Sequence record: MT446413.1
Strand: one strand, 5' to 3'
DNA from: Escherichia virus TH42
DNA length: 64,000 nt
Shown: piece after piece, positions 1 to 64,000 of the stretch
How the letters are laid out: the number at the start of each line of letters is the position of its first letter
Numbering within the stretch: the first letter of the stretch is position 1
Notes under the pieces: model-generated
Database searches by the model: none
Seen by the model: the letters and a program-made list of their open reading frames with translations, nothing else
Told to the model about the DNA's origin: nothing
Program-made: the position numbers and the translations under genes

Positions 1-228
1 TACAGACTTAGAACGCCCCATTTCAGGGTCATAGACTTTGACTCGCTTGGCTGTTGAGCCAGTAACTTGCAACACTTTGAGAAGATAACCTTGATTTCCA
101 ATAGACCATGCAACAACATCACGATTCTTGATATAACGACCAAGCATATCACGATGATAGAACTGCTGCATAACTTTAGCTTTGCTAATCTCTTCAGATG
201 GCGGGGCCACTTTACTCAAATCTAACAT
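1..228 (-). CDS. hypothetical protein, N-terminal part (gene runs past window start)
   Basis: Minus-strand ATG at 226-228 (MLDLSKVAPPSEEISKAK...) with open frame to position 1; absent from ORF track because no stop in window. Confidence 0.3.
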   Translation of the reverse strand, partial: MLDLSKVAPPSEEISKAKVMQQFYHRDMLGRYIKNRDVVAWSIGNQGYLLKVLQVTGSTAKRVKVYDPEMGRSKSV

Positions 229-298
229 AACTCTCTCCTGTTTCATACAATATTCTTATACTGTATATACATTTGAGAGTTATCATATCTACTACCAA

Positions 299-514
299 CT
301 AGTAATAAACCTTGCTGGATATGAATCCAGCACTGTTCTGGATATTTTCAATCCAACGATGAATCTCCACCTTTTCAGCGATTCCTAAAGCTTTTGTAGC
401 TTTTATAGTTTTCTTAGCAAGACGAGCCTCTTGTCTTGTGTTGAATAATTGAATACAATCACCACCAAGAGCTTTGTTAGCCCATTTAGTACGAACTGCC
501 CATAATTTATCCAT
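299..514 (-). CDS. small hypothetical protein, KVYY-tail paralog family
   Basis: 71 aa; shares NTRQEAR-x2-KK core and C-terminal KVYY with 514..726 and 935..1183. Confidence 0.4.
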   Translation of the reverse strand: MDKLWAVRTKWANKALGGDCIQLFNTRQEARLAKKTIKATKALGIAEKVEIHRWIENIQNSAGFISSKVYY

Positions 515-726
515 TAGTAATGTACCTTTCCGCTGATATAGAAACGACCTGATTTAAAGTCTTGAGCTTTGTGGATAGTGATCTTATTAATTGTGCTTTC
601 ACAACTTAACAAGAACTTCTTATGAGCGCGAGCTTCTTGACGGGTATTCCTAATACCCATTGACTCTGTACCACTGCTCCAGTGAATACGAACTACCCAA
701 CGTCTTTTCATTGTTCCAAACTCCAT
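514..726 (-). CDS. small hypothetical protein, KVYY-tail paralog family
   Basis: 70 aa; IRNTRQEARAHKK ... ISGKVHY; tandem paralog. Confidence 0.4.
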   Translation of the reverse strand: MEFGTMKRRWVVRIHWSSGTESMGIRNTRQEARAHKKFLLSCESTINKITIHKAQDFKSGRFYISGKVHY

Positions 727-917
727 TATCTGTCAACCGATTTAGGGACAAACTGCATTACACAGACCTGATTACGAGGGAGATTTATTTCACAAGCGGC
801 TCTTCTCGTCTCAATCTTAACGCTAGAATCTGGACCAACGTTAGATATAAATACTCCCATAGCAAATGCCCCAACTACAAAACCAATAGCTAAGTAAGTA
901 GCTTTTTCTTCTTTCAT
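726..917 (-). CDS. small membrane protein
   Basis: 63 aa; N-terminal hydrophobic helix ATYLAIGFVVGAFAMGVFI. Confidence 0.35.
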   Translation of the reverse strand: MKEEKATYLAIGFVVGAFAMGVFISNVGPDSSVKIETRRAACEINLPRNQVCVMQFVPKSVDR

Positions 918-934
918 CTTGGTTATACACCTTA

Positions 935-1183
935 TTAGTAATATACCTTTTCATTGATAACTAAAGTGTCGTAATTCTCTGTCTGAGAGTGGACCGCTTT
1001 ATGTATAGTGGCAACTACATCAACAGCATCTTTAAAACGTCGGTAGTGGTTTATAGTTACCTGTTTGAGACGTCTAGCCTCCTCTCTTGAGGGAAGCTGA
1101 GTTTTCAGAACAGTGATTTTACCTGTTGAAAGCTTGGTAATCACAACTTTCAGTGCCCAACAATCCAGAGCAGCCTTTTTCAT
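935..1183 (-). CDS. small hypothetical protein, KVYY-tail paralog family
   Basis: 82 aa; PSREEARRLKQ ... INEKVYY. Confidence 0.4.
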   Translation of the reverse strand: MKKAALDCWALKVVITKLSTGKITVLKTQLPSREEARRLKQVTINHYRRFKDAVDVVATIHKAVHSQTENYDTLVINEKVYY

Positions 1184-1192
1184 TTTTAATCC

Positions 1193-1726
1193 TTATACAC
1201 CTTTAGATGCAACTACACCACTACTACCGTTATAACGACCCTTCACTGCATAGGAATCATCACCAGCGTGAGAGTGTTCAAACATAACCATTTGACCAAC
1301 ACGCATCCCAGCACGAACTCGTAAGCTGTGGTTGTGAGTAACATTATGGAACTCAAAGGTCAGCTTACTGTTGTTAAACCCTGCATCAGCCCAACCAGCA
1401 TGGAGGTGGTTCAAGCCACAGCGAGCCATTGAGGAGCGGAGTACAAACAAACTTGAGATATTATCTGGAAGGTTAAACTCTTCCATTGAGTGAGCTAAGA
1501 AGAATTGTCCCGGAGTGATGACAATACCATCTTCAGGGATTTTCACTTCTTTCCACTTGAGATTTTCTTTAGCATCAATGTCAACAATGCCGTCAGCCTG
1601 TTCTTCAACAAGGATAGTATCACCAATACGGATATCCACGCTAGCAGCGTTAACATATTTATGCTCCGCATCTAAAAAGCCATTATCAATAACGTTGTGT
1701 AGTTCTTGAGAACCTAAAAGACTCAT
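1193..1726 (-). CDS. dcd: dCTP deaminase
   Basis: 177 aa; dCTP deaminase/dUTPase-fold motifs (SVDIRIGDT, FVLRSSMARCGLNH, GWADAGF). Confidence 0.8.
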   Translation of the reverse strand: MSLLGSQELHNVIDNGFLDAEHKYVNAASVDIRIGDTILVEEQADGIVDIDAKENLKWKEVKIPEDGIVITPGQFFLAHSMEEFNLPDNISSLFVLRSSMARCGLNHLHAGWADAGFNNSKLTFEFHNVTHNHSLRVRAGMRVGQMVMFEHSHAGDDSYAVKGRYNGSSGVVASKGV

Positions 1727-3159
1727 GAGTTTCTGTTTCCTTGTACAGATGATGCCAAATTGTTAATCATGTTACGAGCTGTTTCACGAGTCAGCGTAAC
1801 ACCTGCTAAGTTACTATCAAGTTCACCAACTAATTCACGAGCTGTTGCTCGGAGTTCTGCACCAAGTGCAGTGTTAGAATGAGCCAGACCATTACGACGA
1901 CCAACAGGTCGAGCGTCGTTAGCTAAAGATGCAAAGCCAGTACGAGCAGCTTCACGAGCCGCTATAGCTGCTACCCGATCTTCTGTAGGGGTTGGCAAAT
2001 CACCAACTTCTACACGTTCTATATCACTAGAACGTAGACCCTGAACAACAGAGCTAACTGTTTCCCATGAACGACGGGAACGCTGCAAATCACCCATAGA
2101 TGGAGAAGAAGCAGGTCGAACAGTTACTCCACCTGTATCATGAGTGACGTGCCATGTACGAGTACCCATTCCAGAAGAACGGGCACTACCAAAACTACCA
2201 GTGAAAGTATCACGAGGTGCCTCTGTAGCAGGTGCTGCGAATCTTGTCTGTTGCCAAGAGTCACGTCTGTCAGTTCCCGGAGTCCAAGGCTGCGTAATTG
2301 CTTCAACACCAATAGTGGTTAATTCACTAGACCAATCTGTCTGTAGGTTAACCTCTTCATCCAGATAGTTACGACCCGCTTCCTGAGGAATATTTAATAC
2401 AGTTTCCATCATCTTCAAGGTGTAGTGGCGACGTTGATTCTGATACAAGTTTACACCAGCCATAGGCCCAACTAAATCACTGATCAGATGAACTTCTGGT
2501 TCACCAAAAGCTCCCATTGCAAGGTGCATATACTCAGTAGAACTGCTGTAAACTGCAACTGTTGCTTCAGGCCACTTTTTGTGGACATACTTCATGTCAC
2601 GACTTGTCACCACAGGGATATCATTAGTATATGCCATTGCAAACATACCTTCGTTCGACACATACATATCATCGAGAGTCATAAACCCTTGACAAATCAT
2701 AGGGAAGCGACCTCTCAGAGTATCCATATCCAGAGGGAGGTTAATCATCATCTGAATCTTCACTTCGTCAATCTCCACTTCCAAAATCTCTTGGAAAGTG
2801 AAAAGTGCTTCAGCGTAATTTGTCCCACTAACAGGCTGAACTAGGCGAGATGTAGTTTGAAGCCCTTTACTCTCTGTCCAAGACAAGAAGTTGTCAAGGA
2901 ACAGTGCAGCATTACCCACGTTAGCAGGGCTGTTTTCCTGACGAGTGTTCCAACGAAATCCTCCTTGAACTAGGAAGATATCAACGTCATTCGGAGTTCG
3001 ATTTTGGAAGAACGTATCACGGATAGCACCACCCGCAATAACAGGATAGATACCATCAGGGACTACGTTATCTCTGATCAAATTACGAATCAGGTCAAGC
3101 CCTACACTGAGGGCTTCTCCTTCTTGAAGGTTTAATTCAGACAATGGAATCTTAATCAT
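1723..3159 (-). CDS. nucleotidyltransferase (CCA-adding / poly(A) polymerase head-domain family) with low-complexity C-terminal tail
   Basis: 478 aa; N-terminal VIAGGAIRDTFF...NDVDIF matches the Pol-beta NTase motif GGAVRD-x-LLG...DxD; last ~150 aa Arg/Ser/Ala-rich low complexity. Confidence 0.5.
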   Translation of the reverse strand: MIKIPLSELNLQEGEALSVGLDLIRNLIRDNVVPDGIYPVIAGGAIRDTFFQNRTPNDVDIFLVQGGFRWNTRQENSPANVGNAALFLDNFLSWTESKGLQTTSRLVQPVSGTNYAEALFTFQEILEVEIDEVKIQMMINLPLDMDTLRGRFPMICQGFMTLDDMYVSNEGMFAMAYTNDIPVVTSRDMKYVHKKWPEATVAVYSSSTEYMHLAMGAFGEPEVHLISDLVGPMAGVNLYQNQRRHYTLKMMETVLNIPQEAGRNYLDEEVNLQTDWSSELTTIGVEAITQPWTPGTDRRDSWQQTRFAAPATEAPRDTFTGSFGSARSSGMGTRTWHVTHDTGGVTVRPASSPSMGDLQRSRRSWETVSSVVQGLRSSDIERVEVGDLPTPTEDRVAAIAAREAARTGFASLANDARPVGRRNGLAHSNTALGAELRATARELVGELDSNLAGVTLTRETARNMINNLASSVQGNRNS

Positions 3160-3161
3160 TT

Positions 3162-3710
3162 CTACATTTTCCAGTTGAGAGATGGGGGATTCTTATAATC
3201 AAATCCTGCCATTTGGCAAAGACACATGTAAACCTTAACTGTTAAGTTAACGTCTTGCTCACAATATGTGAACATGTCTTCAGTGAATGCATCCCATGCT
3301 TCTTCCTGCTCACCATAATCACCCTTCAGTTCACCCAGAAATTCGCCCCATTGCTTGAGGCCATGACCACGAGGGCCATGTCTAGGGTCGCCTTTGGGAT
3401 ATTCTGGATTATCTCCAATACGGTCAGGCTTGAGATAACGACTCAGGCAAAGTGTATCAAAGACATTGAAGTGGAAAGGTATTACATGAGAGTAGAATTT
3501 AAAGAGAGCTGGTAGGTCAAAATCTATGATGTTGTGTCCTACAACTATATCAGCTTCCTTCAGTTTGTGAAGAGCTTCTTCAATTTGGTGAGGGCGATAC
3601 CCCCACCGTTCACCTGTAAGAACATCAAATATCCAGATACACCAGACATTTTGGATGCCCTCATAGAGATTATCACCCTCGATATCGAAGGCGAATATTT
3701 TCTTTACCAA
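3162..3710 (-). CDS. DnaQ-like (DEDDy) 3'-5' exonuclease
   Basis: 182 aa; Exo I FDIEGD, Exo II HNIIDFD, Exo III YCEQD motifs. Confidence 0.75.
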
Positions 3711-5494
3711 GGTCGTGCCTCCCCGTCTTGTGTGAGCAGAGAAGCTGCATCCTCACCATTGGTCAAGACAAACGGATTAGCTTCATCAACTTCGTGATCT
3801 TCTCGTTCTACAAGTCGACCTGTTTCATTGATATACTTGGTGTAGCAAACACCTGTCTGACCGTAGTTACGCTCCTTGAGAAGTCGTATGATTGACAAGT
3901 TCTTGCCTAACCCATCCGCTTGCTTATCTCGCTCAAAACCGATGATGCACTGACACCAACGCATCAGTGAACGTGAACCAGTGAACTGAACTTCTTTCAC
4001 CTGCCCACCTTCTTCGTGAGGAGCACCACCTGCCGGAGCATTCAAGTGAGATAATACAAAAGCAGTGAAGTCTAATTCCTTACACATACCAGCAAGCTCT
4101 GAAGCAATCTTACTGATTTCTGTATTCACCTCAGATGGAGTTAGGTGAGAAACTAATGCAGTGATGTTATCAAGAATGATAAACTTACACTGATTCTCAA
4201 CTACCCAGAAGCGAATACACTGCTTAATATCATCCCACTCATTCTGTCCGAAGTTGTCATACAAGAAGAACTTGTCAGCGTAACGGAGTGCTTCGTCACG
4301 TAGCTGAGATTCCTCATATTCAACATCAGGTCGGTGGAAAGGTACAGATGCTGATTTACCTGCAATGTTTTTAACAGACATGCCTACCTTCTCTTCCAAG
4401 AAGAAGCCACCACCATTAAAACCATGCTCAAGGCAAAGCCATGCTACCAGTTCGTGTGCGATTAAGGTTTTACCTGAACCAACACCACCACCGATTGCAA
4501 CCATCTCTCCCCAACGAATGCCGAAGGTCATTTCATTCAGAGTTTTCCACGGATAAGGAATACCCCATTCCGCTTTCTTCAGAGCGTCTTCTAAACAATC
4601 AAAGACAGTAACAGCACCAGCAGGTGATTCCCGCTTCGCTGAATATTTCAGATTGTTGAATAGCTCTTGACCTCGACCAGCGAGTAACATGTCATTTGCA
4701 TCTTTGATTTCCTTCTCTTGACCATTGTAAGTGAAGGTTCCTTTCGGAATACGAGCAAATTTAACATGGGGATATAATGCACGACCTTTAGTTAATGCAA
4801 TCTCACCTGCATCATCATTGTCCATGCAGAGCACAATCTCCTCAAAACCATTCAAGAAGTCACGGTTACGTGAGAGAACGGAAGAGATTGAACCTGCACC
4901 AAACGGTAGAGATACACACGCAGGTTTGATGTTTGTAGCGTTCGTGAACGCAGTGAGCACATGGAAGCCAGACATACAAGAGAGTGGGTCTTCAAAGATG
5001 AAGAGCTTCTTGTTGTACACGTCCCCGCGTTGTGCTTGAGCCATACCGAATAGGTCAGCTTCTTTAACACTGCCGATGTAATAGAATTTCTTGCTGTCTA
5101 GAAGCTTAACTTCATAACCAACAATGTTTCCATCACGTTCACGAGGGAAGAAGTAACTATCAGGAGTTTGCCCATCTGTCTGACTCAAACCAATACGGCA
5201 TTCATACCGTTCAGAGACAGCTTTAGGAATCAAACGACGAGTAAGCTCACCCTGAGGCAGCTCTAAGCAATCGTCTAAGATCTCTCGGAGTTCTTCAGGG
5301 GATAGTTCTTTCTTTTCATTCGGTGTAGGAGTTGTTCCCTTTTCGAAAACTTCATAACTACCACAACGATTACAACTGCCCCACTCTTCACCGGACTCTT
5401 CGTTTCGGAAGAGAATCATGTGATTGTGGGTCTTATCACGACCATGAGAGATACATTCTTTACAACCTGTATCCCCTAAAATGATCTTTGACAT
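3704..5494 (-). CDS. DNA primase/helicase (T7 gp4-like)
   Basis: 596 aa; N-terminal Cys4 zinc motif (CKEC...CNRC), TOPRIM-like middle, Walker [10 protein letters not shown] and DnaB-like helicase C-terminus. Confidence 0.85.
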
Positions 5495-5530
5495 GCTCTA
5501 TCCTCCTTGGAATTCCTTGAGCAGACTTCT

Positions 5531-5737
5531 TCAATAAAACGAACGTATTTCTTCCCACACATCATCTTGAAGACTTTTAAAACCCTGTAAAGCTGATTGG
5601 GTTCTCATGATAAAATCTTCAGAATGTTTATTGCGGTCAAGCATACTGACAAACTTGTCATAGCGGTTAATCTTCCACCGTAACTTTAAGTAGTCAGACT
5701 CGAGCTTTCTCAGCTTCTGTCGCTCAGTTACTGTCAT
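5531..5737 (-). CDS. hypothetical protein
   Basis: Start placed at internal ATG (MTVTERQKLRKLE...) preceded by AGGTGA SD; the longer track ORF (to 5836) would overlap the upstream gene by >100 nt. Confidence 0.3.
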   Translation of the reverse strand: MTVTERQKLRKLESDYLKLRWKINRYDKFVSMLDRNKHSEDFIMRTQSALQGFKSLQDDVWEEIRSFY

Positions 5738-6155
5738 CCTGATCACCTGCCAGATACGCTGTCCAGTCGCCAGATTCAACCAGAACATCTTGTTCTTCGT
5801 CGATATGATAAATCCATGCTTCCACAGTTTCACCACTATCCAGCACTACTGGAATTAGTGTACGATTGTAGAAAGTGTATGGATTGTCTTTACCACGATA
5901 ACCTTCCAGACCGTCATACGGACCTTCCAAACCAGCTTGAGTTGTTTCAAATACTTCCACACGAACAGGCTTGCCATTGCTGTCGTGCTCCAGAGACACA
6001 CTTGGGAAGTATGCTGTGCAATACTGATACAGGTTACAGTTGTTCACTGTCCAACCCTCACCAATAGACACACCACCGGCACGAGCATTGATAGCGTGGT
6101 TGTGTTGACCTTTTCTCAAGCTGCCGTAAGTTGCTACTAATACTTTATCAGACAT
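5724..6155 (-). CDS. gamma-glutamyl cyclotransferase-like (GGCT/AIG2 fold) protein
   Basis: 143 aa; N-terminal ATYGSL motif and size typical of GGCT family. Confidence 0.5.
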   Translation of the reverse strand: MSDKVLVATYGSLRKGQHNHAINARAGGVSIGEGWTVNNCNLYQYCTAYFPSVSLEHDSNGKPVRVEVFETTQAGLEGPYDGLEGYRGKDNPYTFYNRTLIPVVLDSGETVEAWIYHIDEEQDVLVESGDWTAYLAGDQDDSN

Positions 6156-6220
6156 TATATTACCTTTTGTGTTTCAGTTAAATTTGAACTAGCCCCCTCT
6201 TCCGAAGAGGCTAAAGCAAA

Positions 6221-6406
6221 TTATTCTACTTCGAAGTGTTTGATCACACCAGTCAACACGTCAGATTGGAATGTACCTACCAACTCTACTCCTCGGAAGA
6301 AGTTAACACTTGTTCCAAGTGATTCAAAGCGATCTGCTTGAATATCTAGAGATTGAATATTACCTTCTGAGTTTACTGTACGAAACATGATTGTGTATTT
6401 ATTCAC
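6221..6406 (-). CDS. hypothetical protein
   Basis: 61 aa ORF, co-oriented and tightly packed (stop overlaps next start). Confidence 0.35.
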   Translation of the reverse strand: MNKYTIMFRTVNSEGNIQSLDIQADRFESLGTSVNFFRGVELVGTFQSDVLTGVIKHFEVE

Positions 6407-6645
6407 AGAGTTGTTACTCCCTTATCTTCTTGTGCAATTGCGATGATACGCTCAACACATTCCATTGAATATTTATCACCTCGTTTAAGGAAGGTGACAA
6501 TTGCAGAGAACTGATTACCAATCATTCTCTTGTTTGTGATTCCAAACTCTTCACAGAGTTGGTTAATAGCTTTACGAGAACCAACAATCAGAGGTTCTTT
6601 TTGTTCGGTCATTCCACGACTGATCAAATCTTCGATAGACAACAT
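6403..6645 (-). CDS. hypothetical protein
   Basis: 80 aa ORF in operon context. Confidence 0.4.
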   Translation of the reverse strand: MLSIEDLISRGMTEQKEPLIVGSRKAINQLCEEFGITNKRMIGNQFSAIVTFLKRGDKYSMECVERIIAIAQEDKGVTTL

Positions 6646-6665
6646 TACAAATTCCTTTTGTTTAA

Positions 6666-7913
6666 TTACAGAGTTACTGCCACTTCACTACCTTCAACAG
6701 TTACAGACTCTAACTTACGAGGGTTGTGGACTTGTTGCGGATGAACCGGAACGTTCCAGCCACTGCGGTAGAAGTTACGACCATCGCAGAACAGAATGAC
6801 ATTGGCAGACATTGCATTAGGTTGCAGGTTGTTATGAACATGACGAATATCTGCAATCCAGTAACCACGAGACAACACATAACCAGTAGGTGCATTACGG
6901 ATTGTCTGAGTATTCATCTGACCTTCCAGTTGCATTTCTTCAGGAACTACATCCACTGAATCAACCGGCTGTGCGACTTGGCCTTCCAGTGCGAAGTTTT
7001 CATCATCAGCACTTTCACTGTCAGCAACCAATTCACCATCTCCATCTTCAATTGGAGCTTCAACAGGAGTCTGGTAAACCACTTTATACTGAGGAGTATA
7101 GAGAGGGTTTTGAGCTTTAACAAACTCAAGGATGTTGTGACGGTAGGTATCCAGAGTTGTACCAGTCAGGCCCGGTGCTGTATTAACTTCCAGTACCCAT
7201 GCTTCTCGACCTTTGGTAATGATATCAACTGCACCAAAATCCAGACCCATCGATTCAACGGCCTTCACTGCGTTGATCAGAGATGTATCGTTCGGAACAT
7301 CCGTAAAAGAGCTTGAGTAAACCCAACCAGTGTGATGGTTACGAACATCTTCACGATAGTTAGGGTCTTCACGATAACCATTACGACGAATTTTCTTCTG
7401 AACATAGGTGATTGCACCTTTGAACACATGGACACGCCATTCACGACGTGGGCCTTGAATACCTTTGGTGTACAGTTCAGCTTGACCAACTGAATCACGA
7501 GGCTCAACAACAATAATACCCGAACCAGAGTGACCAGTCAGTTCATGACGTTCATACACAATGTTGCCAGAGTTTGACCACTCCTGAGCAATCTCTTGAA
7601 CATCTGTATACTCAACAGTTTTAACACCTGCTTGGTCCATCACGCTGAAAGCACGACGTTTGTTCGCTGCCATGTGTAAGGCTGCGGTACGGTTAAGAAC
7701 AGTTGCAGAACCAAAGAAGGATTCAGGATAGCGGCGGTTTCCGTAGTTCACAACCACATCACCCTCACGAGAACGCCAGCGACTGTTCTCAGAAAGAAGA
7801 CCCATTACGTTAGCGTTGATACGTTCATCACGGATAGTATCACTAATGGCAGTTACCAGAGCGTTAACAGAATCAGAAGGGCCATACGGAAGAACACGGA
7901 TACGAGTAGTCAT
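6666..7913 (-). CDS. ATP-grasp family ligase
   Basis: 415 aa; ATP-grasp C-terminal signature DFGAVDIITKGREAWVLEVNTAPGL, upstream GSGIIVVE; acidic C-terminal extension. Confidence 0.65.
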   Translation of the reverse strand: MTTRIRVLPYGPSDSVNALVTAISDTIRDERINANVMGLLSENSRWRSREGDVVVNYGNRRYPESFFGSATVLNRTAALHMAANKRRAFSVMDQAGVKTVEYTDVQEIAQEWSNSGNIVYERHELTGHSGSGIIVVEPRDSVGQAELYTKGIQGPRREWRVHVFKGAITYVQKKIRRNGYREDPNYREDVRNHHTGWVYSSSFTDVPNDTSLINAVKAVESMGLDFGAVDIITKGREAWVLEVNTAPGLTGTTLDTYRHNILEFVKAQNPLYTPQYKVVYQTPVEAPIEDGDGELVADSESADDENFALEGQVAQPVDSVDVVPEEMQLEGQMNTQTIRNAPTGYVLSRGYWIADIRHVHNNLQPNAMSANVILFCDGRNFYRSGWNVPVHPQQVHNPRKLESVTVEGSEVAVTL

Positions 7914-7915
7914 TT

Positions 7916-8146
7916 TTAGATACCTTTTAGTTTAAGAATTTCGTTACGACAGGATTGAATTTTAACTTCGATTTCCCAATACTTGGCGAACATCTCGTCT
8001 TCTTGGTCATCGCTTGGTGAATCAATTAGGTTAAAAGCAAACGGATACAGCTTTCGCTGCTCCGTTACCAGTTGTTGAAGTCGGAGTTGTTGATACTCCA
8101 GCATTGTCAGGTGAGGCTTAGCTCCCTTGCTTGACATGAGGCTCAA
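7916..8146 (-). CDS. hypothetical protein
   Basis: 76 aa ORF in operon context. Confidence 0.35.
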   Translation of the reverse strand: MSLMSSKGAKPHLTMLEYQQLRLQQLVTEQRKLYPFAFNLIDSPSDDQEDEMFAKYWEIEVKIQSCRNEILKLKGI

Positions 8147-8351
8147 CTTTAATCCCCTTCAATTTCACATAGTCAGCCAACACGTTGTTGATAACGGTTG
8201 GGAAAGGGATTTCAACTGGAGAGTTAACCAGTCCCCCAATACCTTCTTGCATCCATTTCTGAATAGCTCGAAGGTTATCACATCCTGTGCTTGTCATTGG
8301 GATACGTCGAGTGGTTACAACGTTATCCAACATCAATTTACGAACTTCCAT
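8118..8351 (-). CDS. hypothetical protein
   Basis: 77 aa ORF in operon context. Confidence 0.35.
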   Translation of the reverse strand: MEVRKLMLDNVVTTRRIPMTSTGCDNLRAIQKWMQEGIGGLVNSPVEIPFPTVINNVLADYVKLKGIKVEPHVKQGS

Positions 8352-8362
8352 AACTTCACCTC

Positions 8363-10366
8363 TTAATGTTTACCTTTACAGTAATCTGAATTACAGATCA
8401 CCCTGTTTTCTTTGTTTAGTGAGCAAACTTCTGCATCACGCCACGGAATTTGTTTATAACAGACTGCACAAAACCCAATTGAAGTCCAGAGGGCTTTTGT
8501 GAACTCAGCTGTTCGTTGTCCGTCGTAACTGACAACTGTTTTTCGGAGAGTTGTTTGCTTTTCTGGAAATGTTTCCGCTTTCTCAGCGGGCACCTCCTTT
8601 GGGGCATTCTTTGGACCATAAACAGAGATGGCATAGGTATCGCCACCACGTTTTTCCAAGTAAGAGTTTGGAACATCAGACAATTCAATGTCACCAGAAC
8701 GTTTAGCTGAGCTGACCATTACAATCATCCGGCTAAGCATACGCTGATCAACACGAACTGCTACTTCAGGGCGACGTGGGTTGGTTGTGTCAACTGCTTT
8801 AGTCCAAATGTAACCTTCAGACAATGTAGTGTTAGTCACTTTGTCTTTGATCTCTTTGGCACAGACATAACAAATATCTTCACCACGAAGTTTACTCATT
8901 TCGTTATCAAACTCGAAATCAGTTTTAACATTGCCACATACAGCACAGACACCCAAAGGAATGTCTTCATCTTCTTCAGACGGTTTGGACAATGCTTCGA
9001 AACAGGCCGGATGCCAATATGCTTGGTAAGCGAACACAGCTTTCTTAGCATCTTTCCATTCAATGTGCTTGTCACAACCGCCACAATCACCATGAGAATG
9101 TGATTCCCAGAACTTACGGGTGACTTCCACACCATTCTTAGTGATGAAGGAGTCTTCTAAATCAAAAGGGATATCATCATCAAAATCAGCGGTGGTGCTT
9201 TGAGGCTCCTTATCGGTAGCATCAACAAACAGCCCTGAAGTGAGTACGAGGCGAATCATACTGTCCACTTCGGAGATACAAGCAACCGTCCCGCGATACA
9301 CCACCTTTGGGTTTTCGAGAGCCTTCAAGTATTCACTCTTGGCTACATTATGAACATCACCCTCAACATACTCTTGAGCAGCGTCATCATAAATATAACC
9401 AACCATCTTACCACGGTCAGTGTTGTTGTAAGCGTGGAACTCGTGAGGGATGATATCCACACGACCGTCACGACGATACGGAAGACCACGATCGGCAGCC
9501 AGTTTATTCTGATCTTCAATCGCTTTACGACGACGAATGTCTCCGCTTGTCACGCCGGGCTTGTCGTCTTTGTTTCCGTAAATGTCGCTTGTGCTGCTGC
9601 TTGATTTGTTTGTCTGTTGGTTCTGATACAGAGAGGAGTTCGAGTAATAGCCGCCCCAGCGACTCGTTACCGTAAAAACCGGAAGCTTGTGCTCCACCTC
9701 TTGAGTCAGAGTCATACGGTTGCCAGACAAATCAAAGATGTATTCAGTTCCCACTTTACACTCAAAGTGATCATTGATACGGTTCTTGTGTGACTTGGAA
9801 CGATTAAGAATCCACATCAACATATCTTCTTCAGAAGCACCAAACCAATCCAGACCACAACGGGCCAGATGGAAAGGACGTTCATCATTACGAATGATAT
9901 GCAGAGTATTGTCTTTGGCGTCATGCCAGATTAAAGTGAACGCACCATCCAACTTCTGGATAGTCTCTGCTGCACCAATGGTGTTGATTGAATGACAGAT
10001 GTTTTCGCTATCAACTTCGAAATTCTTATGATCTGGTAATAGTTCCTGATCTAACAGTGTACCATTATGAACCAGAGTAATGTCACCATGAGAGAAAGGG
10101 TGAGCATTTCGAGCATTGACAGCACCACGTGTGGCATGTCGGCTATGACCAACAATCCACGATGGAGGAACTACATAGTTCGTAAGCCCCTTAGTAAGAT
10201 TCGTGTACCCTGTCTGGAGCATAAAGGCATAGGAAGGAAGTGCTTCTTTATAAGAAAATACTTTTTCATCACCTTTACGCTGACCGAACACACCAGTTGA
10301 GTGCTGACCACGGAAGACTCCAGCATACAGAAGCTGGTTGAATACGTCTAAGTCTGTGGAGGTCAT
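8363..10366 (-). CDS. class II (Ntn) glutamine amidotransferase domain protein with C-terminal multi-Cys zinc-ribbon region; true start probably AUU at 10396
   Basis: N-terminal ~250 aa align to PurF/GlmS-type GATase (RGQHSTGV, VGHSRHATRGAVNARNAHPF, ITLVHNGTL); C-terminal half has several CxxC pairs; nucleophile Cys lies upstream of first ATG. Confidence 0.7.
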   Translation of the reverse strand: MTSTDLDVFNQLLYAGVFRGQHSTGVFGQRKGDEKVFSYKEALPSYAFMLQTGYTNLTKGLTNYVVPPSWIVGHSRHATRGAVNARNAHPFSHGDITLVHNGTLLDQELLPDHKNFEVDSENICHSINTIGAAETIQKLDGAFTLIWHDAKDNTLHIIRNDERPFHLARCGLDWFGASEEDMLMWILNRSKSHKNRINDHFECKVGTEYIFDLSGNRMTLTQEVEHKLPVFTVTSRWGGYYSNSSLYQNQQTNKSSSSTSDIYGNKDDKPGVTSGDIRRRKAIEDQNKLAADRGLPYRRDGRVDIIPHEFHAYNNTDRGKMVGYIYDDAAQEYVEGDVHNVAKSEYLKALENPKVVYRGTVACISEVDSMIRLVLTSGLFVDATDKEPQSTTADFDDDIPFDLEDSFITKNGVEVTRKFWESHSHGDCGGCDKHIEWKDAKKAVFAYQAYWHPACFEALSKPSEEDEDIPLGVCAVCGNVKTDFEFDNEMSKLRGEDICYVCAKEIKDKVTNTTLSEGYIWTKAVDTTNPRRPEVAVRVDQRMLSRMIVMVSSAKRSGDIELSDVPNSYLEKRGGDTYAISVYGPKNAPKEVPAEKAETFPEKQTTLRKTVVSYDGQRTAEFTKALWTSIGFCAVCYKQIPWRDAEVCSLNKENRVICNSDYCKGKH

Positions 10367-10473
10367 GTTGCCCCCAGCTAATACGATACCACAAATTTTC
10401 TAATCCACCTGAAGGGTAAACCCTTTCATCTAATTAACCTTTAAATGCGCCCTTTATCAGAGCGCCCATTGTG

Positions 10474-11574
10474 TTACAGCAGTCGTTCTAATTGCATTTC
10501 CAGATGGTCTGGAATGTAACCAGTGACGTTATCATCACTGCTACCTGATTCACGCATCAGAGCAAACATGTGACGAATTTCACGAACCGTTGCGATTCGA
10601 GTGTTTTCAATCTGAGGGGTGTAATAGGTCAGGATCTCTTCGTAAACAGAGTTGGCATTACCACGTACATATCCCAAGAAACCGTAGAAGTCGCCCATAT
10701 CACGCAAGTTGATAAGGATTTCACCATCAGGTCCAGTCTGCTGTACACGAACACGACCAACCAGAGTAACAGAATGTTCACGACAGAACAGAATATCACG
10801 AGCCAAACGATAACCGCCAGTCAGGTCATCATCATTAGGTGTGTAGTCCAGAGGCAGATACTGAATCATAGGAGCGAAGCGTAGCTCATTCAGTTTCTCA
10901 ACATATGCTTCATTATCCAAATCTGCATACTCAACAGCCAGTTTCTTGAGAACCAAGAAGCGGTTGACCAGATTAAGGAGTTGGCTTTTCTTCCACTTTG
11001 GCTCTGAGATACGAAATTCAACAGAACCAAACTGAGCCAGAGGTAATAGGTTAAGGGAGGTGTACTTGTCCCAGCTATTAACAAGAGTATTGAAGAAGGC
11101 TTCACCATCTCGGTTGAACGCTGCGGAAGCATTCATTACCTGTGCTTGAACAACAGCAAAGGCAGGACAGAAGTTGCTACGATAGCGATGGTATCCAGAA
11201 CATTTGAACATCATCTTTTCATAGAACGTCCATCCAAGAATTACTTTCTTCAGGATGTTACTATCAGCGTCACGCATATCCATATGAACGTGAGTAGAGC
11301 AGCGCCAAGTCCCTTCAGCTTCAGAGTCTTGTACTGCTTCACTCAGATTGTTAATAGCACTAAGCAATTCTACACCGTTGTAAGGCCGTGCACAAACCAT
11401 CTCACAGCCATCACGAAGTGAACCATCTTCAGTACAAACCCAAAGGTCTGCATCAATTTCAGAGGTTCCTTCAACTTCCAGCTCGATGCCAATACCACAC
11501 TGAAAAGCGATGCTTGGGTGCGGCTCAGCCAGACGAGCATTACGGTATCCAAAAACTTGTGCTACGGTTGTCAT
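10474..11574 (-). CDS. amidoligase (Amidoligase_2-type, glutamine-synthetase-like fold)
   Basis: 366 aa; GIGIELEVEG, EDGSLRDGCEMV, CSTHVHMD motifs. Confidence 0.7.
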   Translation of the reverse strand: MTTVAQVFGYRNARLAEPHPSIAFQCGIGIELEVEGTSEIDADLWVCTEDGSLRDGCEMVCARPYNGVELLSAINNLSEAVQDSEAEGTWRCSTHVHMDMRDADSNILKKVILGWTFYEKMMFKCSGYHRYRSNFCPAFAVVQAQVMNASAAFNRDGEAFFNTLVNSWDKYTSLNLLPLAQFGSVEFRISEPKWKKSQLLNLVNRFLVLKKLAVEYADLDNEAYVEKLNELRFAPMIQYLPLDYTPNDDDLTGGYRLARDILFCREHSVTLVGRVRVQQTGPDGEILINLRDMGDFYGFLGYVRGNANSVYEEILTYYTPQIENTRIATVREIRHMFALMRESGSSDDNVTGYIPDHLEMQLERLL

Positions 11575-12197
11575 AACGTTTCCACCAACTCTACATTATA
11601 TGATGACAGATCTGAAGAAATATGCTTGAACTTCTCCAGAAGATTTAAAGATTGACGACCATTGTCGCCGTAACCAGCAGAAAGATCAACTTGACCTACA
11701 AGTGCCCCTTTGTAATAAACTTTACCATCGACAGGGTTGATGTAGATGAAGCGAGTAACCAGACCTTCGAAGTCAGGATTAAACAGATTATACACCAGCT
11801 CTCCCGGAATCGAACGACCCATTGAAGGAGGTGCACCACGTAATTTGTTCCCCATCAGACCCTTAGCTCGCTGACGAACAGGGTTGATATGAGTCCAGCT
11901 TACCATGTTGTTGCCGTGTTGTAAGTATCCCACATCTGGAGATTCCAGAATAAGGCTTTGATCAAACACAGGAATGCCCTGAACAACCTGTCGTTCAAAC
12001 TGCCCTTCGGCGTTCTTAGACCAGCGTTCAACTTCAAAAGTTAAGGCCATTTCTGCTTCGTGAGAGAAGTCATCTTCTCCAAAGCGGTTTGCTTGGTTCA
12101 CGTTGAGTACATAAAGAGGTAAATTAATCCCTCGTTCTGCACGTTGGGCAATCCATGTTCCGCAATAATAATGCTGAAAATCTCTTAACAGGCTCAC
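11571..12197 (-). CDS. hypothetical protein (amidoligase cluster member)
   Basis: 208 aa; start overlaps upstream stop; no motif recognised. Confidence 0.4.
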   Translation of the reverse strand: MSLLRDFQHYYCGTWIAQRAERGINLPLYVLNVNQANRFGEDDFSHEAEMALTFEVERWSKNAEGQFERQVVQGIPVFDQSLILESPDVGYLQHGNNMVSWTHINPVRQRAKGLMGNKLRGAPPSMGRSIPGELVYNLFNPDFEGLVTRFIYINPVDGKVYYKGALVGQVDLSAGYGDNGRQSLNLLEKFKHISSDLSSYNVELVETL

Positions 12198-12206
12198 GAT
12201 AACACC

Positions 12207-13013
12207 TTAGATAATCTGGAGTTTAGAGGAGAATTTATCCGCTTCTTTAACATCGTTGCTATTGATGATGTTGTGAAGCTTTTCGATAGGCAGACGGGAG
12301 TGCAGAGACATGAGAATTTCCATATCACAGCCCTGAATAACCTTATCAACTTGATCGTAAACAAACTTACGAGTGGACTGTTCACCAATCCAGAAGTTCG
12401 ACAGAGAACGATATTCAATACCGTAATCTTTATAACGAATAGCAGATGCCTTGCCGTAAAGTTCTTTACGACGAGTGTCCTTATCCATAATTACTGCTGG
12501 AAGTGACAGGAAGTAATCACACAGAACACCCAGCATCATCTGAGTCTGTCGAGTTACTTCCAAAGACCCTGCAACACCGAGGTGTACGTGACCGCCAGCA
12601 GTACGCAGACCTTTGTCTGTCGCTACCGGAGATGGGTTTTTCTGACCAGTGAAGGCGTTGAAATCAGGAGTACAGCCAAACACAAAGGCTGATGGATGGA
12701 ATGATTGCAGCTCTTCAGAAGTGTACACATGAGAACTAATCCCAAGTGCAGCTTCCATACCACGTTCATTAAGAACTTTGTTGGTCAGATCAATACCACG
12801 CTGGATGTTATCATCAAACGCTTCGAACCCTTTCTGTGGGTTAATATCGAATTCAGCCAGAACGTTGTCTTCTTGAAGACGAACATCAGGGGCCAGATCG
12901 ATTTTGTTATCTTTAGAACAGCCCAGCTTACCAGCCACAGAGGTGATAACACCAGAAGCAGTACGAACAAACATTTCAGGGTCAGAACCAATAAGGAAAG
13001 CACGCTTAGTCAT
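12207..13013 (-). CDS. putative COOH-NH2 ligase-type amidoligase
   Basis: Start at internal ATG with GGAG SD (track ORF begins at GTG 13058); MTKRAFLIGSDPEMFV and GGHVHLG resemble GCS2/COOH-NH2 ligase family; tentative. Confidence 0.45.
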   Translation of the reverse strand: MTKRAFLIGSDPEMFVRTASGVITSVAGKLGCSKDNKIDLAPDVRLQEDNVLAEFDINPQKGFEAFDDNIQRGIDLTNKVLNERGMEAALGISSHVYTSEELQSFHPSAFVFGCTPDFNAFTGQKNPSPVATDKGLRTAGGHVHLGVAGSLEVTRQTQMMLGVLCDYFLSLPAVIMDKDTRRKELYGKASAIRYKDYGIEYRSLSNFWIGEQSTRKFVYDQVDKVIQGCDMEILMSLHSRLPIEKLHNIINSNDVKEADKFSSKLQII

Positions 13014-13956
13014 TGTAATACTCCACAAGTTCATCAAAAAGGGAAACAACACGGGCACCAGCTTCTTCTGGTGTCATTGAGGAAGGTACTGCTTGCATCA
13101 AGCGTTCAATAAAACTGCGAACAGTAATTCTGTCCATACGCTGATCTAATACTTCACGTTTATGGCCTGCACACATTGACCAGAGACGCAACCACTCACT
13201 CATACTTTCGTAATAGTCAGGGTCTTGGTCACGACGACGAGCCATACGGCGGAGAACTCCGTCATTATGGTTTCGTACATAACCATCTCTGTTATCGTCA
13301 ATACCAAATACATTCTGAACCCATACGTTTTCAGAAAATTCATCAGTTGAACAGACCAGTGGCAAGAATGCGATTGCACTCATATCGCCAGTAAAATAGG
13401 TCGCTGCTGATTCATCATCAGTGTCTACATCATTTGAATAAGACCAACGACCAAAGAAGTTACGACTCAAACCGGCTAAACGTAAAGCTAAGCTGATTCG
13501 TTGTCGCTTGAGTAACTCTTCCTTGTCTTGAACGCCTTCCTGAAGGAACTCCATTCCCATAAAATCTCCATCCAGATAACTCCGGAGGGTCATTAATCCA
13601 GTAAACACCTTGTCTGCTGGGTGGTCTCGAAGGTTCACGGCAACTGAGTTCACCGAAGTGACAGAGAACATGTTTTTATAGCAAGACATTGAGTTAAAAA
13701 TGTCTGTTGCTTCAACTAAAGCTCTTTCGATATCTTTAGCTGGTACGCCATAAAAATTGTGAGGCCAGAAGTTAATAACTCCAATTTCTGAAGTTCTATC
13801 ACGAAGGCTTGAGAGATTGATACTGTCGCCATTAATGTCTGTAACAGAATACATATGCTGACAGTTGAAAGTACCAAAACAAGCTCGCCCTCTGAACACT
13901 GACTCACCAAAGTCCCCTGATGGTGTTACCGGAGCAGTCGATGCGGAGATTGACAT
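13006..13956 (-). CDS. hypothetical protein (amidoligase cluster member)
   Basis: 316 aa ORF, co-oriented, overlaps neighbours by a few nt. Confidence 0.45.
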   Translation of the reverse strand: MSISASTAPVTPSGDFGESVFRGRACFGTFNCQHMYSVTDINGDSINLSSLRDRTSEIGVINFWPHNFYGVPAKDIERALVEATDIFNSMSCYKNMFSVTSVNSVAVNLRDHPADKVFTGLMTLRSYLDGDFMGMEFLQEGVQDKEELLKRQRISLALRLAGLSRNFFGRWSYSNDVDTDDESAATYFTGDMSAIAFLPLVCSTDEFSENVWVQNVFGIDDNRDGYVRNHNDGVLRRMARRRDQDPDYYESMSEWLRLWSMCAGHKREVLDQRMDRITVRSFIERLMQAVPSSMTPEEAGARVVSLFDELVEYYND

Positions 13957-13964
13957 ATTCGCCT

Positions 13965-15182
13965 CTATTTATTGAAGAATAATTTTTCCAAAATGTTTTC
14001 CCACTCTTCTGAGGGACGTACTGTATAATTACTACCTGTCAGTCCATTGGACATACTACTGATAATGTTATACATGTTGTAGCTTCGAGCTGAAGCTGTT
14101 TCATTGTTCCAGTTATAACCGAACACAATTTTAGCAAAAGATGTTTCAGATTCAGCCACCTCTCGGATAAATTCAACCAAGAGTGACTTTTCTGTGATGA
14201 TTGGTCGGGTATCTTCCGACAGATGGCAATATTGAGGCAAAAGGATTGGCAAGAACATCGAATTGTTCACTCGACAATCACGAACACCTTCACTGCGATA
14301 GATCAGACTGGAGAAGTCTTCATCACGCAGGTGGCCTTCACCTTCAGTGTATTCACACTGTCGCCATTTGGTCTGGCGAGGCTCAACCATTGTACTACCA
14401 ACACCCACTGTATACAGAGATGCTTGGAAGATACAGGAATCGTAATCATTCCCTGTTAAAGCAACACGTTCGTTACCGAACACATCCACTGAAGAGTTGA
14501 TCAGTCGGCTGAATGCAAGAGAGGCTAAAGGAGACCAGCCCTTCTTATACATCTTGTTCAACATTTCATACACAGCAGATTTTTCATCATCTGTATAGAA
14601 TGTGCGATTCAACATCAGATAGAACAGAGCACGATCAGCGGGACAGCCATCAGTACAAACACCCATGAACCCTACTTCATGCCATACCAGACATGAGTCA
14701 AGGTCTTTATCCATGAATGCTGCAAAGGTTTCCATAACAACACGATCAGTGATATCAGGACGGTTGTTTTCTTCTGCCCATGTTTCCACATGAGAAGGAG
14801 GACGAGGGTCTTCATTTTCTAACCCTTCACGGAAATACTGAGTAGCGATATATTCAGTATCACCATAACATCTTACACCGTGAGCTGGAAGATGTGTTCC
14901 GGAGTTCCAGATATACTTGATTTCAGACATAGGCAACATATTCTCAAGAACGTTCTCTTCAGCAGTGCCTTGACGAACCATCATATTTCCACTCCACACC
15001 TTGATGCGGATATTCCAGCCGAAATTACTATCGTATGTATTATAGTAATCAGGATCACCATCTTCATCTTCGTCATAATCACCACCCTGATAGTAACCTG
15101 CTTTCAGGAAACCATAACAAGGGGGCCAGACGGTTACAACGTCTTCTGATTCTTTCCAGCTTTGAAGTGTTACAGGGAACAT
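13965..15182 (-). CDS. hypothetical protein (amidoligase cluster member), acidic N-terminal tract
   Basis: 405 aa ORF; DYDEDEDGDPDYY tract; no motif recognised. Confidence 0.45.
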   Translation of the reverse strand: MFPVTLQSWKESEDVVTVWPPCYGFLKAGYYQGGDYDEDEDGDPDYYNTYDSNFGWNIRIKVWSGNMMVRQGTAEENVLENMLPMSEIKYIWNSGTHLPAHGVRCYGDTEYIATQYFREGLENEDPRPPSHVETWAEENNRPDITDRVVMETFAAFMDKDLDSCLVWHEVGFMGVCTDGCPADRALFYLMLNRTFYTDDEKSAVYEMLNKMYKKGWSPLASLAFSRLINSSVDVFGNERVALTGNDYDSCIFQASLYTVGVGSTMVEPRQTKWRQCEYTEGEGHLRDEDFSSLIYRSEGVRDCRVNNSMFLPILLPQYCHLSEDTRPIITEKSLLVEFIREVAESETSFAKIVFGYNWNNETASARSYNMYNIISSMSNGLTGSNYTVRPSEEWENILEKLFFNK

Positions 15183-15193
15183 CTTTTACCTCT

Positions 15194-15556
15194 TTACTCT
15201 GCTACCAAAAGGCTCAGAGATTTACGAATGTAGGCAATGCTACGGAAGTTTCGATAGTTCTCTTGGAAGCGCATCTTTTCAAATTCTGCTTCCTGAAGTT
15301 CTACCTCTGCTGCATTGTATCCTGCCACAGCCAAACTCACCACATCCTGAGGTAAGGTATTACGACGACGAATAAGATATTTATTCGCCTTTAGTTTGCT
15401 TTGTGCACGAGCCATTTTGGCCTTTGCCGCCTTAATGCCATGAGCAATCCAGAGCAGTTGCTGCTCCAAATCATTCTCGTCCATGCCACCCAAATCATTT
15501 GCTACTTTATGCAGCGTAGACAGGTTCACATGGCCTTTGATGGGGCGTAGGTTCAT
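15194..15556 (-). CDS. hypothetical protein
   Basis: 120 aa ORF; start ATG overlaps stop of upstream small ORF (ATGA). Confidence 0.4.
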   Translation of the reverse strand: MNLRPIKGHVNLSTLHKVANDLGGMDENDLEQQLLWIAHGIKAAKAKMARAQSKLKANKYLIRRRNTLPQDVVSLAVAGYNAAEVELQEAEFEKMRFQENYRNFRSIAYIRKSLSLLVAE

Positions 15557-15720
15557 AACTTCTCCTGTTTATCACATTGATTGGTCAGCCAGTTGTAAGC
15601 CCCTCTGTTGTTCTTGCTTAACTCACAAGATGCAAAAGAATAGGTTCTGACAAACCCCACGGTGGCTAAGCAAATAAAGATTGCTGCCAATAAGAACTTA
15701 ACTTTCAACTTATTATCCAT
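15553..15720 (-). CDS. small membrane protein (unlisted 55-aa ORF)
   Basis: ATG 15718-15720; MDNKLKVKFLLAAIFICLATVGFV... hydrophobic N-terminus; stop TGA overlaps next ATG; below ORF-track size cutoff. Confidence 0.35.
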   Translation of the reverse strand: MDNKLKVKFLLAAIFICLATVGFVRTYSFASCELSKNNRGAYNWLTNQCDKQEKL

Positions 15721-15740
15721 ACAACCTCTTCTTTGAACTT

Positions 15741-15765
15741 AAAAAAGGACTCTCCTAAGAGAGCC
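15741..15765 (-). terminator. intrinsic terminator (minus strand)
   Basis: Minus-strand RNA GGCTCTC-TTAG-GAGAGTCC followed by UUUUUU. Confidence 0.45.
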
Positions 15766-15904
15766 AAGCTTTAAGGCCAATTAAATAGATATCACCCAAT
15801 ATCTGTGGATAACCTGCTCTTAAAATATTCTATCCGACGGATGTTCGAGGACTATTCCTCTCCCTAGCATCGGCCCCATACGGGTAAGATTAAATTAAGT
15901 TTAG

Positions 15905-15956
15905 GTTAGTTGAGCCAGAATAGCTCACATAGCCCTCTGATACTCACAAGGGCTAT
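15905..15956 (-). repeat. conserved composite RNA element, copy 1 (8-bp hairpin + TCAACTAACC on minus strand)
   Basis: Plus: GGTTAGTTGAG...ATAGCCCT-ctgatactcaca-AGGGCTAT; immediately 3' of gene 15962..16210. Confidence 0.5.
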
Positions 15957-15961
15957 AGATG

Positions 15962-16210
15962 TTACTCTGTGGCTCCGTCAAAGCGAAGGATTGCTGTTGG
16001 AACAGGGATTACAACCATATCAAAATCTAAGCGGAAGAGGTGTCCTGTGCTCAGTTGAACTGCTGTTACAGGCTTAGCAATTCCTGAGACTTCTGCGGAA
16101 GGGATTCTGATAAAGAATTCTCCCGGATACTCAGGTGAATGAAACACTTCTCCCGCTGTCATATTTACCAACTTAATGTCGGGTACGGGTTGTTTATTTT
16201 CAATTTGCAT
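15962..16210 (-). CDS. small protein, PG(D/E)xF paralog family
   Basis: 82 aa; MTAGEVF...PGEFF and C-terminal VIPVP; followed by conserved hairpin element. Confidence 0.45.
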   Translation of the reverse strand: MQIENKQPVPDIKLVNMTAGEVFHSPEYPGEFFIRIPSAEVSGIAKPVTAVQLSTGHLFRLDFDMVVIPVPTAILRFDGATE

Positions 16211-16443
16211 TACAGACCCTTCTTGGCACGATCTTTGGCAGTTTTGCCAGTGCGGATACGATGGGAAACATTAACCAGCTCACCACCTTCGACGATAGTT
16301 ACGCTTTTGTTTTTCGCAATATCAAACACAGACTTCTCTGTTCCGCCTAGACGAATCTGACGCGGTTCACTTTGGGTCTGAGTTGACTTGGACTGGAACT
16401 GGAACGGCTGACGGATGGCATCAATTGCGCTAACTTTAGACAT
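16210..16443 (-). CDS. hypothetical protein
   Basis: 77 aa ORF in operon context. Confidence 0.4.
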   Translation of the reverse strand: MSKVSAIDAIRQPFQFQSKSTQTQSEPRQIRLGGTEKSVFDIAKNKSVTIVEGGELVNVSHRIRTGKTAKDRAKKGL

Positions 16444-16471
16444 GTTTTTATTACCTTAAATTAAAGAGAGA

Positions 16472-16885
16472 TTAAACAACGAATTGGAACGCTTCGTATC
16501 CAAACTTATAAGAGAAGTCATGCTTGAATTTCACTACACGACCACGGTCACGGAAAGATTTCAGACGAGTGATGAACCCAGCCATCGGCTCAAGGTCAAT
16601 AGGGCTACGAATCTTCATAGCTACAGAGTGCAGCTTGAAGCGCTTACCAGTGCTACAGGCCATCATCACATACTCCATACGAGTAGTCCAGATGTTGAGC
16701 ACCATGCTTGTTTTCTCCGCTGACCAACCAGTCTTACGGGCGATTTCCTTATGGATGTTAAGCTCCAAAGGAAGAGGGAATTGCTTGTTGAATGAAGCCG
16801 GATAAAGTTTGACCAGAAGATCAATGTTTTCTTTATACGTGAGGTAGGCCAATTTTTTGCTTACGTTGGGGAATTTCCCAGCCAT
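16472..16885 (-). CDS. ProQ/FinO-like RNA-binding protein
   Basis: 137 aa; KKLAYLTYKENIDLLVKLYPASFNKQFPLPLELNIHKEI...NIWTTRMEYV parallels the ProQ N-terminal domain (FP-CF, PLKIGI, YT-x2-W-x-Y). Confidence 0.5.
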   Translation of the reverse strand: MAGKFPNVSKKLAYLTYKENIDLLVKLYPASFNKQFPLPLELNIHKEIARKTGWSAEKTSMVLNIWTTRMEYVMMACSTGKRFKLHSVAMKIRSPIDLEPMAGFITRLKSFRDRGRVVKFKHDFSYKFGYEAFQFVV

Positions 16886-16904
16886 TTTTGAAGCTCCAAA
16901 ACAG

Positions 16905-16962
16905 CGCCGAAAAGAGAGGCGTCATAGTAGCTAAAGGGAGGAGAGAAGAGGGCTTATTTACT
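16905..16962. repeat. ~45-nt direct repeat, copy 1
   Basis: GCGTCATAGTAG ... AGAGAAGAGG(G)CTTA-TTTACT shared with 23476-23522. Confidence 0.45.
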
Positions 16963-17070
16963 TGCCTTTTTCTGTCCGTTAATGTACCAGATAACTGAGC
17001 CATCAGGCTGTCGCTGACCAAAGCCTTTCAGGTTAACCATTTCTTCTTCAGAGTAGGCACGTTTTCTCAC
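16954..17070 (-). CDS. possible small protein (38 aa, GTG start)
   Basis: GTG preceded by AGGAG SD at 7 nt; followed by the 45-nt repeat; track ORF 16833..17021 in another frame judged less likely. Confidence 0.25.
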   Translation of the reverse strand: MRKRAYSEEEMVNLKGFGQRQPDGSVIWYINGQKKASK

Positions 17071-17083
17071 TGATTTTCTCCTG

Positions 17084-17341
17084 TCAATAGAAGGTGTGTG
17101 TAGAGTCGTCGTTCATAGATAACCAAACGAAGAAGACAATCACACAGAAAGCAATAATACCGAGAATTGCAAGGATTATAGTGTTAGCTAATGTGATATC
17201 TAACACGCTTTGCAGATACATAAAGAACTGTACGACACCACATATCATTAGCACGACACCAACAACAATGAGGAGCCAATATGTGCAGAGAAGGGCTGCA
17301 TCCAATAGTGACACATATTTTGGATGATCTTTACGTTTCAC
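17084..17341 (-). CDS. membrane protein (two predicted TM helices)
   Basis: 85 aa; LLCTYWLLIVVGVVLMICGVV and ILAILGIIAFCVIVFFVWL. Confidence 0.45.
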   Translation of the reverse strand: MKRKDHPKYVSLLDAALLCTYWLLIVVGVVLMICGVVQFFMYLQSVLDITLANTIILAILGIIAFCVIVFFVWLSMNDDSTHTFY

Positions 17342-17597
17342 TAACCTTCTCCACTAAATCCAGAGTTGCTGATTCAAATACAACACCAACTGGCATATTA
17401 GGTGCCATATTACGAACGTACCCACTCTGCATAGACACGGCTCGAGAGTATTCAGAACCGTTAGAGCTTTTGTTTACTTTCATGTAAAGGGTTTGTTCTT
17501 TATCTTCTTTAAGGGTAAAGAAAGAACCGGGAAGAAGTCCCTGAACGGTTACAGGGATATCTGCAACACGAGTCTTATTGATAGTAAGGACTGTCAT
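17331..17597 (-). CDS. small protein, PG(D/E)xF paralog family
   Basis: 88 aa; GLLPGSFFTLK ... LYMKV. Confidence 0.45.
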   Translation of the reverse strand: MTVLTINKTRVADIPVTVQGLLPGSFFTLKEDKEQTLYMKVNKSSNGSEYSRAVSMQSGYVRNMAPNMPVGVVFESATLDLVEKVSET

Positions 17598-17600
17598 TAT

Positions 17601-17855
17601 TTATTCCTTAATAATTGCTTCAGCTTTAATAGGAATAACAGCAACATCTTTACGAGGCGCTGTCGCTCGGCCTGTGTTAAGACAGGCTACAAGTCTATGC
17701 TCGTCCGCACCCTTAATGCACAAGCGAGTGGAGAACTCTGTAGAGAGTAAGATGTATAAATCACCATCTTCACTGTTAGGGTACATGAAGCAATCCCCAA
17801 GTCGCAAAGCACTGAGGGGTATTGAATTTTTACCTGCTGGCATGTTAACTTTCAT
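17601..17855 (-). CDS. small protein, PG(D/E)xF paralog family
   Basis: 84 aa; LSALRLGDCFMY ... LYILL ... VAVIPI. Confidence 0.45.
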   Translation of the reverse strand: MKVNMPAGKNSIPLSALRLGDCFMYPNSEDGDLYILLSTEFSTRLCIKGADEHRLVACLNTGRATAPRKDVAVIPIKAEAIIKE

Positions 17856-18069
17856 TTAACCACCTTTAGTTATGGACCAATTTATGAGAGAACTCTCGGA
17901 AGAATGCTTTCATAAATAGGGGGGAGGGGACGAATCCTCCCATATCCTATTAATTAATGTTGCATGTAAGACCTAACAATCCGATGCTGTAGTGGATAGC
18001 GTAAAACGCTTACCGGCATTAAACCCAGCCCATGAGGGGCTTATGTGATTAAAATGCTCAACATTGAGC

Positions 18070-18110
18070 GGTTAGTTGATAGGAGATCTGAAGTCCTATC
18101 TCAAAGGACT
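18070..18110 (-). repeat. related composite element, copy 3 (different hairpin, same GGTTAGTTGA flank)
   Basis: Plus: GGTTAGTTGATAGG...AGTCCT-atctcaa-AGGACT. Confidence 0.35.
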
Positions 18111-18132
18111 CTCGTAAGAATCCTTCACGATA

Positions 18133-18399
18133 TTACTTAGTAATAAAGACTGTCACCTTATCCATTACCCAGCCTATCAACATAAGTAAAGGTAAGAAGA
18201 GGATAAAGATCAGCATAAAAGGCCAGAAGAATATCACCGTCCAAATAGAGTATTCATCAGGCTTACCACTCCATGAGGAATGGAAGAAGTTGTAGAGTGT
18301 ATTGGTTTTAAAGCACCATTTAACTACAATGGCTGCCAACCACCAACCAATAACATAAATCAGGAGGACATACGCTGCTGTAACCATTGACCGTTCCAT
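18133..18399 (-). CDS. membrane protein (multiple TM helices)
   Basis: 88 aa; highly hydrophobic (VLLIYVIGWWLAAIVV, FFWPFMLIFILFLPLLMLIGWV). Confidence 0.45.
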   Translation of the reverse strand: MERSMVTAAYVLLIYVIGWWLAAIVVKWCFKTNTLYNFFHSSWSGKPDEYSIWTVIFFWPFMLIFILFLPLLMLIGWVMDKVTVFITK

Positions 18400-18614
18400 T
18401 GATAGTTGCGAGTTACCACGTTTCCGTGGATAAGGAAGTGCTGGCGGCGAAGGATATCTTTAACGTTGTAGTAGGCAGCGTTACCGAGATGGCCTTCTTT
18501 GATAAGCCAGCGCAGATTACGAATATCAACCAACAACATGCTTACTTGTTGCTTGCATGAAGTCTGAGCCGCTGTTTCAATCAGAGATTTCGTATCAGAA
18601 TAATGACCAGACAT
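18360..18614 (-). CDS. hypothetical protein
   Basis: 84 aa ORF; overlaps downstream gene start. Confidence 0.35.
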   Translation of the reverse strand: MSGHYSDTKSLIETAAQTSCKQQVSMLLVDIRNLRWLIKEGHLGNAAYYNVKDILRRQHFLIHGNVVTRNYQWNGQWLQQRMSS

Positions 18615-18615
18615 A

Positions 18616-18915
18616 TCACCACTCCTTACCTGTTGTTGTCACAGAACCACCACACCACAATGCCGTATCAATCACAACCTTGTCTGGTGTAGACTTCTCT
18701 TCGTTGATAGACGGGTTGGCATTAGAACAGGTTGCCCCGTTGTAGCGCATATCAATCTCACCACTAGGAACCTTGTTCCCTGAATGCCAGCGAGATACGC
18801 ACACACCTTCTACCGATAATGCACACCATCCATCAGGACGATGCTGTACACAGCCTGTAAGAGCTACACAGGCGATAAAGATACAGGTTAAGGTAATTAC
18901 ACCACCCCAGCTCAT
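18616..18915 (-). CDS. Cys-rich lipoprotein
   Basis: 99 aa; signal peptide with lipobox LTGC ([12 protein letters not shown]); six further Cys. Confidence 0.55.
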
Positions 18916-19052
18916 GATCCCTCCTGAAGCGCCTTACGGCGGCTATCTCGCCAAGCCATCCATAGGTAGGTTTTAAGTTCTTCTCTTTCTTCTTCGCTGA
19001 ACAAAGGAGAAGTAAAGATATCATCGAACCACTCATTAAACTCAGGGGTCAT
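18912..19052 (-). CDS. possible small protein (46 aa), translationally coupled to lipoprotein gene
   Basis: ATG with GGAGG SD; [31 protein letters not shown]...; stop TGA overlaps lipoprotein ATG; preferred over track ORF 18833..19036. Confidence 0.3.
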
Positions 19053-19072
19053 AAACCCTCCTATTTGATTTG

Positions 19073-19224
19073 GTGGACTATCTGGAATCGAACCAGAAGC
19101 TCACTAAGAAAGCAATTCCCACTGTTATAAAAGCACTTGCCTCAACAGGGATACACTAACTCTGGTGCCGTACCCATACTAGCCCTTGTTTAAAATTGGT
19201 CGGGACGGAAGGATTCGAACCCTC
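19073..19224 (-). other. two tRNA 3'-half-like motifs (T-arm plus acceptor 3' strand) with no detectable 5' acceptor partner
   Basis: Minus strand TCTGG-TTCGATT-CCAGA (~19081-19097) and GAGGG-TTCGAAT-CCTTC-CGTCCCG-A-CCA (~19197-19224, CCA encoded). Confidence 0.3.
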
Positions 19225-19248
19225 TTACGTTGATTTAAAAGCTCTTAG

Positions 19249-19327
<79 letters not shown>

Positions 19328-19350
19328 ATTAAGAGCTTTCAATATTTTGT

Positions 19351-19560
19351 TTAACTGAAAATACGCAAGGCCACATCATGACCGATATGACCGGGAACTT
19401 TGTGCTGCTCTATTTTCAAACAGAGTTTACAAACACGAGACACACGAGACTCTTTCGCTTCGACTGGAGTGTCTTTAGCGTGAGTGATGTGTAGGTTTTC
19501 AGTGATCACCCACTCGTGTTTACATCCAGAATCTTCGGGCTTTTTCTTACGAAAGAACAT
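19351..19560 (-). CDS. small zinc-finger-like protein (tandem paralog 1 of 3)
   Basis: Start at internal ATG (MFFRKKKPEDSGCKHEWVITE...CKLCLK); H-x-H/E-W and CxxC pattern shared with the next two ORFs. Confidence 0.4.
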   Translation of the reverse strand: MFFRKKKPEDSGCKHEWVITENLHITHAKDTPVEAKESRVSRVCKLCLKIEQHKVPGHIGHDVALRIFS

Positions 19561-19568
19561 AATACCCC

Positions 19569-19733
19569 TTAGATCAGATCTGTTTTCTTGTGCAGACCAC
19601 ACACTTTACAGCGAGAGTAGATACGCAACCCTTGTCGCTCTCTGTCAGTAAGTTTATTTGTGATCGTCAGTTCATAAGTATGAAGATCTTCCCACTCATG
19701 GAAATGAAAGAAACGTTTGAACCATTTAATCAT
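19569..19733 (-). CDS. small zinc-finger-like protein (tandem paralog 2 of 3; unlisted 54-aa ORF)
   Basis: MIKWFKRFFHFHEWEDLHTYELTITNKLTDRERQGLRIYSRCKVCGLHKKTDLI; ATG 19731-19733; below track size cutoff. Confidence 0.4.
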   Translation of the reverse strand: MIKWFKRFFHFHEWEDLHTYELTITNKLTDRERQGLRIYSRCKVCGLHKKTDLI

Positions 19734-19742
19734 AATGATTCC

Positions 19743-19904
19743 TTAGATTACATCACGATGACTAACATCACCACACACCTTACACTGAATAACGTAACGT
19801 GTGCCCTTGTCATTGTTCCCATCTGAATCTGTATAGACCAGAGGACGGGTGTTAATAATCTTCCAATCATGACAATGGAAGACACGCTTTAGCCATTTAA
19901 TCAT
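19743..19904 (-). CDS. small zinc-finger-like protein (tandem paralog 3 of 3)
   Basis: Start at internal ATG (MIKWLKRVFHCHDW...CKVCGD). Confidence 0.4.
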   Translation of the reverse strand: MIKWLKRVFHCHDWKIINTRPLVYTDSDGNNDKGTRYVIQCKVCGDVSHRDVI

Positions 19905-19905
19905 A

Positions 19906-20196
19906 CTAAGCACACGCCGGTAATTCAATTAACTGAGGAGTACGACAAGGGCCATCCTCATACACACCTACTAGTGTTGGCATGTAAGGCCCAGCGCACT
20001 GGTATTCATCGAACAGTTCGTTATAGGTAGGCTTCCACTTCCAAGCCCACACATAGCCCATTCGATCAATGGCAATGTAACGAGTGTTCAGAGGAACCTG
20101 CATCATCACATCACCAACTGCTATTACTTTCGTAATAACTGCTGCTCGGAAGTTTGTCTTCATAGTCTCACCGCTTAACCATAAATTGATACTCAC
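19906..20196 (-). CDS. hypothetical protein
   Basis: 96 aa ORF in operon context. Confidence 0.4.
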   Translation of the reverse strand: MSINLWLSGETMKTNFRAAVITKVIAVGDVMMQVPLNTRYIAIDRMGYVWAWKWKPTYNELFDEYQCAGPYMPTLVGVYEDGPCRTPQLIELPACA

Positions 20197-20359
20197 GGAT
20201 CGAGTCTACGTACTCCAACACCGCAGACTCTAACGTTTCCCACACCGAAGCCGCCCCCTCGCCTACGAGAACCTCCCATAACTCCGGTGATATCTGCGTT
20301 AGTTTTATCGTCGGTTTACCCGCAGCCTTACTCACCCCTAAAATAATTTCTTCCTGCAT
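20168..20359 (-). CDS. hypothetical protein
   Basis: 63 aa ORF; overlaps downstream gene by 29 nt. Confidence 0.3.
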   Translation of the reverse strand: MQEEIILGVSKAAGKPTIKLTQISPELWEVLVGEGAASVWETLESAVLEYVDSIREYQFMVKR

Positions 20360-20385
20360 AGTCTCACCTCTATTATATTCACCAG

Positions 20386-20694
20386 TTAATCCGACAATGC
20401 CGCCATCATTTTATTCATTTTAGCCACACCTTTACGGATAAGTGGCATGAACTCATCGGCCAGTTCAGTGGATAAAAGTTTAAGACCACCTGATTTAATT
20501 CCATTCACTGCCTTCTCAACCTCATCCGACAGCAATGTCATTGTTAACAATGGGGATTTTATTACCACAGTAAAGCCCGGTTCGTACCGTGAGTGACTGT
20601 AGGTGAACTCTAAGTGAGTGACACCGGGCATCTTAGACATTTGAGCACGGATATCTACATTAGGGTTACAGTGGGTTGAAGATGAAATTGTCAT
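20386..20694 (-). CDS. hypothetical protein
   Basis: 102 aa ORF. Confidence 0.4.
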   Translation of the reverse strand: MTISSSTHCNPNVDIRAQMSKMPGVTHLEFTYSHSRYEPGFTVVIKSPLLTMTLLSDEVEKAVNGIKSGGLKLLSTELADEFMPLIRKGVAKMNKMMAALSD

Positions 20695-20942
20695 GGCTTT
20701 TTAATCTCAATCTGGACGTTGACAACAAATACAGTATGGTTTGCACTGTACACCGAAGTGCCTATGATTGGTTTGTCATCACTGAGGATTTCAACAGCGT
20801 GCTCAAGGTTAATCTTCAGATGAAGTCGACCTGATTCCATGAAGAAGTCACCAGCACGAATCTCACCAAACTTGGATGGCACACCGATAGAGGGTATCAG
20901 TATGTCAGTACGACCTTTACGGTCAAATAAACGATTGAACAT
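20691..20942 (-). CDS. small protein, PG(D/E)xF paralog family
   Basis: 83 aa; FGEIRAGDFFMESGRLHLKI ... VFVVNVQIEI. Confidence 0.45.
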   Translation of the reverse strand: MFNRLFDRKGRTDILIPSIGVPSKFGEIRAGDFFMESGRLHLKINLEHAVEILSDDKPIIGTSVYSANHTVFVVNVQIEIKKP

Positions 20943-20951
20943 ATCAACCCC

Positions 20952-21161
20952 TTATGTGATATCAACCTCAAACCAACAGGTAAGAGCTTTTTCATTGTTG
21001 CGCTTTGGTTCAAAGGATTTAGTAACTGATAACACCCGTCGCTGTTGTCCATCAAACCAGATAGTTTCATTTCTTTCAGGAAGTAGGTTGTGTGCAGCAC
21101 AAACGATTTCACCTAGCACAACCTGTCTGCCATCTTGTTTACGAACTAAATGAATGTTCAT
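20952..21161 (-). CDS. hypothetical protein
   Basis: 69 aa ORF. Confidence 0.4.
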   Translation of the reverse strand: MNIHLVRKQDGRQVVLGEIVCAAHNLLPERNETIWFDGQQRRVLSVTKSFEPKRNNEKALTCWFEVDIT

Positions 21162-21204
21162 ATCAACCTCTCTTATTAGTTTAAGTAAGAGTTATCCCTT
21201 AATT

Positions 21205-21235
21205 AAAACAACAAAGGCCACCCCGAAGGGCAGCC
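21205..21235 (-). terminator. intrinsic terminator (minus strand)
   Basis: Minus-strand GGCUGCCC-UUCG-GGGUGGCC (8-bp stem with G-U pairs) then UUUGUUGUUUU. Confidence 0.55.
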
Positions 21236-21627
21236 TCTTATTAATTATCCACCGTAAAACCAATCACCTTGACGTTTACGGATGTTAGTTGTCAGACGAA
21301 GCATGGCAGACTCAATCTTCAGAGCACCATTTGCTACTGCATCCATACGTTCAGGACGGTTCATACGCTTGGTTGACTTCTTCATAACGTTCTCTCTTTG
21401 TTAGTGGAGGCAGGATTGCCAGTTAATATAAAGGGAAGCCCTACACGTTAAGGCTTCCGCTTGTACAAACTGTCGAGAACTCTCTACCCCTAGATTGTTC
21501 TCTATCCCAAACCGATACATACCCCTACATATCGGAATGCCATTCGAAAATTAACAGGTTTTAGTCTATCACCGGATGTTTGAGACAAGTCTCGCCCTAG
21601 CGGTGAGCCATATGGCACTGAGATTAT

Positions 21628-21678
21628 GGTTAATTGAGGAACACCCTCACATAGCCCTCTGATAATCACAAGAGCTAT
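21628..21678 (-). repeat. conserved composite RNA element, copy 2
   Basis: Plus: GGTTAATTGAGG...ATAGCCCT-ctgataatcaca-AGAGCTAT; the G-to-A change keeps pairing only in the minus-strand RNA (U-G wobble); 3' of gene 21688..21912. Confidence 0.5.
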
Positions 21679-21687
21679 AAGTCGATG

Positions 21688-21912
21688 TTACTTGTTGGTC
21701 AGTCTAACATTAGGTACACGATATACCTCTGTTGGTTTACGATCAGAGGAACGTTTACCAGTGTAGAGGTTAACAAAATAGGTTTTGTGTTCCCCATAAC
21801 ACGAAGTACACATGTAGTATTGGGTTTCAGCAGTATTAAACTGGAAGACTTCACCCGGCTCTAAATCACCGAGAGTTACAACCGCTGGTGTATTGTCGAT
21901 ATCAATCTTCAT
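21688..21912 (-). CDS. small protein, PG(D/E)xF paralog family
   Basis: 74 aa; LGDLEPGEVFQF ... VPNVRLTN; followed by conserved hairpin element. Confidence 0.45.
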   Translation of the reverse strand: MKIDIDNTPAVVTLGDLEPGEVFQFNTAETQYYMCTSCYGEHKTYFVNLYTGKRSSDRKPTEVYRVPNVRLTNK

Positions 21913-22143
21913 TTAACCACCAATATTCGTTACTTGTACATTAGGTACAGAGATAACTTCATGATCTTCAGGTATCTGGAACAAAGTCCCCTGACCAAGA
22001 CCAACGACACGGTGCATACCCTGCACATAGGTGTCTGTCTTTAGGTAGAGGTGTTCAGTGTTATTTTGTAATCGGAATACGTCACCCGGACGTAACTCAC
22101 TAAGCTTTTTAGTAACAACTTCAGAGGAGAGATTGATTTTCAT
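21913..22143 (-). CDS. small protein, PG(D/E)xF paralog family
   Basis: 76 aa; LSELRPGDVFRL ... VPNVQVTN; tandem duplicate of 21688..21912. Confidence 0.45.
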   Translation of the reverse strand: MKINLSSEVVTKKLSELRPGDVFRLQNNTEHLYLKTDTYVQGMHRVVGLGQGTLFQIPEDHEVISVPNVQVTNIGG

Positions 22144-22299
22144 TTGATTAACACCAAATCAGTACGACGTTCGAAGGAAGGAGAGGATTCACCATTCCAC
22201 TGAACAAGATAACAGAGAACACCATCAATCGTTGTTCTCCGACGAATAACACCTGTTTGAGTACCGCCAACAAGGCGAACAGTGTGACCAGTGGTAAAC

Positions 22300-22605
22300 T
22301 TAACCTTTGAGCGCATCCTCTGTTTCCTCATTCTGGCGTTTAATTTCTTCAGTGAGTTGCTTATTGAGATCTTGAATACGCTTAATCTCCCAACCCAAAG
22401 AAGCCAAACGATCATTACGTGCTTCAATTTGCTCCTGCATCTTAACCAATTTGGAACGAACATCAGCATTAAAGACTTCCTCTTGCTTAAGAAGGAACTC
22501 ATAACGACGCTTCCAGCTTGCTGACTTATTACTTAAAGCAATAAATCCCAGAGTAGAAATCGTTACAGTGAGTACGAGAAGGAACTTATAAACCTCTAAA
22601 GACAT
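22300..22605 (-). CDS. i-spanin-like membrane protein (N-terminal TM helix plus coiled coil)
   Basis: 101 aa; FLLVLTVTISTLGFIAL then heptad-rich charged segment; adjacent to cell-wall hydrolase gene. Confidence 0.4.
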   Translation of the reverse strand: MSLEVYKFLLVLTVTISTLGFIALSNKSASWKRRYEFLLKQEEVFNADVRSKLVKMQEQIEARNDRLASLGWEIKRIQDLNKQLTEEIKRQNEETEDALKG

Positions 22606-22668
22606 ATCTTTATCCTCTTAAAGTAAGATATTATAAGAAATATTATTTAGAATTTATTATTTCTAAAC

Positions 22669-23193
22669 TTAATTTCTATCAATAATTTTCAGAGGTCTAT
22701 ATACAGTCATTACCTCTGGTTCCGAATCACTACCACTTTTTGCAGAGAAAATCATAAGTAGGTGATTTATAAGGGAATTTAGTTTGTCAATCTTGGCACC
22801 TATGAACCAGTCACGGGCACTATTATTGAACACTAAATCACCACAATACATTGGATTGGTATACCACTTTGGCACCCCTTCGCTCTTACTCTGAAAGTAT
22901 GTACCGCTATACAAAGGCACATAGCTTTTCTTCAGTGCACGTCTTGCAAGCTGCTCGCTCTCCCTGATTGACTTCTTTGTCAGAGGATTATCATCACGAA
23001 TTAGCTTTACATAACGTTTAAAAGGCTTCTCCTTCTTTAATAAGACGGGTATCCACTCGAACTGGTTTCGTTGTTTTATAACCTGCTCGGCAGTCAGTTT
23101 TCGTTGTGACATTCTGTTTATTACGGTATCCGCTACTAATGCTTTGCAAGCGGTTGGCTGATTCCCTGCCTCATAATAAATAGTCAATGTCAA
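22669..23193 (-). CDS. SleB-type cell-wall hydrolase (candidate endolysin)
   Basis: 174 aa, TTG start; motifs ALVADTVINRMSQ, NQFEW, PLYSGTYF resemble Hydrolase_2 (SleB) family. Confidence 0.55.
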   Translation of the reverse strand: MTLTIYYEAGNQPTACKALVADTVINRMSQRKLTAEQVIKQRNQFEWIPVLLKKEKPFKRYVKLIRDDNPLTKKSIRESEQLARRALKKSYVPLYSGTYFQSKSEGVPKWYTNPMYCGDLVFNNSARDWFIGAKIDKLNSLINHLLMIFSAKSGSDSEPEVMTVYRPLKIIDRN

Positions 23194-23244
23194 AAGTAGC
23201 TGGGCTGTCGTTATCAGAACTTACTACCCCCTTGTTTTACGGGC

Positions 23245-23272
23245 ATAAAAAAGCCCCATCCGAAGACGGGGC
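23245..23272 (-). terminator. intrinsic terminator (minus strand)
   Basis: Minus-strand GCCCCGUC-UUCG-GAUGGGGC then UUUUUUAU; two weaker hairpin+U-run structures at ~23327-23350 and ~23432-23452. Confidence 0.5.
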
Positions 23273-23475
23273 GACCTGAAAAGTGAACATGACCTCACTC
23301 GTTTAAGAACCCTCTCAAAGACTCTTAAAAAAGCGGCCTCATTAGAGGCCCGGTCAAATGACCATCCAATAGGGATTGAACCATGCCAATGATTCACAAA
23401 GGGCTTTCCCTTTAGGCATCACTAGCTACGCAAAAAGCCGCACAAAGGCGGCAGGCACAAAGACGCCCTAGAAGA

Positions 23476-23522
23476 GCGTCATAGTAGTTGACTACAGGTG
23501 TAGAGAAGAGGCTTACTTTACT
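23476..23522. repeat. ~45-nt direct repeat, copy 2
   Basis: GCGTCATAGTAG identical 12-mer plus AGAGAAGAGGCTTACTTTACT; overlaps stop codon of 23513..23956. Confidence 0.45.
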
Positions 23523-23956
23523 CTCGCTTCCTTGATAGGGTCTATGTATTTTTCGACTCCCCATTTATGCTGACTATCAGCGTAGAAAACATCCGGTGCA
23601 CATTGGCTGGTAGTAGGGAAAGCTTTCGGTGGCTTAGTGCTACCTTTATTCTTCTGCTTACCCTTAGTGCGGCCGTTACAATAGATTTCTAAACGTTTCT
23701 CTTCTTCTGTTTTCGCTGCACCGTTGGTTAACAAGGAACGTTTATGATCAGCAAGAAGAAGTGCATCAGCACGGTGAACACGACGCCCTAACACCTTTGC
23801 TACGGTAGACGGTTTATGTTCTTGAGCGGCTTGTTTGATAGCTCTACGTTTAAGGCTACGTTTGCTAACGTGGTTAGTAGCGACTGGCTTATCTTTTTCC
23901 AGTTCACTCATCGAGAACACACGCCCGCCTTTCATGCTGATTTTAGATTTAGCCAT
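23513..23956 (-). CDS. basic hypothetical protein
   Basis: 147 aa; Lys/Arg-rich, possible nucleic-acid binding; no motif recognised. Confidence 0.4.
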   Translation of the reverse strand: MAKSKISMKGGRVFSMSELEKDKPVATNHVSKRSLKRRAIKQAAQEHKPSTVAKVLGRRVHRADALLLADHKRSLLTNGAAKTEEEKRLEIYCNGRTKGKQKNKGSTKPPKAFPTTSQCAPDVFYADSQHKWGVEKYIDPIKEARVK

Positions 23957-24026
23957 TGCTTTATTCCTTTCGCTGATAAATTATATCGTGCAAGCCTTAC
24001 CACATAGCAAGGCTTAACCAAATAAC

Positions 24027-24236
24027 TTAATCAATCAAACTAAACGACTTCCAGCTACGCGTAATTGCTACCCGTTCGCCATCAAAGAGAACACTTACAG
24101 AGATTAGCTTACCGCGACAACTGGATACCGTGGTAATACGTCCGGTTAGTGCCTTACCTTTATTCAGATAGTGATAGCGGACACGACGCCCTAGTAGTCG
24201 AGTAGCTTTCTTCTCTAATGTGCTTAAGCTGGTCAT
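24027..24236 (-). CDS. hypothetical protein
   Basis: 69 aa ORF. Confidence 0.35.
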   Translation of the reverse strand: MTSLSTLEKKATRLLGRRVRYHYLNKGKALTGRITTVSSCRGKLISVSVLFDGERVAITRSWKSFSLID

Positions 24237-24457
24237 TAAACAACCTCTTTATATTGGAGTGATCTTACACGACGATACATTACAGAAGATGCATTAATCG
24301 CCGCTTGTTTTCTTTCGTGCTCATGCTGGTTTTTGTGTATCTTATCCATCTCGGCATCATTACGACGACGCTGTAAGATTCTGCTACACTTGCGATGGTT
24401 ATTGTTAGCACGTGCTTTCTTACAGATAGGGCACAAGTGAGATTGAGTTAAGATCAT
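24236..24457 (-). CDS. hypothetical protein with CxxC pair
   Basis: 73 aa; LCPICKK...HRKC. Confidence 0.35.
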   Translation of the reverse strand: MILTQSHLCPICKKARANNNHRKCSRILQRRRNDAEMDKIHKNQHEHERKQAAINASSVMYRRVRSLQYKEVV

Positions 24458-24678
24458 TTTCGCAGTCCTAACTTACGAAGGAATCGGCCTAGCTTAGTTT
24501 CCTGCGTGATAGTGTAAGTAACAGAGTTTTCAATTAATGCTTGTTCTTGAATCGGTGACGGATACCATTCACCGGTAAGGATGCATTTACACTCGATTCC
24601 ATACTTATCGGTTTTACGATAGGTCATGTTGTTTAAGATATTACGATACATCTTAACTTCTGTTTTCAATTTTGGCAT
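24454..24678 (-). CDS. hypothetical protein
   Basis: 74 aa ORF. Confidence 0.35.
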   Translation of the reverse strand: MPKLKTEVKMYRNILNNMTYRKTDKYGIECKCILTGEWYPSPIQEQALIENSVTYTITQETKLGRFLRKLGLRK

Positions 24679-24732
24679 GGTGTTTATCTCTTTTTAGTTT
24701 CTTTGATTAGTACACTGAATCAATGCACTAGT

Positions 24733-24766
24733 AAAAGAAAAGGCGCTACCCTTTCGAATAGCGCCT
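24733..24766 (-). terminator. intrinsic terminator (minus strand) after 24787..25689
   Basis: Minus-strand AGGCGCUA-loop-UAGCGCCU followed by UUUCUUUUAC. Confidence 0.45.
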
Positions 24767-24786
24767 TATATGTTCTTTATTGTAGG

Positions 24787-25689
24787 TTATGCAGCTTGTT
24801 GGCGTGCTGCCATGATCTCGGCAGCTTTACGCAATACTTCTTCCTCGTCTGCCGCCGCTTTCTCGTTCGCTTTGACAGTAGAAGCTGTAGAGATACGACC
24901 GCGAAGGTTAGACAATTTTTCAGTCATTTCGTTGATCGCTTTTTCCATTTCATCAGCGTATGAGTCCAGCGATTCAAGCTCTTTAACTGAGGCATTGATC
25001 AGATAGTCATCGCTGATAGATACAGTTGATGCGGTTACTTTCTTAAGGAGTGAATCAAAAGTTTTCTTAACTTTGCCTACTTCTTCACTCAATGCGATAG
25101 TGTTATCAGAAGATGCACCGTTGCGCTCGTCTGCCAACAAGGCCGCTTCAATACGGATGGCAGCTAAACGATCAGTTAGAGCGTAAATATCCTGATTAAA
25201 GTTTTCGTTAACCTTCTGGTTAATCTGATTTGCTACCGGAACGTTGTCGTTGCAGCCTTTATAGAAAGCTGGATTATCGACCTGTACATCTTCACCTTTA
25301 GCAAAGCGTTCGAAGGAGTTAGACCAGCGGGCACGGTTTTGCTCCATTTTGGTTTTAACCTGTTCCGGTTTAGCATCTTCTTTCGCTTTCGCTTCACCTT
25401 CCAGATTAATCCATTTCTTTTTACCGTTCGCCCCGTCGCTGTTGTACTTGATAGGAGTGAGGAAAGAGATTGCAACCGCAATCACATCTAAATCACGGTA
25501 ACGCTCAGTCAGTAAGAAATCTACCGCCCCCTGCAATACATCCAGCTTCTTACCGTTAGCACGGAAGTGCTGCAAATGACCTAACAGGAAGTTAGAAACA
25601 TCTTGCTTAATCGCTGCGTTGTTGCTACGGATATTGTTAGCCAGTGCGTTAAAGCCAGATTCGTTAACCAGATTGAAAGATTTAGCCAT
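24787..25689 (-). CDS. hypothetical protein (first gene of leftward block)
   Basis: 300 aa ORF with AAGG SD; Ala/Lys/Glu-rich, probably helical; terminator hairpin immediately downstream. Confidence 0.5.
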   Translation of the reverse strand: MAKSFNLVNESGFNALANNIRSNNAAIKQDVSNFLLGHLQHFRANGKKLDVLQGAVDFLLTERYRDLDVIAVAISFLTPIKYNSDGANGKKKWINLEGEAKAKEDAKPEQVKTKMEQNRARWSNSFERFAKGEDVQVDNPAFYKGCNDNVPVANQINQKVNENFNQDIYALTDRLAAIRIEAALLADERNGASSDNTIALSEEVGKVKKTFDSLLKKVTASTVSISDDYLINASVKELESLDSYADEMEKAINEMTEKLSNLRGRISTASTVKANEKAAADEEEVLRKAAEIMAARQQAA

Positions 25690-26594
25690 GATAATTTACC
25701 TTTTAATTAAAACGCTCTATGCGCCGCTCTCTATGAGCTATTCAAGTCACAATGACTTAACACTAATCACTAACTATTAGTAACCAGTGGTAAATCAGGC
25801 GGACTTATCAGGAGTTAACCTTGCCGCCTAACTTTCCATGATGTTTCATCCGGTGGATTCTATTAATCGCTATAAACGAAGCCGATTTGCCAGCGATGAT
25901 TAATCATCATAATAAGGCAGTGTGCCCATCTCTAATTAGCTAACGTTCTAGCCGATGGTAATGCTGTTTACTTTACGTTCGCTCCGCGATACCCTTTTAT
26001 ATTAACTCTCTAAGCCGACTTATCACCTACTACGGGAAAGTATATGGCAAAGAGTCACTAACCGCCTGATAGATTGGCGTTTGATTATCTCTCTCGCGAT
26101 TTACTACAGTGCATTGTTATGTACTCACATCTTATTGACGTGTTTCAAACAACTTGCTTAGTAAACACTCACACTTAAACCTTATTATTAAATAGCAATT
26201 TGCTACTCTTTAACCTTCACACCGTCGCTCGCTATTGAGCGTTAATTCGTCGGGATTGACTACCCTGATTAACGTCTATTACCGTAGCACTTTACTAGCA
26301 CCGCCGCCGCTACCCTTTAACCGTAGGTGATTAGCTTAAGCCTTGCATGTACTCGATAACTTCGTTTATCAGTGGCATCGTTTCCAGTAAGGGAATGTAA
26401 AGCGGTTTTCTCTGATATTTTAGAGCGCCTTACATCGTTTTATCTGGCATAACTTGCAATGGTTATTATTGCTCGTTATGTTCAACCGATATAGGAAGAA
26501 GTTTAAATTGTTAAAGAGCGGTAAATCTATCGAAGTGCTTTCTCACTTCCCGCCACCGTTCGCCGTGGTTTCGCGTTTCACTAGTTGCCTAGTG

Positions 26595-26645
26595 AGTGCT
26601 CATTATGAATCATCCCGTTTAGCGTGTCAACCACTTTTTTTAAAT
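26595..26645 (-). promoter_or_regulatory. sigma70-type promoter (leftward)
   Basis: On minus strand: A-tract, -35 TTGACA (26625-26630), 17-bp spacer, -10 CATAAT (26602-26607). Confidence 0.45.
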
Positions 26646-26897
26646 CTTTTTCTCGTCTATTCTTTCGAATGACCAGTTAATCACACATTGGATTAACAAG
26701 ATTGTAAGCGGTTGCGCTTAACTTTCTGATTCATATTTTTAAAGAGCGGTGCGGTTTTCATGACTCCGCAAACATTTTCATTTTGAAGTCTACTTATGCA
26801 CTAACGGGGCGACTACACCCGACCTACACGCTGCACTATGTGCCACCTTTCCCGCGCTACGTCACTTAGGGGAACTGTTTAGCAAGTTGCCTTGCTT

Positions 26898-26947
26898 AGT
26901 GAACATTCTAACAGAGTGTTTCACCTTGTCAACTCTTTTTATCATCT
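26898..26947 (-). promoter_or_regulatory. sigma70-type promoter (leftward)
   Basis: On minus strand: A-rich upstream, -35 TTGACA (26927-26932), 16-bp spacer, -10 TAGAAT (26905-26910). Confidence 0.45.
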
Positions 26948-27129
26948 TCTTTTATTCTATTCCCTTATCTCGCGTGAATCTTTGCGAAAGGGCAAGATGA
27001 TAATTTGTTAAAGAGCGTTAAATCTGTCGCCGTCTTCCTCGGCTTCGTGCCTTGAGTGTTCCCACTCCTTCCAGTTTAAGCCTTTTTACATGATGCTAAT
27101 CATCTATCTGGAAGTGTTCTGTACTGCTG

Positions 27130-27180
27130 AGATCACATCTTATCATAGTGATTCGACGTGTCAACAACTATTTTTCGATT
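27130..27180 (-). promoter_or_regulatory. sigma70-type promoter (leftward, weaker -10)
   Basis: On minus strand: -35 TTGACA (27159-27164), 16-bp spacer, -10 TAAGAT (27137-27142). Confidence 0.35.
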
Positions 27181-27225
27181 AATGCATCTTGATAAACTAG
27201 CGACCATTGAGGCCGCTAACCTACC

Positions 27226-27465
27226 TTAGTTCATACGTTTAAAGGTTAAATCTTTATCCGTACTTACCAGCGATAACACCGCGATAGATTTGCCATTGTC
27301 GGCATCAGCTATCATTTCTTTCGCTTGCTGTAACGTGCTACCGACTATTCTCATAATCATGTTAGTAACGTTAATGCTAGTGCAAGTGATTTGCGTGTCT
27401 TTGCTTGAGAAGGTGTAAATGTTCATGGATAAATCCTCATTATGGCATGGTTGGGAGTTTATCAA
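27226..27465 (-). CDS. hypothetical protein
   Basis: 79 aa ORF, TTG start. Confidence 0.35.
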   Translation of the reverse strand: MINSQPCHNEDLSMNIYTFSSKDTQITCTSINVTNMIMRIVGSTLQQAKEMIADADNGKSIAVLSLVSTDKDLTFKRMN

Positions 27466-27928
27466 GATACACTAATCGAATTTTTAAAGAGCTAGTAAAC
27501 AAAGTTTGCCTTGAGAGAATCTAGTACACTGTTAAACGCTGATTTCTTTGAAGTATCGACCTTATAGGCCGCCAAATCCACGCATGAAAGAGGAATCGAC
27601 TAGGATAATCAACTAAGTGCCTTATAGTAATGACGCTTGTTAGCACCACTCCTAAGCAAACCTTGTTTTTAAAGAGCAAGGCTAAAAGTCTAGCCTATCA
27701 GGCTTGTTACCGACTGCATAACTAAACCTGAGATTCAAATATAAATCTATCAAGCAAAGAAAGCAATACCTTTTTCTAAAATAATTTCACTTTCTTTTAG
27801 GTATAGATGAGCACGCGCACGAATAACATCAGGGGAGGAAGAAAACAAGCCTTATAATCGAAAATAAGGCATACAGGAGGCGTTCTAACGAGCTAAACAG
27901 GGGCAAGATGTGCAATCACCTTAGAAAT

Positions 27929-27953
27929 GAAAAAAGCGCCTCAAAAGGGCGCT
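27929..27953 (-). terminator. intrinsic terminator (minus strand) after 27974..28315
   Basis: Minus-strand AGCGCC-CUUUUGA-GGCGCU then UUUUUUCAUUU. Confidence 0.5.
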
Positions 27954-27973
27954 TAGGAAGTCTTACGGGTTGG

Positions 27974-28315
27974 TTACGGATTGGTGCAAGTGCCGTTACC
28001 GGATGATATTTCGTTCATCGACTCATCGAACAACGTCATACTAGACCGCATCATGTGATCAATAGTAATTTGTTTGCCTGTAGCTTCGTTAACAAGCATC
28101 GCATATTTGCTATCAACAACCTTGTTGTCGTAGTCATTCAGGTCAATCAATACTACCTTGCTGGACTTCTTGCCAGTGTCGTAATTTTCCATAAGGTAGG
28201 TACATTGCAGGCCATCGAGATTAGCCTCATTGAATACGGCAGCATAAGACACGGAAGAAACAGCGAACAAGGCAGCACATACAGCTAATTTAATTTTCAT
28301 AATCCAATCCTCCAA
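27974..28315 (-). CDS. secreted/periplasmic small protein
   Basis: 113 aa; signal-peptide-like MKIKLAVCAALFAVSSVSYAAVF (internal ATG probable start); terminator downstream. Confidence 0.45.
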   Translation of the reverse strand: MEDWIMKIKLAVCAALFAVSSVSYAAVFNEANLDGLQCTYLMENYDTGKKSSKVVLIDLNDYDNKVVDSKYAMLVNEATGKQITIDHMMRSSMTLFDESMNEISSGNGTCTNP

Positions 28316-28427
28316 TACGATTGGGGCAATCCTTAAAAAGAACGTGCAACATAAGAAATCATGTCATAGGTAAATAACATGATACAGAAAGCAATCAGGC
28401 AATGCAAAAAGTATTTATGAATCACCA

Positions 28428-28676
28428 TTAACGATCCTCGACGGTTAACAGTTCTTCCAGTGATAGACCGGATTTAACCAGCAAATCACGATATTCGTTA
28501 GCATCCATCGGATCAAGGCCGGACAACCGGGCAATAGTCATGCGTGCATGTGCTGAAGACAAGGAAGCCAAAGCACGGATAGGAATCAGTACAAGCCCAT
28601 ATTTACCGCTGATAACCAAATCACCATGCTGGATGCACATATGGGAGTTTATTACGGTTGCAAATGATTCGTTCAC
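28428..28676 (-). CDS. hypothetical protein
   Basis: 82 aa ORF. Confidence 0.35.
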   Translation of the reverse strand: MNESFATVINSHMCIQHGDLVISGKYGLVLIPIRALASLSSAHARMTIARLSGLDPMDANEYRDLLVKSGLSLEELLTVEDR

Positions 28677-29536
28677 TGGATAGCCTCACAATTAGCAAAG
28701 TTAATAAAGGTTGTATAAACTGCTACACCGTCATTGTAAGCAGTGGTAGCGAGTACAGTTTCACTAACATCACCATAGCTAACGAGATTAGTCACGAACT
28801 GTAATTTCTCTTTCTCAACCTTCTGATATAGAGAGTATGTAACCATGTCATGATCACTATCAGCACGCTTTAAATTAATAACCGACTGAATGCCTGATTT
28901 CTCACTTAACGGGGTAAGAGTGACACGCACATCTTTTACGGTTACAGAGTTAAAATGCACCTTCCAGAATGAATCATTACCATCACTGCCAACGTCACGG
29001 CAAGCCATATCAGGAGCATTCTTAAACGTGCTAACAAAGGATTGAAGACCTGTAGAAAGAGAGTCTTTTGCCTGCACATTGGTAGCGATAGCACTAACAC
29101 TGATAGCTGCAACCAGCGCATAACTTGCAAGGTTGACAGACTTCATAATCTTACTTGCAATAGAAGGCTTACTATCTTTCTTCTTCTTGTTCTGAACAGC
29201 TTCAACCATAGCAGACAAGCGGGATAATACTGCGTTAACATCGCGGCAAGATTCAGGCCAATCATTCTGAGTCCAACTATCTAAATTAGCCTGAATGTAA
29301 CAGTTGATAGCATCTTGCATATCTGTAAAACCATTCTCTTTCATTGACTGCTCATCTTCACACTGTAAGGCGTTCGCAGCGGAATCTATGATAAGACAAG
29401 CCAGAATGACAGAGTTTTTAAAGCTGGTGCGAGCTTGCTGGTTATCCATCCATTGAGAAGGCACACCAACGGAAAGACCTAACAGAGAAAGTACATCATT
29501 TGCCTGATTCAAGTATTTAATTGCTAACTTTGACAT
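28673..29536 (-). CDS. hypothetical protein
   Basis: Start at internal ATG (MSKLAIKYLNQ...) with AAGGA SD; track ORF begins at TTG 29569. Confidence 0.45.
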   Translation of the reverse strand: MSKLAIKYLNQANDVLSLLGLSVGVPSQWMDNQQARTSFKNSVILACLIIDSAANALQCEDEQSMKENGFTDMQDAINCYIQANLDSWTQNDWPESCRDVNAVLSRLSAMVEAVQNKKKKDSKPSIASKIMKSVNLASYALVAAISVSAIATNVQAKDSLSTGLQSFVSTFKNAPDMACRDVGSDGNDSFWKVHFNSVTVKDVRVTLTPLSEKSGIQSVINLKRADSDHDMVTYSLYQKVEKEKLQFVTNLVSYGDVSETVLATTAYNDGVAVYTTFINFANCEAIQ

Positions 29537-29824
29537 TTCATTAATCCTTTCGGTTGATGTGAACTGCAAACTACAGTCGCAACTATATATTAAAGGAAAA
29601 ACATGTCAACCACTTATTTTCAAACTATTTCATAACTCATTGAATCTAAAAGGAATTTAATTTACTAAACTTTCTTACTCAGAGGTACAGCTTACTAACA
29701 GAATGTTACTTTATAACGCTTATAGAACGGGTAGCAGATCAACGGTAACGACAGATGGGTAGAACGTGCCGCATAGGTTAGCCAATGGGTAAGAAGCCTA
29801 ACGAGGAAGGGGAAACGGGTAGGA

Positions 29825-29835
29825 TATAATGTAAG
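29825..29835 (+). promoter_or_regulatory. TATAAT / TAATGTA-type promoter element in control region
   Basis: ggaTATAATGTAAG: TATAAT 29825-29830 overlapping TAATGTAAG 29827-29835. Confidence 0.3.
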
Positions 29836-30059
29836 TTAGTTACAGGTAACAGGTCAGACCATGCGGGAGTTAATTACCAGTCAAATAATTTACTCAAACA
29901 ACAAAAGAAAAAGACCAACAGCACGCTGAAAAAGAAAAAGATTAAAAGAAAGGATTAACATAATCACTTAAGTAAACAATAACCAGTCTAAACATACATA
30001 CATCAATAATCCACTCATAAATAATCACATAAGTTATTACATTCAAACTATGGGGAGTG

Positions 30060-30082
30060 TGTGGGTTGATATAATTGCATGG
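30060..30082 (+). promoter_or_regulatory. extended -10 promoter (rightward)
   Basis: TGaTATAAT at 30067-30075. Confidence 0.4.
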
Positions 30083-30544
30083 TGTTACCATGTGGGTATC
30101 ATTAATGTTCTTACTATTAATACCGGTTAGTTATAGTCTTCTATTAGTATGCCTGTACAGTACATCAGAGTCTAGCCTTTCATCCCTTCTCAACATGAGT
30201 AAGAGAAATACGGGTAGGAAATCACTGGTTAGATATACATGGGTAGATTCGCATTACTAGATAATGCTCATGGGTAAATAATGCATGTCTAATATCAATG
30301 GGTAGGGTATTTATGGGTAGGTGTGCCACTGAACGCAGATAGGGCAAGGCTTAGAGCTTAAAGGCTGATTGATTTCCTAAAGGCGATTGCATTCCCTATA
30401 ACCCTTTTTTAAATGAGGACTCCCCCTTTTACCAAAACACGCTCGGAGGGGCTAGGTCCACTCGGTCAAATCAGAATTTTAAACCCTTATATATAACTAT
30501 ATGCCCCAACGTTAGTTGTGGATTTAAGAGTGAGGAACAACTTT

Positions 30545-30709
30545 ATGTGGAAATTGAAGATGATTATCAGGCAGATTAAATGTAATCACGAGTACTACCC
30601 AATCCGGATATCGAGAGGTGATGAACGGTTACATGCTTATTACAAGAGTACATGGAGGTGTGCAGATTGTGGTAAGGTTAAGAATAGTAAATGGGTGGAT
30701 AGGCCTTAA
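30545..30709 (+). CDS. small zinc-ribbon protein
   Basis: Start at ATG (MWKLKMIIRQIKCNHEYY...RCADCGKVKNS) with GAGG SD; track ORF begins at GTG 30518. Confidence 0.35.
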   Translation: MWKLKMIIRQIKCNHEYYPIRISRGDERLHAYYKSTWRCADCGKVKNSKWVDRP

Positions 30710-30831
30710 CATGACATGGCCTTTATGAAGTCCCCTTTACATCAGCGTACATGGGTTCATACATGGGTGGGCCTTTAGATGAGTAAGCCTTTATGGGTTG
30801 ATCACTCTCGTTTATCAGAGGAGATATAAAA

Positions 30832-31080
30832 ATGATTCTAGACTTTTTATCAGAGCTGCTTCCTTACTTCCGCACTGAAAGATGTGCATTTGTATTTGAT
30901 GAAGGGGAGGAGGTATTGAGTTGTTTGGGTAGATTAGTAGACCTAGATGACGATGAAGATTTTGATGCTACGATGGATATTAGTTCATTGGGCTGGTTGT
31001 ACATGAGATGCTTTGTAACCTACAAGGCTGAGACGTTTAAAGACTATCGTTATAACACGGAAGGAGAGAATGATGAATAA
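30832..31080 (+). CDS. acidic hypothetical protein
   Basis: 82 aa ORF; DLDDDEDFD tract. Confidence 0.4.
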   Translation: MILDFLSELLPYFRTERCAFVFDEGEEVLSCLGRLVDLDDDEDFDATMDISSLGWLYMRCFVTYKAETFKDYRYNTEGENDE

Positions 31081-31726
31081 TATGACAGGAACTAATACAC
31101 TGAATGCAATCTACGAGAACATGGGATGTAAAGGCGAGGTTGTTTACAATGGTAATCTCCGTCCCTTATCAGAGGACACTCTCTATCTGAATCGTGTTCA
31201 TGAAACCACTGGAGGTAAATCCCGAGTTGAGATGGTAAAACAATTGGCTCATGGTTCTGTGTATGGTCATGCTCCTTCAACCCGTGAACTATGGGAAAGT
31301 TTGATTCCTCGTACAGAAGCTAAAGATGTGAAAGATTATTTTACTGTAGCAAAAGAAGTTAAACGCAAGTGTCCATCCAATTTAGAAGTTGTTCCGTATG
31401 TATCTGACAAACATGCACACCTACCGGATTATGCCCGTGAGATGATTGAGATGATAGAAGAAGCTGAGTATGAAGCTCTGAATAATTATTTAAATTCGAA
31501 AGATCAGTGGTCACGTAATGTAGTAATTGATGAAGAAGGTAATGAAGTAGTTACGTGGGTACATGCTAGTGAACAAGCTCTGGACCCCGAGCTTGAAGAA
31601 TACAAAAAATTTTTGGCGTCCTCTTCTTTTGATGTAGAGAATGACAAATCTGTTCCAGTGACTTGGGAAGGTGAAACTGTAGCTCTCCAGACTTTGTTCA
31701 ACCTACACGTAGGTAATGTAGATTAA
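31070..31726 (+). CDS. hypothetical protein
   Basis: 218 aa ORF; intrinsic terminator follows. Confidence 0.5.
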   Translation: MMNNMTGTNTLNAIYENMGCKGEVVYNGNLRPLSEDTLYLNRVHETTGGKSRVEMVKQLAHGSVYGHAPSTRELWESLIPRTEAKDVKDYFTVAKEVKRKCPSNLEVVPYVSDKHAHLPDYAREMIEMIEEAEYEALNNYLNSKDQWSRNVVIDEEGNEVVTWVHASEQALDPELEEYKKFLASSSFDVENDKSVPVTWEGETVALQTLFNLHVGNVD

Positions 31727-31737
31727 TAAAAGGTGTT

Positions 31738-31762
31738 GCCTCCTCTAGTGGGAGGCTTTTTG
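31738..31762 (+). terminator. intrinsic terminator
   Basis: GCCUCC-UCUAGUG-GGAGGC then UUUUUGUU. Confidence 0.5.
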
Positions 31763-31771
31763 TTATAACGA

Positions 31772-31780
31772 TAATGTAGA
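31772..31780 (+). promoter_or_regulatory. candidate phage-sigma-dependent promoter motif (TAATGTAGA)
   Basis: Matches TAATGTATA-like motif just upstream of 31792 gene start. Confidence 0.3.
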
Positions 31781-31791
31781 AGGAGTATAAG

Positions 31792-32259
31792 ATGTTTGGA
31801 GAAAAAGGAGAACTCACGCCTGCACAGGTAGCTGAGGTTACAGGAAGATTACCCGGTGTAACTGATGAATTGGAAAACCGTGGTATGGAGCCAAGCACAG
31901 GGAAGTTCCAAAAGGGAAATAAGTTCGGACGACCCAAAGGTAGTAGAGGTAAGTTGACACAGCTCATGTTGGACCGAGTTGCTTCAAGTCATCTGTCCCC
32001 TGATGAAGTGTTGATTCAAATTTATGAAGATCCAAATATTCCACCTGATCTTAGATTCAAGGCTGCAAGTAAAGTTGCAGATCTGGTATATCCGAAGGCA
32101 GCTTCTGTTGAGATTAAGATTGAGGAAGAGAATGTAATTAATGAAGATTCATTGAACGCACAAATCAAGGACTTCTTGGCTGGAGCATTAGGTGCAGATG
32201 TGCTACCTCCAGAGGACTCTGAGGACGCTGAAAAGGAGGAGGAAGCGGACGAGAGTTAA
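31792..32259 (+). CDS. candidate terminase small subunit
   Basis: 155 aa; immediately upstream of terminase large subunit; acidic C-terminus; assignment by position only. Confidence 0.4.
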   Translation: MFGEKGELTPAQVAEVTGRLPGVTDELENRGMEPSTGKFQKGNKFGRPKGSRGKLTQLMLDRVASSHLSPDEVLIQIYEDPNIPPDLRFKAASKVADLVYPKAASVEIKIEEENVINEDSLNAQIKDFLAGALGADVLPPEDSEDAEKEEEADES

Positions 32260-32325
32260 TAGGAATAAAGGGGAGGGTTCTTTTCGCGAGGGATCTCTCC
32301 CTTTTCTATTTTAATTGGAGGAAAC

Positions 32326-33867
32326 ATGTCATTAGATAAAGAAATATATGAAGCACTAACTGGAGACAAACTATCGGTAGAGGAGAAGAAGGCTCTGCTT
32401 GAAATGCTGAAGGATAGAGATCAATGGAGAAAGTATAATAGGATTCTTTCTTTTAAAGCATACCAGTTTCAGAAAGACTTTTATGCAGCGGGACTGAAGC
32501 ATCGCTTTAGATTCCTGTGTGCAGCTAACCGTGTTGGTAAATCTTACAGCGAGGCATACGAGTTTGCTTGTCATGTCACAGGTCGCTACCCAACTTGGTG
32601 GACAGGATATAGATTTAATCGACCCATATTGGCTTGGGCAGTAGGGATTACAGGGGACTCTACAAGAAAGGTATTGCAAAAGGAATTGTTTGGAACACCT
32701 ATCGGAAAGGATACAAACTTATTAGGGACGGGTGTTATTCCTCGTGATGCTATCGTCATTGACACGATAGAACGAGATGGAAACAAATTACAGATCGTAC
32801 AAATCAAGCACCAAAATGCTAGAGGCGAATTTGATGGGCTGAGTACGTTAGAGTTTCGTTCTACCCAACAAGGTGAACACACATTAATGGGTGCTACAGT
32901 GGATTACATTTGGCTGGATGAAGAAGATCCTTATGAAAGTATGGCAATCTTCTCTCAGTGCGTAACACGTACACTTACTACTAAAGGTTTAGTTACGATT
33001 ACAGCTACACCAGAGAACGGATTAACAGAGCTGGTGGACAAGTTTATGAAAGGTGAAGGGGACGAGAACACAGGTTCTCTATATTTCCAAAATGCTTCTT
33101 GGTGGGATGCTCATGTGGACCTAGGTGGTCACATCTCTGACCAAGATATAAAGGATATGACAGAAGGTATTCCGGCATGGCAGCTAGAGATGCGCTCTAA
33201 AGGTATGCCTCTGTTGGGTTCAGGTTTGATTTATGATGTATCTGATGATTCAATTAAGTGTGACCCGTTTGAAATTCCTGATACGTGGAAACGTGTTTGT
33301 GCCATTGATATTGGTATTGATCACCCGACGGCAGCTGTATGGTCAGCTTATGATGCTAACACCGATACAATCTACATTTATGACTGCTATAAAGAAAGTG
33401 GCTTTACTCCAGTGTATCATGCACCAGCTATTAATGGTCGTGGTCAGTGGATTCCAGTCATTCTTCCTCACGATGCTGATAACATTGAGAAGGGAAGTGG
33501 TGCTTCTGTAGCACAATTCTATAAAAATGCAGGAGTAAACGTACAAAATGATACCTTCCATAACAAGATCGGAATGGATGGTAAGAAGAACTTCTTTGTG
33601 GAGCCAGGAATTACTGATATTCGTGAGCGTATGATGTCAGGTCGATTCAAAGTCTTTAATACTACCGCATGTGCTAAGCTCTTTGAAGAGAAAGCACGTT
33701 ACCATCGAAAAGTTGGTAAGATTATTAAAGAACATGATGACCTTATGGACGCAATGCGATATTCAGCTTGTTCTGTTACACACAGAGGTCGGTCTAAGCA
33801 TGACGCTAGCTATGGTAGCTCGTCGCTTTATCAAGAAAATATTAACAGATGGAATCAAAGCTACTAA
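32326..33867 (+). CDS. terminase large subunit
   Basis: 513 aa; Walker A-like CAANRVGKS, ATPase plus C-terminal nuclease-type acidic residues; precedes portal. Confidence 0.75.
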   Translation: MSLDKEIYEALTGDKLSVEEKKALLEMLKDRDQWRKYNRILSFKAYQFQKDFYAAGLKHRFRFLCAANRVGKSYSEAYEFACHVTGRYPTWWTGYRFNRPILAWAVGITGDSTRKVLQKELFGTPIGKDTNLLGTGVIPRDAIVIDTIERDGNKLQIVQIKHQNARGEFDGLSTLEFRSTQQGEHTLMGATVDYIWLDEEDPYESMAIFSQCVTRTLTTKGLVTITATPENGLTELVDKFMKGEGDENTGSLYFQNASWWDAHVDLGGHISDQDIKDMTEGIPAWQLEMRSKGMPLLGSGLIYDVSDDSIKCDPFEIPDTWKRVCAIDIGIDHPTAAVWSAYDANTDTIYIYDCYKESGFTPVYHAPAINGRGQWIPVILPHDADNIEKGSGASVAQFYKNAGVNVQNDTFHNKIGMDGKKNFFVEPGITDIRERMMSGRFKVFNTTACAKLFEEKARYHRKVGKIIKEHDDLMDAMRYSACSVTHRGRSKHDASYGSSSLYQENINRWNQSY

Positions 33868-33875
33868 ATATAGTG

Positions 33876-33895
33876 GGGAGGCTAGTCCTCCCTTT
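33876..33895 (+). terminator. weak terminator-like hairpin after terminase gene
   Basis: GGGAGG-CUAGU-CCUCCC then UUU only. Confidence 0.3.
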
Positions 33896-33934
33896 AGTAG
33901 TTTACTCCAAGCTATCAACCGAGGGAGAGATTAG

Positions 33935-36178
33935 ATGGCTAAGAAGAAATTTAGTGAAGATATTTTGGATGAATTACGCGTTGACCTTCAACGTCGATTC
34001 AATTATGCACAAGGTTATGTAGACCTCGCTGTAAAAGGTTATTCTCGTGAAGCATGGGAATACTTCTACGGAAACTTACCAGCTCCAGTAACTGCTGGAA
34101 GCTCTAGTTGGGTAGATCGTACAGTATGGGAGTCTGTTAACGGAACTCTCCAAGATATCATTAACGTATTCTGTTCAGGCGATGAAGCGGTGACGTTTGT
34201 TGCGGACAACCAAGCAGATTCGGATGCAGCTGATGTAGCAACTAAGCTGGTAAACCAAATCTTGCTTCGTGATAATCCGGGATATAACATCATTTCCTCA
34301 GCGGCTCAGGAATGTCTGGTTACACGTAACTCTTTTATCAAATACTATTGGGATGAACAAACCTCCACTCAAACAGAAGAGGCTGAGGGCGTACCTCCAG
34401 AAGCTTTGGCTGCATACGTACAAGGTATGGAAGCAGGCGGACTTCAAGATTTAGAAATCTTTACCACTGAAAACGATGATGGAACAGTGGATGTTAAAGT
34501 AACTTACAAACAAACAGTAAAACGTGTTAAAGTAGAATATGTTCCTTCAGAGCAAATCTTTGTTGATGAACATGCTACCTCTTTTGCAGATGCTCAGTAT
34601 TTCTGTCATCGCACACGTAAATCTAAAGATGATTTATTAGCAATGGGCTTCCCTAAAGACGAGATCGAAGCGTTTAACGACTGGACTGATACAATGGACA
34701 CCACTCAGTCTACAGTTGCTTGGTCACGTACTGACTGGAGACAGGACATTGATGCAGACATTGGTGTGGACACTGAAGATGTGGCTTGCATGGTTTGGGT
34801 TTATGAGCATTACATCCGTACAGGTGTATTGGATAATAACAAAGAATCTAAACTCTATCAAGTAATCCAAGCAGGTGAGCATATTCTCTCTTGTGAAGAA
34901 GTAACTAGCATTCCGTTTGTTACTTTCTGTCCTTACCCTATTCCGGGTTCCTTCTATGGTCAATCCGTGTATGACATTACTAAAGATATTCAAGACCTAC
35001 GTACAGCACTTGTCCGTGGTTACATTGATAACGTTAACAACGCAAACTATGGTCGATATAAAGCCATTGTAGGAGCCTATGACCGTCGTTCTTTACTAGA
35101 CAACCGTCCGGGTGGTGTAGTTGAAATGGAGCGTCAGGATGCGATTGATCTCTTCCCTTACCACAACCTACCTCAAGGTATTGATGGTCTGTTAGGAATG
35201 TCTGAAGAGTTGAAAGAAACTCGTACAGGTGTTACTAAACTTGGTATGGGTATTAACCCTGATGTATTTAAGAATGATAACGCATATGCAACCGTAGGTT
35301 TAATGATGAATGCTGCACAGAACCGTCTCCGTATGGTCTGTCGTAACATTGCTCATAATGGTATGGTTGAATTAATGCGTGGTATTTACAACCTTGTCAG
35401 AGAAAATGGTGAAGTTCCTTTACAGGTTCAAACCCCTCGTGGCATGGTTGAAGTAAATCCTAAACAATTACCAGCTCGTCATAATTTACAAGTTGTTGTA
35501 GCTATCTCTCCTACTGAGAAATCAGAACGTGCACAGAAACTGATTAGCCTGAAGCAATTGATTGCTGCTGATGCTCAGCTTGCACCTCTCTTTACTCTGG
35601 AGCAAGATCGTTATATGACTGCACAGATCTTTGAGTTGATGGGTATTAAAGACACTCATAAATATCTTATGCCTCTTGAACAGTATCAACCTCCTCAGCC
35701 TTCTCCGATGGAAATCCTCCAGCTCGAGATGACTAAAGCTCAGGTTGAGAACGTACAGGCTTCTTCTCAGAAGATGATTGCTGATGCATTCGACCAGCGT
35801 GAACGTACTACGTTTGAACAGCAGAAAGCTGCGGACGAGTTCAGCTTACGTCAAGAAGAATTGCAATTCAAGCAAGAGAATGCTGCTGATCAGATGACTC
35901 TTGAAAATCGTAAGGAAGATAACTCAGCTACTCTTGAACAAGCTAAGCATAAGCTTTCTCTCCTTCAGCAACAGGTTCGTCAATATGAATCTATACTGAA
36001 AGAACTTCAGATGACTATGAATCATCAGGTTGATCTTGAGAAGGTAGACCAGCAAGCTAAAATTCAAGATAAGACTTTGGAACTCCAAAAGAAAGAAGCA
36101 AATGAAACTAAGAAAGAACAACAAAGTTCTCTCAAAGATTCTAGGATTCCTAATAGAAAGCTTGGTAGTAGAAAATAA
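33935..36178 (+). CDS. portal protein
   Basis: 747 aa; position between terminase and scaffold; coiled-coil C-terminus. Confidence 0.55.
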   Translation: MAKKKFSEDILDELRVDLQRRFNYAQGYVDLAVKGYSREAWEYFYGNLPAPVTAGSSSWVDRTVWESVNGTLQDIINVFCSGDEAVTFVADNQADSDAADVATKLVNQILLRDNPGYNIISSAAQECLVTRNSFIKYYWDEQTSTQTEEAEGVPPEALAAYVQGMEAGGLQDLEIFTTENDDGTVDVKVTYKQTVKRVKVEYVPSEQIFVDEHATSFADAQYFCHRTRKSKDDLLAMGFPKDEIEAFNDWTDTMDTTQSTVAWSRTDWRQDIDADIGVDTEDVACMVWVYEHYIRTGVLDNNKESKLYQVIQAGEHILSCEEVTSIPFVTFCPYPIPGSFYGQSVYDITKDIQDLRTALVRGYIDNVNNANYGRYKAIVGAYDRRSLLDNRPGGVVEMERQDAIDLFPYHNLPQGIDGLLGMSEELKETRTGVTKLGMGINPDVFKNDNAYATVGLMMNAAQNRLRMVCRNIAHNGMVELMRGIYNLVRENGEVPLQVQTPRGMVEVNPKQLPARHNLQVVVAISPTEKSERAQKLISLKQLIAADAQLAPLFTLEQDRYMTAQIFELMGIKDTHKYLMPLEQYQPPQPSPMEILQLEMTKAQVENVQASSQKMIADAFDQRERTTFEQQKAADEFSLRQEELQFKQENAADQMTLENRKEDNSATLEQAKHKLSLLQQQVRQYESILKELQMTMNHQVDLEKVDQQAKIQDKTLELQKKEANETKKEQQSSLKDSRIPNRKLGSRK

Positions 36179-36187
36179 GGACACTAA

Positions 36188-36424
36188 ATGAATACTAGAC
36201 AACAATTCAATAAAGAGCATGCCGCCGCTTTGGCGGCTCTCAATCATAACGGCATTCTTGACGCAGCATTAGAGGCATTAAAAGAAACCCTCATGAAAGA
36301 CATAGTTTTAACTGATGTGCATGAGTCAAAGAAACGCGAAGAGTGTTATCAAAAGTATAAAATGGTTGGTAGCTTAAAAGAGGTCATAAAAGCTGCTATC
36401 AATAGTGCAGGAGATAATTCCTAA
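36188..36424 (+). CDS. hypothetical protein
   Basis: 78 aa ORF between portal and scaffold. Confidence 0.4.
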   Translation: MNTRQQFNKEHAAALAALNHNGILDAALEALKETLMKDIVLTDVHESKKREECYQKYKMVGSLKEVIKAAINSAGDNS

Positions 36425-37503
36425 TGGCAAATGAATTTTTAGACCCAAACGATTTTAAATCATTCCTCCAACTTGATGACTTGAAAGGATCTTTTAAAGA
36501 AGACCTAAGTCGATTAGAATCTGAACAAGAACCAGAAGTGGACATTGACAGTGAGTTTCCAGAAGATACTGGAGATAACTTTGACTTTGATTCCGACCTT
36601 CTCGGTAAGGGTGATGAACTCACGTTCGAAGATGAAGAAGGATGGGATGATTCAGAAGAGGAAGGAGAAGACGATGAAGGTGATTCAGACGACGACTCTG
36701 ATGAAGTTGTTGAAGATGAAGAACCAAGTGATGTAGATCACGATGATTCTACTGACAGTGAATACGAAGAAGGTGACGCTTTCGACGTAGATTATGAAAC
36801 TGTTATCACCCTTCCTGATGGTCGTGAGATGACTATTGAAGAGTTATCAAATGGCTATGTTACTGGCTCCGATATGACTGAACGGGAAGCTGTTCTTCAG
36901 CGTCATGTTGAAGCTTTTGAAGAGCGTGTAGGTGGTTTAGCGGATGTATTAGAATTAGCGTCCTTAGAAGCAGACCGAGTAATTGAAGATTATAACGGTT
37001 TTGATTGGGACAAGCTAGCAGTTGAAGATCCACAAGCCTATGTTGAAAACAAACGCTTTTTAGAGAAGTACACTGCTCGTCGTCAGCAGCTTGAACAAGC
37101 GCAAGTTAAGATCAAGCAAGATGCAGCAGCAAAAGAACAGCAAGCCTTCCAAGCTAAATGTACCGAATGTGTTAATGTATTGAAACGTGAAATTCCTAAT
37201 TGGGATGACAGTGTTTATCAGAATCTGATGCAATATGCAATTGATCTCGGTGCTACAGAAGAAGAAGTCTTGAAAGAGAATCGTCCGTCTATTTTCCTAG
37301 CTTTGCACAAAGCATACCAATTCGATAAAGGTAAGCAACAAGTAATGGCTAAGATTAAACGTCCGGGTTCTCCACGTAAGGTTGTGAAGTCCGACTCTTC
37401 TAAGTCTCGTACTTCCAATACGCCAGACAACGCTAAGGTTGCCAAGGCATTTTCAGAGGGTCGAATTCGTCACGAAGATGCATTTAAGTATCTCGTAGAT
37501 TAA
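36424..37503 (+). CDS. scaffolding protein
   Basis: 359 aa; extremely acidic N-terminal half (poly-D/E), helical C-terminus; directly upstream of capsid gene. Confidence 0.5.
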   Translation: MANEFLDPNDFKSFLQLDDLKGSFKEDLSRLESEQEPEVDIDSEFPEDTGDNFDFDSDLLGKGDELTFEDEEGWDDSEEEGEDDEGDSDDDSDEVVEDEEPSDVDHDDSTDSEYEEGDAFDVDYETVITLPDGREMTIEELSNGYVTGSDMTEREAVLQRHVEAFEERVGGLADVLELASLEADRVIEDYNGFDWDKLAVEDPQAYVENKRFLEKYTARRQQLEQAQVKIKQDAAAKEQQAFQAKCTECVNVLKREIPNWDDSVYQNLMQYAIDLGATEEEVLKENRPSIFLALHKAYQFDKGKQQVMAKIKRPGSPRKVVKSDSSKSRTSNTPDNAKVAKAFSEGRIRHEDAFKYLVD

Positions 37504-37543
37504 TCGACAAATTATTTTTAAATAGTATAGGAGCTAACATAAC

Positions 37544-38602
37544 ATGGCAAATCCAACTTTATTTGTATCTTACGACCAGAACGGTAAAAAACTTTCTTTT
37601 GCTAACTGGATTTCTGTCCTCTCTCCGCAAGATACTCCGTTTGTGTCTATGACTGGTAAAGAGTCTATCAACCAGACTATTTTCAGCTGGCAGACCGATG
37701 CACTGGCAAGTGTTGATGCTAACAACGCACACGTTGAAGGCTCTCGCGCTGATGACGGTGAAATGCAACCGACTGTTATCAAATCTAACGTAACTCAGAT
37801 CCTGCGTAAAGTAGTTCGTGTTTCTGATACTGCTAACACCACCGCTAACTACGGTCGTGGTCGTGAACTGATGTATCAGCTGGAGAAGAAAGGTAAAGAG
37901 ATTAAACGTGACCTCGAGAAAATCTTGCTGTCCGGTCAGGCTCGTACCGACGTTCTGGCTGACCAGTATCTGACTAACTCAGCAGCTGATCCTGCTCTGG
38001 CTGGTCTGAATGACACTCATGCAGCTCGTAAGACTGGTGCTTTCCAGTTCCTGTGTGCCCATGGTGGTCTGTCTGGTAGCGTTGTTGATAAGACTAAGAA
38101 CGGTCCTGCTGACCCGGATACCGGTGCAGTAACTGTTAAAGTTGCACAGAACGCATCTAACCCTACCACTAACGTAGGTTTTGATGAAGCAGATATCTTT
38201 GATATGACCCTTCAGCTGTATACCGCAGGTTCTGAAGCTGATATCATCATGATTAACCCTGCTCACGCTAGCGTTTTCGCTAAGCTGCAGGAAAACTCTG
38301 TTGGTTCTCGTCAGCGTATCTTTGAGAACACTAAACAATTCATCTACGAAGTTAATAGCATCACCGACCCGCTGGGTCAGAGTTATAAAATCATCGTTAA
38401 CCGTTGGATGCCTACTGATGCAGTTTACTTCTTCCGTAGCTCTGATTGGACGCAGATGGTTCTTCGTGCACCGAAGCGTACTGAACTGGCTAAAGACGGT
38501 TCTTACGAGAAGTGGATGATCGAGATGGAAGTTGGTCTGCGTCACCGCAACCCGTATGCTTCCGGTGTTCTGTTCACTGCTGCGGGAAAGGTAGCGGCGT
38601 AA
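37544..38602 (+). CDS. major capsid protein
   Basis: 352 aa; position after scaffold; strong SD; slippery heptamer and stem-loop at 3' end leading into an Ig-like frame. Confidence 0.6.
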   Translation: MANPTLFVSYDQNGKKLSFANWISVLSPQDTPFVSMTGKESINQTIFSWQTDALASVDANNAHVEGSRADDGEMQPTVIKSNVTQILRKVVRVSDTANTTANYGRGRELMYQLEKKGKEIKRDLEKILLSGQARTDVLADQYLTNSAADPALAGLNDTHAARKTGAFQFLCAHGGLSGSVVDKTKNGPADPDTGAVTVKVAQNASNPTTNVGFDEADIFDMTLQLYTAGSEADIIMINPAHASVFAKLQENSVGSRQRIFENTKQFIYEVNSITDPLGQSYKIIVNRWMPTDAVYFFRSSDWTQMVLRAPKRTELAKDGSYEKWMIEMEVGLRHRNPYASGVLFTAAGKVAA

Positions 38603-39405
38603 CAGTTGACAGCGTAACTGTTAGCCCTGCGTCAGTGGCAAGTCTACTGACCGGGGCTACCCAACAGTTTACAGCTCAAGCAGAACTAAGCGACGGCTCC
38701 ACATCAACTACTGGCTTTGATTGGTCAGTATCCGGTGGTGGGGCTATTTCTGCTTCTGGACTGTTCACTGCTCCGGGTTCGCCTCAAACCGCTGATATCA
38801 CAGTGACTGCTACGCTTAAAGGTGTATCAAGTACTGCCGTTATTTCGGAAATTAAAGCTCCAATCCCTGACCCAGCTTCCATTGCTGTAACTGGGGGTGG
38901 TCTAACTGGTGATACTCTCACCATAACTGTTCCAGATGCTACCAGCCTGACTGCTTCTGTATCTCCTGCTGGTGCACCTCAAGGTGTTACTTGGGAAATT
39001 GCAGATCCGACTAAGGCTACGGTAACAACTGCTGGTCGTGTAACTGCTGTTGCAGCAGGTAGCACTACCCTTACAGTTAAATCTTCTACTAAACCTTCTG
39101 TCACTAAAGTGATTAATGTTGTTGTCAACCCCCAGCCTCCAACTATCGCGGCTAAAGCTGCTATTACTGGAAAATCTGGTGGAGACAGTGTCGCTTTTAC
39201 AGACATGTTTACTGTTCAACGCTCAGCTGCTAGTGACTATAATTTTGTAGTAACTCCATCTGCTGCTGGTACAGTGAATGCTGCTGGTCAGCTCACTTTA
39301 GCTGGTACGGCTAGCGGTAACGTAACTGTTAAAGCTACTCATAAAACTCAGACCTCAGTAACTGCAACTTCTACTATCACTGTTGTGGAATCAGGGTTAC
39401 CCTGA
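37544..39405 (+). CDS. predicted capsid-Ig-like fusion produced by -1 programmed ribosomal frameshift at 38584-38590
   Basis: -1 frame ORF 38512..39405 encodes Big_2-type Ig-like repeats and has no start context of its own; G_GGA_AAG heptamer 12 nt before capsid stop; stem-loop 38600-38623. Confidence 0.45.
38584..38623 (+). other. -1 frameshift signal (slippery heptamer GGGAAAG plus downstream 8-bp stem-loop)
   Basis: GGGAAAG at 38584-38590 in capsid zero frame (G GGA AAG); hairpin TAACAGTT/AACTGTTA with 8-nt loop starting 9 nt downstream. Confidence 0.5.
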
Positions 39406-39467
39406 GAACTGACCTAGGTTCTACAGTGTTCAAAACTTACACCATTAAATCTGGTGCTTAAAACTAA

Positions 39468-39492
39468 GGCTGCCTTCGGGTGGCCTTTTCTC
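39468..39492 (+). terminator. intrinsic terminator after capsid/Ig-like ORF
   Basis: GGCUGCC-UUCG-GGUGGCC then UUUUCUCAUUUU. Confidence 0.55.
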
Positions 39493-39519
39493 ATTTTAAG
39501 ACCCTTATAAGGAGATATG

Positions 39520-39528
39520 TAATGTATT
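39520..39528 (+). promoter_or_regulatory. candidate phage-sigma-dependent promoter motif (TAATGTATT)
   Basis: TAATGTATA-like motif ~35 nt upstream of 39562 gene, just after capsid terminator. Confidence 0.35.
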
Positions 39529-39561
39529 CTCTTTGTCTATACATAACTAGGAGGACACACT

Positions 39562-40308
39562 ATGGCAATGCCTGAAGTTCAGTATCCTATCAATACCTAT
39601 GGCTGGCTTAAAAAGGCTGTGTCACTCTGGGCCGATAGGGATGATGGTGAATTTGTAGATCAAATTCCAAACTTTATTAACTTTGCAGAGAAAGAAATCT
39701 ATCGTAACTTACGAATCCCTCCTCTGGAAAAAGAAGTATATTTAGATATCAAGGATGGTATTGCTTTTATCCCTCCTGACTTTTTAGAAGCACAGTGGAT
39801 TATGAGAGCTTCAAATGGAATGATGTTCAGAGTAACCTCTCCTGAAGAACTTGACTGGTTGAAGAGAAATAACTCAGTCAACCCATCCAATTGGAATCAA
39901 GGGGAAGTTGTTTTTGCTCGTTTAGGTAGTCGGTTTATGTTCTACCCTCTAATTGATGCAGATACTCCTGTTTATCCTGATGATGGAGCACCTGAAATCC
40001 CTGCTGAGAATGCTGTAGTTTTAAGTTATTATGCAGACCCACCGGAGTTCCACTCTGATGAAGATACCAGTGCTATTCTAACTATTGCTCCTGAGCTGCT
40101 TCTATATTTTACTCTGCGTCATGCTTCTTTATTCGTTCAAGATGATAATGGAGTTCAAAAGTGGTCAGCACTTGGTAAAGCAATCCTTGACGAGATTGTG
40201 GAGCAGAGTAAGAAAGCAGAATACTCAGGTTCCCCTCTAGTAATCCCTAATACTATTAGCCGTCTTAATAGCTCACGAGAAGTGTACGGCATTCGTAGAT
40301 ACAGATAA
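39562..40308 (+). CDS. virion structural protein (head-tail joining or tail tube candidate)
   Basis: 248 aa ORF between capsid and tail fibre genes. Confidence 0.45.
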   Translation: MAMPEVQYPINTYGWLKKAVSLWADRDDGEFVDQIPNFINFAEKEIYRNLRIPPLEKEVYLDIKDGIAFIPPDFLEAQWIMRASNGMMFRVTSPEELDWLKRNNSVNPSNWNQGEVVFARLGSRFMFYPLIDADTPVYPDDGAPEIPAENAVVLSYYADPPEFHSDEDTSAILTIAPELLLYFTLRHASLFVQDDNGVQKWSALGKAILDEIVEQSKKAEYSGSPLVIPNTISRLNSSREVYGIRRYR

Positions 40309-40317
40309 GGAGAACAT

Positions 40318-42951
40318 ATGATCGTTTATAACAACCAAGAACCTACTACAGTAAATAATGTAGGCCAATTTGGTGCAACAGAAGGCTCTATCGGAGCCTA
40401 TAAACAAGCAGCTGAGTATGCTGCTGATTCTAAATATTGGGCACTTTTAGCTGAGTCTAAGTTTGGTACAGTTGATGATCTTATTGCTGAAGTAGAGAAA
40501 CTTTATAAGCAAGGTATTCTATTACAGCAAGATATTGAAGATCTGAAACAGGACTTTAAAGATCAAGATGCTCGACTGATGCAACTGATTGCACAGACTA
40601 ACGCAGCTGTTGCTAATGCTAACAACTCTATTGCTTTGATTAACCAAAAACTGATTGAAGTCGATCAGCAACTTGATATCCTGTTGGCTATGAAAGTTAC
40701 AGTGACCACTCTTCCTCCGGGTTCTGAAGCTACTGGTTCTTTCAATAACCAAACTGGTGAAATCAAGCTAGGTATTCCTGAAGGTGAGCCGGGTCGTGAT
40801 GGTTCTGTAACCGACTTAAACACTGCCCCAACGGGGGTTCCAGAAGCAGGGGATATTGGTTTTTATGTTGACCCTGATGACAACAAAGTGTATAAAACCA
40901 GCCTCAGTAATATCGCTAACTTAATCCCTTCTGTTCGTTCTATCAAAGTTAATGATGGTCCAGAACAAACTGGAGATGTAGCCCTTACTCTTGATAAGAA
41001 CGTTGTTGGCCTAGGTAACGTTCTGAACGTTGCTCAATATAGTCGTCAAGAGATTAATGACAAATTCGATAAACCTATTAAAATATATCAAACTAAAGCT
41101 GATGCTGATGCAAATGCTCAATATCGTCAAACAGGCGAATCTGTTATGGTTTGGGAAAACACTCAATATGTTTTCTACACCGTTTCAGCTAATAAAACAC
41201 TAATTCCAGCTAAAACCGAAGGTCGTATTATTACAGTTAACTCACGATCTCCTGACTCATCTGGCAACATTGATATTACTATTCCTACAGGGAACCCTTC
41301 TTTGTATCTCGGTGAGATGGTTATGTTCCCATATGACCCAGCTAAGAATATCTCTTACCCCGGTGTACTACCTGCTGATGGTCGCTTGGTTTCTAAGGAA
41401 AGTGCTTTAGATTTAGGTCCATCTTTGGTCAGTGGCCAATTACCAGTAGTTAGTGAAACTGAATGGCAGTCCGGTGCTAAGCAGTATTTCTCTTGGGGTA
41501 AACTGGCTGATGGTTTTACTGATGCAGACTCTAGCAACTTCATCAGCATCCGACTTCCAGATTGGACTGGTGGGGAAGCTATTCGTGCTCCAGACGCTGA
41601 CAAAGATTCTCAATATGACGGGTCTGTTCAATCTCAGAAACCTTATGTGGTTACTGTTAACAATCAAGCTCCTGATGAAGCTACAGGTAATGTTACTATT
41701 TCTAGAACTACTCTAGGAGCTGCTTCTTCTGGTGCAAACTCAGACATAACCTCTATTACAGGACTTACGACTGCTCTCTCTGTTTCTCAGGGTGGTACAG
41801 GTGGTAAGACAGCAACCGAAGCCCGTGGAAATTTAGGGTTGGATAAGATTGATCAACAGGAATCTGAAACTAAGATTTTATCCCCTGACAAAAGTACTTA
41901 CATGTTTGTAGATAATGCCGGCTGGGGTTGTTATAATAACACAACAGGAACAGTTGCACTTACTGTAGAACGTGGAGGCACTGGAGCTACTGATGCTGCT
42001 ATCGCTAGAACAAATTTAGGCCTTGGCTCAATTTCTACCTTAAGCAACGTCCCTGTTGCTAGTGGTGGTACAGGTGCAACTAATGCAGCTGGAGCAAGAA
42101 CTAATCTTGGATTAGGGAACATCTCTACACTAAATAACGTCCCTGTTGCTAGTGGTGGTACAGGTGCAACTAATGCAGCTGGAGCAAGAACTAATCTTGG
42201 ATTAGGCAACTCAGCCACAATGAACACTGGAACAAATAGTGATAACGTTCTTAAGGTAGGTGATTTTGGTATTGGGAGACCTGATGGTGCTTTAGTTTTT
42301 GATACAACGTCCCAAGACGCCCTTCTTGCATCACTTGGCAACTACGGTCTTAGTGTCTTTAGAAATAACCAACAAATTCCAGCTCCTTGGGACATATGGA
42401 ATTATTCCTCAAACCTTTTCTTTAAGGCAGGTGATACGTACAGTATGATAAGTATCCCATTTGAGAGTGCTGGCAAGATAAAAGTTTTTGGTGGTGCTGA
42501 GGGGCAGGGATGGAAAACTTCGAGGACGGTATACGATACCGTAAATACAACTGTTGACGTCAATGGTTTTATTAAAGCAGCGTCACCAATAGTAAAAGTG
42601 TTTCATGATGGAAGTTTTGAAACAAATGAACAATCAGATGGAGTTAGTGTTAAAAGAATTTCAGCTGGAGTGTATTTAGTTTCAGGATGCCTAGGTCTCA
42701 ATTCAGATGCAGGGTGGGGTGGGGTTAATGGTGGTTTTGAGATACCGTGTGATATTAACAAACAAGCGAAAGTATGGCTTGATTACGAAGTGAAAGAAGA
42801 TGGTTCTATTCTGGTAAAAACTTACCACAGAACACATCCTACTTCTCCCGTCTTTGCTCGTAATGAGATTGAAGGATATTCTGATGGGGACCCTATTGAC
42901 ATACCGAAAGATACTTTCATCTCTGTTCGTATTGAAATGCCATCTAAGTAA
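40318..42951 (+). CDS. tail fibre protein
   Basis: 877 aa; four copies of the phage tail-fibre repeat GGTG-x-T-x-A-x-AR-x-NLGL, two of them near-identical at DNA level. Confidence 0.6.
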   Translation: MIVYNNQEPTTVNNVGQFGATEGSIGAYKQAAEYAADSKYWALLAESKFGTVDDLIAEVEKLYKQGILLQQDIEDLKQDFKDQDARLMQLIAQTNAAVANANNSIALINQKLIEVDQQLDILLAMKVTVTTLPPGSEATGSFNNQTGEIKLGIPEGEPGRDGSVTDLNTAPTGVPEAGDIGFYVDPDDNKVYKTSLSNIANLIPSVRSIKVNDGPEQTGDVALTLDKNVVGLGNVLNVAQYSRQEINDKFDKPIKIYQTKADADANAQYRQTGESVMVWENTQYVFYTVSANKTLIPAKTEGRIITVNSRSPDSSGNIDITIPTGNPSLYLGEMVMFPYDPAKNISYPGVLPADGRLVSKESALDLGPSLVSGQLPVVSETEWQSGAKQYFSWGKLADGFTDADSSNFISIRLPDWTGGEAIRAPDADKDSQYDGSVQSQKPYVVTVNNQAPDEATGNVTISRTTLGAASSGANSDITSITGLTTALSVSQGGTGGKTATEARGNLGLDKIDQQESETKILSPDKSTYMFVDNAGWGCYNNTTGTVALTVERGGTGATDAAIARTNLGLGSISTLSNVPVASGGTGATNAAGARTNLGLGNISTLNNVPVASGGTGATNAAGARTNLGLGNSATMNTGTNSDNVLKVGDFGIGRPDGALVFDTTSQDALLASLGNYGLSVFRNNQQIPAPWDIWNYSSNLFFKAGDTYSMISIPFESAGKIKVFGGAEGQGWKTSRTVYDTVNTTVDVNGFIKAASPIVKVFHDGSFETNEQSDGVSVKRISAGVYLVSGCLGLNSDAGWGGVNGGFEIPCDINKQAKVWLDYEVKEDGSILVKTYHRTHPTSPVFARNEIEGYSDGDPIDIPKDTFISVRIEMPSK
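42050..42210 (+). repeat. near-identical tandem DNA repeat inside tail fibre gene
   Basis: cgtccctgttgctagtggtggtacaggtgcaactaatgcagctggagcaagaactaatcttggattagg occurs twice ~90 nt apart. Confidence 0.5.
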
Positions 42952-42996
42952 AACTAAGAATGCCCTCTCTTCAGAGGGCTTTATGGAGGATTATAA

Positions 42997-45174
42997 ATGT
43001 CTAGAGAGTTAATGCCCAAGTCTGGGATAATGATGCCTCATGTTGTAGTATCACGAGATGCTGCTGTTGTCGGTGTATCTACTGTTGATGGTGCCGCTGG
43101 CGCTATCGACCTAACTAATAAATATTTACAGAAGACTGCAGCTGAAAACACCTATATGACAAAAACTGAAGGTGCTACTAAGGTTTATGTTTCAGACTCT
43201 ATTGCCCCTATTATGGAAGGTGCTCTGTTTAAATCTGATCCTTTTGTAGCTAATGATGTACCATTCCGTGCTGCTGGGGCTAATGGTGTAGAGTCTGTCG
43301 ATATGATTAAAGTTACACCAGAGAACACTATCAAAATCGGTAGCTACGCTTCTTCTGTTCAGGGTGTAGAAGTTCACACTGCTGGTCGTCTTCAGGTTGT
43401 GGATTTGAATGACGGTGGTGTAGAAACTAAATATCCTGTCTACTCAAAACGGTATCGTCCTGAGATTGATGAACTTCCTTTTGCAGCGATCGGTTCATAT
43501 GTCAAGGATTCTAAAGGACGCACTATTGGTGTAACTCGTACTGGTATCAACTCTGATATAACTCAGATGACTCAGAAAGTAACCTTCACACAACCAGTAA
43601 CTGTTGCAGATGCTGTAGGAGATTATGATGCAGTTACCTACCGTCAACTTAAGAATCAGGGTGGTGGTTCTGGTGGTCCTACCATGAGTGGTATCTCCAA
43701 CTTTGGTATTGGTGATTTCCATCTTCGTGATAGTCGTGCTTTCATTCCTGCATTCGAAGTTGTATCCGATGGTCAGCTACTGAATCGTGCTGATTACCCT
43801 GATCTTTGGGCTTATGCCCAGCTGTTAACTCCTATCACAGATGCTGCTTGGTTGGCTGATGCACAGCAACGAGGTAAATATTCAACTGGTGATGGTTCTA
43901 CTACCTTCCGTGTTCCTGATAGGAATGGTGTTCAGAGTGGCTCTCTGAAAGAACTCTTTGCTCGTGGTGATGGTGGTAATAGTAGTAATAATGGAATGGC
44001 TTATGATGCGGCACTTCCTAACATCGTAGGTTACACTGCCCACACTCTTTTAACTGCTGCGAGTAATCAAGGACAGGTTGCTACCGATGGAGCTTTTACC
44101 TCTACAACCTCAACCTCAGGTGTTTGGCCTTTGTCTGGCGGCGGCGGTCTTTATACCAACATTCAGCTTAACGCTAACAACAGTGATGCTACTTATGGTC
44201 GCTACGGAATCACAGCGAATGCTATCCCTCGTAACTTCATTGGTGTTTGGACTATCCGTGCTCATGGTGGGTTTGTAGCAGCTAATACTTCTTGGGCTGT
44301 TATTAACAGTGATACCTCTCGACCTTCAGCTGGTTCAAAAGCGACTGGTGGTTCTATCTTATCTCAGTATAAAATAGGCTCTGATGTAGAAGCTGAGACT
44401 TACTTGAAAACTGATGCTTATATCAACGGAACTTACTACGGAGTTATTGGTGTTATTAACAAAACCAAAGGAGTGACTTCTGAGCTAACCTTTGGTGATG
44501 ATGGCATCCTAAACTCTAACAAATACAGAGCAAGGCAAGTCTCGGGTTTGAGTTGGAATAATACAGGAGTTGAGAAGGGTACTTATGCAATTGAAGATGT
44601 TAACATAGGAACTAACTATAACTTCAACAGTATAATCAGTGCTGCACAATCTTCTAATTCTGGTTACAGAACTTCTACTCATATCGGTCAAATTCATAAT
44701 GACGGTGGCTCTTTTGCTCAATCCTGCTGGCATGTATCAGGAGATGAAACTAACCAATATGGTGTTCGTCTTGCCATCCAACCTAACTATGAAGATATTT
44801 ATTACTACTTCTGGGCACCAGATGTTTCTCGAACCTACACTCTTCAGAAGAATGCTGTCTCTGATGAACGTCTTAAGCGTGACATTTACGATCTTGATGC
44901 GTCTAGGCCTATTGAAATTTTGAAAGGTTTGACTTTCCGTTCCTTTGTCTATAAGGATGATGAAAAGCAGAGAACTCGTCGTGGTGTTATTGCACAGGAG
45001 GCAGAGAAGGTAGAACCTCTGTATGTTAAGACGATTAACTTCTATGACCCTGATGGTAGCAAGAAAGATCAGAAACAGCTGGATACAACTCCTATGCTTC
45101 TTGATACAATGGCGGTAGTTCAAGACCTCCTAAAACGTGTTGAAGAGTTAGAAGCTAAACTGGCTGCTAAGTAA
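42997..45174 (+). CDS. tail fibre/spike with C-terminal intramolecular chaperone (peptidase S74-type) domain
   Basis: 725 aa; C-terminus SDERLKRDIYDL...GVIAQEAEKVEPLYV...coiled coil; terminator follows. Confidence 0.7.
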   Translation: MSRELMPKSGIMMPHVVVSRDAAVVGVSTVDGAAGAIDLTNKYLQKTAAENTYMTKTEGATKVYVSDSIAPIMEGALFKSDPFVANDVPFRAAGANGVESVDMIKVTPENTIKIGSYASSVQGVEVHTAGRLQVVDLNDGGVETKYPVYSKRYRPEIDELPFAAIGSYVKDSKGRTIGVTRTGINSDITQMTQKVTFTQPVTVADAVGDYDAVTYRQLKNQGGGSGGPTMSGISNFGIGDFHLRDSRAFIPAFEVVSDGQLLNRADYPDLWAYAQLLTPITDAAWLADAQQRGKYSTGDGSTTFRVPDRNGVQSGSLKELFARGDGGNSSNNGMAYDAALPNIVGYTAHTLLTAASNQGQVATDGAFTSTTSTSGVWPLSGGGGLYTNIQLNANNSDATYGRYGITANAIPRNFIGVWTIRAHGGFVAANTSWAVINSDTSRPSAGSKATGGSILSQYKIGSDVEAETYLKTDAYINGTYYGVIGVINKTKGVTSELTFGDDGILNSNKYRARQVSGLSWNNTGVEKGTYAIEDVNIGTNYNFNSIISAAQSSNSGYRTSTHIGQIHNDGGSFAQSCWHVSGDETNQYGVRLAIQPNYEDIYYYFWAPDVSRTYTLQKNAVSDERLKRDIYDLDASRPIEILKGLTFRSFVYKDDEKQRTRRGVIAQEAEKVEPLYVKTINFYDPDGSKKDQKQLDTTPMLLDTMAVVQDLLKRVEELEAKLAAK

Positions 45175-45180
45175 AGGACT

Positions 45181-45198
45181 GCCCCTTCGGGGGCTTTT
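45181..45198 (+). terminator. intrinsic terminator after tail fibre gene
   Basis: GCCCC-UUCG-GGGGC then UUUU. Confidence 0.55.
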
Positions 45199-45267
45199 AG
45201 AAGTTAAATTAGTGAATAGGTAATGAAACTAATATATCTAAAAGGATAAACACATAGGAGAAAGAAG

Positions 45268-45486
45268 ATGAAATTAATGAAACAAATCACATATGGACTG
45301 GCTTGCTTAGGTACCGGTTTTGTAGTATCTACAGCAATCCCTGTTAGTGCTGTCAGCTCCCATTCAGTTATTGAAGCTCCAGTAGAAAAACTTAGCGCTG
45401 AATGTAAGCAAAGAACTATCCAGAATAATCTCGTAGTTATTTGTCCAGATGCCCAATCTTCAGCGTTGAGAAAAGTTCTACCTTGA
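45268..45486 (+). CDS. small secreted/membrane protein
   Basis: 72 aa; N-terminal hydrophobic segment ITYGLACLGTGFVVSTAIPVSAV; directly upstream of lysozyme. Confidence 0.4.
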   Translation: MKLMKQITYGLACLGTGFVVSTAIPVSAVSSHSVIEAPVEKLSAECKQRTIQNNLVVICPDAQSSALRKVLP

Positions 45487-45514
45487 TACAATAATAAAAA
45501 TAGAGGAGGTCAAG

Positions 45515-46006
45515 ATGGACGCTATCGCATTGCCACCTGTACAGCATAATTTAAGTCCTGAGGGTTTGGAGTTCATTATGAAGCATGAAGGTATGAGAAC
45601 CCGTGCTTATCAAGACTCCGCTGGCATATGGACTATATGTGTCGGAGCAACGCGCGATATGAATGGGTATCCAGTCAGAAAAGGATTAACGTATTCTATA
45701 GAGGATTGTTTGATATTACTAGATCGTGACACTCAAGACTCTGTTCGTGCTACTCAGAAAAATATAAGGGTTCCTTTGTTTACTAATGAGTTTGATGCTT
45801 TAACCTCTTTCAACTTTAATGTTGGTGGTACAGCTCTCGCTACTTCTAAACTAAGGAAAGTGATCAACGGAGATGTTAGAGGTGATGTTTACTCTGAGTT
45901 TTTGCGTTGGGATAAAATAACAGTCAGAGGTGTAAAACAACAGAGTCCGGGACTTCACAACCGAAGGGTTGCAGAAGCAGACCTATACACCACAGGTAAA
46001 TACTAA
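45515..46006 (+). CDS. T4-type lysozyme (GH24)
   Basis: 163 aa; catalytic region EGMRTRAYQDSAGIWTICVGAT. Confidence 0.75.
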   Translation: MDAIALPPVQHNLSPEGLEFIMKHEGMRTRAYQDSAGIWTICVGATRDMNGYPVRKGLTYSIEDCLILLDRDTQDSVRATQKNIRVPLFTNEFDALTSFNFNVGGTALATSKLRKVINGDVRGDVYSEFLRWDKITVRGVKQQSPGLHNRRVAEADLYTTGKY

Positions 46007-46018
46007 TGGAGGTGCCTT

Positions 46019-46822
46019 TTGGCTATTGAAACTACAGCGGTAGTAACTACCGATTTAAACCCCCTGTACCCTCGTGACAGGGATTATATTTATGAAGGGG
46101 CGGCTCAACTCCGCCTTATCAAACAAGTCTTGATTAACACATTCCCTAACATCACTGAACCAGTGAACCTTTCTTCTGAATCCTTTAAGGCTTTGTCAGA
46201 GAAAATCACTTTTACTGGTGATGCTATGGATGTTGGTAATCTGATGATTAAAAACCTGACTCCGGGCACTGGTGATAAAGATGCTGTAACCAAAGGTCAG
46301 ATGGAAGCTTTCATGTTGAATTGGATGCAGAATAAACTATATCGTATTGGTGCTTACTACATCACTGAAGAAGATATTAACCCCGGTGATTCTAGCTCTC
46401 TCGGCTTTGGCTCTTGGGCTAAAGTTACTGGTGTTGTTATGGGTACTGGTGTTGTCAACCCCGATGGGTCTGTTCCTAACGCCCAACGTGTTGAGTTCCA
46501 AGCAGGCGGTACAGGTGGTCGTGTGTTTAATACAGTTCGTACTGAGAATATGCCTCTAACTACAATCAATGGTTCTAGTTTCCAAGTTAGCTCCTACTCT
46601 CACGCACACAACATTACGATGGGCCGAGGGGATGCTAGTGGTCATAACAGCAGCCCTAACTGGTATAGTCCGGGTGGTGGTTATACTCAAGTAACTGACA
46701 CAAACACTCACTCACACTCAATCTCAGGTTCTGTTAGTTTTGGTTATGATGACATTTCTCGTCAACCTATCAACACATTACCGCCATTCCGAGCAGCACA
46801 TATTTGGAGACGTATTAGCTAA
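46019..46822 (+). CDS. tail protein (fibre/baseplate-like)
   Basis: 267 aa; GDKDAVTKGQM motif common in tail-fibre N-termini; Gly/Ser-rich C-terminus. Confidence 0.5.
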   Translation: MAIETTAVVTTDLNPLYPRDRDYIYEGAAQLRLIKQVLINTFPNITEPVNLSSESFKALSEKITFTGDAMDVGNLMIKNLTPGTGDKDAVTKGQMEAFMLNWMQNKLYRIGAYYITEEDINPGDSSSLGFGSWAKVTGVVMGTGVVNPDGSVPNAQRVEFQAGGTGGRVFNTVRTENMPLTTINGSSFQVSSYSHAHNITMGRGDASGHNSSPNWYSPGGGYTQVTDTNTHSHSISGSVSFGYDDISRQPINTLPPFRAAHIWRRIS

Positions 46823-46831
46823 GGAGGTAGC

Positions 46832-49800
46832 ATGGCTCTCTATCCAATTAAATCACTAGGCGCAGTTGGGGTTATCGCTGACCAAGCACCTACTGACTTA
46901 GCACCAAATGCTTTCACTAACGCTATTAATGCTCGGTTTGTTGAGCAGAGGGTCTTTAAGACGGGGGGCAATGCCCCTCTTTCTTATGTAGACGAAGATA
47001 AAGATCTGACTCCTCTCTCATTCCTTTCAATGCCTTTCGACTATTATAGCGCAGGTAATAGCTTTCTTGTGGTAGGTACAGATAAGAAACTGTATAAACT
47101 TACCGACGAGAGTTTAACTGATATCAGCCGTAAGGTTGCTACAGCGACAAAGAAAGCATCAGCGACAATTAAGATTTATCCAGTAGTCTCAAATATTGTT
47201 CCTAAAGAGACTTCTGTATCTATGAATTTTAACCAGACCAAGATTCTCGAAGTTGAAGTCACCCCTACAGATGCTCAAAATGCTAATCTAGTTTGGGAAG
47301 TAAGCAACTCTTCTTACGGCAGTATTGAAGTTGACCCTACTGACTCCAAGAAGGCTACCCTAACTTCTAAGTCTGTTGAAGGTAATTTAGTTGTGACAGT
47401 GAGCACATCTGATGAATCTATCTCAGCTCAGATTGCAGTTAATATCATTGATGGTGATTCAGGTATCTATTTGAGCCAAGACACTTTGACTATGCGTAAA
47501 GGTGGTACATCAACCCTTACAGCAATTACAGGCAAACCGTCTGTAACTTGGTCTTCCTCTAACCCATCGTTAGTTTCTGTTTCTCCTAATGCTAATACAA
47601 AGACAGTTGTTCTTACAGCTCTTGGAGAAGGACAGGTAACTATAACTGCTGATAATGAGACAAAGACTGCATCTTGTATAGTAACAGCAATACCTCAAAT
47701 TGATAGCATCACATTAAGTCAGACAGATATTCAAATGAGCCGTGGTACTCAGTACATCCTAACTGCAACAGTTAGTCCAGCTAACGCACCCAACCAAACA
47801 ATCACTTGGACTTCTTCTAATACCAACATTGCTACAGTAAGTGGTACAGGTACAGAAGCTACAATAACTGGATTGCTTGCAGGGTATACAGAGATTACAG
47901 CAGTTACAGCGGAAGGAGGTCGTTCAGCAGTTTGTACTGTACGTGTTGATTTATCTTCTCGTCTGGCAAGTAGGGCTATGTCAGCAATGACTATCACTAC
48001 AGAAGCTCCTGTAGAAGAACCAATGGTTGGCTCAGAAGAGGTAACATACTTCGACACTGATAACATTGGTATTGATACGACAGGAATGGCAGAAGGGAAT
48101 AACTTCTACGACTACTCTAACGTCATGGACTTGGAAGGTTTTGGTAGAGCAGCAATGCTTGCTAATGATCCACCTTTGACTGGAGTTACTCTTGATGTTA
48201 TTGATGCCTCTCTTGATGTAGGTGAAGAGATTGTTATCACAGCTACAGCATCTCCTACTGGAAGCTATACTTACAAGTGGACAGTTGATAAGAGTGGTTA
48301 TGTTTCTACTACTTCTACAACTGACTCAACTTTGAAACTTACTGCTATTCGTAAGGGTGAGGTTAAAGTGACTTGTACTGTAAGCCAGATGGTTCAGAAA
48401 GACTATGATGCGTTTGAAGATTATCCTTGGTATCATGCGATCATCTCTAACTGTGCAGTAGCAACTACTCACTACGAAACTCCTCAGGTTAAGGAATTCG
48501 ATTCTGAATACTTCACTGATCTTCCGGGATGGGGTGAGCAGACGGTTGTTGATGCAGATGGTAATCCTTCTGTTAAGAAGTATAACTGGAAATGTGAACG
48601 AGTGAGAGCTTTTAACAATAGACTGTTTGCTCTGAATATGAGAGAGTCTAATGCCTCTGGTGTTACTACTCACTACCCTCTTCGTTTGCGTTGGTCTAAC
48701 TTTGCAGAGGAAAACAAAGCCCCTCAGCTTTGGGATGATTATGCATATGACCGAGCAGTGAGTTCTGACCTAGCAGCTAACATCGTAGGACAGACAGAAG
48801 CTCTTGAGAATGGTTATGCAGGATATATTGATTTGGCTGACTCTAATGGTAGTTTGTTAGATGTTCTTCCTCTGAAAGATTATCTGTTCGTTTACACTGA
48901 GTTTGAAACTTATATCGGCTCTCCTACCAACAACACCTATCAGCCTTTGATGTTTAAAAAGCTGTTTAACGATTCAGGAATACTTGCTCCTGAGTGTGTG
49001 GTGGAAGTTGAAGGTGGTCACTTTGTGGTAACTCAGAACGACGTCATTCTACACAATGGTGCTTCTAAGAAATCTATTGCTTCTAACCGAGTGAAGAACA
49101 TGCTCATTAATGAGATTTGTCTGGTGAACCCAATTGCTACACGAGTTCATCTTCATCAGGATAAGAAAGAAGTATGGGTTCTTTATGTAGGTCCGGGTGA
49201 GCCTAAGGAAAGTTTTGCCTGTACTAAAGCAGCAGTATGGAATTATGAGTTCGACACTTGGTCTTTCCGTACGATTCCTTATTCTTATTGTATCGGTCTT
49301 GTTGATCCTCCGGTTCTGGAACGCGGTCCTATCTGGGCTGATTTCCAAGAGATCACTTGGGATGACCCTTCGATTGACAAACTGGTGTGGAGAAAAGATG
49401 CAACTAACTTCCGTCAGCGAGTTACAATCATAGGTTCTTTCTTGAAAGGATTCTACCAAGTTGATATAGGAGCTTTGGATTATATCTATGACAGAACAAA
49501 CGATGTGGTTATAGAGAAGCCTCTGGAAATGAGACTAGAGAGAACGGGGATTGATTTTGATAACGTCACTAATGAATGGAATCAGAAACACATTAACCGA
49601 TTTAGACCTCAAGTAACAGGAACGGGGACTTATACTTTTGAAGCAGGTGGTAGTCAATTCTCTAATGAGTATGGACACAACCACTCTACTAAAGAGTTTA
49701 GGGTTGGTGTGGATCGTCACGTAGCAGTCAGACTGAACCATCCATACCTATTCTATAATGTTATAGATAATGATGTTAACAGTAATGCGTCTATGAATGG

Positions 49801-49837
49801 TTTAACCATAGAGTTTGCTGTTGGCGGTCGAAGATAA
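46832..49837 (+). CDS. large virion protein with several Ig-like (Big_2-type) domains
   Basis: 1001 aa; repeated ~80-aa Ig-like units in N-terminal 400 aa (e.g. GQVTITADNETKTASCIVT, YTEITAVTAEGGRSAVCTVRV); terminator follows. Confidence 0.55.
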   Translation: MALYPIKSLGAVGVIADQAPTDLAPNAFTNAINARFVEQRVFKTGGNAPLSYVDEDKDLTPLSFLSMPFDYYSAGNSFLVVGTDKKLYKLTDESLTDISRKVATATKKASATIKIYPVVSNIVPKETSVSMNFNQTKILEVEVTPTDAQNANLVWEVSNSSYGSIEVDPTDSKKATLTSKSVEGNLVVTVSTSDESISAQIAVNIIDGDSGIYLSQDTLTMRKGGTSTLTAITGKPSVTWSSSNPSLVSVSPNANTKTVVLTALGEGQVTITADNETKTASCIVTAIPQIDSITLSQTDIQMSRGTQYILTATVSPANAPNQTITWTSSNTNIATVSGTGTEATITGLLAGYTEITAVTAEGGRSAVCTVRVDLSSRLASRAMSAMTITTEAPVEEPMVGSEEVTYFDTDNIGIDTTGMAEGNNFYDYSNVMDLEGFGRAAMLANDPPLTGVTLDVIDASLDVGEEIVITATASPTGSYTYKWTVDKSGYVSTTSTTDSTLKLTAIRKGEVKVTCTVSQMVQKDYDAFEDYPWYHAIISNCAVATTHYETPQVKEFDSEYFTDLPGWGEQTVVDADGNPSVKKYNWKCERVRAFNNRLFALNMRESNASGVTTHYPLRLRWSNFAEENKAPQLWDDYAYDRAVSSDLAANIVGQTEALENGYAGYIDLADSNGSLLDVLPLKDYLFVYTEFETYIGSPTNNTYQPLMFKKLFNDSGILAPECVVEVEGGHFVVTQNDVILHNGASKKSIASNRVKNMLINEICLVNPIATRVHLHQDKKEVWVLYVGPGEPKESFACTKAAVWNYEFDTWSFRTIPYSYCIGLVDPPVLERGPIWADFQEITWDDPSIDKLVWRKDATNFRQRVTIIGSFLKGFYQVDIGALDYIYDRTNDVVIEKPLEMRLERTGIDFDNVTNEWNQKHINRFRPQVTGTGTYTFEAGGSQFSNEYGHNHSTKEFRVGVDRHVAVRLNHPYLFYNVIDNDVNSNASMNGLTIEFAVGGRR

Positions 49838-49843
49838 CAACTA

Positions 49844-49866
49844 GGGAGCTTCGGCTCCCTTTTATT
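49844..49866 (+). terminator. intrinsic terminator after 1001-aa gene
   Basis: GGGAGC-UUCG-GCUCCC then UUUUAUU. Confidence 0.55.
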
Positions 49867-49874
49867 GTTTATAA

Positions 49875-50897
49875 TTGGAGGTACTTATGGGTGCTGGAGG
49901 TTTTCGTAAGAATACTGGAAGAAACAACACCACACTTCCCTACAACGTTGGGTTTTTAAACAATGTAGAGGATACGGATAAATATAACGTTGCAGTTTAT
50001 GATGAATTGCAGAAAGTCAGTACAGCAACTAACCAGATGTTCCAAGCAATCGACGAGATTCATGAAGAAATAGATGTTCGTATTAAAGCTCTTAATGCAA
50101 TGAACCTACAGTTTGATGAACTTGAGAACCGAATTACTACAGAGATTGAAACAGCTATTGCTGATATTCAAACACAGATGGGTAATCTTTCTACTGAAGA
50201 CATTTGGGATAGAAGCACTAACCCTCCGACTAAACTGGATGGTACAGTTGCAGGTTTCAAAACTTCTATTGAAGGTAATGATTTAAAGATTCAGACAGTA
50301 CAAGGTATTGTGAATGAACAAGGACAAGAGATTGCTTTAGTTCAGACAGAACTTACTGCTCAAGGTACTCAGATTGCTGAAGTGGATGGTAAGGTTACTA
50401 CTGTACAGAATTCTCTTTCTCAATACATGAGACTAGATAGTTACGAAGCTACATGGGGTGTCAACTCTTCTATTAATGGTCAGTACGCTGGTGTTAAACT
50501 AACTAACAACGGCACGAACAGCCAATTCCAAGTAACGGCTAATAAATTTATTGTTGGTGATGGCAACTCTGGTAATACTCCTTTTGTTTTTGAAGGTGGT
50601 AGAGCTAGAATGGAATTCGCTGATATCAAGAATGTCAACATTACAACTGCTCAGATTGCTAATGCTCGAATCCAATTTGCTCAGATTGATAACGTATGGA
50701 TTCAAGATGGACAGATTGCTAACCTTACTGCTAACAAGATTACTGCTGGCTCTATGAGTGGTTCAAACTGGAGACTTACTGTTGGCGGGGATTTTGTGAT
50801 GGGTGGTACAGGCGGTTCTCAGTTGTGGATGAACGGTAATAGAATAGATTTTTATGATGGGAGTGGAACTCTTCGTATAAGAATAGGGAGTTGGTAA
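49875..50897 (+). CDS. tail fibre-like protein
   Basis: 340 aa; N-terminal coiled coil then repeat-like IANARIQFAQIDNVWIQDGQIANL. Confidence 0.45.
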   Translation: MEVLMGAGGFRKNTGRNNTTLPYNVGFLNNVEDTDKYNVAVYDELQKVSTATNQMFQAIDEIHEEIDVRIKALNAMNLQFDELENRITTEIETAIADIQTQMGNLSTEDIWDRSTNPPTKLDGTVAGFKTSIEGNDLKIQTVQGIVNEQGQEIALVQTELTAQGTQIAEVDGKVTTVQNSLSQYMRLDSYEATWGVNSSINGQYAGVKLTNNGTNSQFQVTANKFIVGDGNSGNTPFVFEGGRARMEFADIKNVNITTAQIANARIQFAQIDNVWIQDGQIANLTANKITAGSMSGSNWRLTVGGDFVMGGTGGSQLWMNGNRIDFYDGSGTLRIRIGSW

Positions 50898-50898
50898 T

Positions 50899-51933
50899 AT
50901 GGCATATGGAATATGGACAAGCCCTGTTGGTCCGGGTCCGGCGGCACCTGCTGATATTTACATCGATAGTGGTAGCACGTTTCCTCAACTCAAGAATAGA
51001 GTTAGCGGTAACTTTGCATTTAGTGGAAACATTTGTGACCTCCCTATAAACGGGTGGGATGGAAGTGGTCAAATAGTTATTGTCCCAACAGGCTCTGTGG
51101 TATGGGAAAGATACATACCGCCTAATGTGACCTCGGACGTATACTGGATAGACAACATCTCAGTTATTAATAACTCTACTTTTCGAGTTACTATGGATTA
51201 TAATGTTAATGGGTGGGTATTTGATATGGCTTTTAATGTGTATCAGATATGGCCTAGAGCTAATAGAAACTACGGAATTACTTTTTCTAACACAGCTGAT
51301 TACTTCTCTATTTCTGACTCTGGCACTGTTGGTCAGTGTATCTGGGCTTGGGAAGGTGACATAAACGGCTCTCTTCAGATACCAGATATTGGAGGTTTTG
51401 ATATGAGCCGGGCAACTGTTTATGCAAACTGGAGTCACGGAGGGGCGGGGTTGTTGTATAACCCATCTAACAGGGTTGTTTATGTGTACCAAAACAGGTC
51501 TCACGATAACAGTAACACAAACCAAACAGGATCTATTGGTGGTGTTAGGATTGCTGTTTTCTGCGATGGTTCTGGGGTACCAACCCACAACGGTGGCCTA
51601 AACATCTTTTCCCCAAATGGGTCTCAGTGCGTATTCTCTACCTATAGAACCCCTTTTAGTGTTGAAGGGTTTATGCCTATGAGTGGAGGTAATACATCTC
51701 TGGCCTATCCAATGATACCACTGTCTTATGGGGCTGGGGCTATACGAGGAAGTGCTAGTGGTTGGTACTTTCAACACACAAGATCTCATATGATGAATGG
51801 ATCTTCTTTTGGGACAGGGTATGGAAGAATGATATACTCTTGGTCAAATCAGTATGATCTCGGTGGTGGGGGTGCTCTAGGATTAAGTATTCCGGTATTA
51901 GACGCCAAGAAGATTTTTAGAAGCATACAATAA
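50899..51933 (+). CDS. virion structural protein
   Basis: 344 aa ORF, start adjacent to upstream stop. Confidence 0.45.
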   Translation: MAYGIWTSPVGPGPAAPADIYIDSGSTFPQLKNRVSGNFAFSGNICDLPINGWDGSGQIVIVPTGSVVWERYIPPNVTSDVYWIDNISVINNSTFRVTMDYNVNGWVFDMAFNVYQIWPRANRNYGITFSNTADYFSISDSGTVGQCIWAWEGDINGSLQIPDIGGFDMSRATVYANWSHGGAGLLYNPSNRVVYVYQNRSHDNSNTNQTGSIGGVRIAVFCDGSGVPTHNGGLNIFSPNGSQCVFSTYRTPFSVEGFMPMSGGNTSLAYPMIPLSYGAGAIRGSASGWYFQHTRSHMMNGSSFGTGYGRMIYSWSNQYDLGGGGALGLSIPVLDAKKIFRSIQ

Positions 51934-51942
51934 GGAGAGGAT

Positions 51943-52737
51943 ATGGATAGGATTTTAGGAGTTTCAGAACTAGATCCACTGGTTCAACAAGCTGCTAAGA
52001 AGTATGGTATTCCTGCTGCTCTTGTTCATGCGGTCATTCAGAGGGAGTCTAGTGGTAAGCCCTCTGCCGCTTCAGGAACAGGGCCAGTAGGATTGATGCA
52101 GATTAGTAAAGGTTTGGCTAAAGATTATGGTTACAAATTAGAAGATCGTCTAGACCCAGCTAAGAATATCGACATGGGTGCTAGATATATCAGGGACAAC
52201 CTAAAAGCGTTTAATGGTGATGTAAGAAAGGCAATGGTAGGTTATTCAGAAGGGACTGGTGGAGCAAAACAAATGTTCGCTGGTAAGAGAGGGTTTACAC
52301 CTCAAGCTCTCGATTCTATGAATAATAAAAACTTCCTCCCTTTCTATACAGCCAATGATGCTGCTGGTCAGGTAGCTAATCCGGTTGGGGCTTTACAGTC
52401 AGCACAGCCAGTGAACCAGTTCTCTCCTGAATTGGTTACTAAAGAAGGTGCTGCTAATTCCCCTACTCAAGCTGAGATTGCTGCTGCTAAGACAGGTGCT
52501 CTAGGTGGTTCTCCTGCTGAGTTCTATTCCGATGCTGTAGCAGAGACTGGGGAAGATCAGAAACCACAACAGAACTTCGGTAATGCTGCACTAGCTGCTG
52601 CTGCGATGTTAGCAGGGAAGGCTCCTAAGTCTCAAACAGTTCAGAGAGCACATGCACCAACTCAAGCAGGTTCTCAATACAGCCCACAGACACAAGCCGT
52701 TCTTAGACGTTTGGCAAGTGTTGGTGTTATTAAATAA
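51943..52737 (+). CDS. lytic transglycosylase (SLT domain) virion protein
   Basis: 264 aa; AALVHAVIQRESSGKP...GPVGLMQIS motif. Confidence 0.7.
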   Translation: MDRILGVSELDPLVQQAAKKYGIPAALVHAVIQRESSGKPSAASGTGPVGLMQISKGLAKDYGYKLEDRLDPAKNIDMGARYIRDNLKAFNGDVRKAMVGYSEGTGGAKQMFAGKRGFTPQALDSMNNKNFLPFYTANDAAGQVANPVGALQSAQPVNQFSPELVTKEGAANSPTQAEIAAAKTGALGGSPAEFYSDAVAETGEDQKPQQNFGNAALAAAAMLAGKAPKSQTVQRAHAPTQAGSQYSPQTQAVLRRLASVGVIK

Positions 52738-52749
52738 TAAGGAGGACGT

Positions 52750-53799
52750 ATGTCTTTATTCGGGTCTGCTTCTAAGACTAAAACTACAGTGGCTCCATCC
52801 TCTCAGGTTGATGCTCTGTTAAAACAGATTGTGGCTAATGCTCAGAATATGAACAGCAATGATGCTGGATTTATTTCTCAGCAACTAGCTGGCCTTAACC
52901 CTAACCAACAAGCTGCTCTATCTAACTTAGCTAACTCTTCCACCTTGAATCAACTGAGTAATATGTACACTCCTCGGACACAACAAGGTCTGGATCAGAT
53001 GAACACTTTGGCTCAGAGATATCAAGACTTGGCTAATAGTTCAATCAGTGCTAGTGATGTTAACAAGTTCAGTTCTGGTCTAAACAATTCTGCACTGGCT
53101 CAGGCAACAGGAAAGGCTGCATCTAACGTATCTCTTGGTAATGGTTCTGATTCAGGATCTCTTCGTAGGGCTGCTGCTCAGGGTGCTGCTTTGAATTCTG
53201 CTAATACCAACCTGTCTCGTACTATCTCTGGTAAGAACTTAGGTGTTGACGCTTTAAGATCTAACAGTTCCTTCCAGCAAGGCCTTCTGAACGCACAAAC
53301 AGGGTTGGCTGGACAAAACCTTAACCTCGGCTCTCAAGGCACTCAGGCAGCTCAACAGGCTATCCAGAATCAACTTACTGCTGGTAACTTACAACAGCAG
53401 CAAGATCAGACTCAAGCTGACCTTAATTGGCAGAATGCTATTGGTAGTCAACAGTACGGATGGAATCAACTCAACAACCAATTAAATGTATTAAACTCAG
53501 TAAGCCCTATGGCTGGTTATACAATTACTAATAAAGGAGCCTCTCCTAACACATCCCAGCAAATTCTTGGTGCTGGAGTGACTGGTCTAGGTATTGCTGG
53601 TAGATTGGGTGCTTTCACTCCTAGTCAACAAACTCAGAATGCTTGGAACTCTTATAATGCTTCGGGTGGTCAATCTGGTATGGCTGGTCCTATGATCGGT
53701 GGGTCTAACCTATCCAATCAGAGTAATCAGAATAACTGGTTGTCTACAGCTGGGAGTAATATTTTGGGTGGTGTTCTAGGTGCCTTCGGGGCAAACTAA
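52750..53799 (+). CDS. internal virion protein (Q/N/S/A-rich)
   Basis: 349 aa low-complexity protein in internal-protein block. Confidence 0.45.
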   Translation: MSLFGSASKTKTTVAPSSQVDALLKQIVANAQNMNSNDAGFISQQLAGLNPNQQAALSNLANSSTLNQLSNMYTPRTQQGLDQMNTLAQRYQDLANSSISASDVNKFSSGLNNSALAQATGKAASNVSLGNGSDSGSLRRAAAQGAALNSANTNLSRTISGKNLGVDALRSNSSFQQGLLNAQTGLAGQNLNLGSQGTQAAQQAIQNQLTAGNLQQQQDQTQADLNWQNAIGSQQYGWNQLNNQLNVLNSVSPMAGYTITNKGASPNTSQQILGAGVTGLGIAGRLGAFTPSQQTQNAWNSYNASGGQSGMAGPMIGGSNLSNQSNQNNWLSTAGSNILGGVLGAFGAN

Positions 53800-53810
53800 G
53801 GAGGTAAATA

Positions 53811-54782
53811 ATGGCAGGTTTATTCGGTGGAGGGGGTAGCTCTTCTACTTCCAAAATGACAAGACCTGAATATATTCAATCCTATATTGACCAACTGGTT
53901 AATCAGGTGAATAACACAAGTTCAGGCGATTATGTTTATAGAGATAATGTAGGTTTCAATCAGAACCAAACTGAGGCTCTGAATAACCTTTCTCAATCAG
54001 GAGCACTTGGTGCTCTGTCTTCTCAATATATGGATGCTGCTCAATCTGGTCTGGGATATCTCGACCAAGCCAATTCAGGCTATAACAACCTATCTAACTC
54101 TGGTCAAATTACTGGTGAACAGATTGGTGCCTTGGCTGGTCAGCTCTATGACGATGAAGCTGTTCAGGCTGCTATTACAGCTAACAATGAACAGACACAA
54201 CAGGATTTGGCTCGTAATGCTCTACCTCAGTTGGCTCAGCAATATGCTGGACAGCAAGGTTCAGGTGCTAGAATGGCTAAATCTTTTGCTCAAGGTGATG
54301 CTCTTAATCAGATGCAGAACACAGCAACCAATATTACCAACAGTGCTTATGATTCAGCTCTTAATCAAGCTCAAAGCATTCTGTCAGGTAATAGACAATC
54401 TCAAGCTTCTGCTCTAAGTGGACTCTCTGGAATTGGTAGTTCTTTATCTAATTTAGGAACCCAAGCAGGTCAACTATCCCAGCAGCAGATGCAGAATCAG
54501 TGGGCAGCAGGTTTGCAGCAACAGCAACAGCAACAAGCTGGTCTGGATAATGCTTATACAAACGCTCAGAATGCAGCCAATTGGGGCTGGCAAGACATTA
54601 ACAACCAACTCGGTGCAGCTGGTGTTCTCAACGGTGCTTTAGGTACTACAACTACTAATAAGGTTTCAGGTGGTGGGAGTGGTTTCTTAGGTGGTGCTAT
54701 GAGTGGCGCAGCAGCAGGCTCTTCCTTCGGACCTTGGGGTGCATTAGCAGGTGGGGTTATCGGTGGGTTGGCTAGTTCTTAA
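53811..54782 (+). CDS. internal virion protein (Q/N/G-rich)
   Basis: 323 aa low-complexity protein. Confidence 0.45.
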   Translation: MAGLFGGGGSSSTSKMTRPEYIQSYIDQLVNQVNNTSSGDYVYRDNVGFNQNQTEALNNLSQSGALGALSSQYMDAAQSGLGYLDQANSGYNNLSNSGQITGEQIGALAGQLYDDEAVQAAITANNEQTQQDLARNALPQLAQQYAGQQGSGARMAKSFAQGDALNQMQNTATNITNSAYDSALNQAQSILSGNRQSQASALSGLSGIGSSLSNLGTQAGQLSQQQMQNQWAAGLQQQQQQQAGLDNAYTNAQNAANWGWQDINNQLGAAGVLNGALGTTTTNKVSGGGSGFLGGAMSGAAAGSSFGPWGALAGGVIGGLASS

Positions 54783-54796
54783 TTAGGAGATTAATT

Positions 54797-56428
54797 ATGC
54801 AACAAACATCTTACGCGTATCTTCGTAGTCAAGACCCGCGAAATCAGATTTATGGTGATCGTCAGAGAGGGGTTACGGCCTCTCCTTACATGTCCAGACC
54901 TGCTGGTCCAGCAGCTGACTTATCTATGTATCAGCGTCCAGCTCTTCCTGCTGTCTTAGGAGCTACAGTTGAACAAGCACAGGCTGACCAAGAAGCTATG
55001 ATGAATCCGGGATTCAAGCAACGTCTTTATGAACAGCAGGGTATTTCCACTCCTACTAGTTTGGCTGGTATTGATGCTGGCATTAATCCGGGTGATGAAG
55101 GCTCTATGATGCCTGCTGATGTAGCTCCTGCTTCTAGCCCTCTTCCGGTTACAGCTCCTGCTAAACCAATTGAAGAGTCGGATAAAGAGTTTGCCCCTGA
55201 ACAAGTACAACAGGCACAAGGTGTCATGAATACTATCGCTTCTGGTGTTCCTCAGGGTGAAGGTATGAGTGGTGCTACTCGTGCTGCTGACCAAGAACGT
55301 GTGAATCAGGATATTCTTAAAGTTGCACAATCTAAGAACCCGGCAGATGCGTGGAAGACTATGCAGAAACAGCCTTTCTATCAAAACTCTAGTTTCTATA
55401 CAGGATTGATGGGTGTGGGTCTTTCTATTATGTCTGGTAAATCTCCGATTGAAGCATTCCAGATTGGCTCTGGTATGGCATCTCAGGATGAAGCTAAACA
55501 ACAATTAGAACTGAACCGTGATAACCTGATCGAACAAGGTTACTCTCAGGATTCTGTAGCTGCTGCTGTAGCTGCTGGTGACCCTTCTCTTCTGAAGATG
55601 CGTCAGATTAGTCCTCAAGAGAAGATGGCTCTAGCCGCTCAAGATGAAGCTCGTGCTAATCAAGAGTGGGATAGACGTCAACAGATTCAAGAGAATTCGA
55701 TGCGGGAACGTGCTGCTGAAACCCGTCGTGCTGCTGAACAACGTGCTGATGCTCAGTTTGAGAAGCAGAAAGAGTTGATTGGTTATCGTGATCAAGTTAA
55801 GGCAGACCGTGCAGAACAAGCTGCTCAAAGTTTTAACTTTAACCCGAAAGAAGTTCGTCTTGCTCAGAACACTGCTGAAGGTACGGTTGCTAAGCAATGG
55901 GCAGAGAAGGCAGGACTGTTTAACCAGTCTCATAAAGACTTGGATTTGGCAGACAAAGCAGTTAAGGATGGTGATTATCAGACTGCTCGTTCTGCGTACA
56001 TGCAGGCTATCATGAACTCCGCGAGAGCTGAGATTGGTGCTAACCGTTCTCTGCAAGCTGATGACTTGTCACACTTCGCAGAAGACCCATCCATTCTTGT
56101 TAAGGTAGGTAACACTTGGTCTCTTAAAGCTGGTTATCGTCCATCCGATGCCGCTCTTTCCTATGCCCGTAAGCAAGCAACTGTTGGTGCTTCTTCTGCT
56201 GAGAAAGGTGTTAAGGATTCTAAGAAAGCAACTATTGAAGCTTATGTTGGTTCTGGTATGGACAAGAAACGTGCAACTGCTCTTGTTAACCGAGCTATTC
56301 CTTCTGCTGGTTTCTATGACCCTCTCGGTGTATTCGAAGCAGAGTCTGAAGCAGCTGTTGGTGGTTCAGCAACCAATCCTAAACTTAATGGTGCTTTGTC
56401 TTCTAACACTGATTGGATGACTCAGTAA
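54797..56428 (+). CDS. internal virion protein
   Basis: 543 aa ORF. Confidence 0.45.
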   Translation: MQQTSYAYLRSQDPRNQIYGDRQRGVTASPYMSRPAGPAADLSMYQRPALPAVLGATVEQAQADQEAMMNPGFKQRLYEQQGISTPTSLAGIDAGINPGDEGSMMPADVAPASSPLPVTAPAKPIEESDKEFAPEQVQQAQGVMNTIASGVPQGEGMSGATRAADQERVNQDILKVAQSKNPADAWKTMQKQPFYQNSSFYTGLMGVGLSIMSGKSPIEAFQIGSGMASQDEAKQQLELNRDNLIEQGYSQDSVAAAVAAGDPSLLKMRQISPQEKMALAAQDEARANQEWDRRQQIQENSMRERAAETRRAAEQRADAQFEKQKELIGYRDQVKADRAEQAAQSFNFNPKEVRLAQNTAEGTVAKQWAEKAGLFNQSHKDLDLADKAVKDGDYQTARSAYMQAIMNSARAEIGANRSLQADDLSHFAEDPSILVKVGNTWSLKAGYRPSDAALSYARKQATVGASSAEKGVKDSKKATIEAYVGSGMDKKRATALVNRAIPSAGFYDPLGVFEAESEAAVGGSATNPKLNGALSSNTDWMTQ

Positions 56429-56448
56429 GACCTAAGTCCTATCTCTTA

Positions 56449-56457
56449 TAATGTATA
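56449..56457 (+). promoter_or_regulatory. candidate phage-sigma-dependent promoter motif (TAATGTATA, exact)
   Basis: Exact TAATGTATA 37 nt upstream of the 1472-aa gene start. Confidence 0.4.
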
Positions 56458-56493
56458 TAGGAGGTAGGACATTTTTATTTATAAGGAGAAATT

Positions 56494-59400
56494 ATGGCTA
56501 ACTTAAAACCGTGGGAAGAAGCTTCTAAAAGCCCTGCGTATTTGAATGCCTCCCCTGAGCAACAGTCTCAGATGCGAGAACAGTATAAAGCAGCGGGTGG
56601 AACGATTCCTGAGGCTGCTCCAGCTCCTAAACAAGAAGAGCAACCGGGGTTGGTTGGTGATTTTGCCCAAGGTGTGTCCAACGCTATTCAATCAGGTGGT
56701 GCAAACATTGCAGCTAGTGCTGCTAGAGGTATTGGTGGATTAGTTGAGATTGGAGAAAATCTAGCTGGTACACAGACAAGTTATGGTAAGCGTATTCAAG
56801 ACAACTCTAAAAACTTACTAGAAGAACGTCTTTCTCAAATCGAAGATGGTGTAGGTAAATCTGTAGGTCAGTATGCTGGCGTTGCCGCTGATATCGGTCT
56901 TACGGTCGCTAACCCAGCTGTAGCTGCTGCTGTTATTGCAGCTCGTGAAACAGGTAGGGCTTATGCGGACCAAACTCCAGAAGAGGGTGAAGAGAAGTCT
57001 GTTCTTGATGCTGGTCTAGTTGGTGGTGCTAACTTTGCAGCTCAGAAGATTCTTCCGGGGATGACAGGAACTGCTTCTACTACTCTAGGTCGTGTTGGTC
57101 AGAGTGTAGCATCTAACGCAGTGGCTGGTGCTAAAGGTGGTGCTCTTGTAGGTGCTGCTGAAGCACAGAACAAATATGGTGATGACACTACTCTTGCTAA
57201 CATTATTGAAGGTGCTGTAGAAGAAGGTGCGATGGGTGCTGCTTACGGTGGGGCTATCGGTGGGGTTCATGGATTGATAAGTCGTCCTAGTCCTCAAGTC
57301 TTTGACCGTACTCCAGAACACGTTAAGACTGACATTGCCGCTGAAGATGAAGCTATTCGCTCAGCTAAAAATGCAGACGAACTAAGAGAGGCTTACTCTA
57401 AAGCTGATAACGCTAACACAGCTTCCGCTCTTAACCTCCTCGATGAGAACGGTTTCCGTGTTACTGATGCTGTGGCTATGGACTCCCCTGCTGCTCAGCG
57501 TATCCTTAATACTGATCAAAGTCGTGCTGAGAAGGCTGCTACTATTCTGGAAGATCGTTCTAATGTTCCGGGTTTAAATCCTCTTGCTGCTCCTAATAAA
57601 AAGCAAGGTAAAGCTAACGCAGACAACGAACATAACCAGAAACAAGCTGTGGCAATGAAAGATGCAATGGCTGATTATACAAAAGACAACACTAAATCTC
57701 TGTCTGATGTTCTGGATAATCTTGATCGTGAATTAACAGCTGCTCGTGCCAGTGGTGATTTTACTGGTAGTGCTATGGACATTAAGAATCGTACCCAAGC
57801 AGATCGTGATTTCATTGATGCTTATAAAACTTTCTATAACGAAGCTAATCGATTCAAAGCTCGTGATGGTGAAGACTTTAATAACTTCATAGAGAAAGCT
57901 ACAGAGCTTCAGAAACTGGCTGATAATGTATCTCCAGAAATGAAAACTGCTATTGGTGGTTTGAAGAAACTTAAAGGAATGCCTGAAGGTTTCAACCCAA
58001 TCCAAGATGCTTTCACTCTGAATAATACAGCTAAGTTAATGAGTAATCAAGACCGTGGTTGGACTTCTCTGACTGCTGATGGTTTTAAAGAAGCTGCTCC
58101 TCCAGTTCTGATTAAGAATCCTCTTGGTGCTGCTAAGCATGTTCTTAACCGTTTCCGTTCTGACCGTGCTCGCTCTCAACGCGAAAGCCAGCAGGCTGCT
58201 AACAGTGAAGCTATTCGTTCTCTTGCTCGTAGTGATATGGAAGTAACTCGTGCTCGTGCTCAGGCTGATGAAGCCCGTGCTGCGATGGAGAAAGAACCTG
58301 AAGTTGATGACATTAAATTTAAGACTCAAAATGACACGGAAATCGAACCGGTTCGGGAGCCTTCTGCTACTACTGTGACGGAAGAAATTTCCTCTCCAGA
58401 AACCTCTCCTTTAACTGCTCGTGATTTGGTCGCACAGAGACGTGCTTTGAAGGAAGCTGAAGCTAGACGTCAAGAAGCCGAAGCTAATAAGGTTCAGGAA
58501 GAACCAACTCCAGAGCCAGTTCCACAAGAACCAGTTACTACCGCAAGGGATTTAGTTGCCCAGCGTCGTGCTGTTGCAGAAGCTCGTAAACGTCAAGAAG
58601 CAGAAGAGGCTAGCAAGGCTGCTGAGAGCGTTCCTGAGGAGCCTACCGTTCAAGCCGAGCCATTACCTACCCGTGCTCCTAAAGCTCCTGAGATTGAGCC
58701 TGAGCCTGTTAAACCAGCTACTGGAATAGAACGTCTAGCTGCTATGTCAAGTGCTGCCCGTCAAGCTACTAAAGATCGTGCAGATCGCTTTGCTCGTTCC
58801 CTGTATACGGCAGGTGCTAAGGCTAAAGCCACAGCGGAGAATTTCCTTTCTTATAAAGGTGACCCGAAAGAGTTGATGCGTCGTATCCGTCAGGAAGACC
58901 AAGCTAACAACGCTGAACGTCATGCTGAGATGGCTCGTAACCAGCTTGCTTCTCAACAGGGTATTGCTGCTGCTAAGTCACAACGTGTTCGTTCTTCGTT
59001 TGCTGATTGGGTTAAGGAACGTGGTCTACCTTCTGATATTGCTACCAAGGCATTACGTGCTGAGGAGAAAGGTATTGGTGGGAACGTGACTAGTCTGGAT
59101 TCACTGAAGCGTAGGTCTGAACGTCTGTATCAGAAACAGCGCGATGATGAATTTAACAAGATGTATGAAGAAGCTCTTGCAGAGAATAAGAAGCTTGATA
59201 AAGCTGATGCTCCTAAACTGGTTGACCAGAAGAAAGAGTTACACAGCGAAATCAATTTACTTCTTGATGCAGAGCCATTACGTCCAGCTCAAAAAGATGC
59301 TATGCGTAAGTTGATGGAAGACTTTGTAGATGGGAAGTTTAAAGCTTCAGAGAAGGCTGGAAGGGAAGATGCTTTGGAAGTGGGACAGATGAAGGATATA

Positions 59401-60912
59401 TGGGATGGATTCATTAACACATATAACCGTGAAGTTAACATGTTCAACAAAGCTAATAAGAACTCTCAGTACGAAGCAGCAGCTAAACATTTGCAAGCAC
59501 GTCAAGAACGTCTTGAGACGCTCCGTAACAGAGCTAAAGCTCGTAGTGATGCCAAGGCAGCAATAGAGACAGAAAGACAGTCTCTCGAGGCTATAGCGGC
59601 TCAGAAATCGGAGATGGAGAACCTGTTGAAAGATTTACCAGAGTCGGTACGTGAGTCTCAGGAAGGTCGTACACTGAAACAGTTAGCAGCTCACCACGAT
59701 AAGAACTCTCCTGTACCACCGGAGCGTTTCCGTAGTATTATCGAACGTATCCACAACGCAGAAAGTGATTACATTGACCGTAAGCGTCGTCTCACTGAAG
59801 CGGAAGAAGATGCTCGAGAAGCTAAGTGGAATAAGATGTATGAACAGGCGGAAGAGATGAACCGTAAATACGACATTGATTCCCGTGTACAACGTGACAA
59901 GAAGCTCAAAGAAGCTCAGGAAGCAGAGAACGATCGCATGGCAATACAACGCCAACGTGATGACATTCATAAGCGCCTGATGCGTTCTATGGAGGATAAA
60001 GGGATTCCTAAAGAAGATGCAGAAATCTTTGCAGGTTCTTATATGGATAACCGTTACTCTCTTCTGGAGAAACCTATGACTCCTACTGAGCACCAGAATG
60101 CTCGTTCTCGTATTGAATCGGATATTTCAAAGTTTGCTAAGGATTTTGAGAAGATGACACCAATCGAGAAAGATATTGCTAAGGCAACTGGTGATATGGA
60201 TGGGAAGGTAGAGGTGGATGCAGACACTTCGAAAGCTATCGAAGATGCGAAGAAGGTAGATTCTGAGTTGAAGAAACTTCAGGATGAGGAGTTGGAAATG
60301 GAGAAAGTTCGTTCGGCATTGCCAGAAGATGAAAGATCTCAAGCCTCCTCTGATATACTGGAAAGCATTAAGAAGCAGGAAGATGACTTTGCTAACAAAG
60401 CAGAGAAAGCTTTTATCGAAGGTAAAGACTTGCAGGAACTGGCTAGTGTAGCAGAGGTTCTAGATAGAGTTCATGGTGCTGACAAGGCTGGTAACAACCG
60501 TCGCTTTGTACGTGCATTACAAACTGCTGCGGAGAACAAGAAACAGTATGGGGATAATCCAGTGGCTTGGTTTAGTGCTGATGACTATTCTGCTATTGCT
60601 AAACTTGGGGCTGCTTCAGCGGGTGGTAACAAATCTAGAGCACTGGAGAAAATCTTTGGTTCTACTGCTGAACAAGCTAAAGGGAAACTTTTAGGGCGGG
60701 ATGATGTAGCGAAGATTAGACGTGTGATTGAAGAGAATCCTGATGTTAAGATCCCTTCTTACAAGACAACTACTCGACAAGAGTATTTACAGTTCTTGGA
60801 GAAGTATAATGACGAGGGAGAGTTGAAAGTCAAACGTGGTTCTCTGTCTGACAAGTTGGAGAGAAGTAAGCGTCAAGCTAAACTCCGTGTTAGAGTTCGA
60901 GCTAAGGAGTAA
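56494..60912 (+). CDS. very large virion protein (internal core/ejection protein or tape-measure-like)
   Basis: 1472 aa, Ala/Glu/Lys/Arg-rich with long helical repeats; TAATGTATA motif upstream; bidirectional terminator downstream. Confidence 0.55.
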   Translation: MANLKPWEEASKSPAYLNASPEQQSQMREQYKAAGGTIPEAAPAPKQEEQPGLVGDFAQGVSNAIQSGGANIAASAARGIGGLVEIGENLAGTQTSYGKRIQDNSKNLLEERLSQIEDGVGKSVGQYAGVAADIGLTVANPAVAAAVIAARETGRAYADQTPEEGEEKSVLDAGLVGGANFAAQKILPGMTGTASTTLGRVGQSVASNAVAGAKGGALVGAAEAQNKYGDDTTLANIIEGAVEEGAMGAAYGGAIGGVHGLISRPSPQVFDRTPEHVKTDIAAEDEAIRSAKNADELREAYSKADNANTASALNLLDENGFRVTDAVAMDSPAAQRILNTDQSRAEKAATILEDRSNVPGLNPLAAPNKKQGKANADNEHNQKQAVAMKDAMADYTKDNTKSLSDVLDNLDRELTAARASGDFTGSAMDIKNRTQADRDFIDAYKTFYNEANRFKARDGEDFNNFIEKATELQKLADNVSPEMKTAIGGLKKLKGMPEGFNPIQDAFTLNNTAKLMSNQDRGWTSLTADGFKEAAPPVLIKNPLGAAKHVLNRFRSDRARSQRESQQAANSEAIRSLARSDMEVTRARAQADEARAAMEKEPEVDDIKFKTQNDTEIEPVREPSATTVTEEISSPETSPLTARDLVAQRRALKEAEARRQEAEANKVQEEPTPEPVPQEPVTTARDLVAQRRAVAEARKRQEAEEASKAAESVPEEPTVQAEPLPTRAPKAPEIEPEPVKPATGIERLAAMSSAARQATKDRADRFARSLYTAGAKAKATAENFLSYKGDPKELMRRIRQEDQANNAERHAEMARNQLASQQGIAAAKSQRVRSSFADWVKERGLPSDIATKALRAEEKGIGGNVTSLDSLKRRSERLYQKQRDDEFNKMYEEALAENKKLDKADAPKLVDQKKELHSEINLLLDAEPLRPAQKDAMRKLMEDFVDGKFKASEKAGREDALEVGQMKDIWDGFINTYNREVNMFNKANKNSQYEAAAKHLQARQERLETLRNRAKARSDAKAAIETERQSLEAIAAQKSEMENLLKDLPESVRESQEGRTLKQLAAHHDKNSPVPPERFRSIIERIHNAESDYIDRKRRLTEAEEDAREAKWNKMYEQAEEMNRKYDIDSRVQRDKKLKEAQEAENDRMAIQRQRDDIHKRLMRSMEDKGIPKEDAEIFAGSYMDNRYSLLEKPMTPTEHQNARSRIESDISKFAKDFEKMTPIEKDIAKATGDMDGKVEVDADTSKAIEDAKKVDSELKKLQDEELEMEKVRSALPEDERSQASSDILESIKKQEDDFANKAEKAFIEGKDLQELASVAEVLDRVHGADKAGNNRRFVRALQTAAENKKQYGDNPVAWFSADDYSAIAKLGAASAGGNKSRALEKIFGSTAEQAKGKLLGRDDVAKIRRVIEENPDVKIPSYKTTTRQEYLQFLEKYNDEGELKVKRGSLSDKLERSKRQAKLRVRVRAKE

Positions 60913-60920
60913 ATGAGAAA

Positions 60921-60957
60921 AGCCCCCAACCTGAAAAGGAAGGGGGCTTCTTTATTT
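60921..60957. terminator. bidirectional intrinsic terminator between convergent transcription units
   Basis: AGCCCCC-14 nt loop-GGGGGCT with T-rich runs on both sides (UCUUUAUUU on plus; UUUUCUCAUUU on minus). Confidence 0.55.
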
Positions 60958-61070
60958 CTAGATGTTAGAATCCATCGAATTCATCATACATCCCAATTTT
61001 CTTCTTGATGAAGGAGGTCTGGACGTTCATCAAACACTCCCCCAATCTTCTTCTTCGATCATAAGACCTC

Positions 61071-61307
61071 CTAGATTAAATCATAATACTTAATAATATC
61101 AGAGAGCTTAAACTCTCGAATGTCATTCTTGTCATTGTCCCAAGCGGTCATTATCCAACAAGGTTTGCCCCCATTATGATAACGGGAAGAAGCAACTGAG
61201 GTTCGTATAGGAACAACGGAGCGGTCTGCAATTTCACCTCTCCAATTACGATAGCTAAAGCGAAGAACTTGTTTCGTAGATACTTGATCATAGGTGTTTT
61301 CCTTGTT
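61071..61307 (-). CDS. hypothetical protein
   Basis: Start at internal ATG (MNKENTYDQ...) to avoid overlap with HNH gene; track ORF 61071..61430. Confidence 0.35.
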   Translation of the reverse strand, partial: NKENTYDQVSTKQVLRFSYRNWRGEIADRSVVPIRTSVASSRYHNGGKPCWIMTAWDNDKNDIREFKLSDIIKYYDLI

Positions 61308-61332
61308 CATAGATTCAAAGACTTCTCTTTCT

Positions 61333-61737
61333 TCAGGAGTCTCTAGATTTTTTAAATTCTCGTCTTGCATCATTCTCTTCCTTAGTTTTAATCTTATGAC
61401 AAGGCTCTTTACACAAGACTTGAAAGCCATCTACTTCAACCAAAGCTCTCTCGATGATTTCATCCCAAGAAGCTTCATGGTCCACTGGAACAATAGGGTT
61501 GATATGGTCAACAGCTACCTCTTTGAGAGGAGAGTCATTACCGCACATGGCACACTCATAGTGCATTGCCAGTTTACCAGTTTTGGGGTTGATCTTACGC
61601 TCTGTCTGAGCCTCTTTAAGAGAGTCAAACATAGGCTTCCACTTTCTAGTGAGAGAACGAATCCCTGACTTGATGAAGGAATTATATCGTGCTTCAGTCC
61701 ACTGACCAGAGCATCTAGTTTTCTCAGCTTTCGCCAT
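61333..61737 (-). CDS. HNH endonuclease
   Basis: Start at internal ATG (MAKAEKTR...); CAMCG ... VDHINPIV ... CKEPCH zinc-finger HNH motif. Confidence 0.6.
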   Translation of the reverse strand: MAKAEKTRCSGQWTEARYNSFIKSGIRSLTRKWKPMFDSLKEAQTERKINPKTGKLAMHYECAMCGNDSPLKEVAVDHINPIVPVDHEASWDEIIERALVEVDGFQVLCKEPCHKIKTKEENDARREFKKSRDS

Positions 61738-61915
61738 AACCCACATCCATGTCAGCATCTTCCCAAATACGTTTGTTAATACGATGTGATTCTTTTTCAG
61801 CACGAGGGATACGTCCTGTACGACGATCAAATGCTTGGTGTTTAATCTTCTGGTCTTTACGAGACTCACGATTAGAGGAATTTTCATCATACGAACGATA
61901 GTCAAATTTACCCAT
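61724..61915 (-). CDS. hypothetical protein
   Basis: 63 aa charged ORF between exonuclease and HNH genes. Confidence 0.3.
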   Translation of the reverse strand: MGKFDYRSYDENSSNRESRKDQKIKHQAFDRRTGRIPRAEKESHRINKRIWEDADMDVGYGES

Positions 61916-61925
61916 TATAATATCC

Positions 61926-62771
61926 TTATTCCCAAGATTTATCTAACCACGACCAATCAAAGAGGTCGCCTTCAGCTTGTCCAACGAAGAGCAATCGAGC
62001 ATTTTCTAACATCTTAGCTTCTGCTTCTTCCTCGAACCTCTTATAGTATTCCATTCGTATAATATGATAAAGAGTCCACTTATCGAATACCTTCTCAATA
62101 AGTTTGATAGCAGCTTTGCTACCAATACCCTTACGACGCATAACTAAGTTACCGCCCCACATCATTTCAACTTTCTCACCACATCCGGGGATGTTATCTG
62201 TACTGTCTCCAATCAACATCTGATAGAAGAAGTTCTGCCATGCTACTTCCTCTGATACGTAATGAGGGGGTACTTCTTTCTGTCGTTCACCGCAAGCCCA
62301 GCGGTAATGCCATCCGGGAGTGATTAACAAATCCTTATCACGAGTACAGATGATTGTGTTCTTTTCTATACGCTGTCGTTCAGCGAGTGCATCATCTGCT
62401 TCTCTACCAAACACCTCAACGTACTGATAATGTTCTTTGATGTAATCACTAACGTTCTGCCAGTGATGTGGTCTTTCTCCCGGAGGTCGGTTAGCTTTGT
62501 AACCTTGTTGCTGAGCAATATCAAATCGGAAGTTACCACCTTCACTAAAATAGAAGACAGTTCTTTCACAACCAGCTCTTGAGATGATTACATCAATCTT
62601 ATGTTGGAGACGTTCAATCAAGAATCCATAATCAACTGGAACACGACCTGTGTCTAGGAAAGGATGCTCTTGTGTAAGAGCACCAACTTCATACCTAAGA
62701 ACATCTGCATCCACAATTGCTACTTCAGGATAGATTACATCAGGCATAGAGATCTCTCCGTGTCTGTGCAA
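61926..62771 (-). CDS. 5'-3' exonuclease (T7 gene 6-like, FEN family)
   Basis: 281 aa; IVDADVL, YKANR, FGREADD, CTRDKDLL, GDSTDNIPGCG motifs. Confidence 0.8.
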   Translation of the reverse strand: MHRHGEISMPDVIYPEVAIVDADVLRYEVGALTQEHPFLDTGRVPVDYGFLIERLQHKIDVIISRAGCERTVFYFSEGGNFRFDIAQQQGYKANRPPGERPHHWQNVSDYIKEHYQYVEVFGREADDALAERQRIEKNTIICTRDKDLLITPGWHYRWACGERQKEVPPHYVSEEVAWQNFFYQMLIGDSTDNIPGCGEKVEMMWGGNLVMRRKGIGSKAAIKLIEKVFDKWTLYHIIRMEYYKRFEEEAEAKMLENARLLFVGQAEGDLFDWSWLDKSWE

Positions 62772-63336
62772 TACTGTATTCTAAATACTCCACCGCCTCT
62801 TCTACAGAACAATCATTAAAGAGAAGGTAGGTTGAAAGGTTCGCGCCTTCAATATAGGAACGAGAGTCTCCTTCAAAAGTACAGCCATCACGATGAATCT
62901 GAATTACTCGAACATGGAAATGTTTTTCCAGTTCTTCAACTTCTGCTTTAAATCCACCATCAGAGAATACAATAACATCATTCTGTGTTGGGATGCGTTG
63001 TTGAATACTGCTAACAGCAAGCTTACCCATGCAGGTGTCACCAAACATTGGTTTCAGGTAGTTCTCACTAGTCGCAATCATTAAATCTCGAACTGTCTTA
63101 CCGCCCCATTCAGGACGGCTATATTCTTTCCACTCACGGTCGTTGTATAGCTCCATGAACTCATAAAGAGGAAGTCCTAATGCAGCAGCAGCCACTCGAT
63201 ACATAGGCTCCTTAAAAGCCTTTACATGCGGTCTAAACTCAGTGTTACCGACGGTCTTCTCTAACCAAGCATTAGCGATTGTATCTTTACCACAACCCGG
63301 TGGTCCATTCAGAATTACTACTAACGGTTTACTCAT
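62740..63336 (-). CDS. P-loop nucleotide kinase (dNMP kinase-like)
   Basis: 198 aa; Walker A GPPGCGKDT near N-terminus, size and pattern of phage dNMP kinases. Confidence 0.6.
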   Translation of the reverse strand: MSKPLVVILNGPPGCGKDTIANAWLEKTVGNTEFRPHVKAFKEPMYRVAAAALGLPLYEFMELYNDREWKEYSRPEWGGKTVRDLMIATSENYLKPMFGDTCMGKLAVSSIQQRIPTQNDVIVFSDGGFKAEVEELEKHFHVRVIQIHRDGCTFEGDSRSYIEGANLSTYLLFNDCSVEEAVEYLEYSIAQTRRDLYA

Positions 63337-63986
63337 TATTGAATCATCCCTTGAAGATCTTCTTTATCAAAGTGCTTCTCTACTACAGCTTCATACAGAT
63401 CACGATTCTCTGCATAACGGCGATAGAAGGTTCCGTGTGAAATTCCTAACTGCTGCTGAATATGATCATGAGGAATTCCAAGGAAGAGCATAGAGAACAT
63501 GCTTGCCATTTTCTTGGTATCCATAATATCACTTAAGTCTTGGAAGAAGAAAAAGATTCTAGATTCCAAGAAGGGGTCTCCAGTAGAGTCATGCTTATCC
63601 ATCGCAATCTCTAAAGGACTTTCCCATGAGTTCATCTCAGGAGGTCTAAACATATCAGCCTCTGGAATAGAGTAGATACGTCGATCTCCAACTGTCTGAC
63701 GGTTAGAACGAATAGACCAGATGATATTCTTAACACGATAAGTCATGTGTTCAATATCTTTTTCATCAGTGAGCAGAAGTTCTTCTTGCTTTGCAAACAC
63801 AAAACGCCAAGCGTTCAGTAACACTTCCTGAGCAACATCCTCTGCTTCGTGATAATCTTTAATGTCATACATGAAATAGCGATGCACAACTTTCCAGTTC
63901 TCTCGATAGAATTCATCGAAGGTTGGATAATATTTAATAGGAATGCCATGAATACGATAGCGTGTGGGTGTTGTCTTCTTCTTCAT
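63336..63986 (-). CDS. ECF-like sigma factor
   Basis: 216 aa; region-2-like [18 protein letters not shown] and C-terminal [16 protein letters not shown]. Confidence 0.55.
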
Positions 63987-64000
63987 AAGTCGTCCTTAAC

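Follow-up and report, generated by a model that had tools for sequence, protein, structure and literature searches.

T5 Llp is a small, early, disulfide-containing lipoprotein of the outer membrane that docks on the periplasmic side of the receptor used by its own phage and keeps the RBP from attaching; a FhuA-Llp structure has been reported (PMC9586334). Closer to the protein described here are Rtp45 of siphophage Rtp (PDB 9RPS chain D; UniProt Q333D9) and SE-Oeko (Bas18_0026), its closest known relatives. In the cryo-EM complex with Shigella LptDE and LptM (Dunbar et al., PNAS 2025, PMC12685063), Rtp45 occupies the periplasmic side of the closed LptDE, near strands 5-8 and between LptE and LptM; it contains a Cys30-Cys38 disulfide, and its partly beta-stranded hairpin reaches up the LptD lumen. 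Extracellular loop 4 (EL4) of LptD is shifted by up to 20 Å, which would prevent an RBP from binding (PMC12685063). T5 Llp relies on long-range allostery in a TonB-dependent transporter, whereas Rtp45-type proteins physically displace a loop of LptD. In the accessible text of the Rtp45 report, the exclusion role is deduced from the structure and from the position of the gene (PMC12685063).

In siphophages the lipoprotein gene directly precedes the RBP gene, the order being rtp45 then rtp44 in Rtp and p52 then p51 in Shfl1. According to a 2026 preprint, four unrelated RBP families are found at this locus, each tied to one receptor; the Rtp44 family, with more than 30% identity as the criterion of membership, is the one specific for LptD (10.64898/2026.04.02.716166). 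Cor of phages T1, phi80 and N15, linked to exclusion at FhuA, sits at the same position of the siphophage host-recognition locus and has the same size and a similar signal peptide as the protein described here.

Among podophages, a precedent for the use of LptD is the Pseudomonas N4-like phage DEV, which belongs to a different phage family and infects a different host from the phage studied here. According to the accessible text of a January 2026 paper, which names DEV as the first podophage for which use of LptD was proposed, its gp56-gp55-gp54 proteins engage O-antigen first and then LptD, and a gpJ-like fibre carries a separate RBP; a keyword search of that text returned no exclusion lipoprotein (PMC12892993). 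For the Gordonclarkvirinae, the BASEL completion paper gives O-antigen as the receptor, presumes LPS core for the short fibres and names no protein receptor (PMC11990801), and a 2023 review described the receptors of phage SU10 as unidentified (PMC10743462). Our literature search found no paper naming LptD as the terminal receptor of this group.

Here we describe a lipoprotein gene of a Gordonclarkvirinae phage whose product belongs to the Rtp45 family and, judged by homology and genomic context, probably acts in superinfection exclusion. The family itself is known; what is new is a member whose architecture deviates from that of Rtp45 and whose gene is unusually placed in the genome.

The lipoprotein gene and its surroundings

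The window, by which we mean the whole 64-kb stretch of DNA analysed, is 85-96% identical in this region to many Escherichia podophages of the Gordonclarkvirinae (Kuravirus, Suseptimavirus), and its phage is a Gordonclarkvirinae podophage of the Kuravirus type. In comparison with such GenBank records as IME267, the window spans the conventional genome ends, with the early region at ~15-22 kb and the tail genes at ~47-56 kb. The early and middle genes of these phages are oriented opposite to the late cluster (PMC8948821), and the window agrees with this arrangement. The SU10 ortholog of the lipoprotein is SU10_0104 (CDS 104), annotated as 'putative lipoprotein'. Because this gene falls within CDS 69-125, the SU10 early genes as assigned by synteny with phiEco32 (PMC4281155), we place the lipoprotein gene in the early cluster.

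An earlier, sequence-only reading of the window had described a lipobox LTGC and a signal peptide in this 99-aa ORF, and both are present exactly as described (Table 1). The hydrophobic stretch, residues 5-23, has a mean Kyte-Doolittle value of 2.35. The n-region contains neither Lys nor Arg, an uncharged state that is kept in the Gordonclarkvirinae orthologs of the family alignment; a signal peptide without positive n-region charge is atypical, although it is conserved here. After the lipobox Cys the sequence continues as VQHRPDGWC, so that the +2 residue is Val, not Asp. In E. coli, the +2 rule governs Lol sorting of lipoproteins to the outer membrane, and from this residue the protein is therefore expected to reach the outer membrane via Lol. 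The reading had also counted six cysteines besides C22, and that number is correct; only four of them (C31, C39, C63 and C88, in the mature part) survive processing, C11 and C16 being located in the signal peptide, while the seventh cysteine, C22, is the site of lipid attachment. When all six frames of the window were scanned under relaxed conditions (ORFs of at least 25 aa with ATG, GTG or TTG starts), this was the only ORF to combine a lipobox with a hydrophobic stretch. With its match of 122 bits to the family profile described below, the feature is not a product of chance.

Table 1. Coordinates of the lipoprotein gene, its parts, its neighbours and the associated tail genes in the window
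Feature	Position	Strand	Remarks
Lipoprotein gene	18616..18915	minus	ATG start, 99 aa; PF24052 / PHROG 4281 member, Rtp45 homolog
Signal peptide of lipoprotein, residues 1-21	18853..18915	minus	n-region MSWGG; h-region with C11 and C16
Lipobox L19-T20-G21-C22	18850..18861	minus	G21 and C22 invariant in family alignment
Rtp45-like core, residues 23-62	18730..18849	minus	RPDGWC31...GVC39 and hairpin motif
Lineage-specific insertion, residues 63-88	18652..18729	minus	bracketed by C63 and C88
Conserved C-terminal segment ending KEW	18619..18651	minus	common to Rtp45, FZ10 and Shfl1 homologs
Upstream 46-aa ORF	18912..19052	minus	PHROG 9481, function not assigned; no TM segment
Downstream 84-aa ORF	18360..18614	minus	PHROG 13462; no TM segment
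88-aa ORF, two TM-like segments	18133..18399	minus	nearest membrane protein to lipoprotein gene
tRNA and tRNA-like region	19071..19327	minus	directly upstream of lipoprotein gene string
Tail needle	49875..50897	plus	SU10 gp18 ortholog; coiled coil and Pfam Phage_Tail_Tip domain
DUF6453 (PF20051) protein, 344 aa	50899..51933	plus	SU10 gp19 ortholog; Rtp44 / RBP-Oeko homolog

The gene is part of a tightly packed string, since the TGA of the 46-aa ORF overlaps the lipoprotein ATG as ATGA, with GGAGG four nt upstream, and the 84-aa ORF begins 1 nt past the lipoprotein stop codon. The translational coupling to the 46-aa ORF that had been proposed from the sequence is real in this genome and lineage-specific: SU10 has no 46-aa ORF, and SU10_0104 follows the tRNA-like element and has its own Shine-Dalgarno. 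The 46-aa ORF is therefore not an obligatory partner. The supposed flanking by membrane-protein genes applies not to the immediate neighbours, neither of which has a TM segment, but to the 88-aa ORF and to a second two-TM ORF further downstream (17084..17341). The C-terminal codons AAG GAG TGG of the lipoprotein (18619..18627) double as Shine-Dalgarno for the next ORF (ATG at 18612..18614). The 84-aa ORF and the 88-aa ORF overlap by 40 nt (18360..18399), and a similar overlap of 28 nt is annotated in SU7; the true start of the 88-aa membrane protein may be the internal Met5. Neither the lipoprotein nor its neighbours matched anything in NCBIfam or PADLOC.

Within the tRNA and tRNA-like region, Rfam called a tRNA at 19249..19327 (36.4 bits) that was missed by ARAGORN, which reported no tRNA in the window. 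Positions 19197..19231 hold an orphan 3' half-tRNA comprising T-arm, acceptor and CCA. A 115-nt tRNA-like element at 19071..19185, ending in ...GGTTCGATTCCAGATAGTCCACCA, is kept in SU10; ARAGORN called it only at relaxed thresholds, as tRNA-Arg(tct) or as an intron-containing tRNA. A scan for sigma-70 promoters gave more sites in shuffled sequence than in the real one and was set aside, and terminator-like sites in the window are suggestive only. The early region also contains small tandem paralogous ORFs, one pair at 19569..19733 and 19743..19928 (41% identical, E 5e-12, with a C-terminal CxxC) and another at 21688..21912 and 21913..22143 (31% identical, E 1.5e-9), the latter pair being weakly similar to 17601..17855 and 15962..16210.

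Relationship to Rtp45 and to other exclusion lipoproteins

Residues 3-99 of the lipoprotein cover all 80 positions of the profile HMM PF24052, 'Phage lipoprotein family', with 122.2 bits and an E value of 8.7e-36 (cut-off 27 bits); Rtp45 itself scores 128 bits. The protein also matches PHROG 4281. Among all PDB sequences, the sole meaningful match was 9RPS chain D, that is Rtp45 (E 3.2e-15). This match is not due to the signal peptide, because the two mature sequences, compared without it, still show 52% identity over 42 aa. Matches to designed armadillo-repeat proteins in the PDB, with E values down to 2e-11, were spurious, being sums of insignificant repeats with per-domain E values of 48-80.

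The alignment of the family comprised the window protein, its Gordonclarkvirinae orthologs, Rtp45, a homolog from a Klebsiella Webervirus and a homolog from a T1-like Shigella phage. Invariant across it are the lipobox G-C, the cysteines C31 and C39, and residues G29, G37, G46, G52, D55, R57, G60, G90 and E98. C31 and C39 align to C30 and C38 of Rtp45, where they form the disulfide pair. In the hairpin and the C-terminal part, P50, G52, E53, D55, R57, G60, G90, E98 and W99 are invariant or nearly so, and the motif VP(S/A)GE(I/V)D(M/V)RY-G together with the C-terminal G-(S/T)-V...K-E-W is kept across the aligned members. The window protein thus has in common with Rtp45 and SE-Oeko the PF24052 domain, the lipobox, the C-x7-C pair, the hairpin motif and the C-terminal G-(S/T)-V...KEW, as well as an E. 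coli/Shigella host and a DUF6453 RBP gene in the same genome.

The proteins differ in length (99 aa against 76 aa in Rtp45), in the n-region, which unlike that of Rtp45 and SE-Oeko has no positive charge, and in placement: our gene is part of a podophage's early cluster, with the RBP gene ~32 kb away, while rtp45 lies immediately upstream of the RBP gene in a siphophage. Rtp45 also lacks the 26-aa insertion and the second cysteine pair. An insertion at this site, variable in length (19-34 aa), is carried by the Gordonclarkvirinae lipoproteins. Its cysteine pair C63/C88 is invariant in the insertion-bearing homologs and absent from Rtp45, FZ10 and Shfl1; the two residues probably form a disulfide-closed loop. 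Three features set the Gordonclarkvirinae proteins apart: the uncharged n-region, the two cysteines within the signal peptide and the Cys-bracketed insertion. Identity to Rtp45 does not extend beyond the core, and binding could be altered or directed elsewhere by the insertion.

This bears on the possibility that the fold has been retargeted, so that the insertion-bearing Gordonclarkvirinae variant would bind another outer-membrane protein or none. The insertion, not found in Rtp45, speaks for it, as does the identity of the genome's DUF6453 protein to Rtp44, which at 23-24% is below the >30% threshold (10.64898/2026.04.02.716166). Against it stand the conservation of the core residues and of both termini and the finding that T1 Cor, the FhuA-type protein chosen for comparison from among the FhuA, BtuB and YncD modules, is non-homologous beyond the signal peptide. 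We give such retargeting only a very slight probability.

A profile search of 1.84 billion representative proteins returned 19 clusters, 15 of which are lipoproteins of 73-109 aa. The remaining four, long repeat proteins, were judged spurious: P0013 upon inspection of its long and repetitive sequence, and P0023, P0026 and P0027 from their length and multiple matched stretches. The PF24052 family is tiny, uniform, narrow and phage-borne. An AF2 model of the lipoprotein built on an 11-sequence alignment reached a pLDDT of 46, was unusable and was discarded; AF3 failed likewise for Rtp45, according to its authors (PMC12685063).

Homology to Rtp45 (9RPS_D, E 3e-15, both proteins in PF24052) supports the suggestion, made from the bare sequence, that the gene is a candidate for superinfection exclusion or receptor blocking. 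The accompanying analogy to T5 Llp holds for function and not for descent: Llp was not returned from all PDB chains at E values up to 10, either by single-sequence search with phmmer or by profile search. By analogy, we propose that the lipoprotein works like T5 Llp, and from its homology we predict that its target is LptDE, not FhuA. Homology to Cor was likewise rejected, since hhalign of the family alignment against T1 Cor covered just 24 columns, all in the signal peptide; on PF24052, T1 Cor scored 17.7 bits, below the 27-bit cut-off. By these comparisons, the mature domain of T1 Cor is unrelated to the lipoprotein. The signal peptides of T1 Cor (MKKLITIIAAAFILTGC; gene at L039 9624..9851) and of Shfl1 p52, the LptD-type lipoprotein of that T1-like phage (MKKLIAIITAAFILTGC; gene at L003 3992..4222), are near-identical while their mature domains are unrelated, a pattern that suggests module exchange just after the lipobox.

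The DUF6453 protein and the co-occurrence of its gene with the lipoprotein gene

A search of the window with Rtp44 identified the DUF6453 ORF (tblastn E 9e-13), whose product aligns to Rtp44 over nearly the whole length with 23-24% identity (pairwise E 6e-16). On PF20051 it scores 82.8 bits against a cut-off of 25, compared with 379 bits for Rtp44. Its sequence matches the solved RBP of phage Oekolampad (9RPT_C) with an E value of 2.5e-8. An AF2 model of the protein (pLDDT 85.7, pTM 0.87), when compared with the PDB by Foldseek, matched 9RPT_C alone significantly (E 2.5e-12, target-normalised TM 0.81), the next match having an E value of 0.35. By this model, the protein has the fold of the LptDE-bound RBP-Oeko, and we propose it as the cognate RBP of the lipoprotein. 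The identity to Rtp44 is below the >30% used to delimit the LptD-specific RBPs, so receptor specificity is not automatically transferable.

Immediately upstream, the tail needle aligns with the C-terminal part of the lambda-J-like Rtp43; translation may in fact begin at the ATG of codon 5. The siphophage order of J tip and then RBP is thus kept in the window as needle and then DUF6453 gene. The N-terminal motif M-(A/G)-x-G-I is conserved between the siphophage RBPs and the window protein. In SU10, virion preparations yielded 34 proteins, which included gp16-18 and gp20-24 but not gp19 (PMC4281155). Nor does gp19 figure in the text of the SU10 structure paper or in its cryo-EM model; at 15 Å, the needle tip is not resolved there.

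In siphophages the two genes are neighbours: in 20 of 21 siphophage-type IMG/VR loci, the DUF6453 gene starts just downstream of the lipoprotein gene. This adjacency fails in the window, where ~32 kb separate the genes (18.6 kb against 50.9 kb). In the Webervirus Klebsiella phage FZ10, both are present ~10 kb apart. The lipoprotein and DUF6453 genes are thus found together in three phage lineages, and their spacing takes three forms: adjacent, 10 kb apart and 32 kb apart. By tblastn, 382 GenBank phage records matched the lipoprotein and 431 matched Rtp44, with near-equal taxon profiles for the lipoprotein and Rtp44, respectively: Escherichia (270 and 276), Klebsiella (52 and 64), Shigella (25 and 30), Campylobacter-labelled records (7 and 7), Veterinaerplatzvirus (4 and 4) and Dhillonvirus (4 and 4). 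At an identity of at least 60%, ~100 Gordonclarkvirinae records contain the lipoprotein and ~91 the DUF6453 protein. Salmonella phage 7-11, a distant relative, still has the nozzle protein (34% identity) but is devoid of all three of needle, DUF6453 protein and lipoprotein.

Several PF24052 genes are 'orphans' in their surroundings. One lies in the replication module of the Webervirus FZ10, away from the RBP gene; another is found on a large phage contig that also encodes NAMPT, PRPP synthetase and TerD (Logan SRR28250349_233), and a third, on an IMG/VR contig, neighbours a gene of 954 aa and has no tail genes around it.

Proposed function and its alternatives

We propose the following sequence of events. 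Made early in infection, the lipoprotein would be exported, lipidated at Cys22 and delivered by Lol to the inner leaflet of the outer membrane. There its disulfide-stapled core would dock on the periplasmic rim of the LPS translocon LptDE and its beta-hairpin would be pushed up the LptD lumen, holding extracellular loop 4 in a conformation that LptD-dependent RBPs cannot engage. The infected cell, and later its envelope debris, would no longer take up or waste phages that require LptD. As a cell has just ~400-600 LptDE complexes, an early gene could saturate this target. Because the genome carries an Rtp44/RBP-Oeko-type protein behind the needle, exclusion would most likely be directed at phages of the same kind and at any siphophage that depends on LptD. 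Points that weaken this reading are the distance of ~32 kb between the gene and its presumed RBP gene, the atypical n-region, the insertion outside the Rtp45-like core and the fact that exclusion by Rtp45 is deduced from structure and gene position.

Should the lipoprotein be the cognate partner of the DUF6453 protein encoded in the same genome, LptD would be the terminal receptor of the Gordonclarkvirinae (Kuravirus, Suseptimavirus and Nieuwekanaalvirus). On this proposal, to which we give even chances, the gp19-type DUF6453 protein on the J-like tip of the needle would bind LptD and the lipoprotein would be its cognate exclusion factor; a siphophage module of J tip, RBP and superinfection-exclusion lipoprotein would have moved into a podophage and been split between the late and the early transcription units. 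Counting against it are the absence of gp19 from the SU10 virion proteome, the lack of resolution of the needle tip at 15 Å, the identity to Rtp44 of less than 30% and the fact that exclusion by Rtp45 is itself deduced.

The lipoprotein might instead be a weapon against competitors only, blocking LptD to unrelated LptD-dependent siphophages while the podophage itself enters otherwise. Such a role would accord with the literature, in which O-antigen is the receptor, LPS core is presumed and a protein receptor does not figure (PMC11990801), with the failure to detect gp19 in the SU10 virion proteome (PMC4281155) and with the 'orphan' lipoprotein copies away from RBP genes in other lineages. We nevertheless consider it unlikely, for the genome encodes a DUF6453 protein with the fold of an LptDE-bound RBP behind a needle with a J-like tip in siphophage gene order, the Webervirus 'orphans' also have a DUF6453 gene elsewhere in the genome, and lipoprotein, DUF6453 protein and needle are jointly missing from phage 7-11.

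Binding to LptDE could also serve to modulate LPS export rather than to block a receptor, such that plugging the translocon would halt the insertion of new LPS and O-antigen or weaken the outer membrane, aiding infection or lysis. The hairpin of Rtp45 does occupy the LptD lumen of the closed translocon (PMC12685063), the ~400-600 LptDE per cell would be saturable by an early phage protein, and the phage depends on O-antigen (PMC11990801). Yet the tight linkage to the RBP gene in siphophages is the signature of a receptor-specific exclusion factor, LPS already in place would presumably not disappear within one infection cycle, and an inhibition of LPS transport by Rtp45 is hypothetical. This role is therefore highly unlikely in our estimate.

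A function in lysis, as an outer-membrane lipoprotein of the o-spanin type, has an almost negligible probability, even though the gene is the sole lipobox ORF in the 64 kb, the late lysis cassette of SU10 has no annotated spanin and cysteines are common in o-spanins. We rejected it because no i-spanin with a TM segment is encoded next to or around the gene, the lipoprotein has no C-terminal TM segment that would make it a u-spanin and just 3 Pro in its 78 mature residues, the gene lies in the early cluster far from holin and endolysin (the SU10 holin and lysis genes are SU10_014/015), and a homolog, Rtp45, is seen on LptDE (PMC12685063).

Exclusion at LptDE by an Rtp45-family lipoprotein thus remains our preferred reading. 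Phages of the Kuravirus type are common, infect a broad range of hosts and serve in therapy work. As both halves of an LptD recognition-and-exclusion pair are found in these genomes, the question of their receptor becomes directly testable. LptD is essential and hard to mutate, which bears on the evolution of resistance. Furthermore, receptor-specific exclusion genes can uncouple from the RBP gene and move into the early programme; because the two can part, genome-based prediction of receptors should not rely on adjacency alone.

Follow-up and report, generated by a model that had tools for sequence, protein, structure and literature searches.

Wall enzymes of a phiEco32/SU10-like phage: a putative holin-endolysin cassette, a probable ejection transglycosylase and a conserved SleB-like protein

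The window, i.e., the whole 64-kb stretch of DNA analyzed here (Escherichia virus TH42, MT446413.1), comes from a phiEco32/SU10-like podophage (Gordonclarkvirinae) whose nearest relatives are Bas88, TH43, TH34 and ECBP2. An initial annotation had assigned three muralytic enzymes to the SleB, GH24 and SLT families, and had proposed that one is the endolysin and the others are virion associated. In a Pfam search with curated thresholds, all three family calls passed, the SleB call being borne out by the predicted fold as well. The late region carries the following features:

45181..45198, plus strand: GC-rich hairpin GCCCC-TTCG-GGGGC followed by TTTT (direct reading)
45268..45486, plus strand: putative class III holin, 72 aa, one transmembrane domain (TMD) (phrog_11161, hydropathy, annotation of relatives)
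45515..46006, plus strand: soluble GH24 (T4/P22-type) endolysin, 163 aa (Pfam, homology, SU10 proteomics)
51943..52737, plus strand: probable ejection protein with an N-terminal SLT lytic transglycosylase domain, 264 aa (Pfam, 7EYB match, SU10 gp20)
52750-53799, 53811-54782, 54797-56428 and 56494-60912, plus strand: four further predicted ejection-protein genes (syntenic with SU10 gp21-24)

The SLT protein matched its Pfam family with an E value of 4.9e-25. The domain covers approximately residues 8 to 125 (E35-S36, GLMQ), the C-terminal half is rich in Ala and Gln, and the protein also matched the transglycosylase domain of T7 gp16 in 7EYB (E value of 1.8e-9). It shares 83% identity with SU10 gp20, which has been proven to be in the virion and is lost upon genome release. 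SU10 proteomics scored the gp20 transglycosylase and gp21-24 as present in the virion and the gp14 holin, the gp15 lysin and gp19 as absent, and gp20-24 are missing from genome-release intermediates. An independent mass-spectrometry survey of SU10 from 2014 found gp20-24 and detected neither gp14, gp15 nor the SleB homologue, absence from such lists not being proof of absence from the virion for a low-copy 15-kDa protein. Because of this identity, and in view of the synteny, we infer that the SLT protein is a virion-carried ejection enzyme, as shown in SU10. The four genes that follow are syntenic with those for SU10 gp21-24, sequence identity having been measured for the first two, and none of their products harbors a muralytic domain. 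The SLT protein resembles T7 gp16, which has an N-terminal SLT domain, is packaged in the head and is ejected to the periplasm. However, in gp16 this domain is fused to a channel-forming protein of 1318 aa, whereas here it makes up a separate 264-aa protein and the large ejection proteins have genes of their own farther downstream.

Upstream of the GH24 gene, the initial annotation had pointed to a small protein with a hydrophobic N terminus and had concluded that no canonical holin was present. Hydropathy analysis confirmed a single hydrophobic segment at residues 11 to 29 (TMD at approximately 7 to 29), and the charge distribution predicts an N-in/C-out topology. This 72-aa protein is, in fact, the annotated holin of the family: it matched phrog_11161, labeled "holin" (E value of 5e-39), and its homologues are annotated as holin in Bas88, ECBP2, SU10 and phiEco32 and as "holin class III" in Paul. 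The family was found in 98 records, and its alignment revealed that the C-terminal domain is conserved and that two cysteines in it are invariant. The protein had no match in Pfam or NCBIfam and resembles none of the curated holin families in sequence; SU10 gp14, to which it is 72% identical, was not detected in the virion. Based on its position, size and single TMD, we consider it a putative holin. It shares one TMD and the N-in/C-out topology with the class III holin T of T4, but it has only 72 aa compared to 218 aa for T. Alternatively, the hydrophobic segment could represent a long signal peptide (VSA|VS).

The GH24 protein matched the Phage_lysozyme family with an E value of 1.8e-30. The triad E25-x8-D34-x5-T40 can be read in its sequence, and hydropathy analysis revealed no transmembrane, SAR or signal segment. 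Its best solved relatives are the endolysins 8APP and 7M5I, and relatives occur in 1947 phage records, annotated as endolysin in most of them. The gene has its own Shine-Dalgarno sequence. Because the putative holin gene lies directly upstream and because the homologue SU10 gp15 (86.5% identical) went undetected in SU10 virions in two studies, we infer that this lysozyme is the endolysin, in line with the original proposal that one of the three enzymes would be, and that it forms with the 72-aa protein a holin-endolysin cassette (45268-46006). It is scarcely conceivable that it is instead a tail-associated enzyme and that lysis relies on something else. The gene does sit between the distal long-fiber and the short-fiber genes, but the products of all its neighbors were detected in SU10 virions, a holin gene and a Shine-Dalgarno sequence precede it, and it encodes a plain single domain, most closely related elsewhere to endolysins that adjoin holins or spanins.

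The cassette is common to all Gordonclarkvirinae records, but, as reported by the SU10 authors, the related phages 7-11 and GAP52 do not have the holin/lysozyme pair. Situated between tail-fiber genes, the cassette resembles an acquired module. The hairpin at 45181-45198, which is under the T-run threshold of our terminator scan, directly follows the distal long-tail-fiber gene and precedes the pair. As in P22 gp13/gp19 and T4 t/e, an E-x8-D-x5-T muramidase without SAR is immediately preceded by a small membrane protein. However, unlike in these systems, the spanin genes would be unlinked here, about 18 kb away and on the other strand.

Concerning these spanins, the initial annotation was right that no o-spanin is found within the 64-kb window. 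However, this is so because the window ends about 0.4 kb before the spanin pair, as predicted with the help of one synteny marker:

63336..63986, minus strand: phage sigma factor gene (100% identical to Bas88_0026)

The last 2 kb of the window are colinear with Bas88 (96.4%), where an overlapped Rz/Rz1-type spanin pair lies 377 to 724 nt past the point matching the window end; Bas88_0029 is annotated as "Rz-like spanin." Rz/Rz1-type spanins are also listed for ECBP2, phiEco32, KBNP1711 and NJ01 (Kongari et al. 2018). By colinearity, we thus place an accepted Rz/Rz1 pair about 0.4 kb past the right end. That a holin and an o-spanin seem to be lacking is a matter of annotation and of the window end rather than a property of the phage.

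The third enzyme lies in a leftward block, which workers on SU10 and phiEco32 class as early, together with the following features:

22300..22605, minus strand: early membrane protein, 101 aa, N-terminal TMD and coiled-coil-looking remainder (hydropathy, phrog_12154)
22669..22809, minus strand: read-through tail of the mechanical ORF, 46 codons (alignment with six relatives)
22810..23217, minus strand: SleB/CwlJ-type (Hydrolase_2) stand-alone catalytic domain, 136 aa (Pfam, AlphaFold, Foldseek, dN/dS)
23227..23231, minus strand: Shine-Dalgarno-like GGGGG (direct reading)
23253..23452, minus strand: three consecutive terminator-like hairpins (terminator scan)

The domain call made for the ORF at 22669-23193 (minus strand) stood, but its boundaries were off at both ends, the true span probably being 23217-22810 with a CTG start. 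At the 3' end, the ORF gained 46 codons because TGG (22807-22809) replaces, in this genome only, the stop codon present in all six aligned relatives: the window alone reads GACTGGTTC, and the others read GACTGATTC, GATTGATTC (SU7) or GAATAA (phiEco32). This tail crosses a conserved intergenic and promoter region. At the 5' end, the start is likely CTG 23217 and not TTG 23193. This CTG coincides with the start of homologues of 133 to 136 aa, and GGGGG lies 9 nt upstream of it (GGAGG in TH43, TH34 and phiEco32). Upstream of TTG 23193, no Shine-Dalgarno-like element could be read, and the eight preceding codons show a coding-type substitution pattern. The ATG of phiEco32 reads CTT in this genome, and annotators have given the gene 101, 128, 129 or 136 aa. 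The terminator scan returned four sites versus 1.4 expected; three of them (23452-23437, 23350-23335 and 23272-23253) are on the minus strand, where they separate the SleB-like gene from an early gene for a 147-aa protein, and the SU7 record has a terminator annotated at the syntenic place.

The Hydrolase_2/SleB score was marginal (30.9 bits versus a cutoff of 27), and SleB was not among the PDB sequences retrieved by a profile search. The AlphaFold model had a pLDDT of 89.6, and the only credible Foldseek matches in the PDB were the SleB catalytic domains 4FET and 4F55 (probability of 1.00, TM score of 0.59 to 0.65), the next match having an E value above 2. The marginal Pfam score and the predicted fold together point to the SleB family, and many stand-alone phage SleB-like proteins share this fold. 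The predicted fold matches the Bacillus SleB/CwlJ spore-cortex enzymes over the whole 136 aa, and, as in SleB, a conserved glutamate ends helix 1 in a Y-x-E-A-G motif. However, identity is only 17 to 18%, the phage protein has neither the signal peptide nor the N-terminal peptidoglycan-binding domain, and the muramic-lactam substrate is absent from the Gram-negative, nonsporulating host. The comparison with phiEco32 indicates strong purifying selection on the gene (dN/dS of 0.06, dS of 1.12). The putative catalytic Glu16 is invariant in 12 homologues and belongs to the 43 columns that do not vary among homologues with identities as low as 50%. All seven aligned genomes and about 120 records preserve an intact reading frame. 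By tblastn, the gene was found in 120 phage records, about 99 of them from E. coli, Shigella and unnamed hosts and the others from Proteus, Salmonella and Cronobacter, and the related Grimontviridae have it as well. It is a core gene of Gordonclarkvirinae and Grimontviridae irrespective of the main endolysin type; in Privateer, for instance, it coexists with a peptidase-type endolysin (Pfam PF13539 domain). Its homologue is annotated as "putative endolysin" in GAP52 and as "endolysin" in 7-11.

The 101-aa neighbor had been described as i-spanin-like. A TMD is indeed found at its N terminus, and after it comes a charged region, whose coiled-coil look was judged from the sequence and not by a prediction tool, and in this bare architecture it shares the N-terminal TMD and helical, charged remainder of lambda Rz/Rz1-type i-spanins. 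However, it lacks a partner lipoprotein, and its context is early rather than late or middle. A search for an embedded lipoprotein ORF, suggested along with the original description, found no lipobox or lipoprotein ORF inside or beside the gene. The protein shows no similarity to the ECBP2 i-spanin and diverges rapidly (42% identity to phi32_116); as the i-spanin of the family it was rejected on these grounds and for its early position. The SU7 annotation assigns the gene a promoter of its own, and its family, phrog_12154, carries the implausible label "DNA helicase." Judging from these comparisons, the neighbor is no spanin but an unrelated early membrane protein that evolves fast.

Overall, the wall enzymes very probably represent the standard phiEco32/SU10-like kit, with two moments of use and one conserved extra enzyme; virion content, timing and holin function would carry over from SU10 and phiEco32. 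At entry, the SLT protein, packaged in the head with the four other ejection proteins, would be expelled as the tail needle leaves and would cut the murein locally to let the ejection proteins bridge the periplasm, as for T7 gp16. At exit, the 72-aa protein would build up in the inner membrane and, once triggered, allow the GH24 muramidase, a soluble protein, to leave the cytoplasm, and the Rz/Rz1-type spanins would complete lysis. Because it has no export signal and its gene lies behind three terminator-like hairpins and probably has a weak CTG start, the SleB-like protein is likely made in small amounts and in the cytoplasm. Most likely, it is an accessory lysin that would reach the murein only after the holin has fired, which is the weakest step of our proposal; it may also have a different, nonlysis role.

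The functional reading of the initial annotation was thus two-thirds right, the part that did not hold being a virion with both SLT and SleB-like enzymes for wall penetration. The SLT half of this reading is correct, and SleB-type domains do occur in phage proteins of 660 to 1385 aa, the size of virion components. We nevertheless consider a virion role for the SleB-like protein very unlikely. It is a 15-kDa stand-alone domain without any tail- or head-targeting part, encoded far from any structural gene, and its homologue was missing from the proteins detected in purified SU10 virions and from those of a crude PEG preparation, although the latter included six early proteins. A decaying remnant is even harder to credit: the ATG turned into CTT, the stop lost in this genome only, the position behind terminators and the discordant annotated lengths would all fit decay, but they are outweighed by the purifying selection, the intact frames, the invariant columns including Glu16, the confident, well-folded model, the conserved Shine-Dalgarno sequence and the coding-type substitutions in the eight codons before TTG.

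We also regard as unlikely, though less so, that the SleB-like gene and its 101-aa neighbor form a second, ancestral lysis cassette to which the GH24 cassette was later and redundantly added. In such a cassette, the SleB-like protein would be the endolysin and the 101-aa protein a holin-like or i-spanin-like partner. This would fit the endolysin labels in GAP52 and 7-11, both without the holin/GH24 pair, the retention of the TMD/coiled-coil partner in a 70%-identical metagenomic lineage, a lipoprotein gene two genes downstream in GAP52 and the strong purifying selection. However, the two genes are separated by a conserved intergenic stretch of about 200 bp, in which SU7 has an annotated promoter. 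Unrelated genes replace the partner in a 48%-identical lineage, and in Privateer and GAP52 its place is taken by a protein without an evident TMD. The missing o-spanin ORF, the early position, the upstream terminators and the CTG start also argue against it. Finally, Privateer has its own endolysin, so in the sister group the role of "the" endolysin does not simply fall to the SleB-like gene.

The placement of the SleB-like gene has parallels: in PVP-SE1/BME3-type and several Salmonella phages, the main endolysin lies in one module and a second "SleB-domain cell wall hydrolase" in a regulatory/replication module, far from the holin, as here. These phages are, however, unrelated lineages, and the gene described here is in the early block, behind terminators and probably CTG initiated. 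Apart from the role of the SleB-like protein, the three-enzyme arrangement is not new, having been documented in this well-studied group of E. coli phages. From the distal tail fiber to the ejection proteins, the gene order is the same as in SU10 and phiEco32, and ordinary sequence divergence is the sole difference. The tail-region genes are closest to TH34 (98.6% for the holin and 99.4% for the lysin) and the early region is closest to Bas88, which by sequence comparison is routine mosaicism.

Three muralytic enzymes of different families, lying in separate modules, had been reported in the initial annotation, which took one of them as the endolysin and the other two as virion-associated enzymes for cell wall penetration. 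The observation itself is confirmed once the boundaries of the SleB-like gene are corrected, and the interpretation is two-thirds right: the GH24 endolysin and the SLT entry enzyme hold, whereas a virion location for the SleB-like protein is unsupported and the proposed spanin fails. The genes concerned are the following.

22300-22605 (-), 101-aa protein with one transmembrane segment, neighbor of the SleB-like gene
23217-22810 (-), SleB-like hydrolase, probable span (open reading frame originally listed as 22669-23193)
45268-45486 (+), 72-aa putative holin
45515-46006 (+), GH24 lysozyme
50899-51933 (+), 344-aa DUF6453 protein
51943-52737 (+), SLT-domain protein

Megablast searches with regions 40000-55000 and 21000-25000 returned about 100 Escherichia and Shigella phages belonging to the phiEco32/SU10 group (Gordonclarkvirinae); of these, Bas88, TH43, TH34 and ECBP2 are closest (88-95% nucleotide identity). 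Genes run colinearly with Bas88, ECBP2 and SU10 from the portal gene through to those for the ejection proteins, and the overall layout, a rightward late block at about 30.8-60.9 kb with leftward blocks on either side, is that of SU10. The arrangement of the enzymes is the documented standard of this group: published relatives carry annotations for a holin-lysin cassette between tail-fiber genes, an SLT ejection protein and a "SleB cell wall hydrolase," and for SU10 the composition of the virion has been determined. It is therefore already known and of low interest as a novelty. The value of our check is mainly corrective: a false spanin lead can be dropped, the "missing" holin and spanins are accounted for, and the SleB-like gene receives corrected boundaries.

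The assignment of the GH24 lysozyme was clear. It matched PF00959 with an E value of 1.8e-30 (106 bits against a curated Pfam cut-off of 22.3), its translation contains the catalytic triad E25-x8-D34-x5-T40, and it aligned end to end with the solved endolysins 8APP and 7M5I. The family has members in 1947 phage records, most of which annotate it as an endolysin beside holins or spanins. No 19-residue window of the protein, whose N terminus reads MDAIALPPVQHNLSPEG, reached the hydropathy threshold. An enzyme lacking a SAR or signal-anchor segment is of the soluble type and therefore depends on a hole-forming holin. Its SU10 counterpart, gp15, is 86.5% identical and, like the holin gp14, was marked as not in the virion in the SU10 virion study; gp14 and gp15 are also both missing from the independent mass spectrometry list of 2014. 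With a holin-family gene directly upstream and gp15 undetected in SU10 virions, the claim that one of the three enzymes is the endolysin holds for the GH24 lysozyme, by analogy with SU10.

That upstream gene is the small protein with a hydrophobic N terminus that had been noticed before the lysozyme, and we indeed found one hydrophobic segment in the 72-aa open reading frame, a single transmembrane domain at about residues 7 to 29, preceded by two lysines and followed by an acidic flank. The accompanying remark that no canonical holin was found has to be corrected, since this protein corresponds to the annotated holin of the relatives. It matched phrog_11161 ("holin"), its homologs are annotated as holin in Bas88, ECBP2, SU10 and phiEco32 and as "holin class III" in phage Paul, and it is 72% identical to SU10 gp14. 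The family was found only in 98 records, all of them Gordonclarkvirinae. In the alignment, conservation is highest in the C-terminal 35 residues, and two cysteines are invariant. Judging from the charges, the protein should adopt an N-in/C-out topology, in which the conserved C-terminal part should face the periplasm. Because the protein had no match to a curated family in Pfam or NCBIfam, and no experimental test of this family was found in the literature consulted, we infer the name, and regard the protein as a putative class III-like holin.

Only 28 nt separate the end of the holin-family gene from the GH24 gene, and a good Shine-Dalgarno sequence precedes both. With a GC-rich hairpin ahead of it, after the preceding tail-fiber gene, the pair has the appearance of a cassette of its own within the tail region. 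We also observed mosaicism here: over 45268-46006, the holin shares 98.6% and the lysin 99.4% identity with the TH34 proteins, against only about 72% and about 86% with the Bas88/ECBP2-type or Kuravirus-type copies. In contrast to this TH34-like pair, the early region (21000-25000) is closest to Bas88 (95%).

The SLT call also passed the curated Pfam threshold (PF01464, E value of 4.9e-25). The protein, which matches T7 gp16 in the transglycosylase region of the latter, contains the motifs QRE35-S36 (catalytic Glu-Ser), GLMQ and VGYSEG, and its C-terminal half is rich in alanine and glutamine. It is 83% identical to SU10 gp20 and lies at the corresponding place, ahead of the gp21-24 homologs. 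SU10 gp20-24 occur in virions and are lost from genome release intermediates, as SDS-PAGE and mass spectrometry showed for gp20, and the SU10 authors assigned to gp20 the peptidoglycan-degrading step of genome delivery; gp20 was also detected in the 2014 mass spectrometry survey. By homology, the SLT protein is probably carried in the particle and expelled together with the genome. The proposal that the remaining enzymes are virion associated and serve wall penetration is thus sustained for this gp20 homolog, while there is no evidence that the SleB-like protein belongs to the particle. Domain searches found no further muralytic domain in either the remaining ejection proteins or the gp19-like protein.

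Other features of this block were noted. Encoded after the tail needle gene and before the ejection genes, the 344-aa DUF6453 protein carries the PHROG labels "membrane protein" and "moron," yet it has no hydrophobic segment. It is 62% identical to SU10 gp19, which makes it the most divergent protein of the block, and gp19 was undetected in virions although all of its neighbors were detected. The late promoter core AATGTATA (phage sigma factor, gp36 type) has exact matches in the window only at 56450-56457 (+) and 266-273 (-), and none near the holin gene (about 45200) or near 23250. The first of these lies 37 nt upstream of the gene for a 1472-aa ejection protein, at the same place as the SU10 late promoter between CDS 23 and 24.

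For the SleB-like gene, the hydrolase call stood, but both ends of the listed open reading frame had to be corrected by alignment. Compared with six relatives, the stop codon is replaced by TGG in the window only, and the last 46 codons (22669-22809) cross a conserved intergenic region; this segment is, from the alignment, a read-through tail. At the other end, the phiEco32 ATG is CTT in the window, and no ribosome-binding site precedes the TTG at 23193. A CTG at 23217 lies nine nucleotides after a conserved GGAGG/GGGGG and immediately after two in-frame stops. Distant homologs (48-70% identity, 133-136 aa) begin with M-L-T-T-A-A-L-L-L-T-L-T exactly at this position, one of them with an ATG and a strong Shine-Dalgarno sequence and another with a TTG. 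Furthermore, changes in the eight extra codons between the CTG and the TTG are mostly synonymous, and these codons form the first half of helix 1 in the structural model. Taken together, the lost stop, the Shine-Dalgarno sequence, the homolog starts and the coding pattern upstream of the TTG indicate that the gene most likely spans 23217-22810 and encodes 136 aa from a CTG start. CUG is a weak start codon in E. coli.

The family call itself was upheld, if marginally: the listed open reading frame scored 30.9 bits with PF07486 (Hydrolase_2), for which the cut-off is 27 (E value of 4.5e-7), over HMM positions 2 to 85 of 100, and the same domain is precomputed for 14 of 17 homologs. An AlphaFold model built on 12 homologs reached a pLDDT of 89.6. 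Its first three Foldseek matches in the PDB were 4FET_A, 4FET_B and 4F55 (probability of 1.00, TM score of 0.59-0.65, 135 columns, full length); with the next match at an E value of 2.5, these SleB catalytic domains are the only credible ones. Among the predicted viral structures of BFVD, dozens of matches bear the name SleB cell wall hydrolase. In the PDB, sequence searches with the single protein or a 12-sequence profile gave no significant match, and the link to SleB therefore rests on Pfam and the predicted fold. Glu16 (CTG numbering), in the motif YYEAGNQ at the end of model helix 4-17, is invariant in 12 homologs down to 50% identity and is one of 43 invariant alignment columns. From the Pfam alignment and published SleB work, it is probably equivalent to the catalytic glutamate of SleB.

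Unlike SleB proper, which has a signal peptide and an N-terminal peptidoglycan-binding domain, the 136-aa protein consists of a single domain with neither. It resembles the catalytic domain alone, as in CwlJ, and we therefore file it in the Hydrolase_2 superfamily rather than as a SleB orthologue. No hydrophobic segment passed our scan for an export signal. A SAR or signal segment at the N terminus was considered and rejected, the hydrophobic stretch there being just 14 residues long and corresponding to helix 1 of the fold. The gene is under strong constraint (dN/dS of 0.06 at a dS of 1.12 compared to phiEco32), which rules out a pseudogene. Tblastn found it in 120 phage records, about 99 of them from E. 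coli, Shigella or unnamed hosts and the others Proteus, Salmonella and Cronobacter relatives, and a whole-library profile search returned 243 representative clusters, most of them of stand-alone proteins 115-160 aa long.

What this enzyme does was considered in the light of its context. Its block corresponds to SU10 CDS 69-125, assigned to the early class by homology to phiEco32 in the SU10 paper, and its homolog was undetected in both SU10 virion surveys. A scan identified three terminator-like hairpins directly upstream, and the SU7 annotators placed a terminator at the syntenic position. Neither a sigma-70 scan nor a search for the AATGTATA motif revealed a promoter between the hairpins and the gene. 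In phiEco32 (region 575-1372, compared with 23224-23513 [-] of the window), a 265-aa protein, phi32_119, is encoded after the terminators and ahead of the SleB-like gene; part of its interior resembles a signal peptide, and it contains collagen-like GxxGxx repeats. Phi32_119 is missing from the window and the aligned Suseptimavirus-type relatives, so that the SleB-like gene comes to lie directly behind the hairpins. Among more distant relatives, the homolog is the gene annotated as endolysin in GAP52 and 7-11, and in Privateer it is a "hydrolase" alongside a separate peptidase-type endolysin. A main endolysin combined with a distant SleB-domain hydrolase is a pattern that other authors have noted elsewhere.

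The protein is most likely an accessory lysin: a conserved cytoplasmic enzyme of low abundance, which would reach the wall only once the holin fires. A rather improbable alternative is that it is neither a lysis nor a virion enzyme and is instead an early protein deliberately expressed at a low level, CUG initiated and requiring terminator read-through, with a conserved job of its own. This job could be early wall remodeling, superinfection exclusion or moonlighting regulation like that of T7 lysozyme. If true, it would explain the strong purifying selection in Gordonclarkvirinae and Grimontviridae whichever endolysin is used, as well as the "second" SleB-domain hydrolase found off the lysis genes in many unrelated Gram-negative phages. 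The wider interest lies in why so many phages of Gram-negative hosts keep a small SleB-type hydrolase outside the lysis module. Because its virion is solved, its early, middle and late classes are known and its genetics are easy, this phage group is convenient for testing the role of the gene.

The 101-aa neighbor had been described as i-spanin-like. Its architecture agrees with this, with a transmembrane domain at residues 8-26 followed by a charged remainder that by eye looks heptad-like, suggestive of a coiled coil, but its identity as a spanin does not stand, since it shows no similarity to the accepted pair and has no partner lipoprotein open reading frame. Kongari et al. described an overlapped i-spanin/o-spanin pair, with sequences, for ECBP2, KBNP1711, NJ01 and phiEco32. 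The ECBP2 spanins (ECBP2_0034 and ECBP2_0033) gave only noise against the window in tblastn (E value of >2). A check for an embedded or adjacent o-spanin was negative, with no lipobox open reading frame in any frame of 22100-22700. In the six frames of the 64-kb window, under strict and relaxed rules, the only one of plausible length was 18616-18915, 3.4 kb from the 101-aa gene.

The absence of an o-spanin noted in the initial annotation is true of the window and is not a property of the phage, since the pair would lie just beyond its right end. The final gene (63336-63986) matches the Bas88 sigma factor with 100% identity, and colinearity with Bas88 (96.4%) extends over the final 2 kb. In Bas88, an "Rz-like spanin" follows at 377-724 nt past the window end, with an o-spanin (MRRLSQFFTMCALAMSMSAC...) in its +1 frame. 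The negative result was thus an edge effect.

The 101-aa protein is 42% identical to phi32_116 (dN/dS of 0.22). Its gene has its own promoter in the SU7 annotation, and in lineages further removed, unrelated genes take its place. The label "DNA helicase" (phrog_12154), carried in the Bas88 and phiEco32 records, is implausible for this transmembrane protein and looks like a propagated misannotation; NCBIfam added no name for this protein, the holin or the SleB-like protein. Lipoprotein genes were seen near the SleB-like gene in distant relatives. GAP52_089 (3106-3654 of the GAP52 region) combines an LLGC lipobox with a stretch rich in Gly and Ala close to its C terminus and is unimolecular-spanin-like, and on a metagenomic contig, a 92-aa lipoprotein open reading frame (3778-4056) overlaps the start of the SleB-like gene.

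Several minor observations concern the leftward blocks. About 2 kb (approximately 25700-27950) are almost without open reading frames on the transcribed strand and correspond to the spacer with three strong early sigma-70 promoters described by the SU10 authors. A tRNA at 19249-19327 (-) scored 36.4 bits in Rfam (gathering score of 29), while ARAGORN detected no tRNA in the window; a syntenic tRNA-Arg is annotated in Bas88 and SU7, and the 79-nt copy in the window may be altered. The open reading frame at 18616-18915 (-), in the early block, encodes a Cys-rich 99-aa protein of phrog_4281 (unknown function) with a lipoprotein-type signal (...CVALTG/C, Cys22), which may be an envelope or exclusion protein. 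Finally, 17084-17341 (-) and 18133-18399 (-) encode proteins of 85 and 88 aa without a PHROG family, each with two strong transmembrane segments, a holin-like architecture located in the early block.

Follow-up and report, generated by a model that had tools for sequence, protein, structure and literature searches.

Serial rrn-type boxA sequences and a large structured RNA in the gene-free early leader upstream of gp124 in a phiEco32-like coliphage

Introduction

What does a long interval without a recognizable gene contribute to a virulent coliphage? We examined positions 25690-27225 of a 64,000-nt stretch of Escherichia virus TH42, a phiEco32-like coliphage (MT446413.1; the whole stretch is hereafter the window). 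phiEco32 serves as a model of how phages control transcription in their host, through the gp36 sigma factor and gp79, and its relatives are developed for therapy; this spacer, by comparison, is hitherto treated as empty DNA with three promoters. A first-pass annotation made from the letters alone had also called the interval gene-free. We propose that it probably comprises the regulatory region of an early unit together with that unit's RNA gene. The unit would be organized like an rrn operon, would be antiterminated by Nus factors and would produce a long functional RNA. The features on which this reading draws are listed in Table 1.

Table 1. Predicted features of the gp124 unit and its leader (window coordinates)
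Feature	Coordinates	Strand	Details
boxA copy A	27677-27666	-	GCTCTTTAAAAA; hairpin 27696-27679 before the copy; upstream of the interval examined
boxA copy B	27481..27492	-	GCTCTTTAAAAA; adjoins 5' arm of the long stem around ORF66
66-codon ORF (ORF66, 27426-27226) and enclosing stem	27174..27480	-	~25-bp long-range RNA stem
Predicted early sigma70 promoter P1	27137..27164	-	TTGACA (-35 start 27164), 16-nt spacer, TAAGAT, TG-extended; 10/12
boxA copy C	27005..27016	-	GCTCTTTAACAA; 12/12 to rrn boxA; ~113 nt after estimated P1 start
Predicted early sigma70 promoter P2	26905..26932	-	TTGACA (-35 start 26932), 16-nt spacer, TAGAAT, TG-extended; 11/12
boxA copy D	26736..26747	-	GCTCTTTAAAAA; 11/12
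Predicted early sigma70 promoter P3	26602..26630	-	TTGACA (-35 start 26630), 17-nt spacer, CATAAT; 11/12
Large structured non-coding RNA, 5' leader of gp124	25711..26596	-	230 consensus bp, 39 helices
boxB-like hairpin (helix 4)	26532..26549	-	NNGUG-AGAAAG-CACNN; 12 nt 5' of boxA (rrn order, boxB then boxA)
boxA copy E and spacer	26504..26519	-	GCTCTTTAACAATTTA; 16/16 to E. coli rrnB/rrnG boxA-spacer
RNA domain I	26209..26507	-	Closed by long-range helix 5 (26507-26495 with 26222-26209)
RNA domain II	25909..26188	-	Closed by helices 18-20, 22 bp in total (26188-26161 with 25971-25909)
RNA 3' domain	25711..25908	-	Row of hairpins, helices 31-39; ends 22 nt from gp124 ATG
gp124 homologue	24787..25689	-	300 aa; PHROG 13018; only protein gene of the unit
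Strong intrinsic terminator-like hairpin	24740..24767	-	12 pairs, then T-run; directly after gp124

Results

Three tandem early promoters

The first-pass annotation had predicted three leftward sigma70 promoters with a common motif. We found the three minus-strand TTGACA sites, each with a -10 hexamer at 16-17 nt and 10-11 of 12 consensus matches, with one small difference: the reading GTTGACAC applies to only two of the three promoters (P1 and P3), and the middle promoter has GTTGACAA. An A-tract precedes P1, and AAAAAAAGTGG stands before P3, which has an estimated start near 26596 and is conserved in 23 relatives. A loose promoter scan showed no enrichment overall (6 sites found versus 18 expected); the four top-scoring sites of the 7 kb scanned are all on the minus strand, upstream of leftward genes.

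The prediction that these promoters form an early leftward cluster agrees with published work. Three sigma70 promoters are reported for this spacer in the SU10 paper, as in phiEco32, and its Table S2 includes a homologue of P3, promoter 73511 (73511-ttgacagcgaaaacaacatgattcataatgagcaca in SU10; TTGACACGCTAAACGGGATGATTCATAATGAGCAC in the window). Consensus -35 and -10 elements upstream of a gp124 homologue, homologous to the published ones, place the TH42 promoters in the phiEco32-type early sigma70 cluster; the three promoters themselves are already known from phiEco32 and SU10.

A large structured RNA upstream of gp124

It had also been suggested that the 0.9 kb between the nearest promoter and the first gene holds a leader or non-coding RNA. 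Comparative analysis supported this suggestion and sharpened it to a structured RNA supported by covariation. In the alignment from which the consensus structure was itself predicted, 99.1% of cells are paired and 79 pairs show double compensatory changes; slid controls gave 8-12 and shuffles 38, and none of 500 shuffles reached the observed count. The alifold energy was -241.8 kcal/mol for the transcribed strand and -154.6 for its complement, the alignment contains 543 G-U cells versus 18 A-C cells, and the single-sequence fold of the RNA gave z = -5.45. Together, the compensatory changes and the asymmetry between G-U and A-C cells show selection on a single strand, the transcript.

Domain I of this RNA includes a 26-bp composite arm (helices 12-13). 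Invariant columns make up 55% of unpaired and 52% of paired positions; loops and junctions are thus conserved like stems, which suggests tertiary contacts or ligands. Using helices 34-39, we obtained a covariance model (R1) that matched window positions 25706-25835 and the corresponding site in all nine distant relatives. Within the 3' domain, the only part for which structure-aware modelling was used, 31 of 36 pairs show double changes in the distant relatives, in an alignment that was fitted to the model. Aligning the most distant relatives by sequence alone preserves only 54-83% of pairs, and a structure-aware model is needed for them.

Against Rfam 15 at gathering thresholds, the sole match in the whole window was one tRNA outside the region; for the region itself, searched at E up to 10, there were five chance-level matches of 12-18 bits. 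A tRNA/tmRNA scan returned none. We used blastn to compare the RNA region with 5,426 E. coli genomes, which gave zero matches; the RNA is therefore not derived from host rrn or any other host locus. In IMG/VR, only five contigs carry the RNA. The literature searched never combined boxA with phiEco32, or Kuravirus with non-coding, although an earlier mention in the primary phiEco32 papers is possible. A conserved folded RNA of ~0.9 kb appears to be undescribed so far in these phages.

Linkage of the RNA to gp124

The protein encoded by gp124 had no match in Pfam, and its matches in PHROGs were solely to families of unknown function. Its AF2 model (pLDDT 82) had no fold match in the PDB (best E = 1.3). 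The RNA and gp124 each occur in 97 phage records, with the RNA always upstream of gp124, and this linkage extends to metagenomic relatives down to 45% protein identity; the RNA was upstream of gp124 in 9/9 distant homologues. In SU7, a terminator is annotated after gp124 at the position equivalent to that of the hairpin in TH42.

The stem that encloses ORF66 consists of 34-nt inverted repeats (repeat I1; 27480-27447 with 27207-27174; z = -6.2). This cassette is nearly identical in seven relatives and missing from the other 16.

The arrangement invites a simpler reading, in which the structured RNA acts only in cis as the 5' UTR of gp124 (for mRNA stability, as a shield against RNases or Rho, or for the timing of translation) and boxA merely secures read-through into the gene. 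The RNA ends 22 nt from the gp124 ATG with no strong terminator in the gap, the two are strictly co-inherited, and a terminator closes the unit right after gp124, all of which would be expected of a leader. However, a length of ~890 nt, with 39 helices and two domains closed over long range, far exceeds the needs of known bacterial leaders, and conservation of loops and junctions at the level of stems suggests contacts or ligands. In addition, the gp124 ribosome-binding site is outside the conserved helices, and the start region is touched only by the 3-bp helix 1. We regard a purely cis-acting role as possible but doubtful. In our view the RNA is more than a passive spacer and has a function of its own, which it would exert in trans or within a ribonucleoprotein that may include gp124.

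Serial boxA sequences in the leader

Five to six copies of a short repeat had been reported for the interval. The motif TKTTAAAGAGC has five copies in the 64-kb window, all on the plus strand, with 0.14 expected by chance; only three are within the interval (26509, 26737 and 27006), and two are just to its right (27482 and 27667). Two copies, earlier noted as extended to ~26 bp, can be extended to 29 nt at 90% identity (repeat family D4).

Read on the transcribed strand, the repeat is GCTCTTTAA(C/A)A, which matches E. coli rrn boxA, the loading site of NusB/NusE. The five exact copies of GCTCTTTAAMA are clustered in 1.2 kb, all on the transcribed strand, and the rest of the 64 kb has none. Aligned to the boxA consensus GCUCUUUAACAA, two copies match at 12/12 positions and three at 11/12, all on the minus (transcribed) strand. 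We compared the copies with the rrn cac-boxA-spacer, CACugcucuuuaacaauuua, and directly with the rrnB leader sequence; copy E and its spacer are identical to rrn boxA plus spacer over 16 nt, and in a distant relative (L032) the element ACTGCTCTTTAACAATTTA is identical to rrnB at 19/19 positions.

Orientation and placement of boxA are conserved. In 23 relatives we counted 95 sense and 0 antisense copies, and in nine distant relatives 25 and 0, so that all 120 copies in the 32 relatives are in the sense orientation. The motif is retained even where identity in the promoter zone around it falls to 30-60%, and in 23/23 close relatives copy D is fixed at a point ~1060 nt before the gp124 ATG. Measured from predicted promoters, boxA lies 76-150 nt after the estimated P1-P3 starts in TH42 and 25-150 nt past the promoters in relatives. 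Copy E begins ~76 nt past the estimated start of P3 and is flanked on its 3' side by the 5' arm of helix 5, and ~0.8 kb of untranslated RNA lies downstream of boxA. The elements thus have the consensus on the transcribed strand, the placement in a leader and the selective conservation of motif and orientation that characterize rrn-type boxA.

The boxB-like hairpin that precedes copy E (helix 4) has double compensatory changes in 3/6 pairs, up to four pair types, and 100% of cells paired; hairpins also stand before copies A and D. A GU-rich boxC-like element (UGUGUGGG-like) was found after none of the boxA copies. In rrn, the accessory boxB and boxC are dispensable.

We observed the same boxA element, pointing outward on each strand, at the head of divergent early operons in an unrelated T5-like Proteus phage. 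Serial rrn-type copies head early operons in T5-like Proteus phages as well.

The first-pass annotation had proposed a protein of the host or the phage as a binding partner of the repeats. This idea survives in spirit, with the place of action moved from DNA to RNA: since the repeats are rrn-type boxA, host NusB/NusE is the expected partner. If the GCTCTTTAA repeats were instead bound as DNA by a regulator from phage or host, for instance one that represses the early promoters, their likeness to boxA would be a coincidence. Copies do sit among the promoters, and in relatives some are ~48 nt upstream of one, as a regulator's sites might be. Nevertheless, identity to rrn boxA plus spacer over 16-19 nt is unexpected by chance, the exclusive sense orientation and the position within transcribed leaders fit an RNA signal, and the outward-pointing operons of the Proteus phage are headed by the same element. 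We consider DNA binding an improbable explanation of the repeats.

Improbable readings: a DNA element or hidden genes

The interval had also been proposed as a genome terminus or packaging site, or as a replication origin. The former is not supported: the homologue of the PAS59 terminal repeat is at 29974-30240, ~2.7 kb to the right. Against an origin the evidence is purely negative: the interval has no DnaA boxes, no iterons besides boxA and no AT-rich unwinding element (AT content 0.59, versus a window mean of 0.57). Strong promoters prime R-loop initiation at T7 and T4 origins and could do so in this long conserved non-coding stretch close to one genome end. However, the selection on a single strand documented above concerns the transcript, and we judge it very improbable that the region is primarily a DNA element, transcription-activated origins included. 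A secondary origin role may exist.

The description of the interval as gene-free held up: the largest ORFs have at most 72 aa, and none is conserved in position among 23 relatives. Small protein genes overlooked by ORF finders are the least credible explanation, even though the annotation of phage 101114UKE3 has six to nine tiny ORFs here and short antisense ORFs recur in several relatives, given that no ORF is common to all relatives, most annotators left the region blank, variable alignment columns in the leader lack 3-nt periodicity (126/138/134 by phase, versus 80/50/245 in the adjacent gp124) and SD-like motifs are depleted (AGGAG, 0; GGA, 5 observed versus 15.8 expected). A sponge for CsrA or ribosomes was rejected, as this depletion is the opposite of the enrichment that such a sponge would show.

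Discussion

A model of the unit

Sequence identity to boxA, the rules of strand and position that it follows, its conservation and the covariation-based structure of the RNA are direct observations. The model that follows goes further, and it is by inference that we include in it Nus binding, antitermination, an action of the complex as chaperone and a function for the RNA. Host sigma70 RNA polymerase would initiate at three tandem strong promoters with A-tract, UP-like upstream sequences, and each transcript would present an rrn-type boxA within 25-150 nt, with the boxB-like hairpin before the proximal copy. To judge from its sequence, boxA in the nascent RNA would bind host NusB/NusE(S10), and these, together with NusA, NusG and SuhB, would turn the polymerase into an rrn-type antitermination and chaperone complex. 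This would have two effects. First, Rho would be kept from terminating transcription along the ~0.9 kb that is left untranslated. Second, the 5' strand of each long-range helix, tethered through boxA, would stay near the polymerase while its distant 3' partner is still to emerge; the proximal boxA directly adjoins the 5' arm of one such helix, which closes a domain of 300 nt. The unit would thus yield a conserved RNA of ~890 nt with several domains, and the gp124 gene and then the terminator lie downstream of it.

Each effect has a precedent. The rrn boxA-spacer and a few upstream residues are enough to suppress Rho-dependent terminators (PMC2724277), long untranslated CRISPR transcripts are shielded from Rho by boxA (PMC7665894), and the Nus/SuhB complex tethers boxA to polymerase by looping, which promotes formation of the 16S stem (PMC4807359). 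The transcript is G-rich, not C-rich, with an excess of C over G in only 2/83 sliding windows; the RNA, like rRNA, may therefore be an intrinsically poor Rho substrate. In that case folding or speed, more than antitermination, could be what boxA mainly serves.

A broader proposal is more tentative. phiEco32-like phages may carry a miniature mimic of an rRNA operon that hijacks the host Nus/SuhB machine without an N-like factor and makes an abundant, ornate RNA of ~0.9 kb very early, which takes part in host takeover alone or with gp124; serial rrn-type boxA might likewise be a general, unrecognized strategy of virulent phages. We hold this extended version to be conceivable but rather unlikely as a whole. 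Takeover might proceed by sequestering Nus factors, ribosomal proteins, RNases or an RNA-sensing defence system.

If the model is true, a virulent phage uses the antitermination and chaperone signal of host rRNA directly, without a factor of the lambda N type, and has a simple answer to the problem of how long early transcripts, untranslated ones included, escape Rho. A tractable E. coli phage would also provide a new family of large structured RNAs, comparable to GOLLD and ROOL in size and complexity. For annotators and phage engineers, this "gene-free" stretch would not be a neutral payload site.

Comparison with known systems

The unit shares with lambda nutL/nutR a boxA in a phage early transcript and, putatively, recruitment of host Nus factors. 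However, lambda boxA is weaker (CGCUCUUA), is followed by boxB and needs N, whereas the phage studied here has the full rrn consensus, for which N is not required. We searched eight neighbouring proteins for an N-like protein and found no Pfam or annotated PHROG match. A lambda-type nut site was thus rejected as a candidate: the hairpin is 5' and not 3' of boxA, boxA is of the rrn form with CUUUA, and the eight neighbours include no N-like protein.

The T7 early region has tandem A1, A2 and A3 promoters, an untranslated leader of a few hundred nt, and RNase III stems around the early genes. TH42 resembles it in having three tandem strong promoters for host polymerase near the early-gene end of the genome, an untranslated leader before the first gene, and a small ORF (ORF66) within a ~25-bp stem that resembles an RNase III site. 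The T7 leader is not known to be a conserved multi-domain RNA or to bear boxA; the leader found here has ~890 nt and 39 covarying helices. In Salmonella phage 7-11, for which a need for antitermination is unexplained, we found no boxA in the rightmost 6 kb and no match of the 3'-domain model.

GOLLD, ROOL, OLE and raiA RNAs are of similar size to this RNA (0.5-0.9 kb) and, like it, have numerous covarying helices, loops that are conserved and an association with phages. The RNA described here matches no Rfam 15 model, theirs included, at E = 10. It differs from them in its link to boxA and a single protein gene and in its narrow distribution, which covers one coliphage lineage and metagenomic relatives of that lineage. 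The boxA elements of CRISPR arrays (PMC7665894; Baniulyte et al. 2017, PMC5725501) are likewise of consensus form and situated between a promoter and a long Rho-exposed untranslated transcript; the phage RNA differs from these in being one large folded molecule and not a repeat array, in belonging to an early operon and in having multiple boxA copies.

The E. coli rrn leader combines tandem P1/P2 promoters and an UP element with boxB-boxA-boxC and a long-range 16S stem cleaved by RNase III, and its antitermination complex consists of NusA/B/E/G, SuhB and S4. The phage unit differs in that its RNA has no similarity to rRNA or E. coli DNA, boxC is lacking, three to five boxA copies occur in series, a protein gene lies downstream and the carrier is a virulent phage with a presumed dependence on Nus. 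It resembles rrn in its strong sigma70 promoters, which are arranged in tandem and have A-rich tracts upstream, in the order of hairpin and boxA, and in the sequence of boxA and spacer, identical over 16-19 nt. As in rrn, boxA directly adjoins one strand, the 5' arm, of a helix formed over long range, and the domain closed by this helix is large, untranslated and highly structured.

A noncoding interval conserved among phiEco32-like phages

A megablast search matched the interval at 25690-27225 to 70 phage records, and blastn matched it to 97. Every one is a podophage of E. coli or Shigella in the subfamily Gordonclarkvirinae (Kuravirus, Suseptimavirus, and Nieuwekanaalvirus; phiEco32-like), and the nearest match is Escherichia virus TH34 (96.5% identity). 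The homologous stretch is annotated as gene-free by almost every annotator. A first-pass annotation had reported no plausible ORF across this ~1.5 kb, and our analysis bears this out: the largest ORF is ≤72 aa, and none is common to all 23 aligned relatives, which share 64-97% pairwise identity in this stretch. Variable columns of the alignment are spread evenly over the three phases (126/138/134, vs. 80/50/245 in the adjacent gene), which argues that the stretch is noncoding; ~56% of its columns are invariant, equal to the neighboring protein gene. Hidden small genes are made unlikely by the lack of ORF conservation, the absence of codon periodicity, and the depletion of SD-like motifs.

Features of the leftward transcription unit and related sites (window coordinates)
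Feature	Position	Strand	Description
Promoters P1, P2, P3	-35 starts 27164, 26932, 26630	minus	sigma70; P3 start estimated at ~26596
boxA copies A, B, C, D, E	27677-27666, 27492-27481, 27016-27005, 26747-26736, 26519-26508	minus	
ORF66	27426-27226	minus	66 codons; inside cassette 27174-27480
Leader RNA	~26596 to 25711	minus	
boxB-like hairpin and boxA			5' part of RNA fold
300-nt domain	26507-26495 with 26222-26209	minus	closed by helix 5
Invariant hairpin			part of RNA fold
280-nt domain			closed by helices 18-20, 22 bp
3' row of hairpins			ends 22 nt before gp124 start
gp124	24787-25689	minus	300 aa; PHROG 13018
Terminator-like hairpin	24767-24740		12 pairs and T-run
PAS59 terminal repeat homologue	29974-30240		275-bp repeat in PAS59
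phiEco32 right-end homologue	~30389-30453		

Promoters and boxA repeats

The three leftward sigma70 promoters proposed in the first-pass annotation were confirmed, each combining TTGACA with a -10 hexamer (TAAGAT, TAGAAT, or CATAAT) at a spacing of 16-17 nt. They match the promoter consensus and are homologous to published promoters; the SU10 paper describes three sigma70 promoters in this spacer, as in phiEco32, and its Table S2 includes the P3 homologue, in agreement with the suggestion of an early promoter cluster, which is therefore already known. Directly downstream of the estimated P3 start, ~20 nt (26575-26596, minus strand) form a 5'-end hairpin, UCACUAG-GCAA-CUAGUGA in the window, that may act as a 5'-end stabilizer; relatives differ in sequence there but can pair too, and the alignment has indels.

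The motif TKTTAAAGAGC occurs in five copies, all in a single orientation, vs. 0.14 expected. Five to six copies had been placed in the interval; five do exist, but only three lie inside it, with two just to its right. The claim that two copies are extended (to ~26 bp) also stood, as two extend to 29 nt. Read in the direction of transcription (minus strand), the motif becomes GCTCTTTAA(C/A)A. For E. coli rrn, the antiterminator boxA is given as CACugcucuuuaacaauuua (PMC2724277), and the MG1655 rrnB leader, which we examined directly, has the identical boxA sequence (GGCACTGCTCTTTAACAATTTATCAG). Copies C and E match GCTCTTTAACAA at 12/12 positions and the other three at 11/12; in copy E the agreement with rrn boxA and its spacer runs through 16 consecutive bases, and a metagenomic relative has a 19-base match to the same region (ACTGCTCTTTAACAATTTA). 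Judged by this identity, the repeats are best assigned to the rrn-type boxA elements.

Orientation is also conserved. In the 23 close relatives, the 2.4 kb preceding gp124 contain 95 boxA copies in total, all sense; two positions are fixed (~830 and ~1060 nt before the gp124 ATG), and the remaining copies shift along with the promoters in a zone that is otherwise 30-60% identical. Nine distant relatives have 25 sense and no antisense copies. A boxA lies 25-150 nt downstream of the estimated start of each promoter, and a hairpin (helix 4, NNGUG-AGAAAG-CACNN), whose outer pairs covary with four pair types, lies 5' of the proximal boxA. The bias in orientation and the identity to rrn both argue against a role of the repeats in DNA binding.

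At least 120 viral contigs in IMG/VR contain the rrn boxA-spacer 16-mer (GCTCTTTAACAATTTA), and among those examined few are host rrn leaders. A copy is also present in several contigs of jumbo size (125-310 kb). In the T5-like Proteus phage PM135 (L070, 5600-7100), the divergent early operons beside the pre-early "A2 protein" gene begin with boxA copies, five in all, each oriented outward along its operon. Based on these viral contigs and the PM135 copies, the boxA part may be general, and many virulent phages may carry rrn-type boxA in series.

A large structured RNA upstream of gp124

RNAalifold predicted 256 pairs from the 23-sequence alignment, and we kept for counting the 230 downstream of the estimated P3 start. 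Standard pairs occupy 99.1% of 5,288 cells, and compensatory double changes occur in 79 pairs (356 cells); when the structure was slid by 1-3 columns, only 8-12 pairs had double changes and 34-46% of cells paired, and none of 500 column shuffles reached the observed values. The Alifold energy is -241.8 kcal/mol for the transcribed strand vs. -154.6 for the complement, and G-U cells number 543 vs. 18 A-C cells; the signal is thus strand-specific. Folded alone, the window sequence gives z = -5.45. The 0.9-kb leader, earlier suggested to encode a leader or noncoding RNA, is a large structured RNA whose structure is under selection on the leftward strand.

Invariant columns are as frequent among unpaired (55%) as paired (52%) positions, and this loop conservation points to tertiary contacts or bound partners. 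GGA is depleted in 25690-26596 (minus strand; 5 observed vs. 15.8 expected), AGGAG and GGAGG are absent there, and GATC is rare in the interval (0.65 per kb vs. 2.27 per kb in the window); these motifs may be scarce because binding by ribosomes or CsrA, and Dam sites, are avoided. We identified no similarity of the RNA to any E. coli genome searched.

The 34-nt inverted repeats around ORF66 form a ~25-bp long-range RNA stem (z = -6.2) that begins directly after a boxA copy and resembles an RNase III site. Of the 23 aligned relatives, 7 have a nearly identical cassette and the others lack it, a distribution resembling that of a module that is mobile or was exchanged recently.

Linkage to gp124

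The RNA (blastn) and gp124 (tblastn) each match 97 phage-database records. Protein searches of Logan and ENA assemblies identified gp124 homologues down to 45% identity, and we retrieved nine distant loci for comparison. Each of the nine has, upstream of the homologue, a stretch of 1.4-3.4 kb in which no genes are called, promoters and boxA at corresponding distances, and a profile-HMM match to the RNA. In a sequence-only alignment, 75-83% of pairs are retained in intermediate relatives and 54-56% in the most distant, vs. 35-45% in controls. A covariance model built from the 36 pairs of the 3' domain gave a significant match in each distant locus, immediately before its gp124 homologue, and a further chance-level match elsewhere in one of them (E = 0.97); in the window it found only the expected site, and in phage 7-11 it gave no significant match. 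Double changes occur in 31/36 pairs with 95.6% of cells paired, in an alignment that was fitted to the model and leans towards structure. The RNA is therefore linked to gp124. Six metagenomic loci (L034, L035, L036, L039, L032, and L030) have ~3 kb without called genes upstream of the homologue, of which the RNA and promoter/boxA modules account for only about half; the rest in distant relatives probably includes genome ends.

Downstream of gp124, the terminator-like hairpin, at a place where SU7 has an annotated terminator, completes a unit of P1-P3, boxA, RNA, gp124, and terminator. The gp124 protein has no counterpart in Pfam, and its PHROG is one of unknown function; its AF2 model is fairly confident (pLDDT 82), with no PDB fold match.

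Proposed function and alternatives

We propose that host polymerase starting at P1-P3 would be joined by NusB/E on boxA, with NusA, NusG, and SuhB, in an rrn-type complex. This complex would traverse the untranslated RNA without Rho termination and would tether the 5' arms of the long-range helices to the polymerase while their partner arms are still being made. The rrn boxA-spacer and a few upstream residues suffice against Rho-dependent terminators with no N protein required (PMC2724277), and boxA shields long untranslated CRISPR transcripts from Rho (PMC7665894). In rrn operons, the Nus/SuhB complex connects boxA to the polymerase in a loop, which favors formation of the 16S stem (PMC4807359). 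The transcript is G-rich with few C>G stretches, so that, like rRNA, it may be a poor Rho substrate anyway; holding the 5' arms probably matters more than escaping termination. The geometry supports this step: helix 5, with a span of 290 nt, has its 5' arm directly next to copy E; the ~25-bp stem across the 240-nt ORF66 cassette has its 5' arm directly next to copy B; and a weaker predicted helix with a 120-nt span comes after copy D.

A serious rival, which we consider possible if somewhat doubtful, is that the RNA is a cis-regulatory UTR. A purely passive leader is unlikely given the size, domain organization, and conserved loops of the RNA. A replication origin, also suggested in the first-pass annotation, is unlikely, as the interval has no DnaA boxes, no iterons other than boxA, and no AT-rich element (AT content 0.59 vs. 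a window mean of 0.57), and selection acts on a single strand. The AT-richest 100 nt of the window (22590-22690, 83% AT), within the leftward early gene block, are a better candidate unwinding element or origin. The suggestion of a genome terminus or packaging site is not supported, as the PAS59 repeat aligns 2.7 kb or more away, placing the RNA/promoter unit 2.7-4.5 kb inside the early-gene end. GC skew and gene orientation switch at this terminal-repeat homologue, and the window therefore spans the joined physical genome ends (a permuted or concatemer-derived assembly).

Two further annotations concern the surroundings. A 113-aa ORF (27974-28315, minus strand) matches PHROG 13168, labeled "terminase," and is so named in several relatives; its size is far below that of a terminase, its neighbors are early genes, and Pfam gives no match; the label is probably a propagated misannotation. 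An Rfam tRNA model matches 19249-19327 (minus strand; 36.4 bits vs. a gathering score of 29) at a site not called by ARAGORN, possibly a phage tRNA that has diverged or degenerated.

Comparison with known systems

The phage order, boxB then boxA, is that of E. coli rrn and differs from lambda nut; the order and form of the elements do not fit a lambda-type nut site. Within the literature that could be searched, there is no description of the ~890-nt spacer RNA or of the repeats, as putative rrn-type boxA arranged in series in a virulent coliphage's early leader, and the RNA has no family match in Rfam 15. BoxA/Nus elements and large ornate RNAs are known kinds; their combination in a lytic phage, as an rRNA-operon-like unit, appears to be new.
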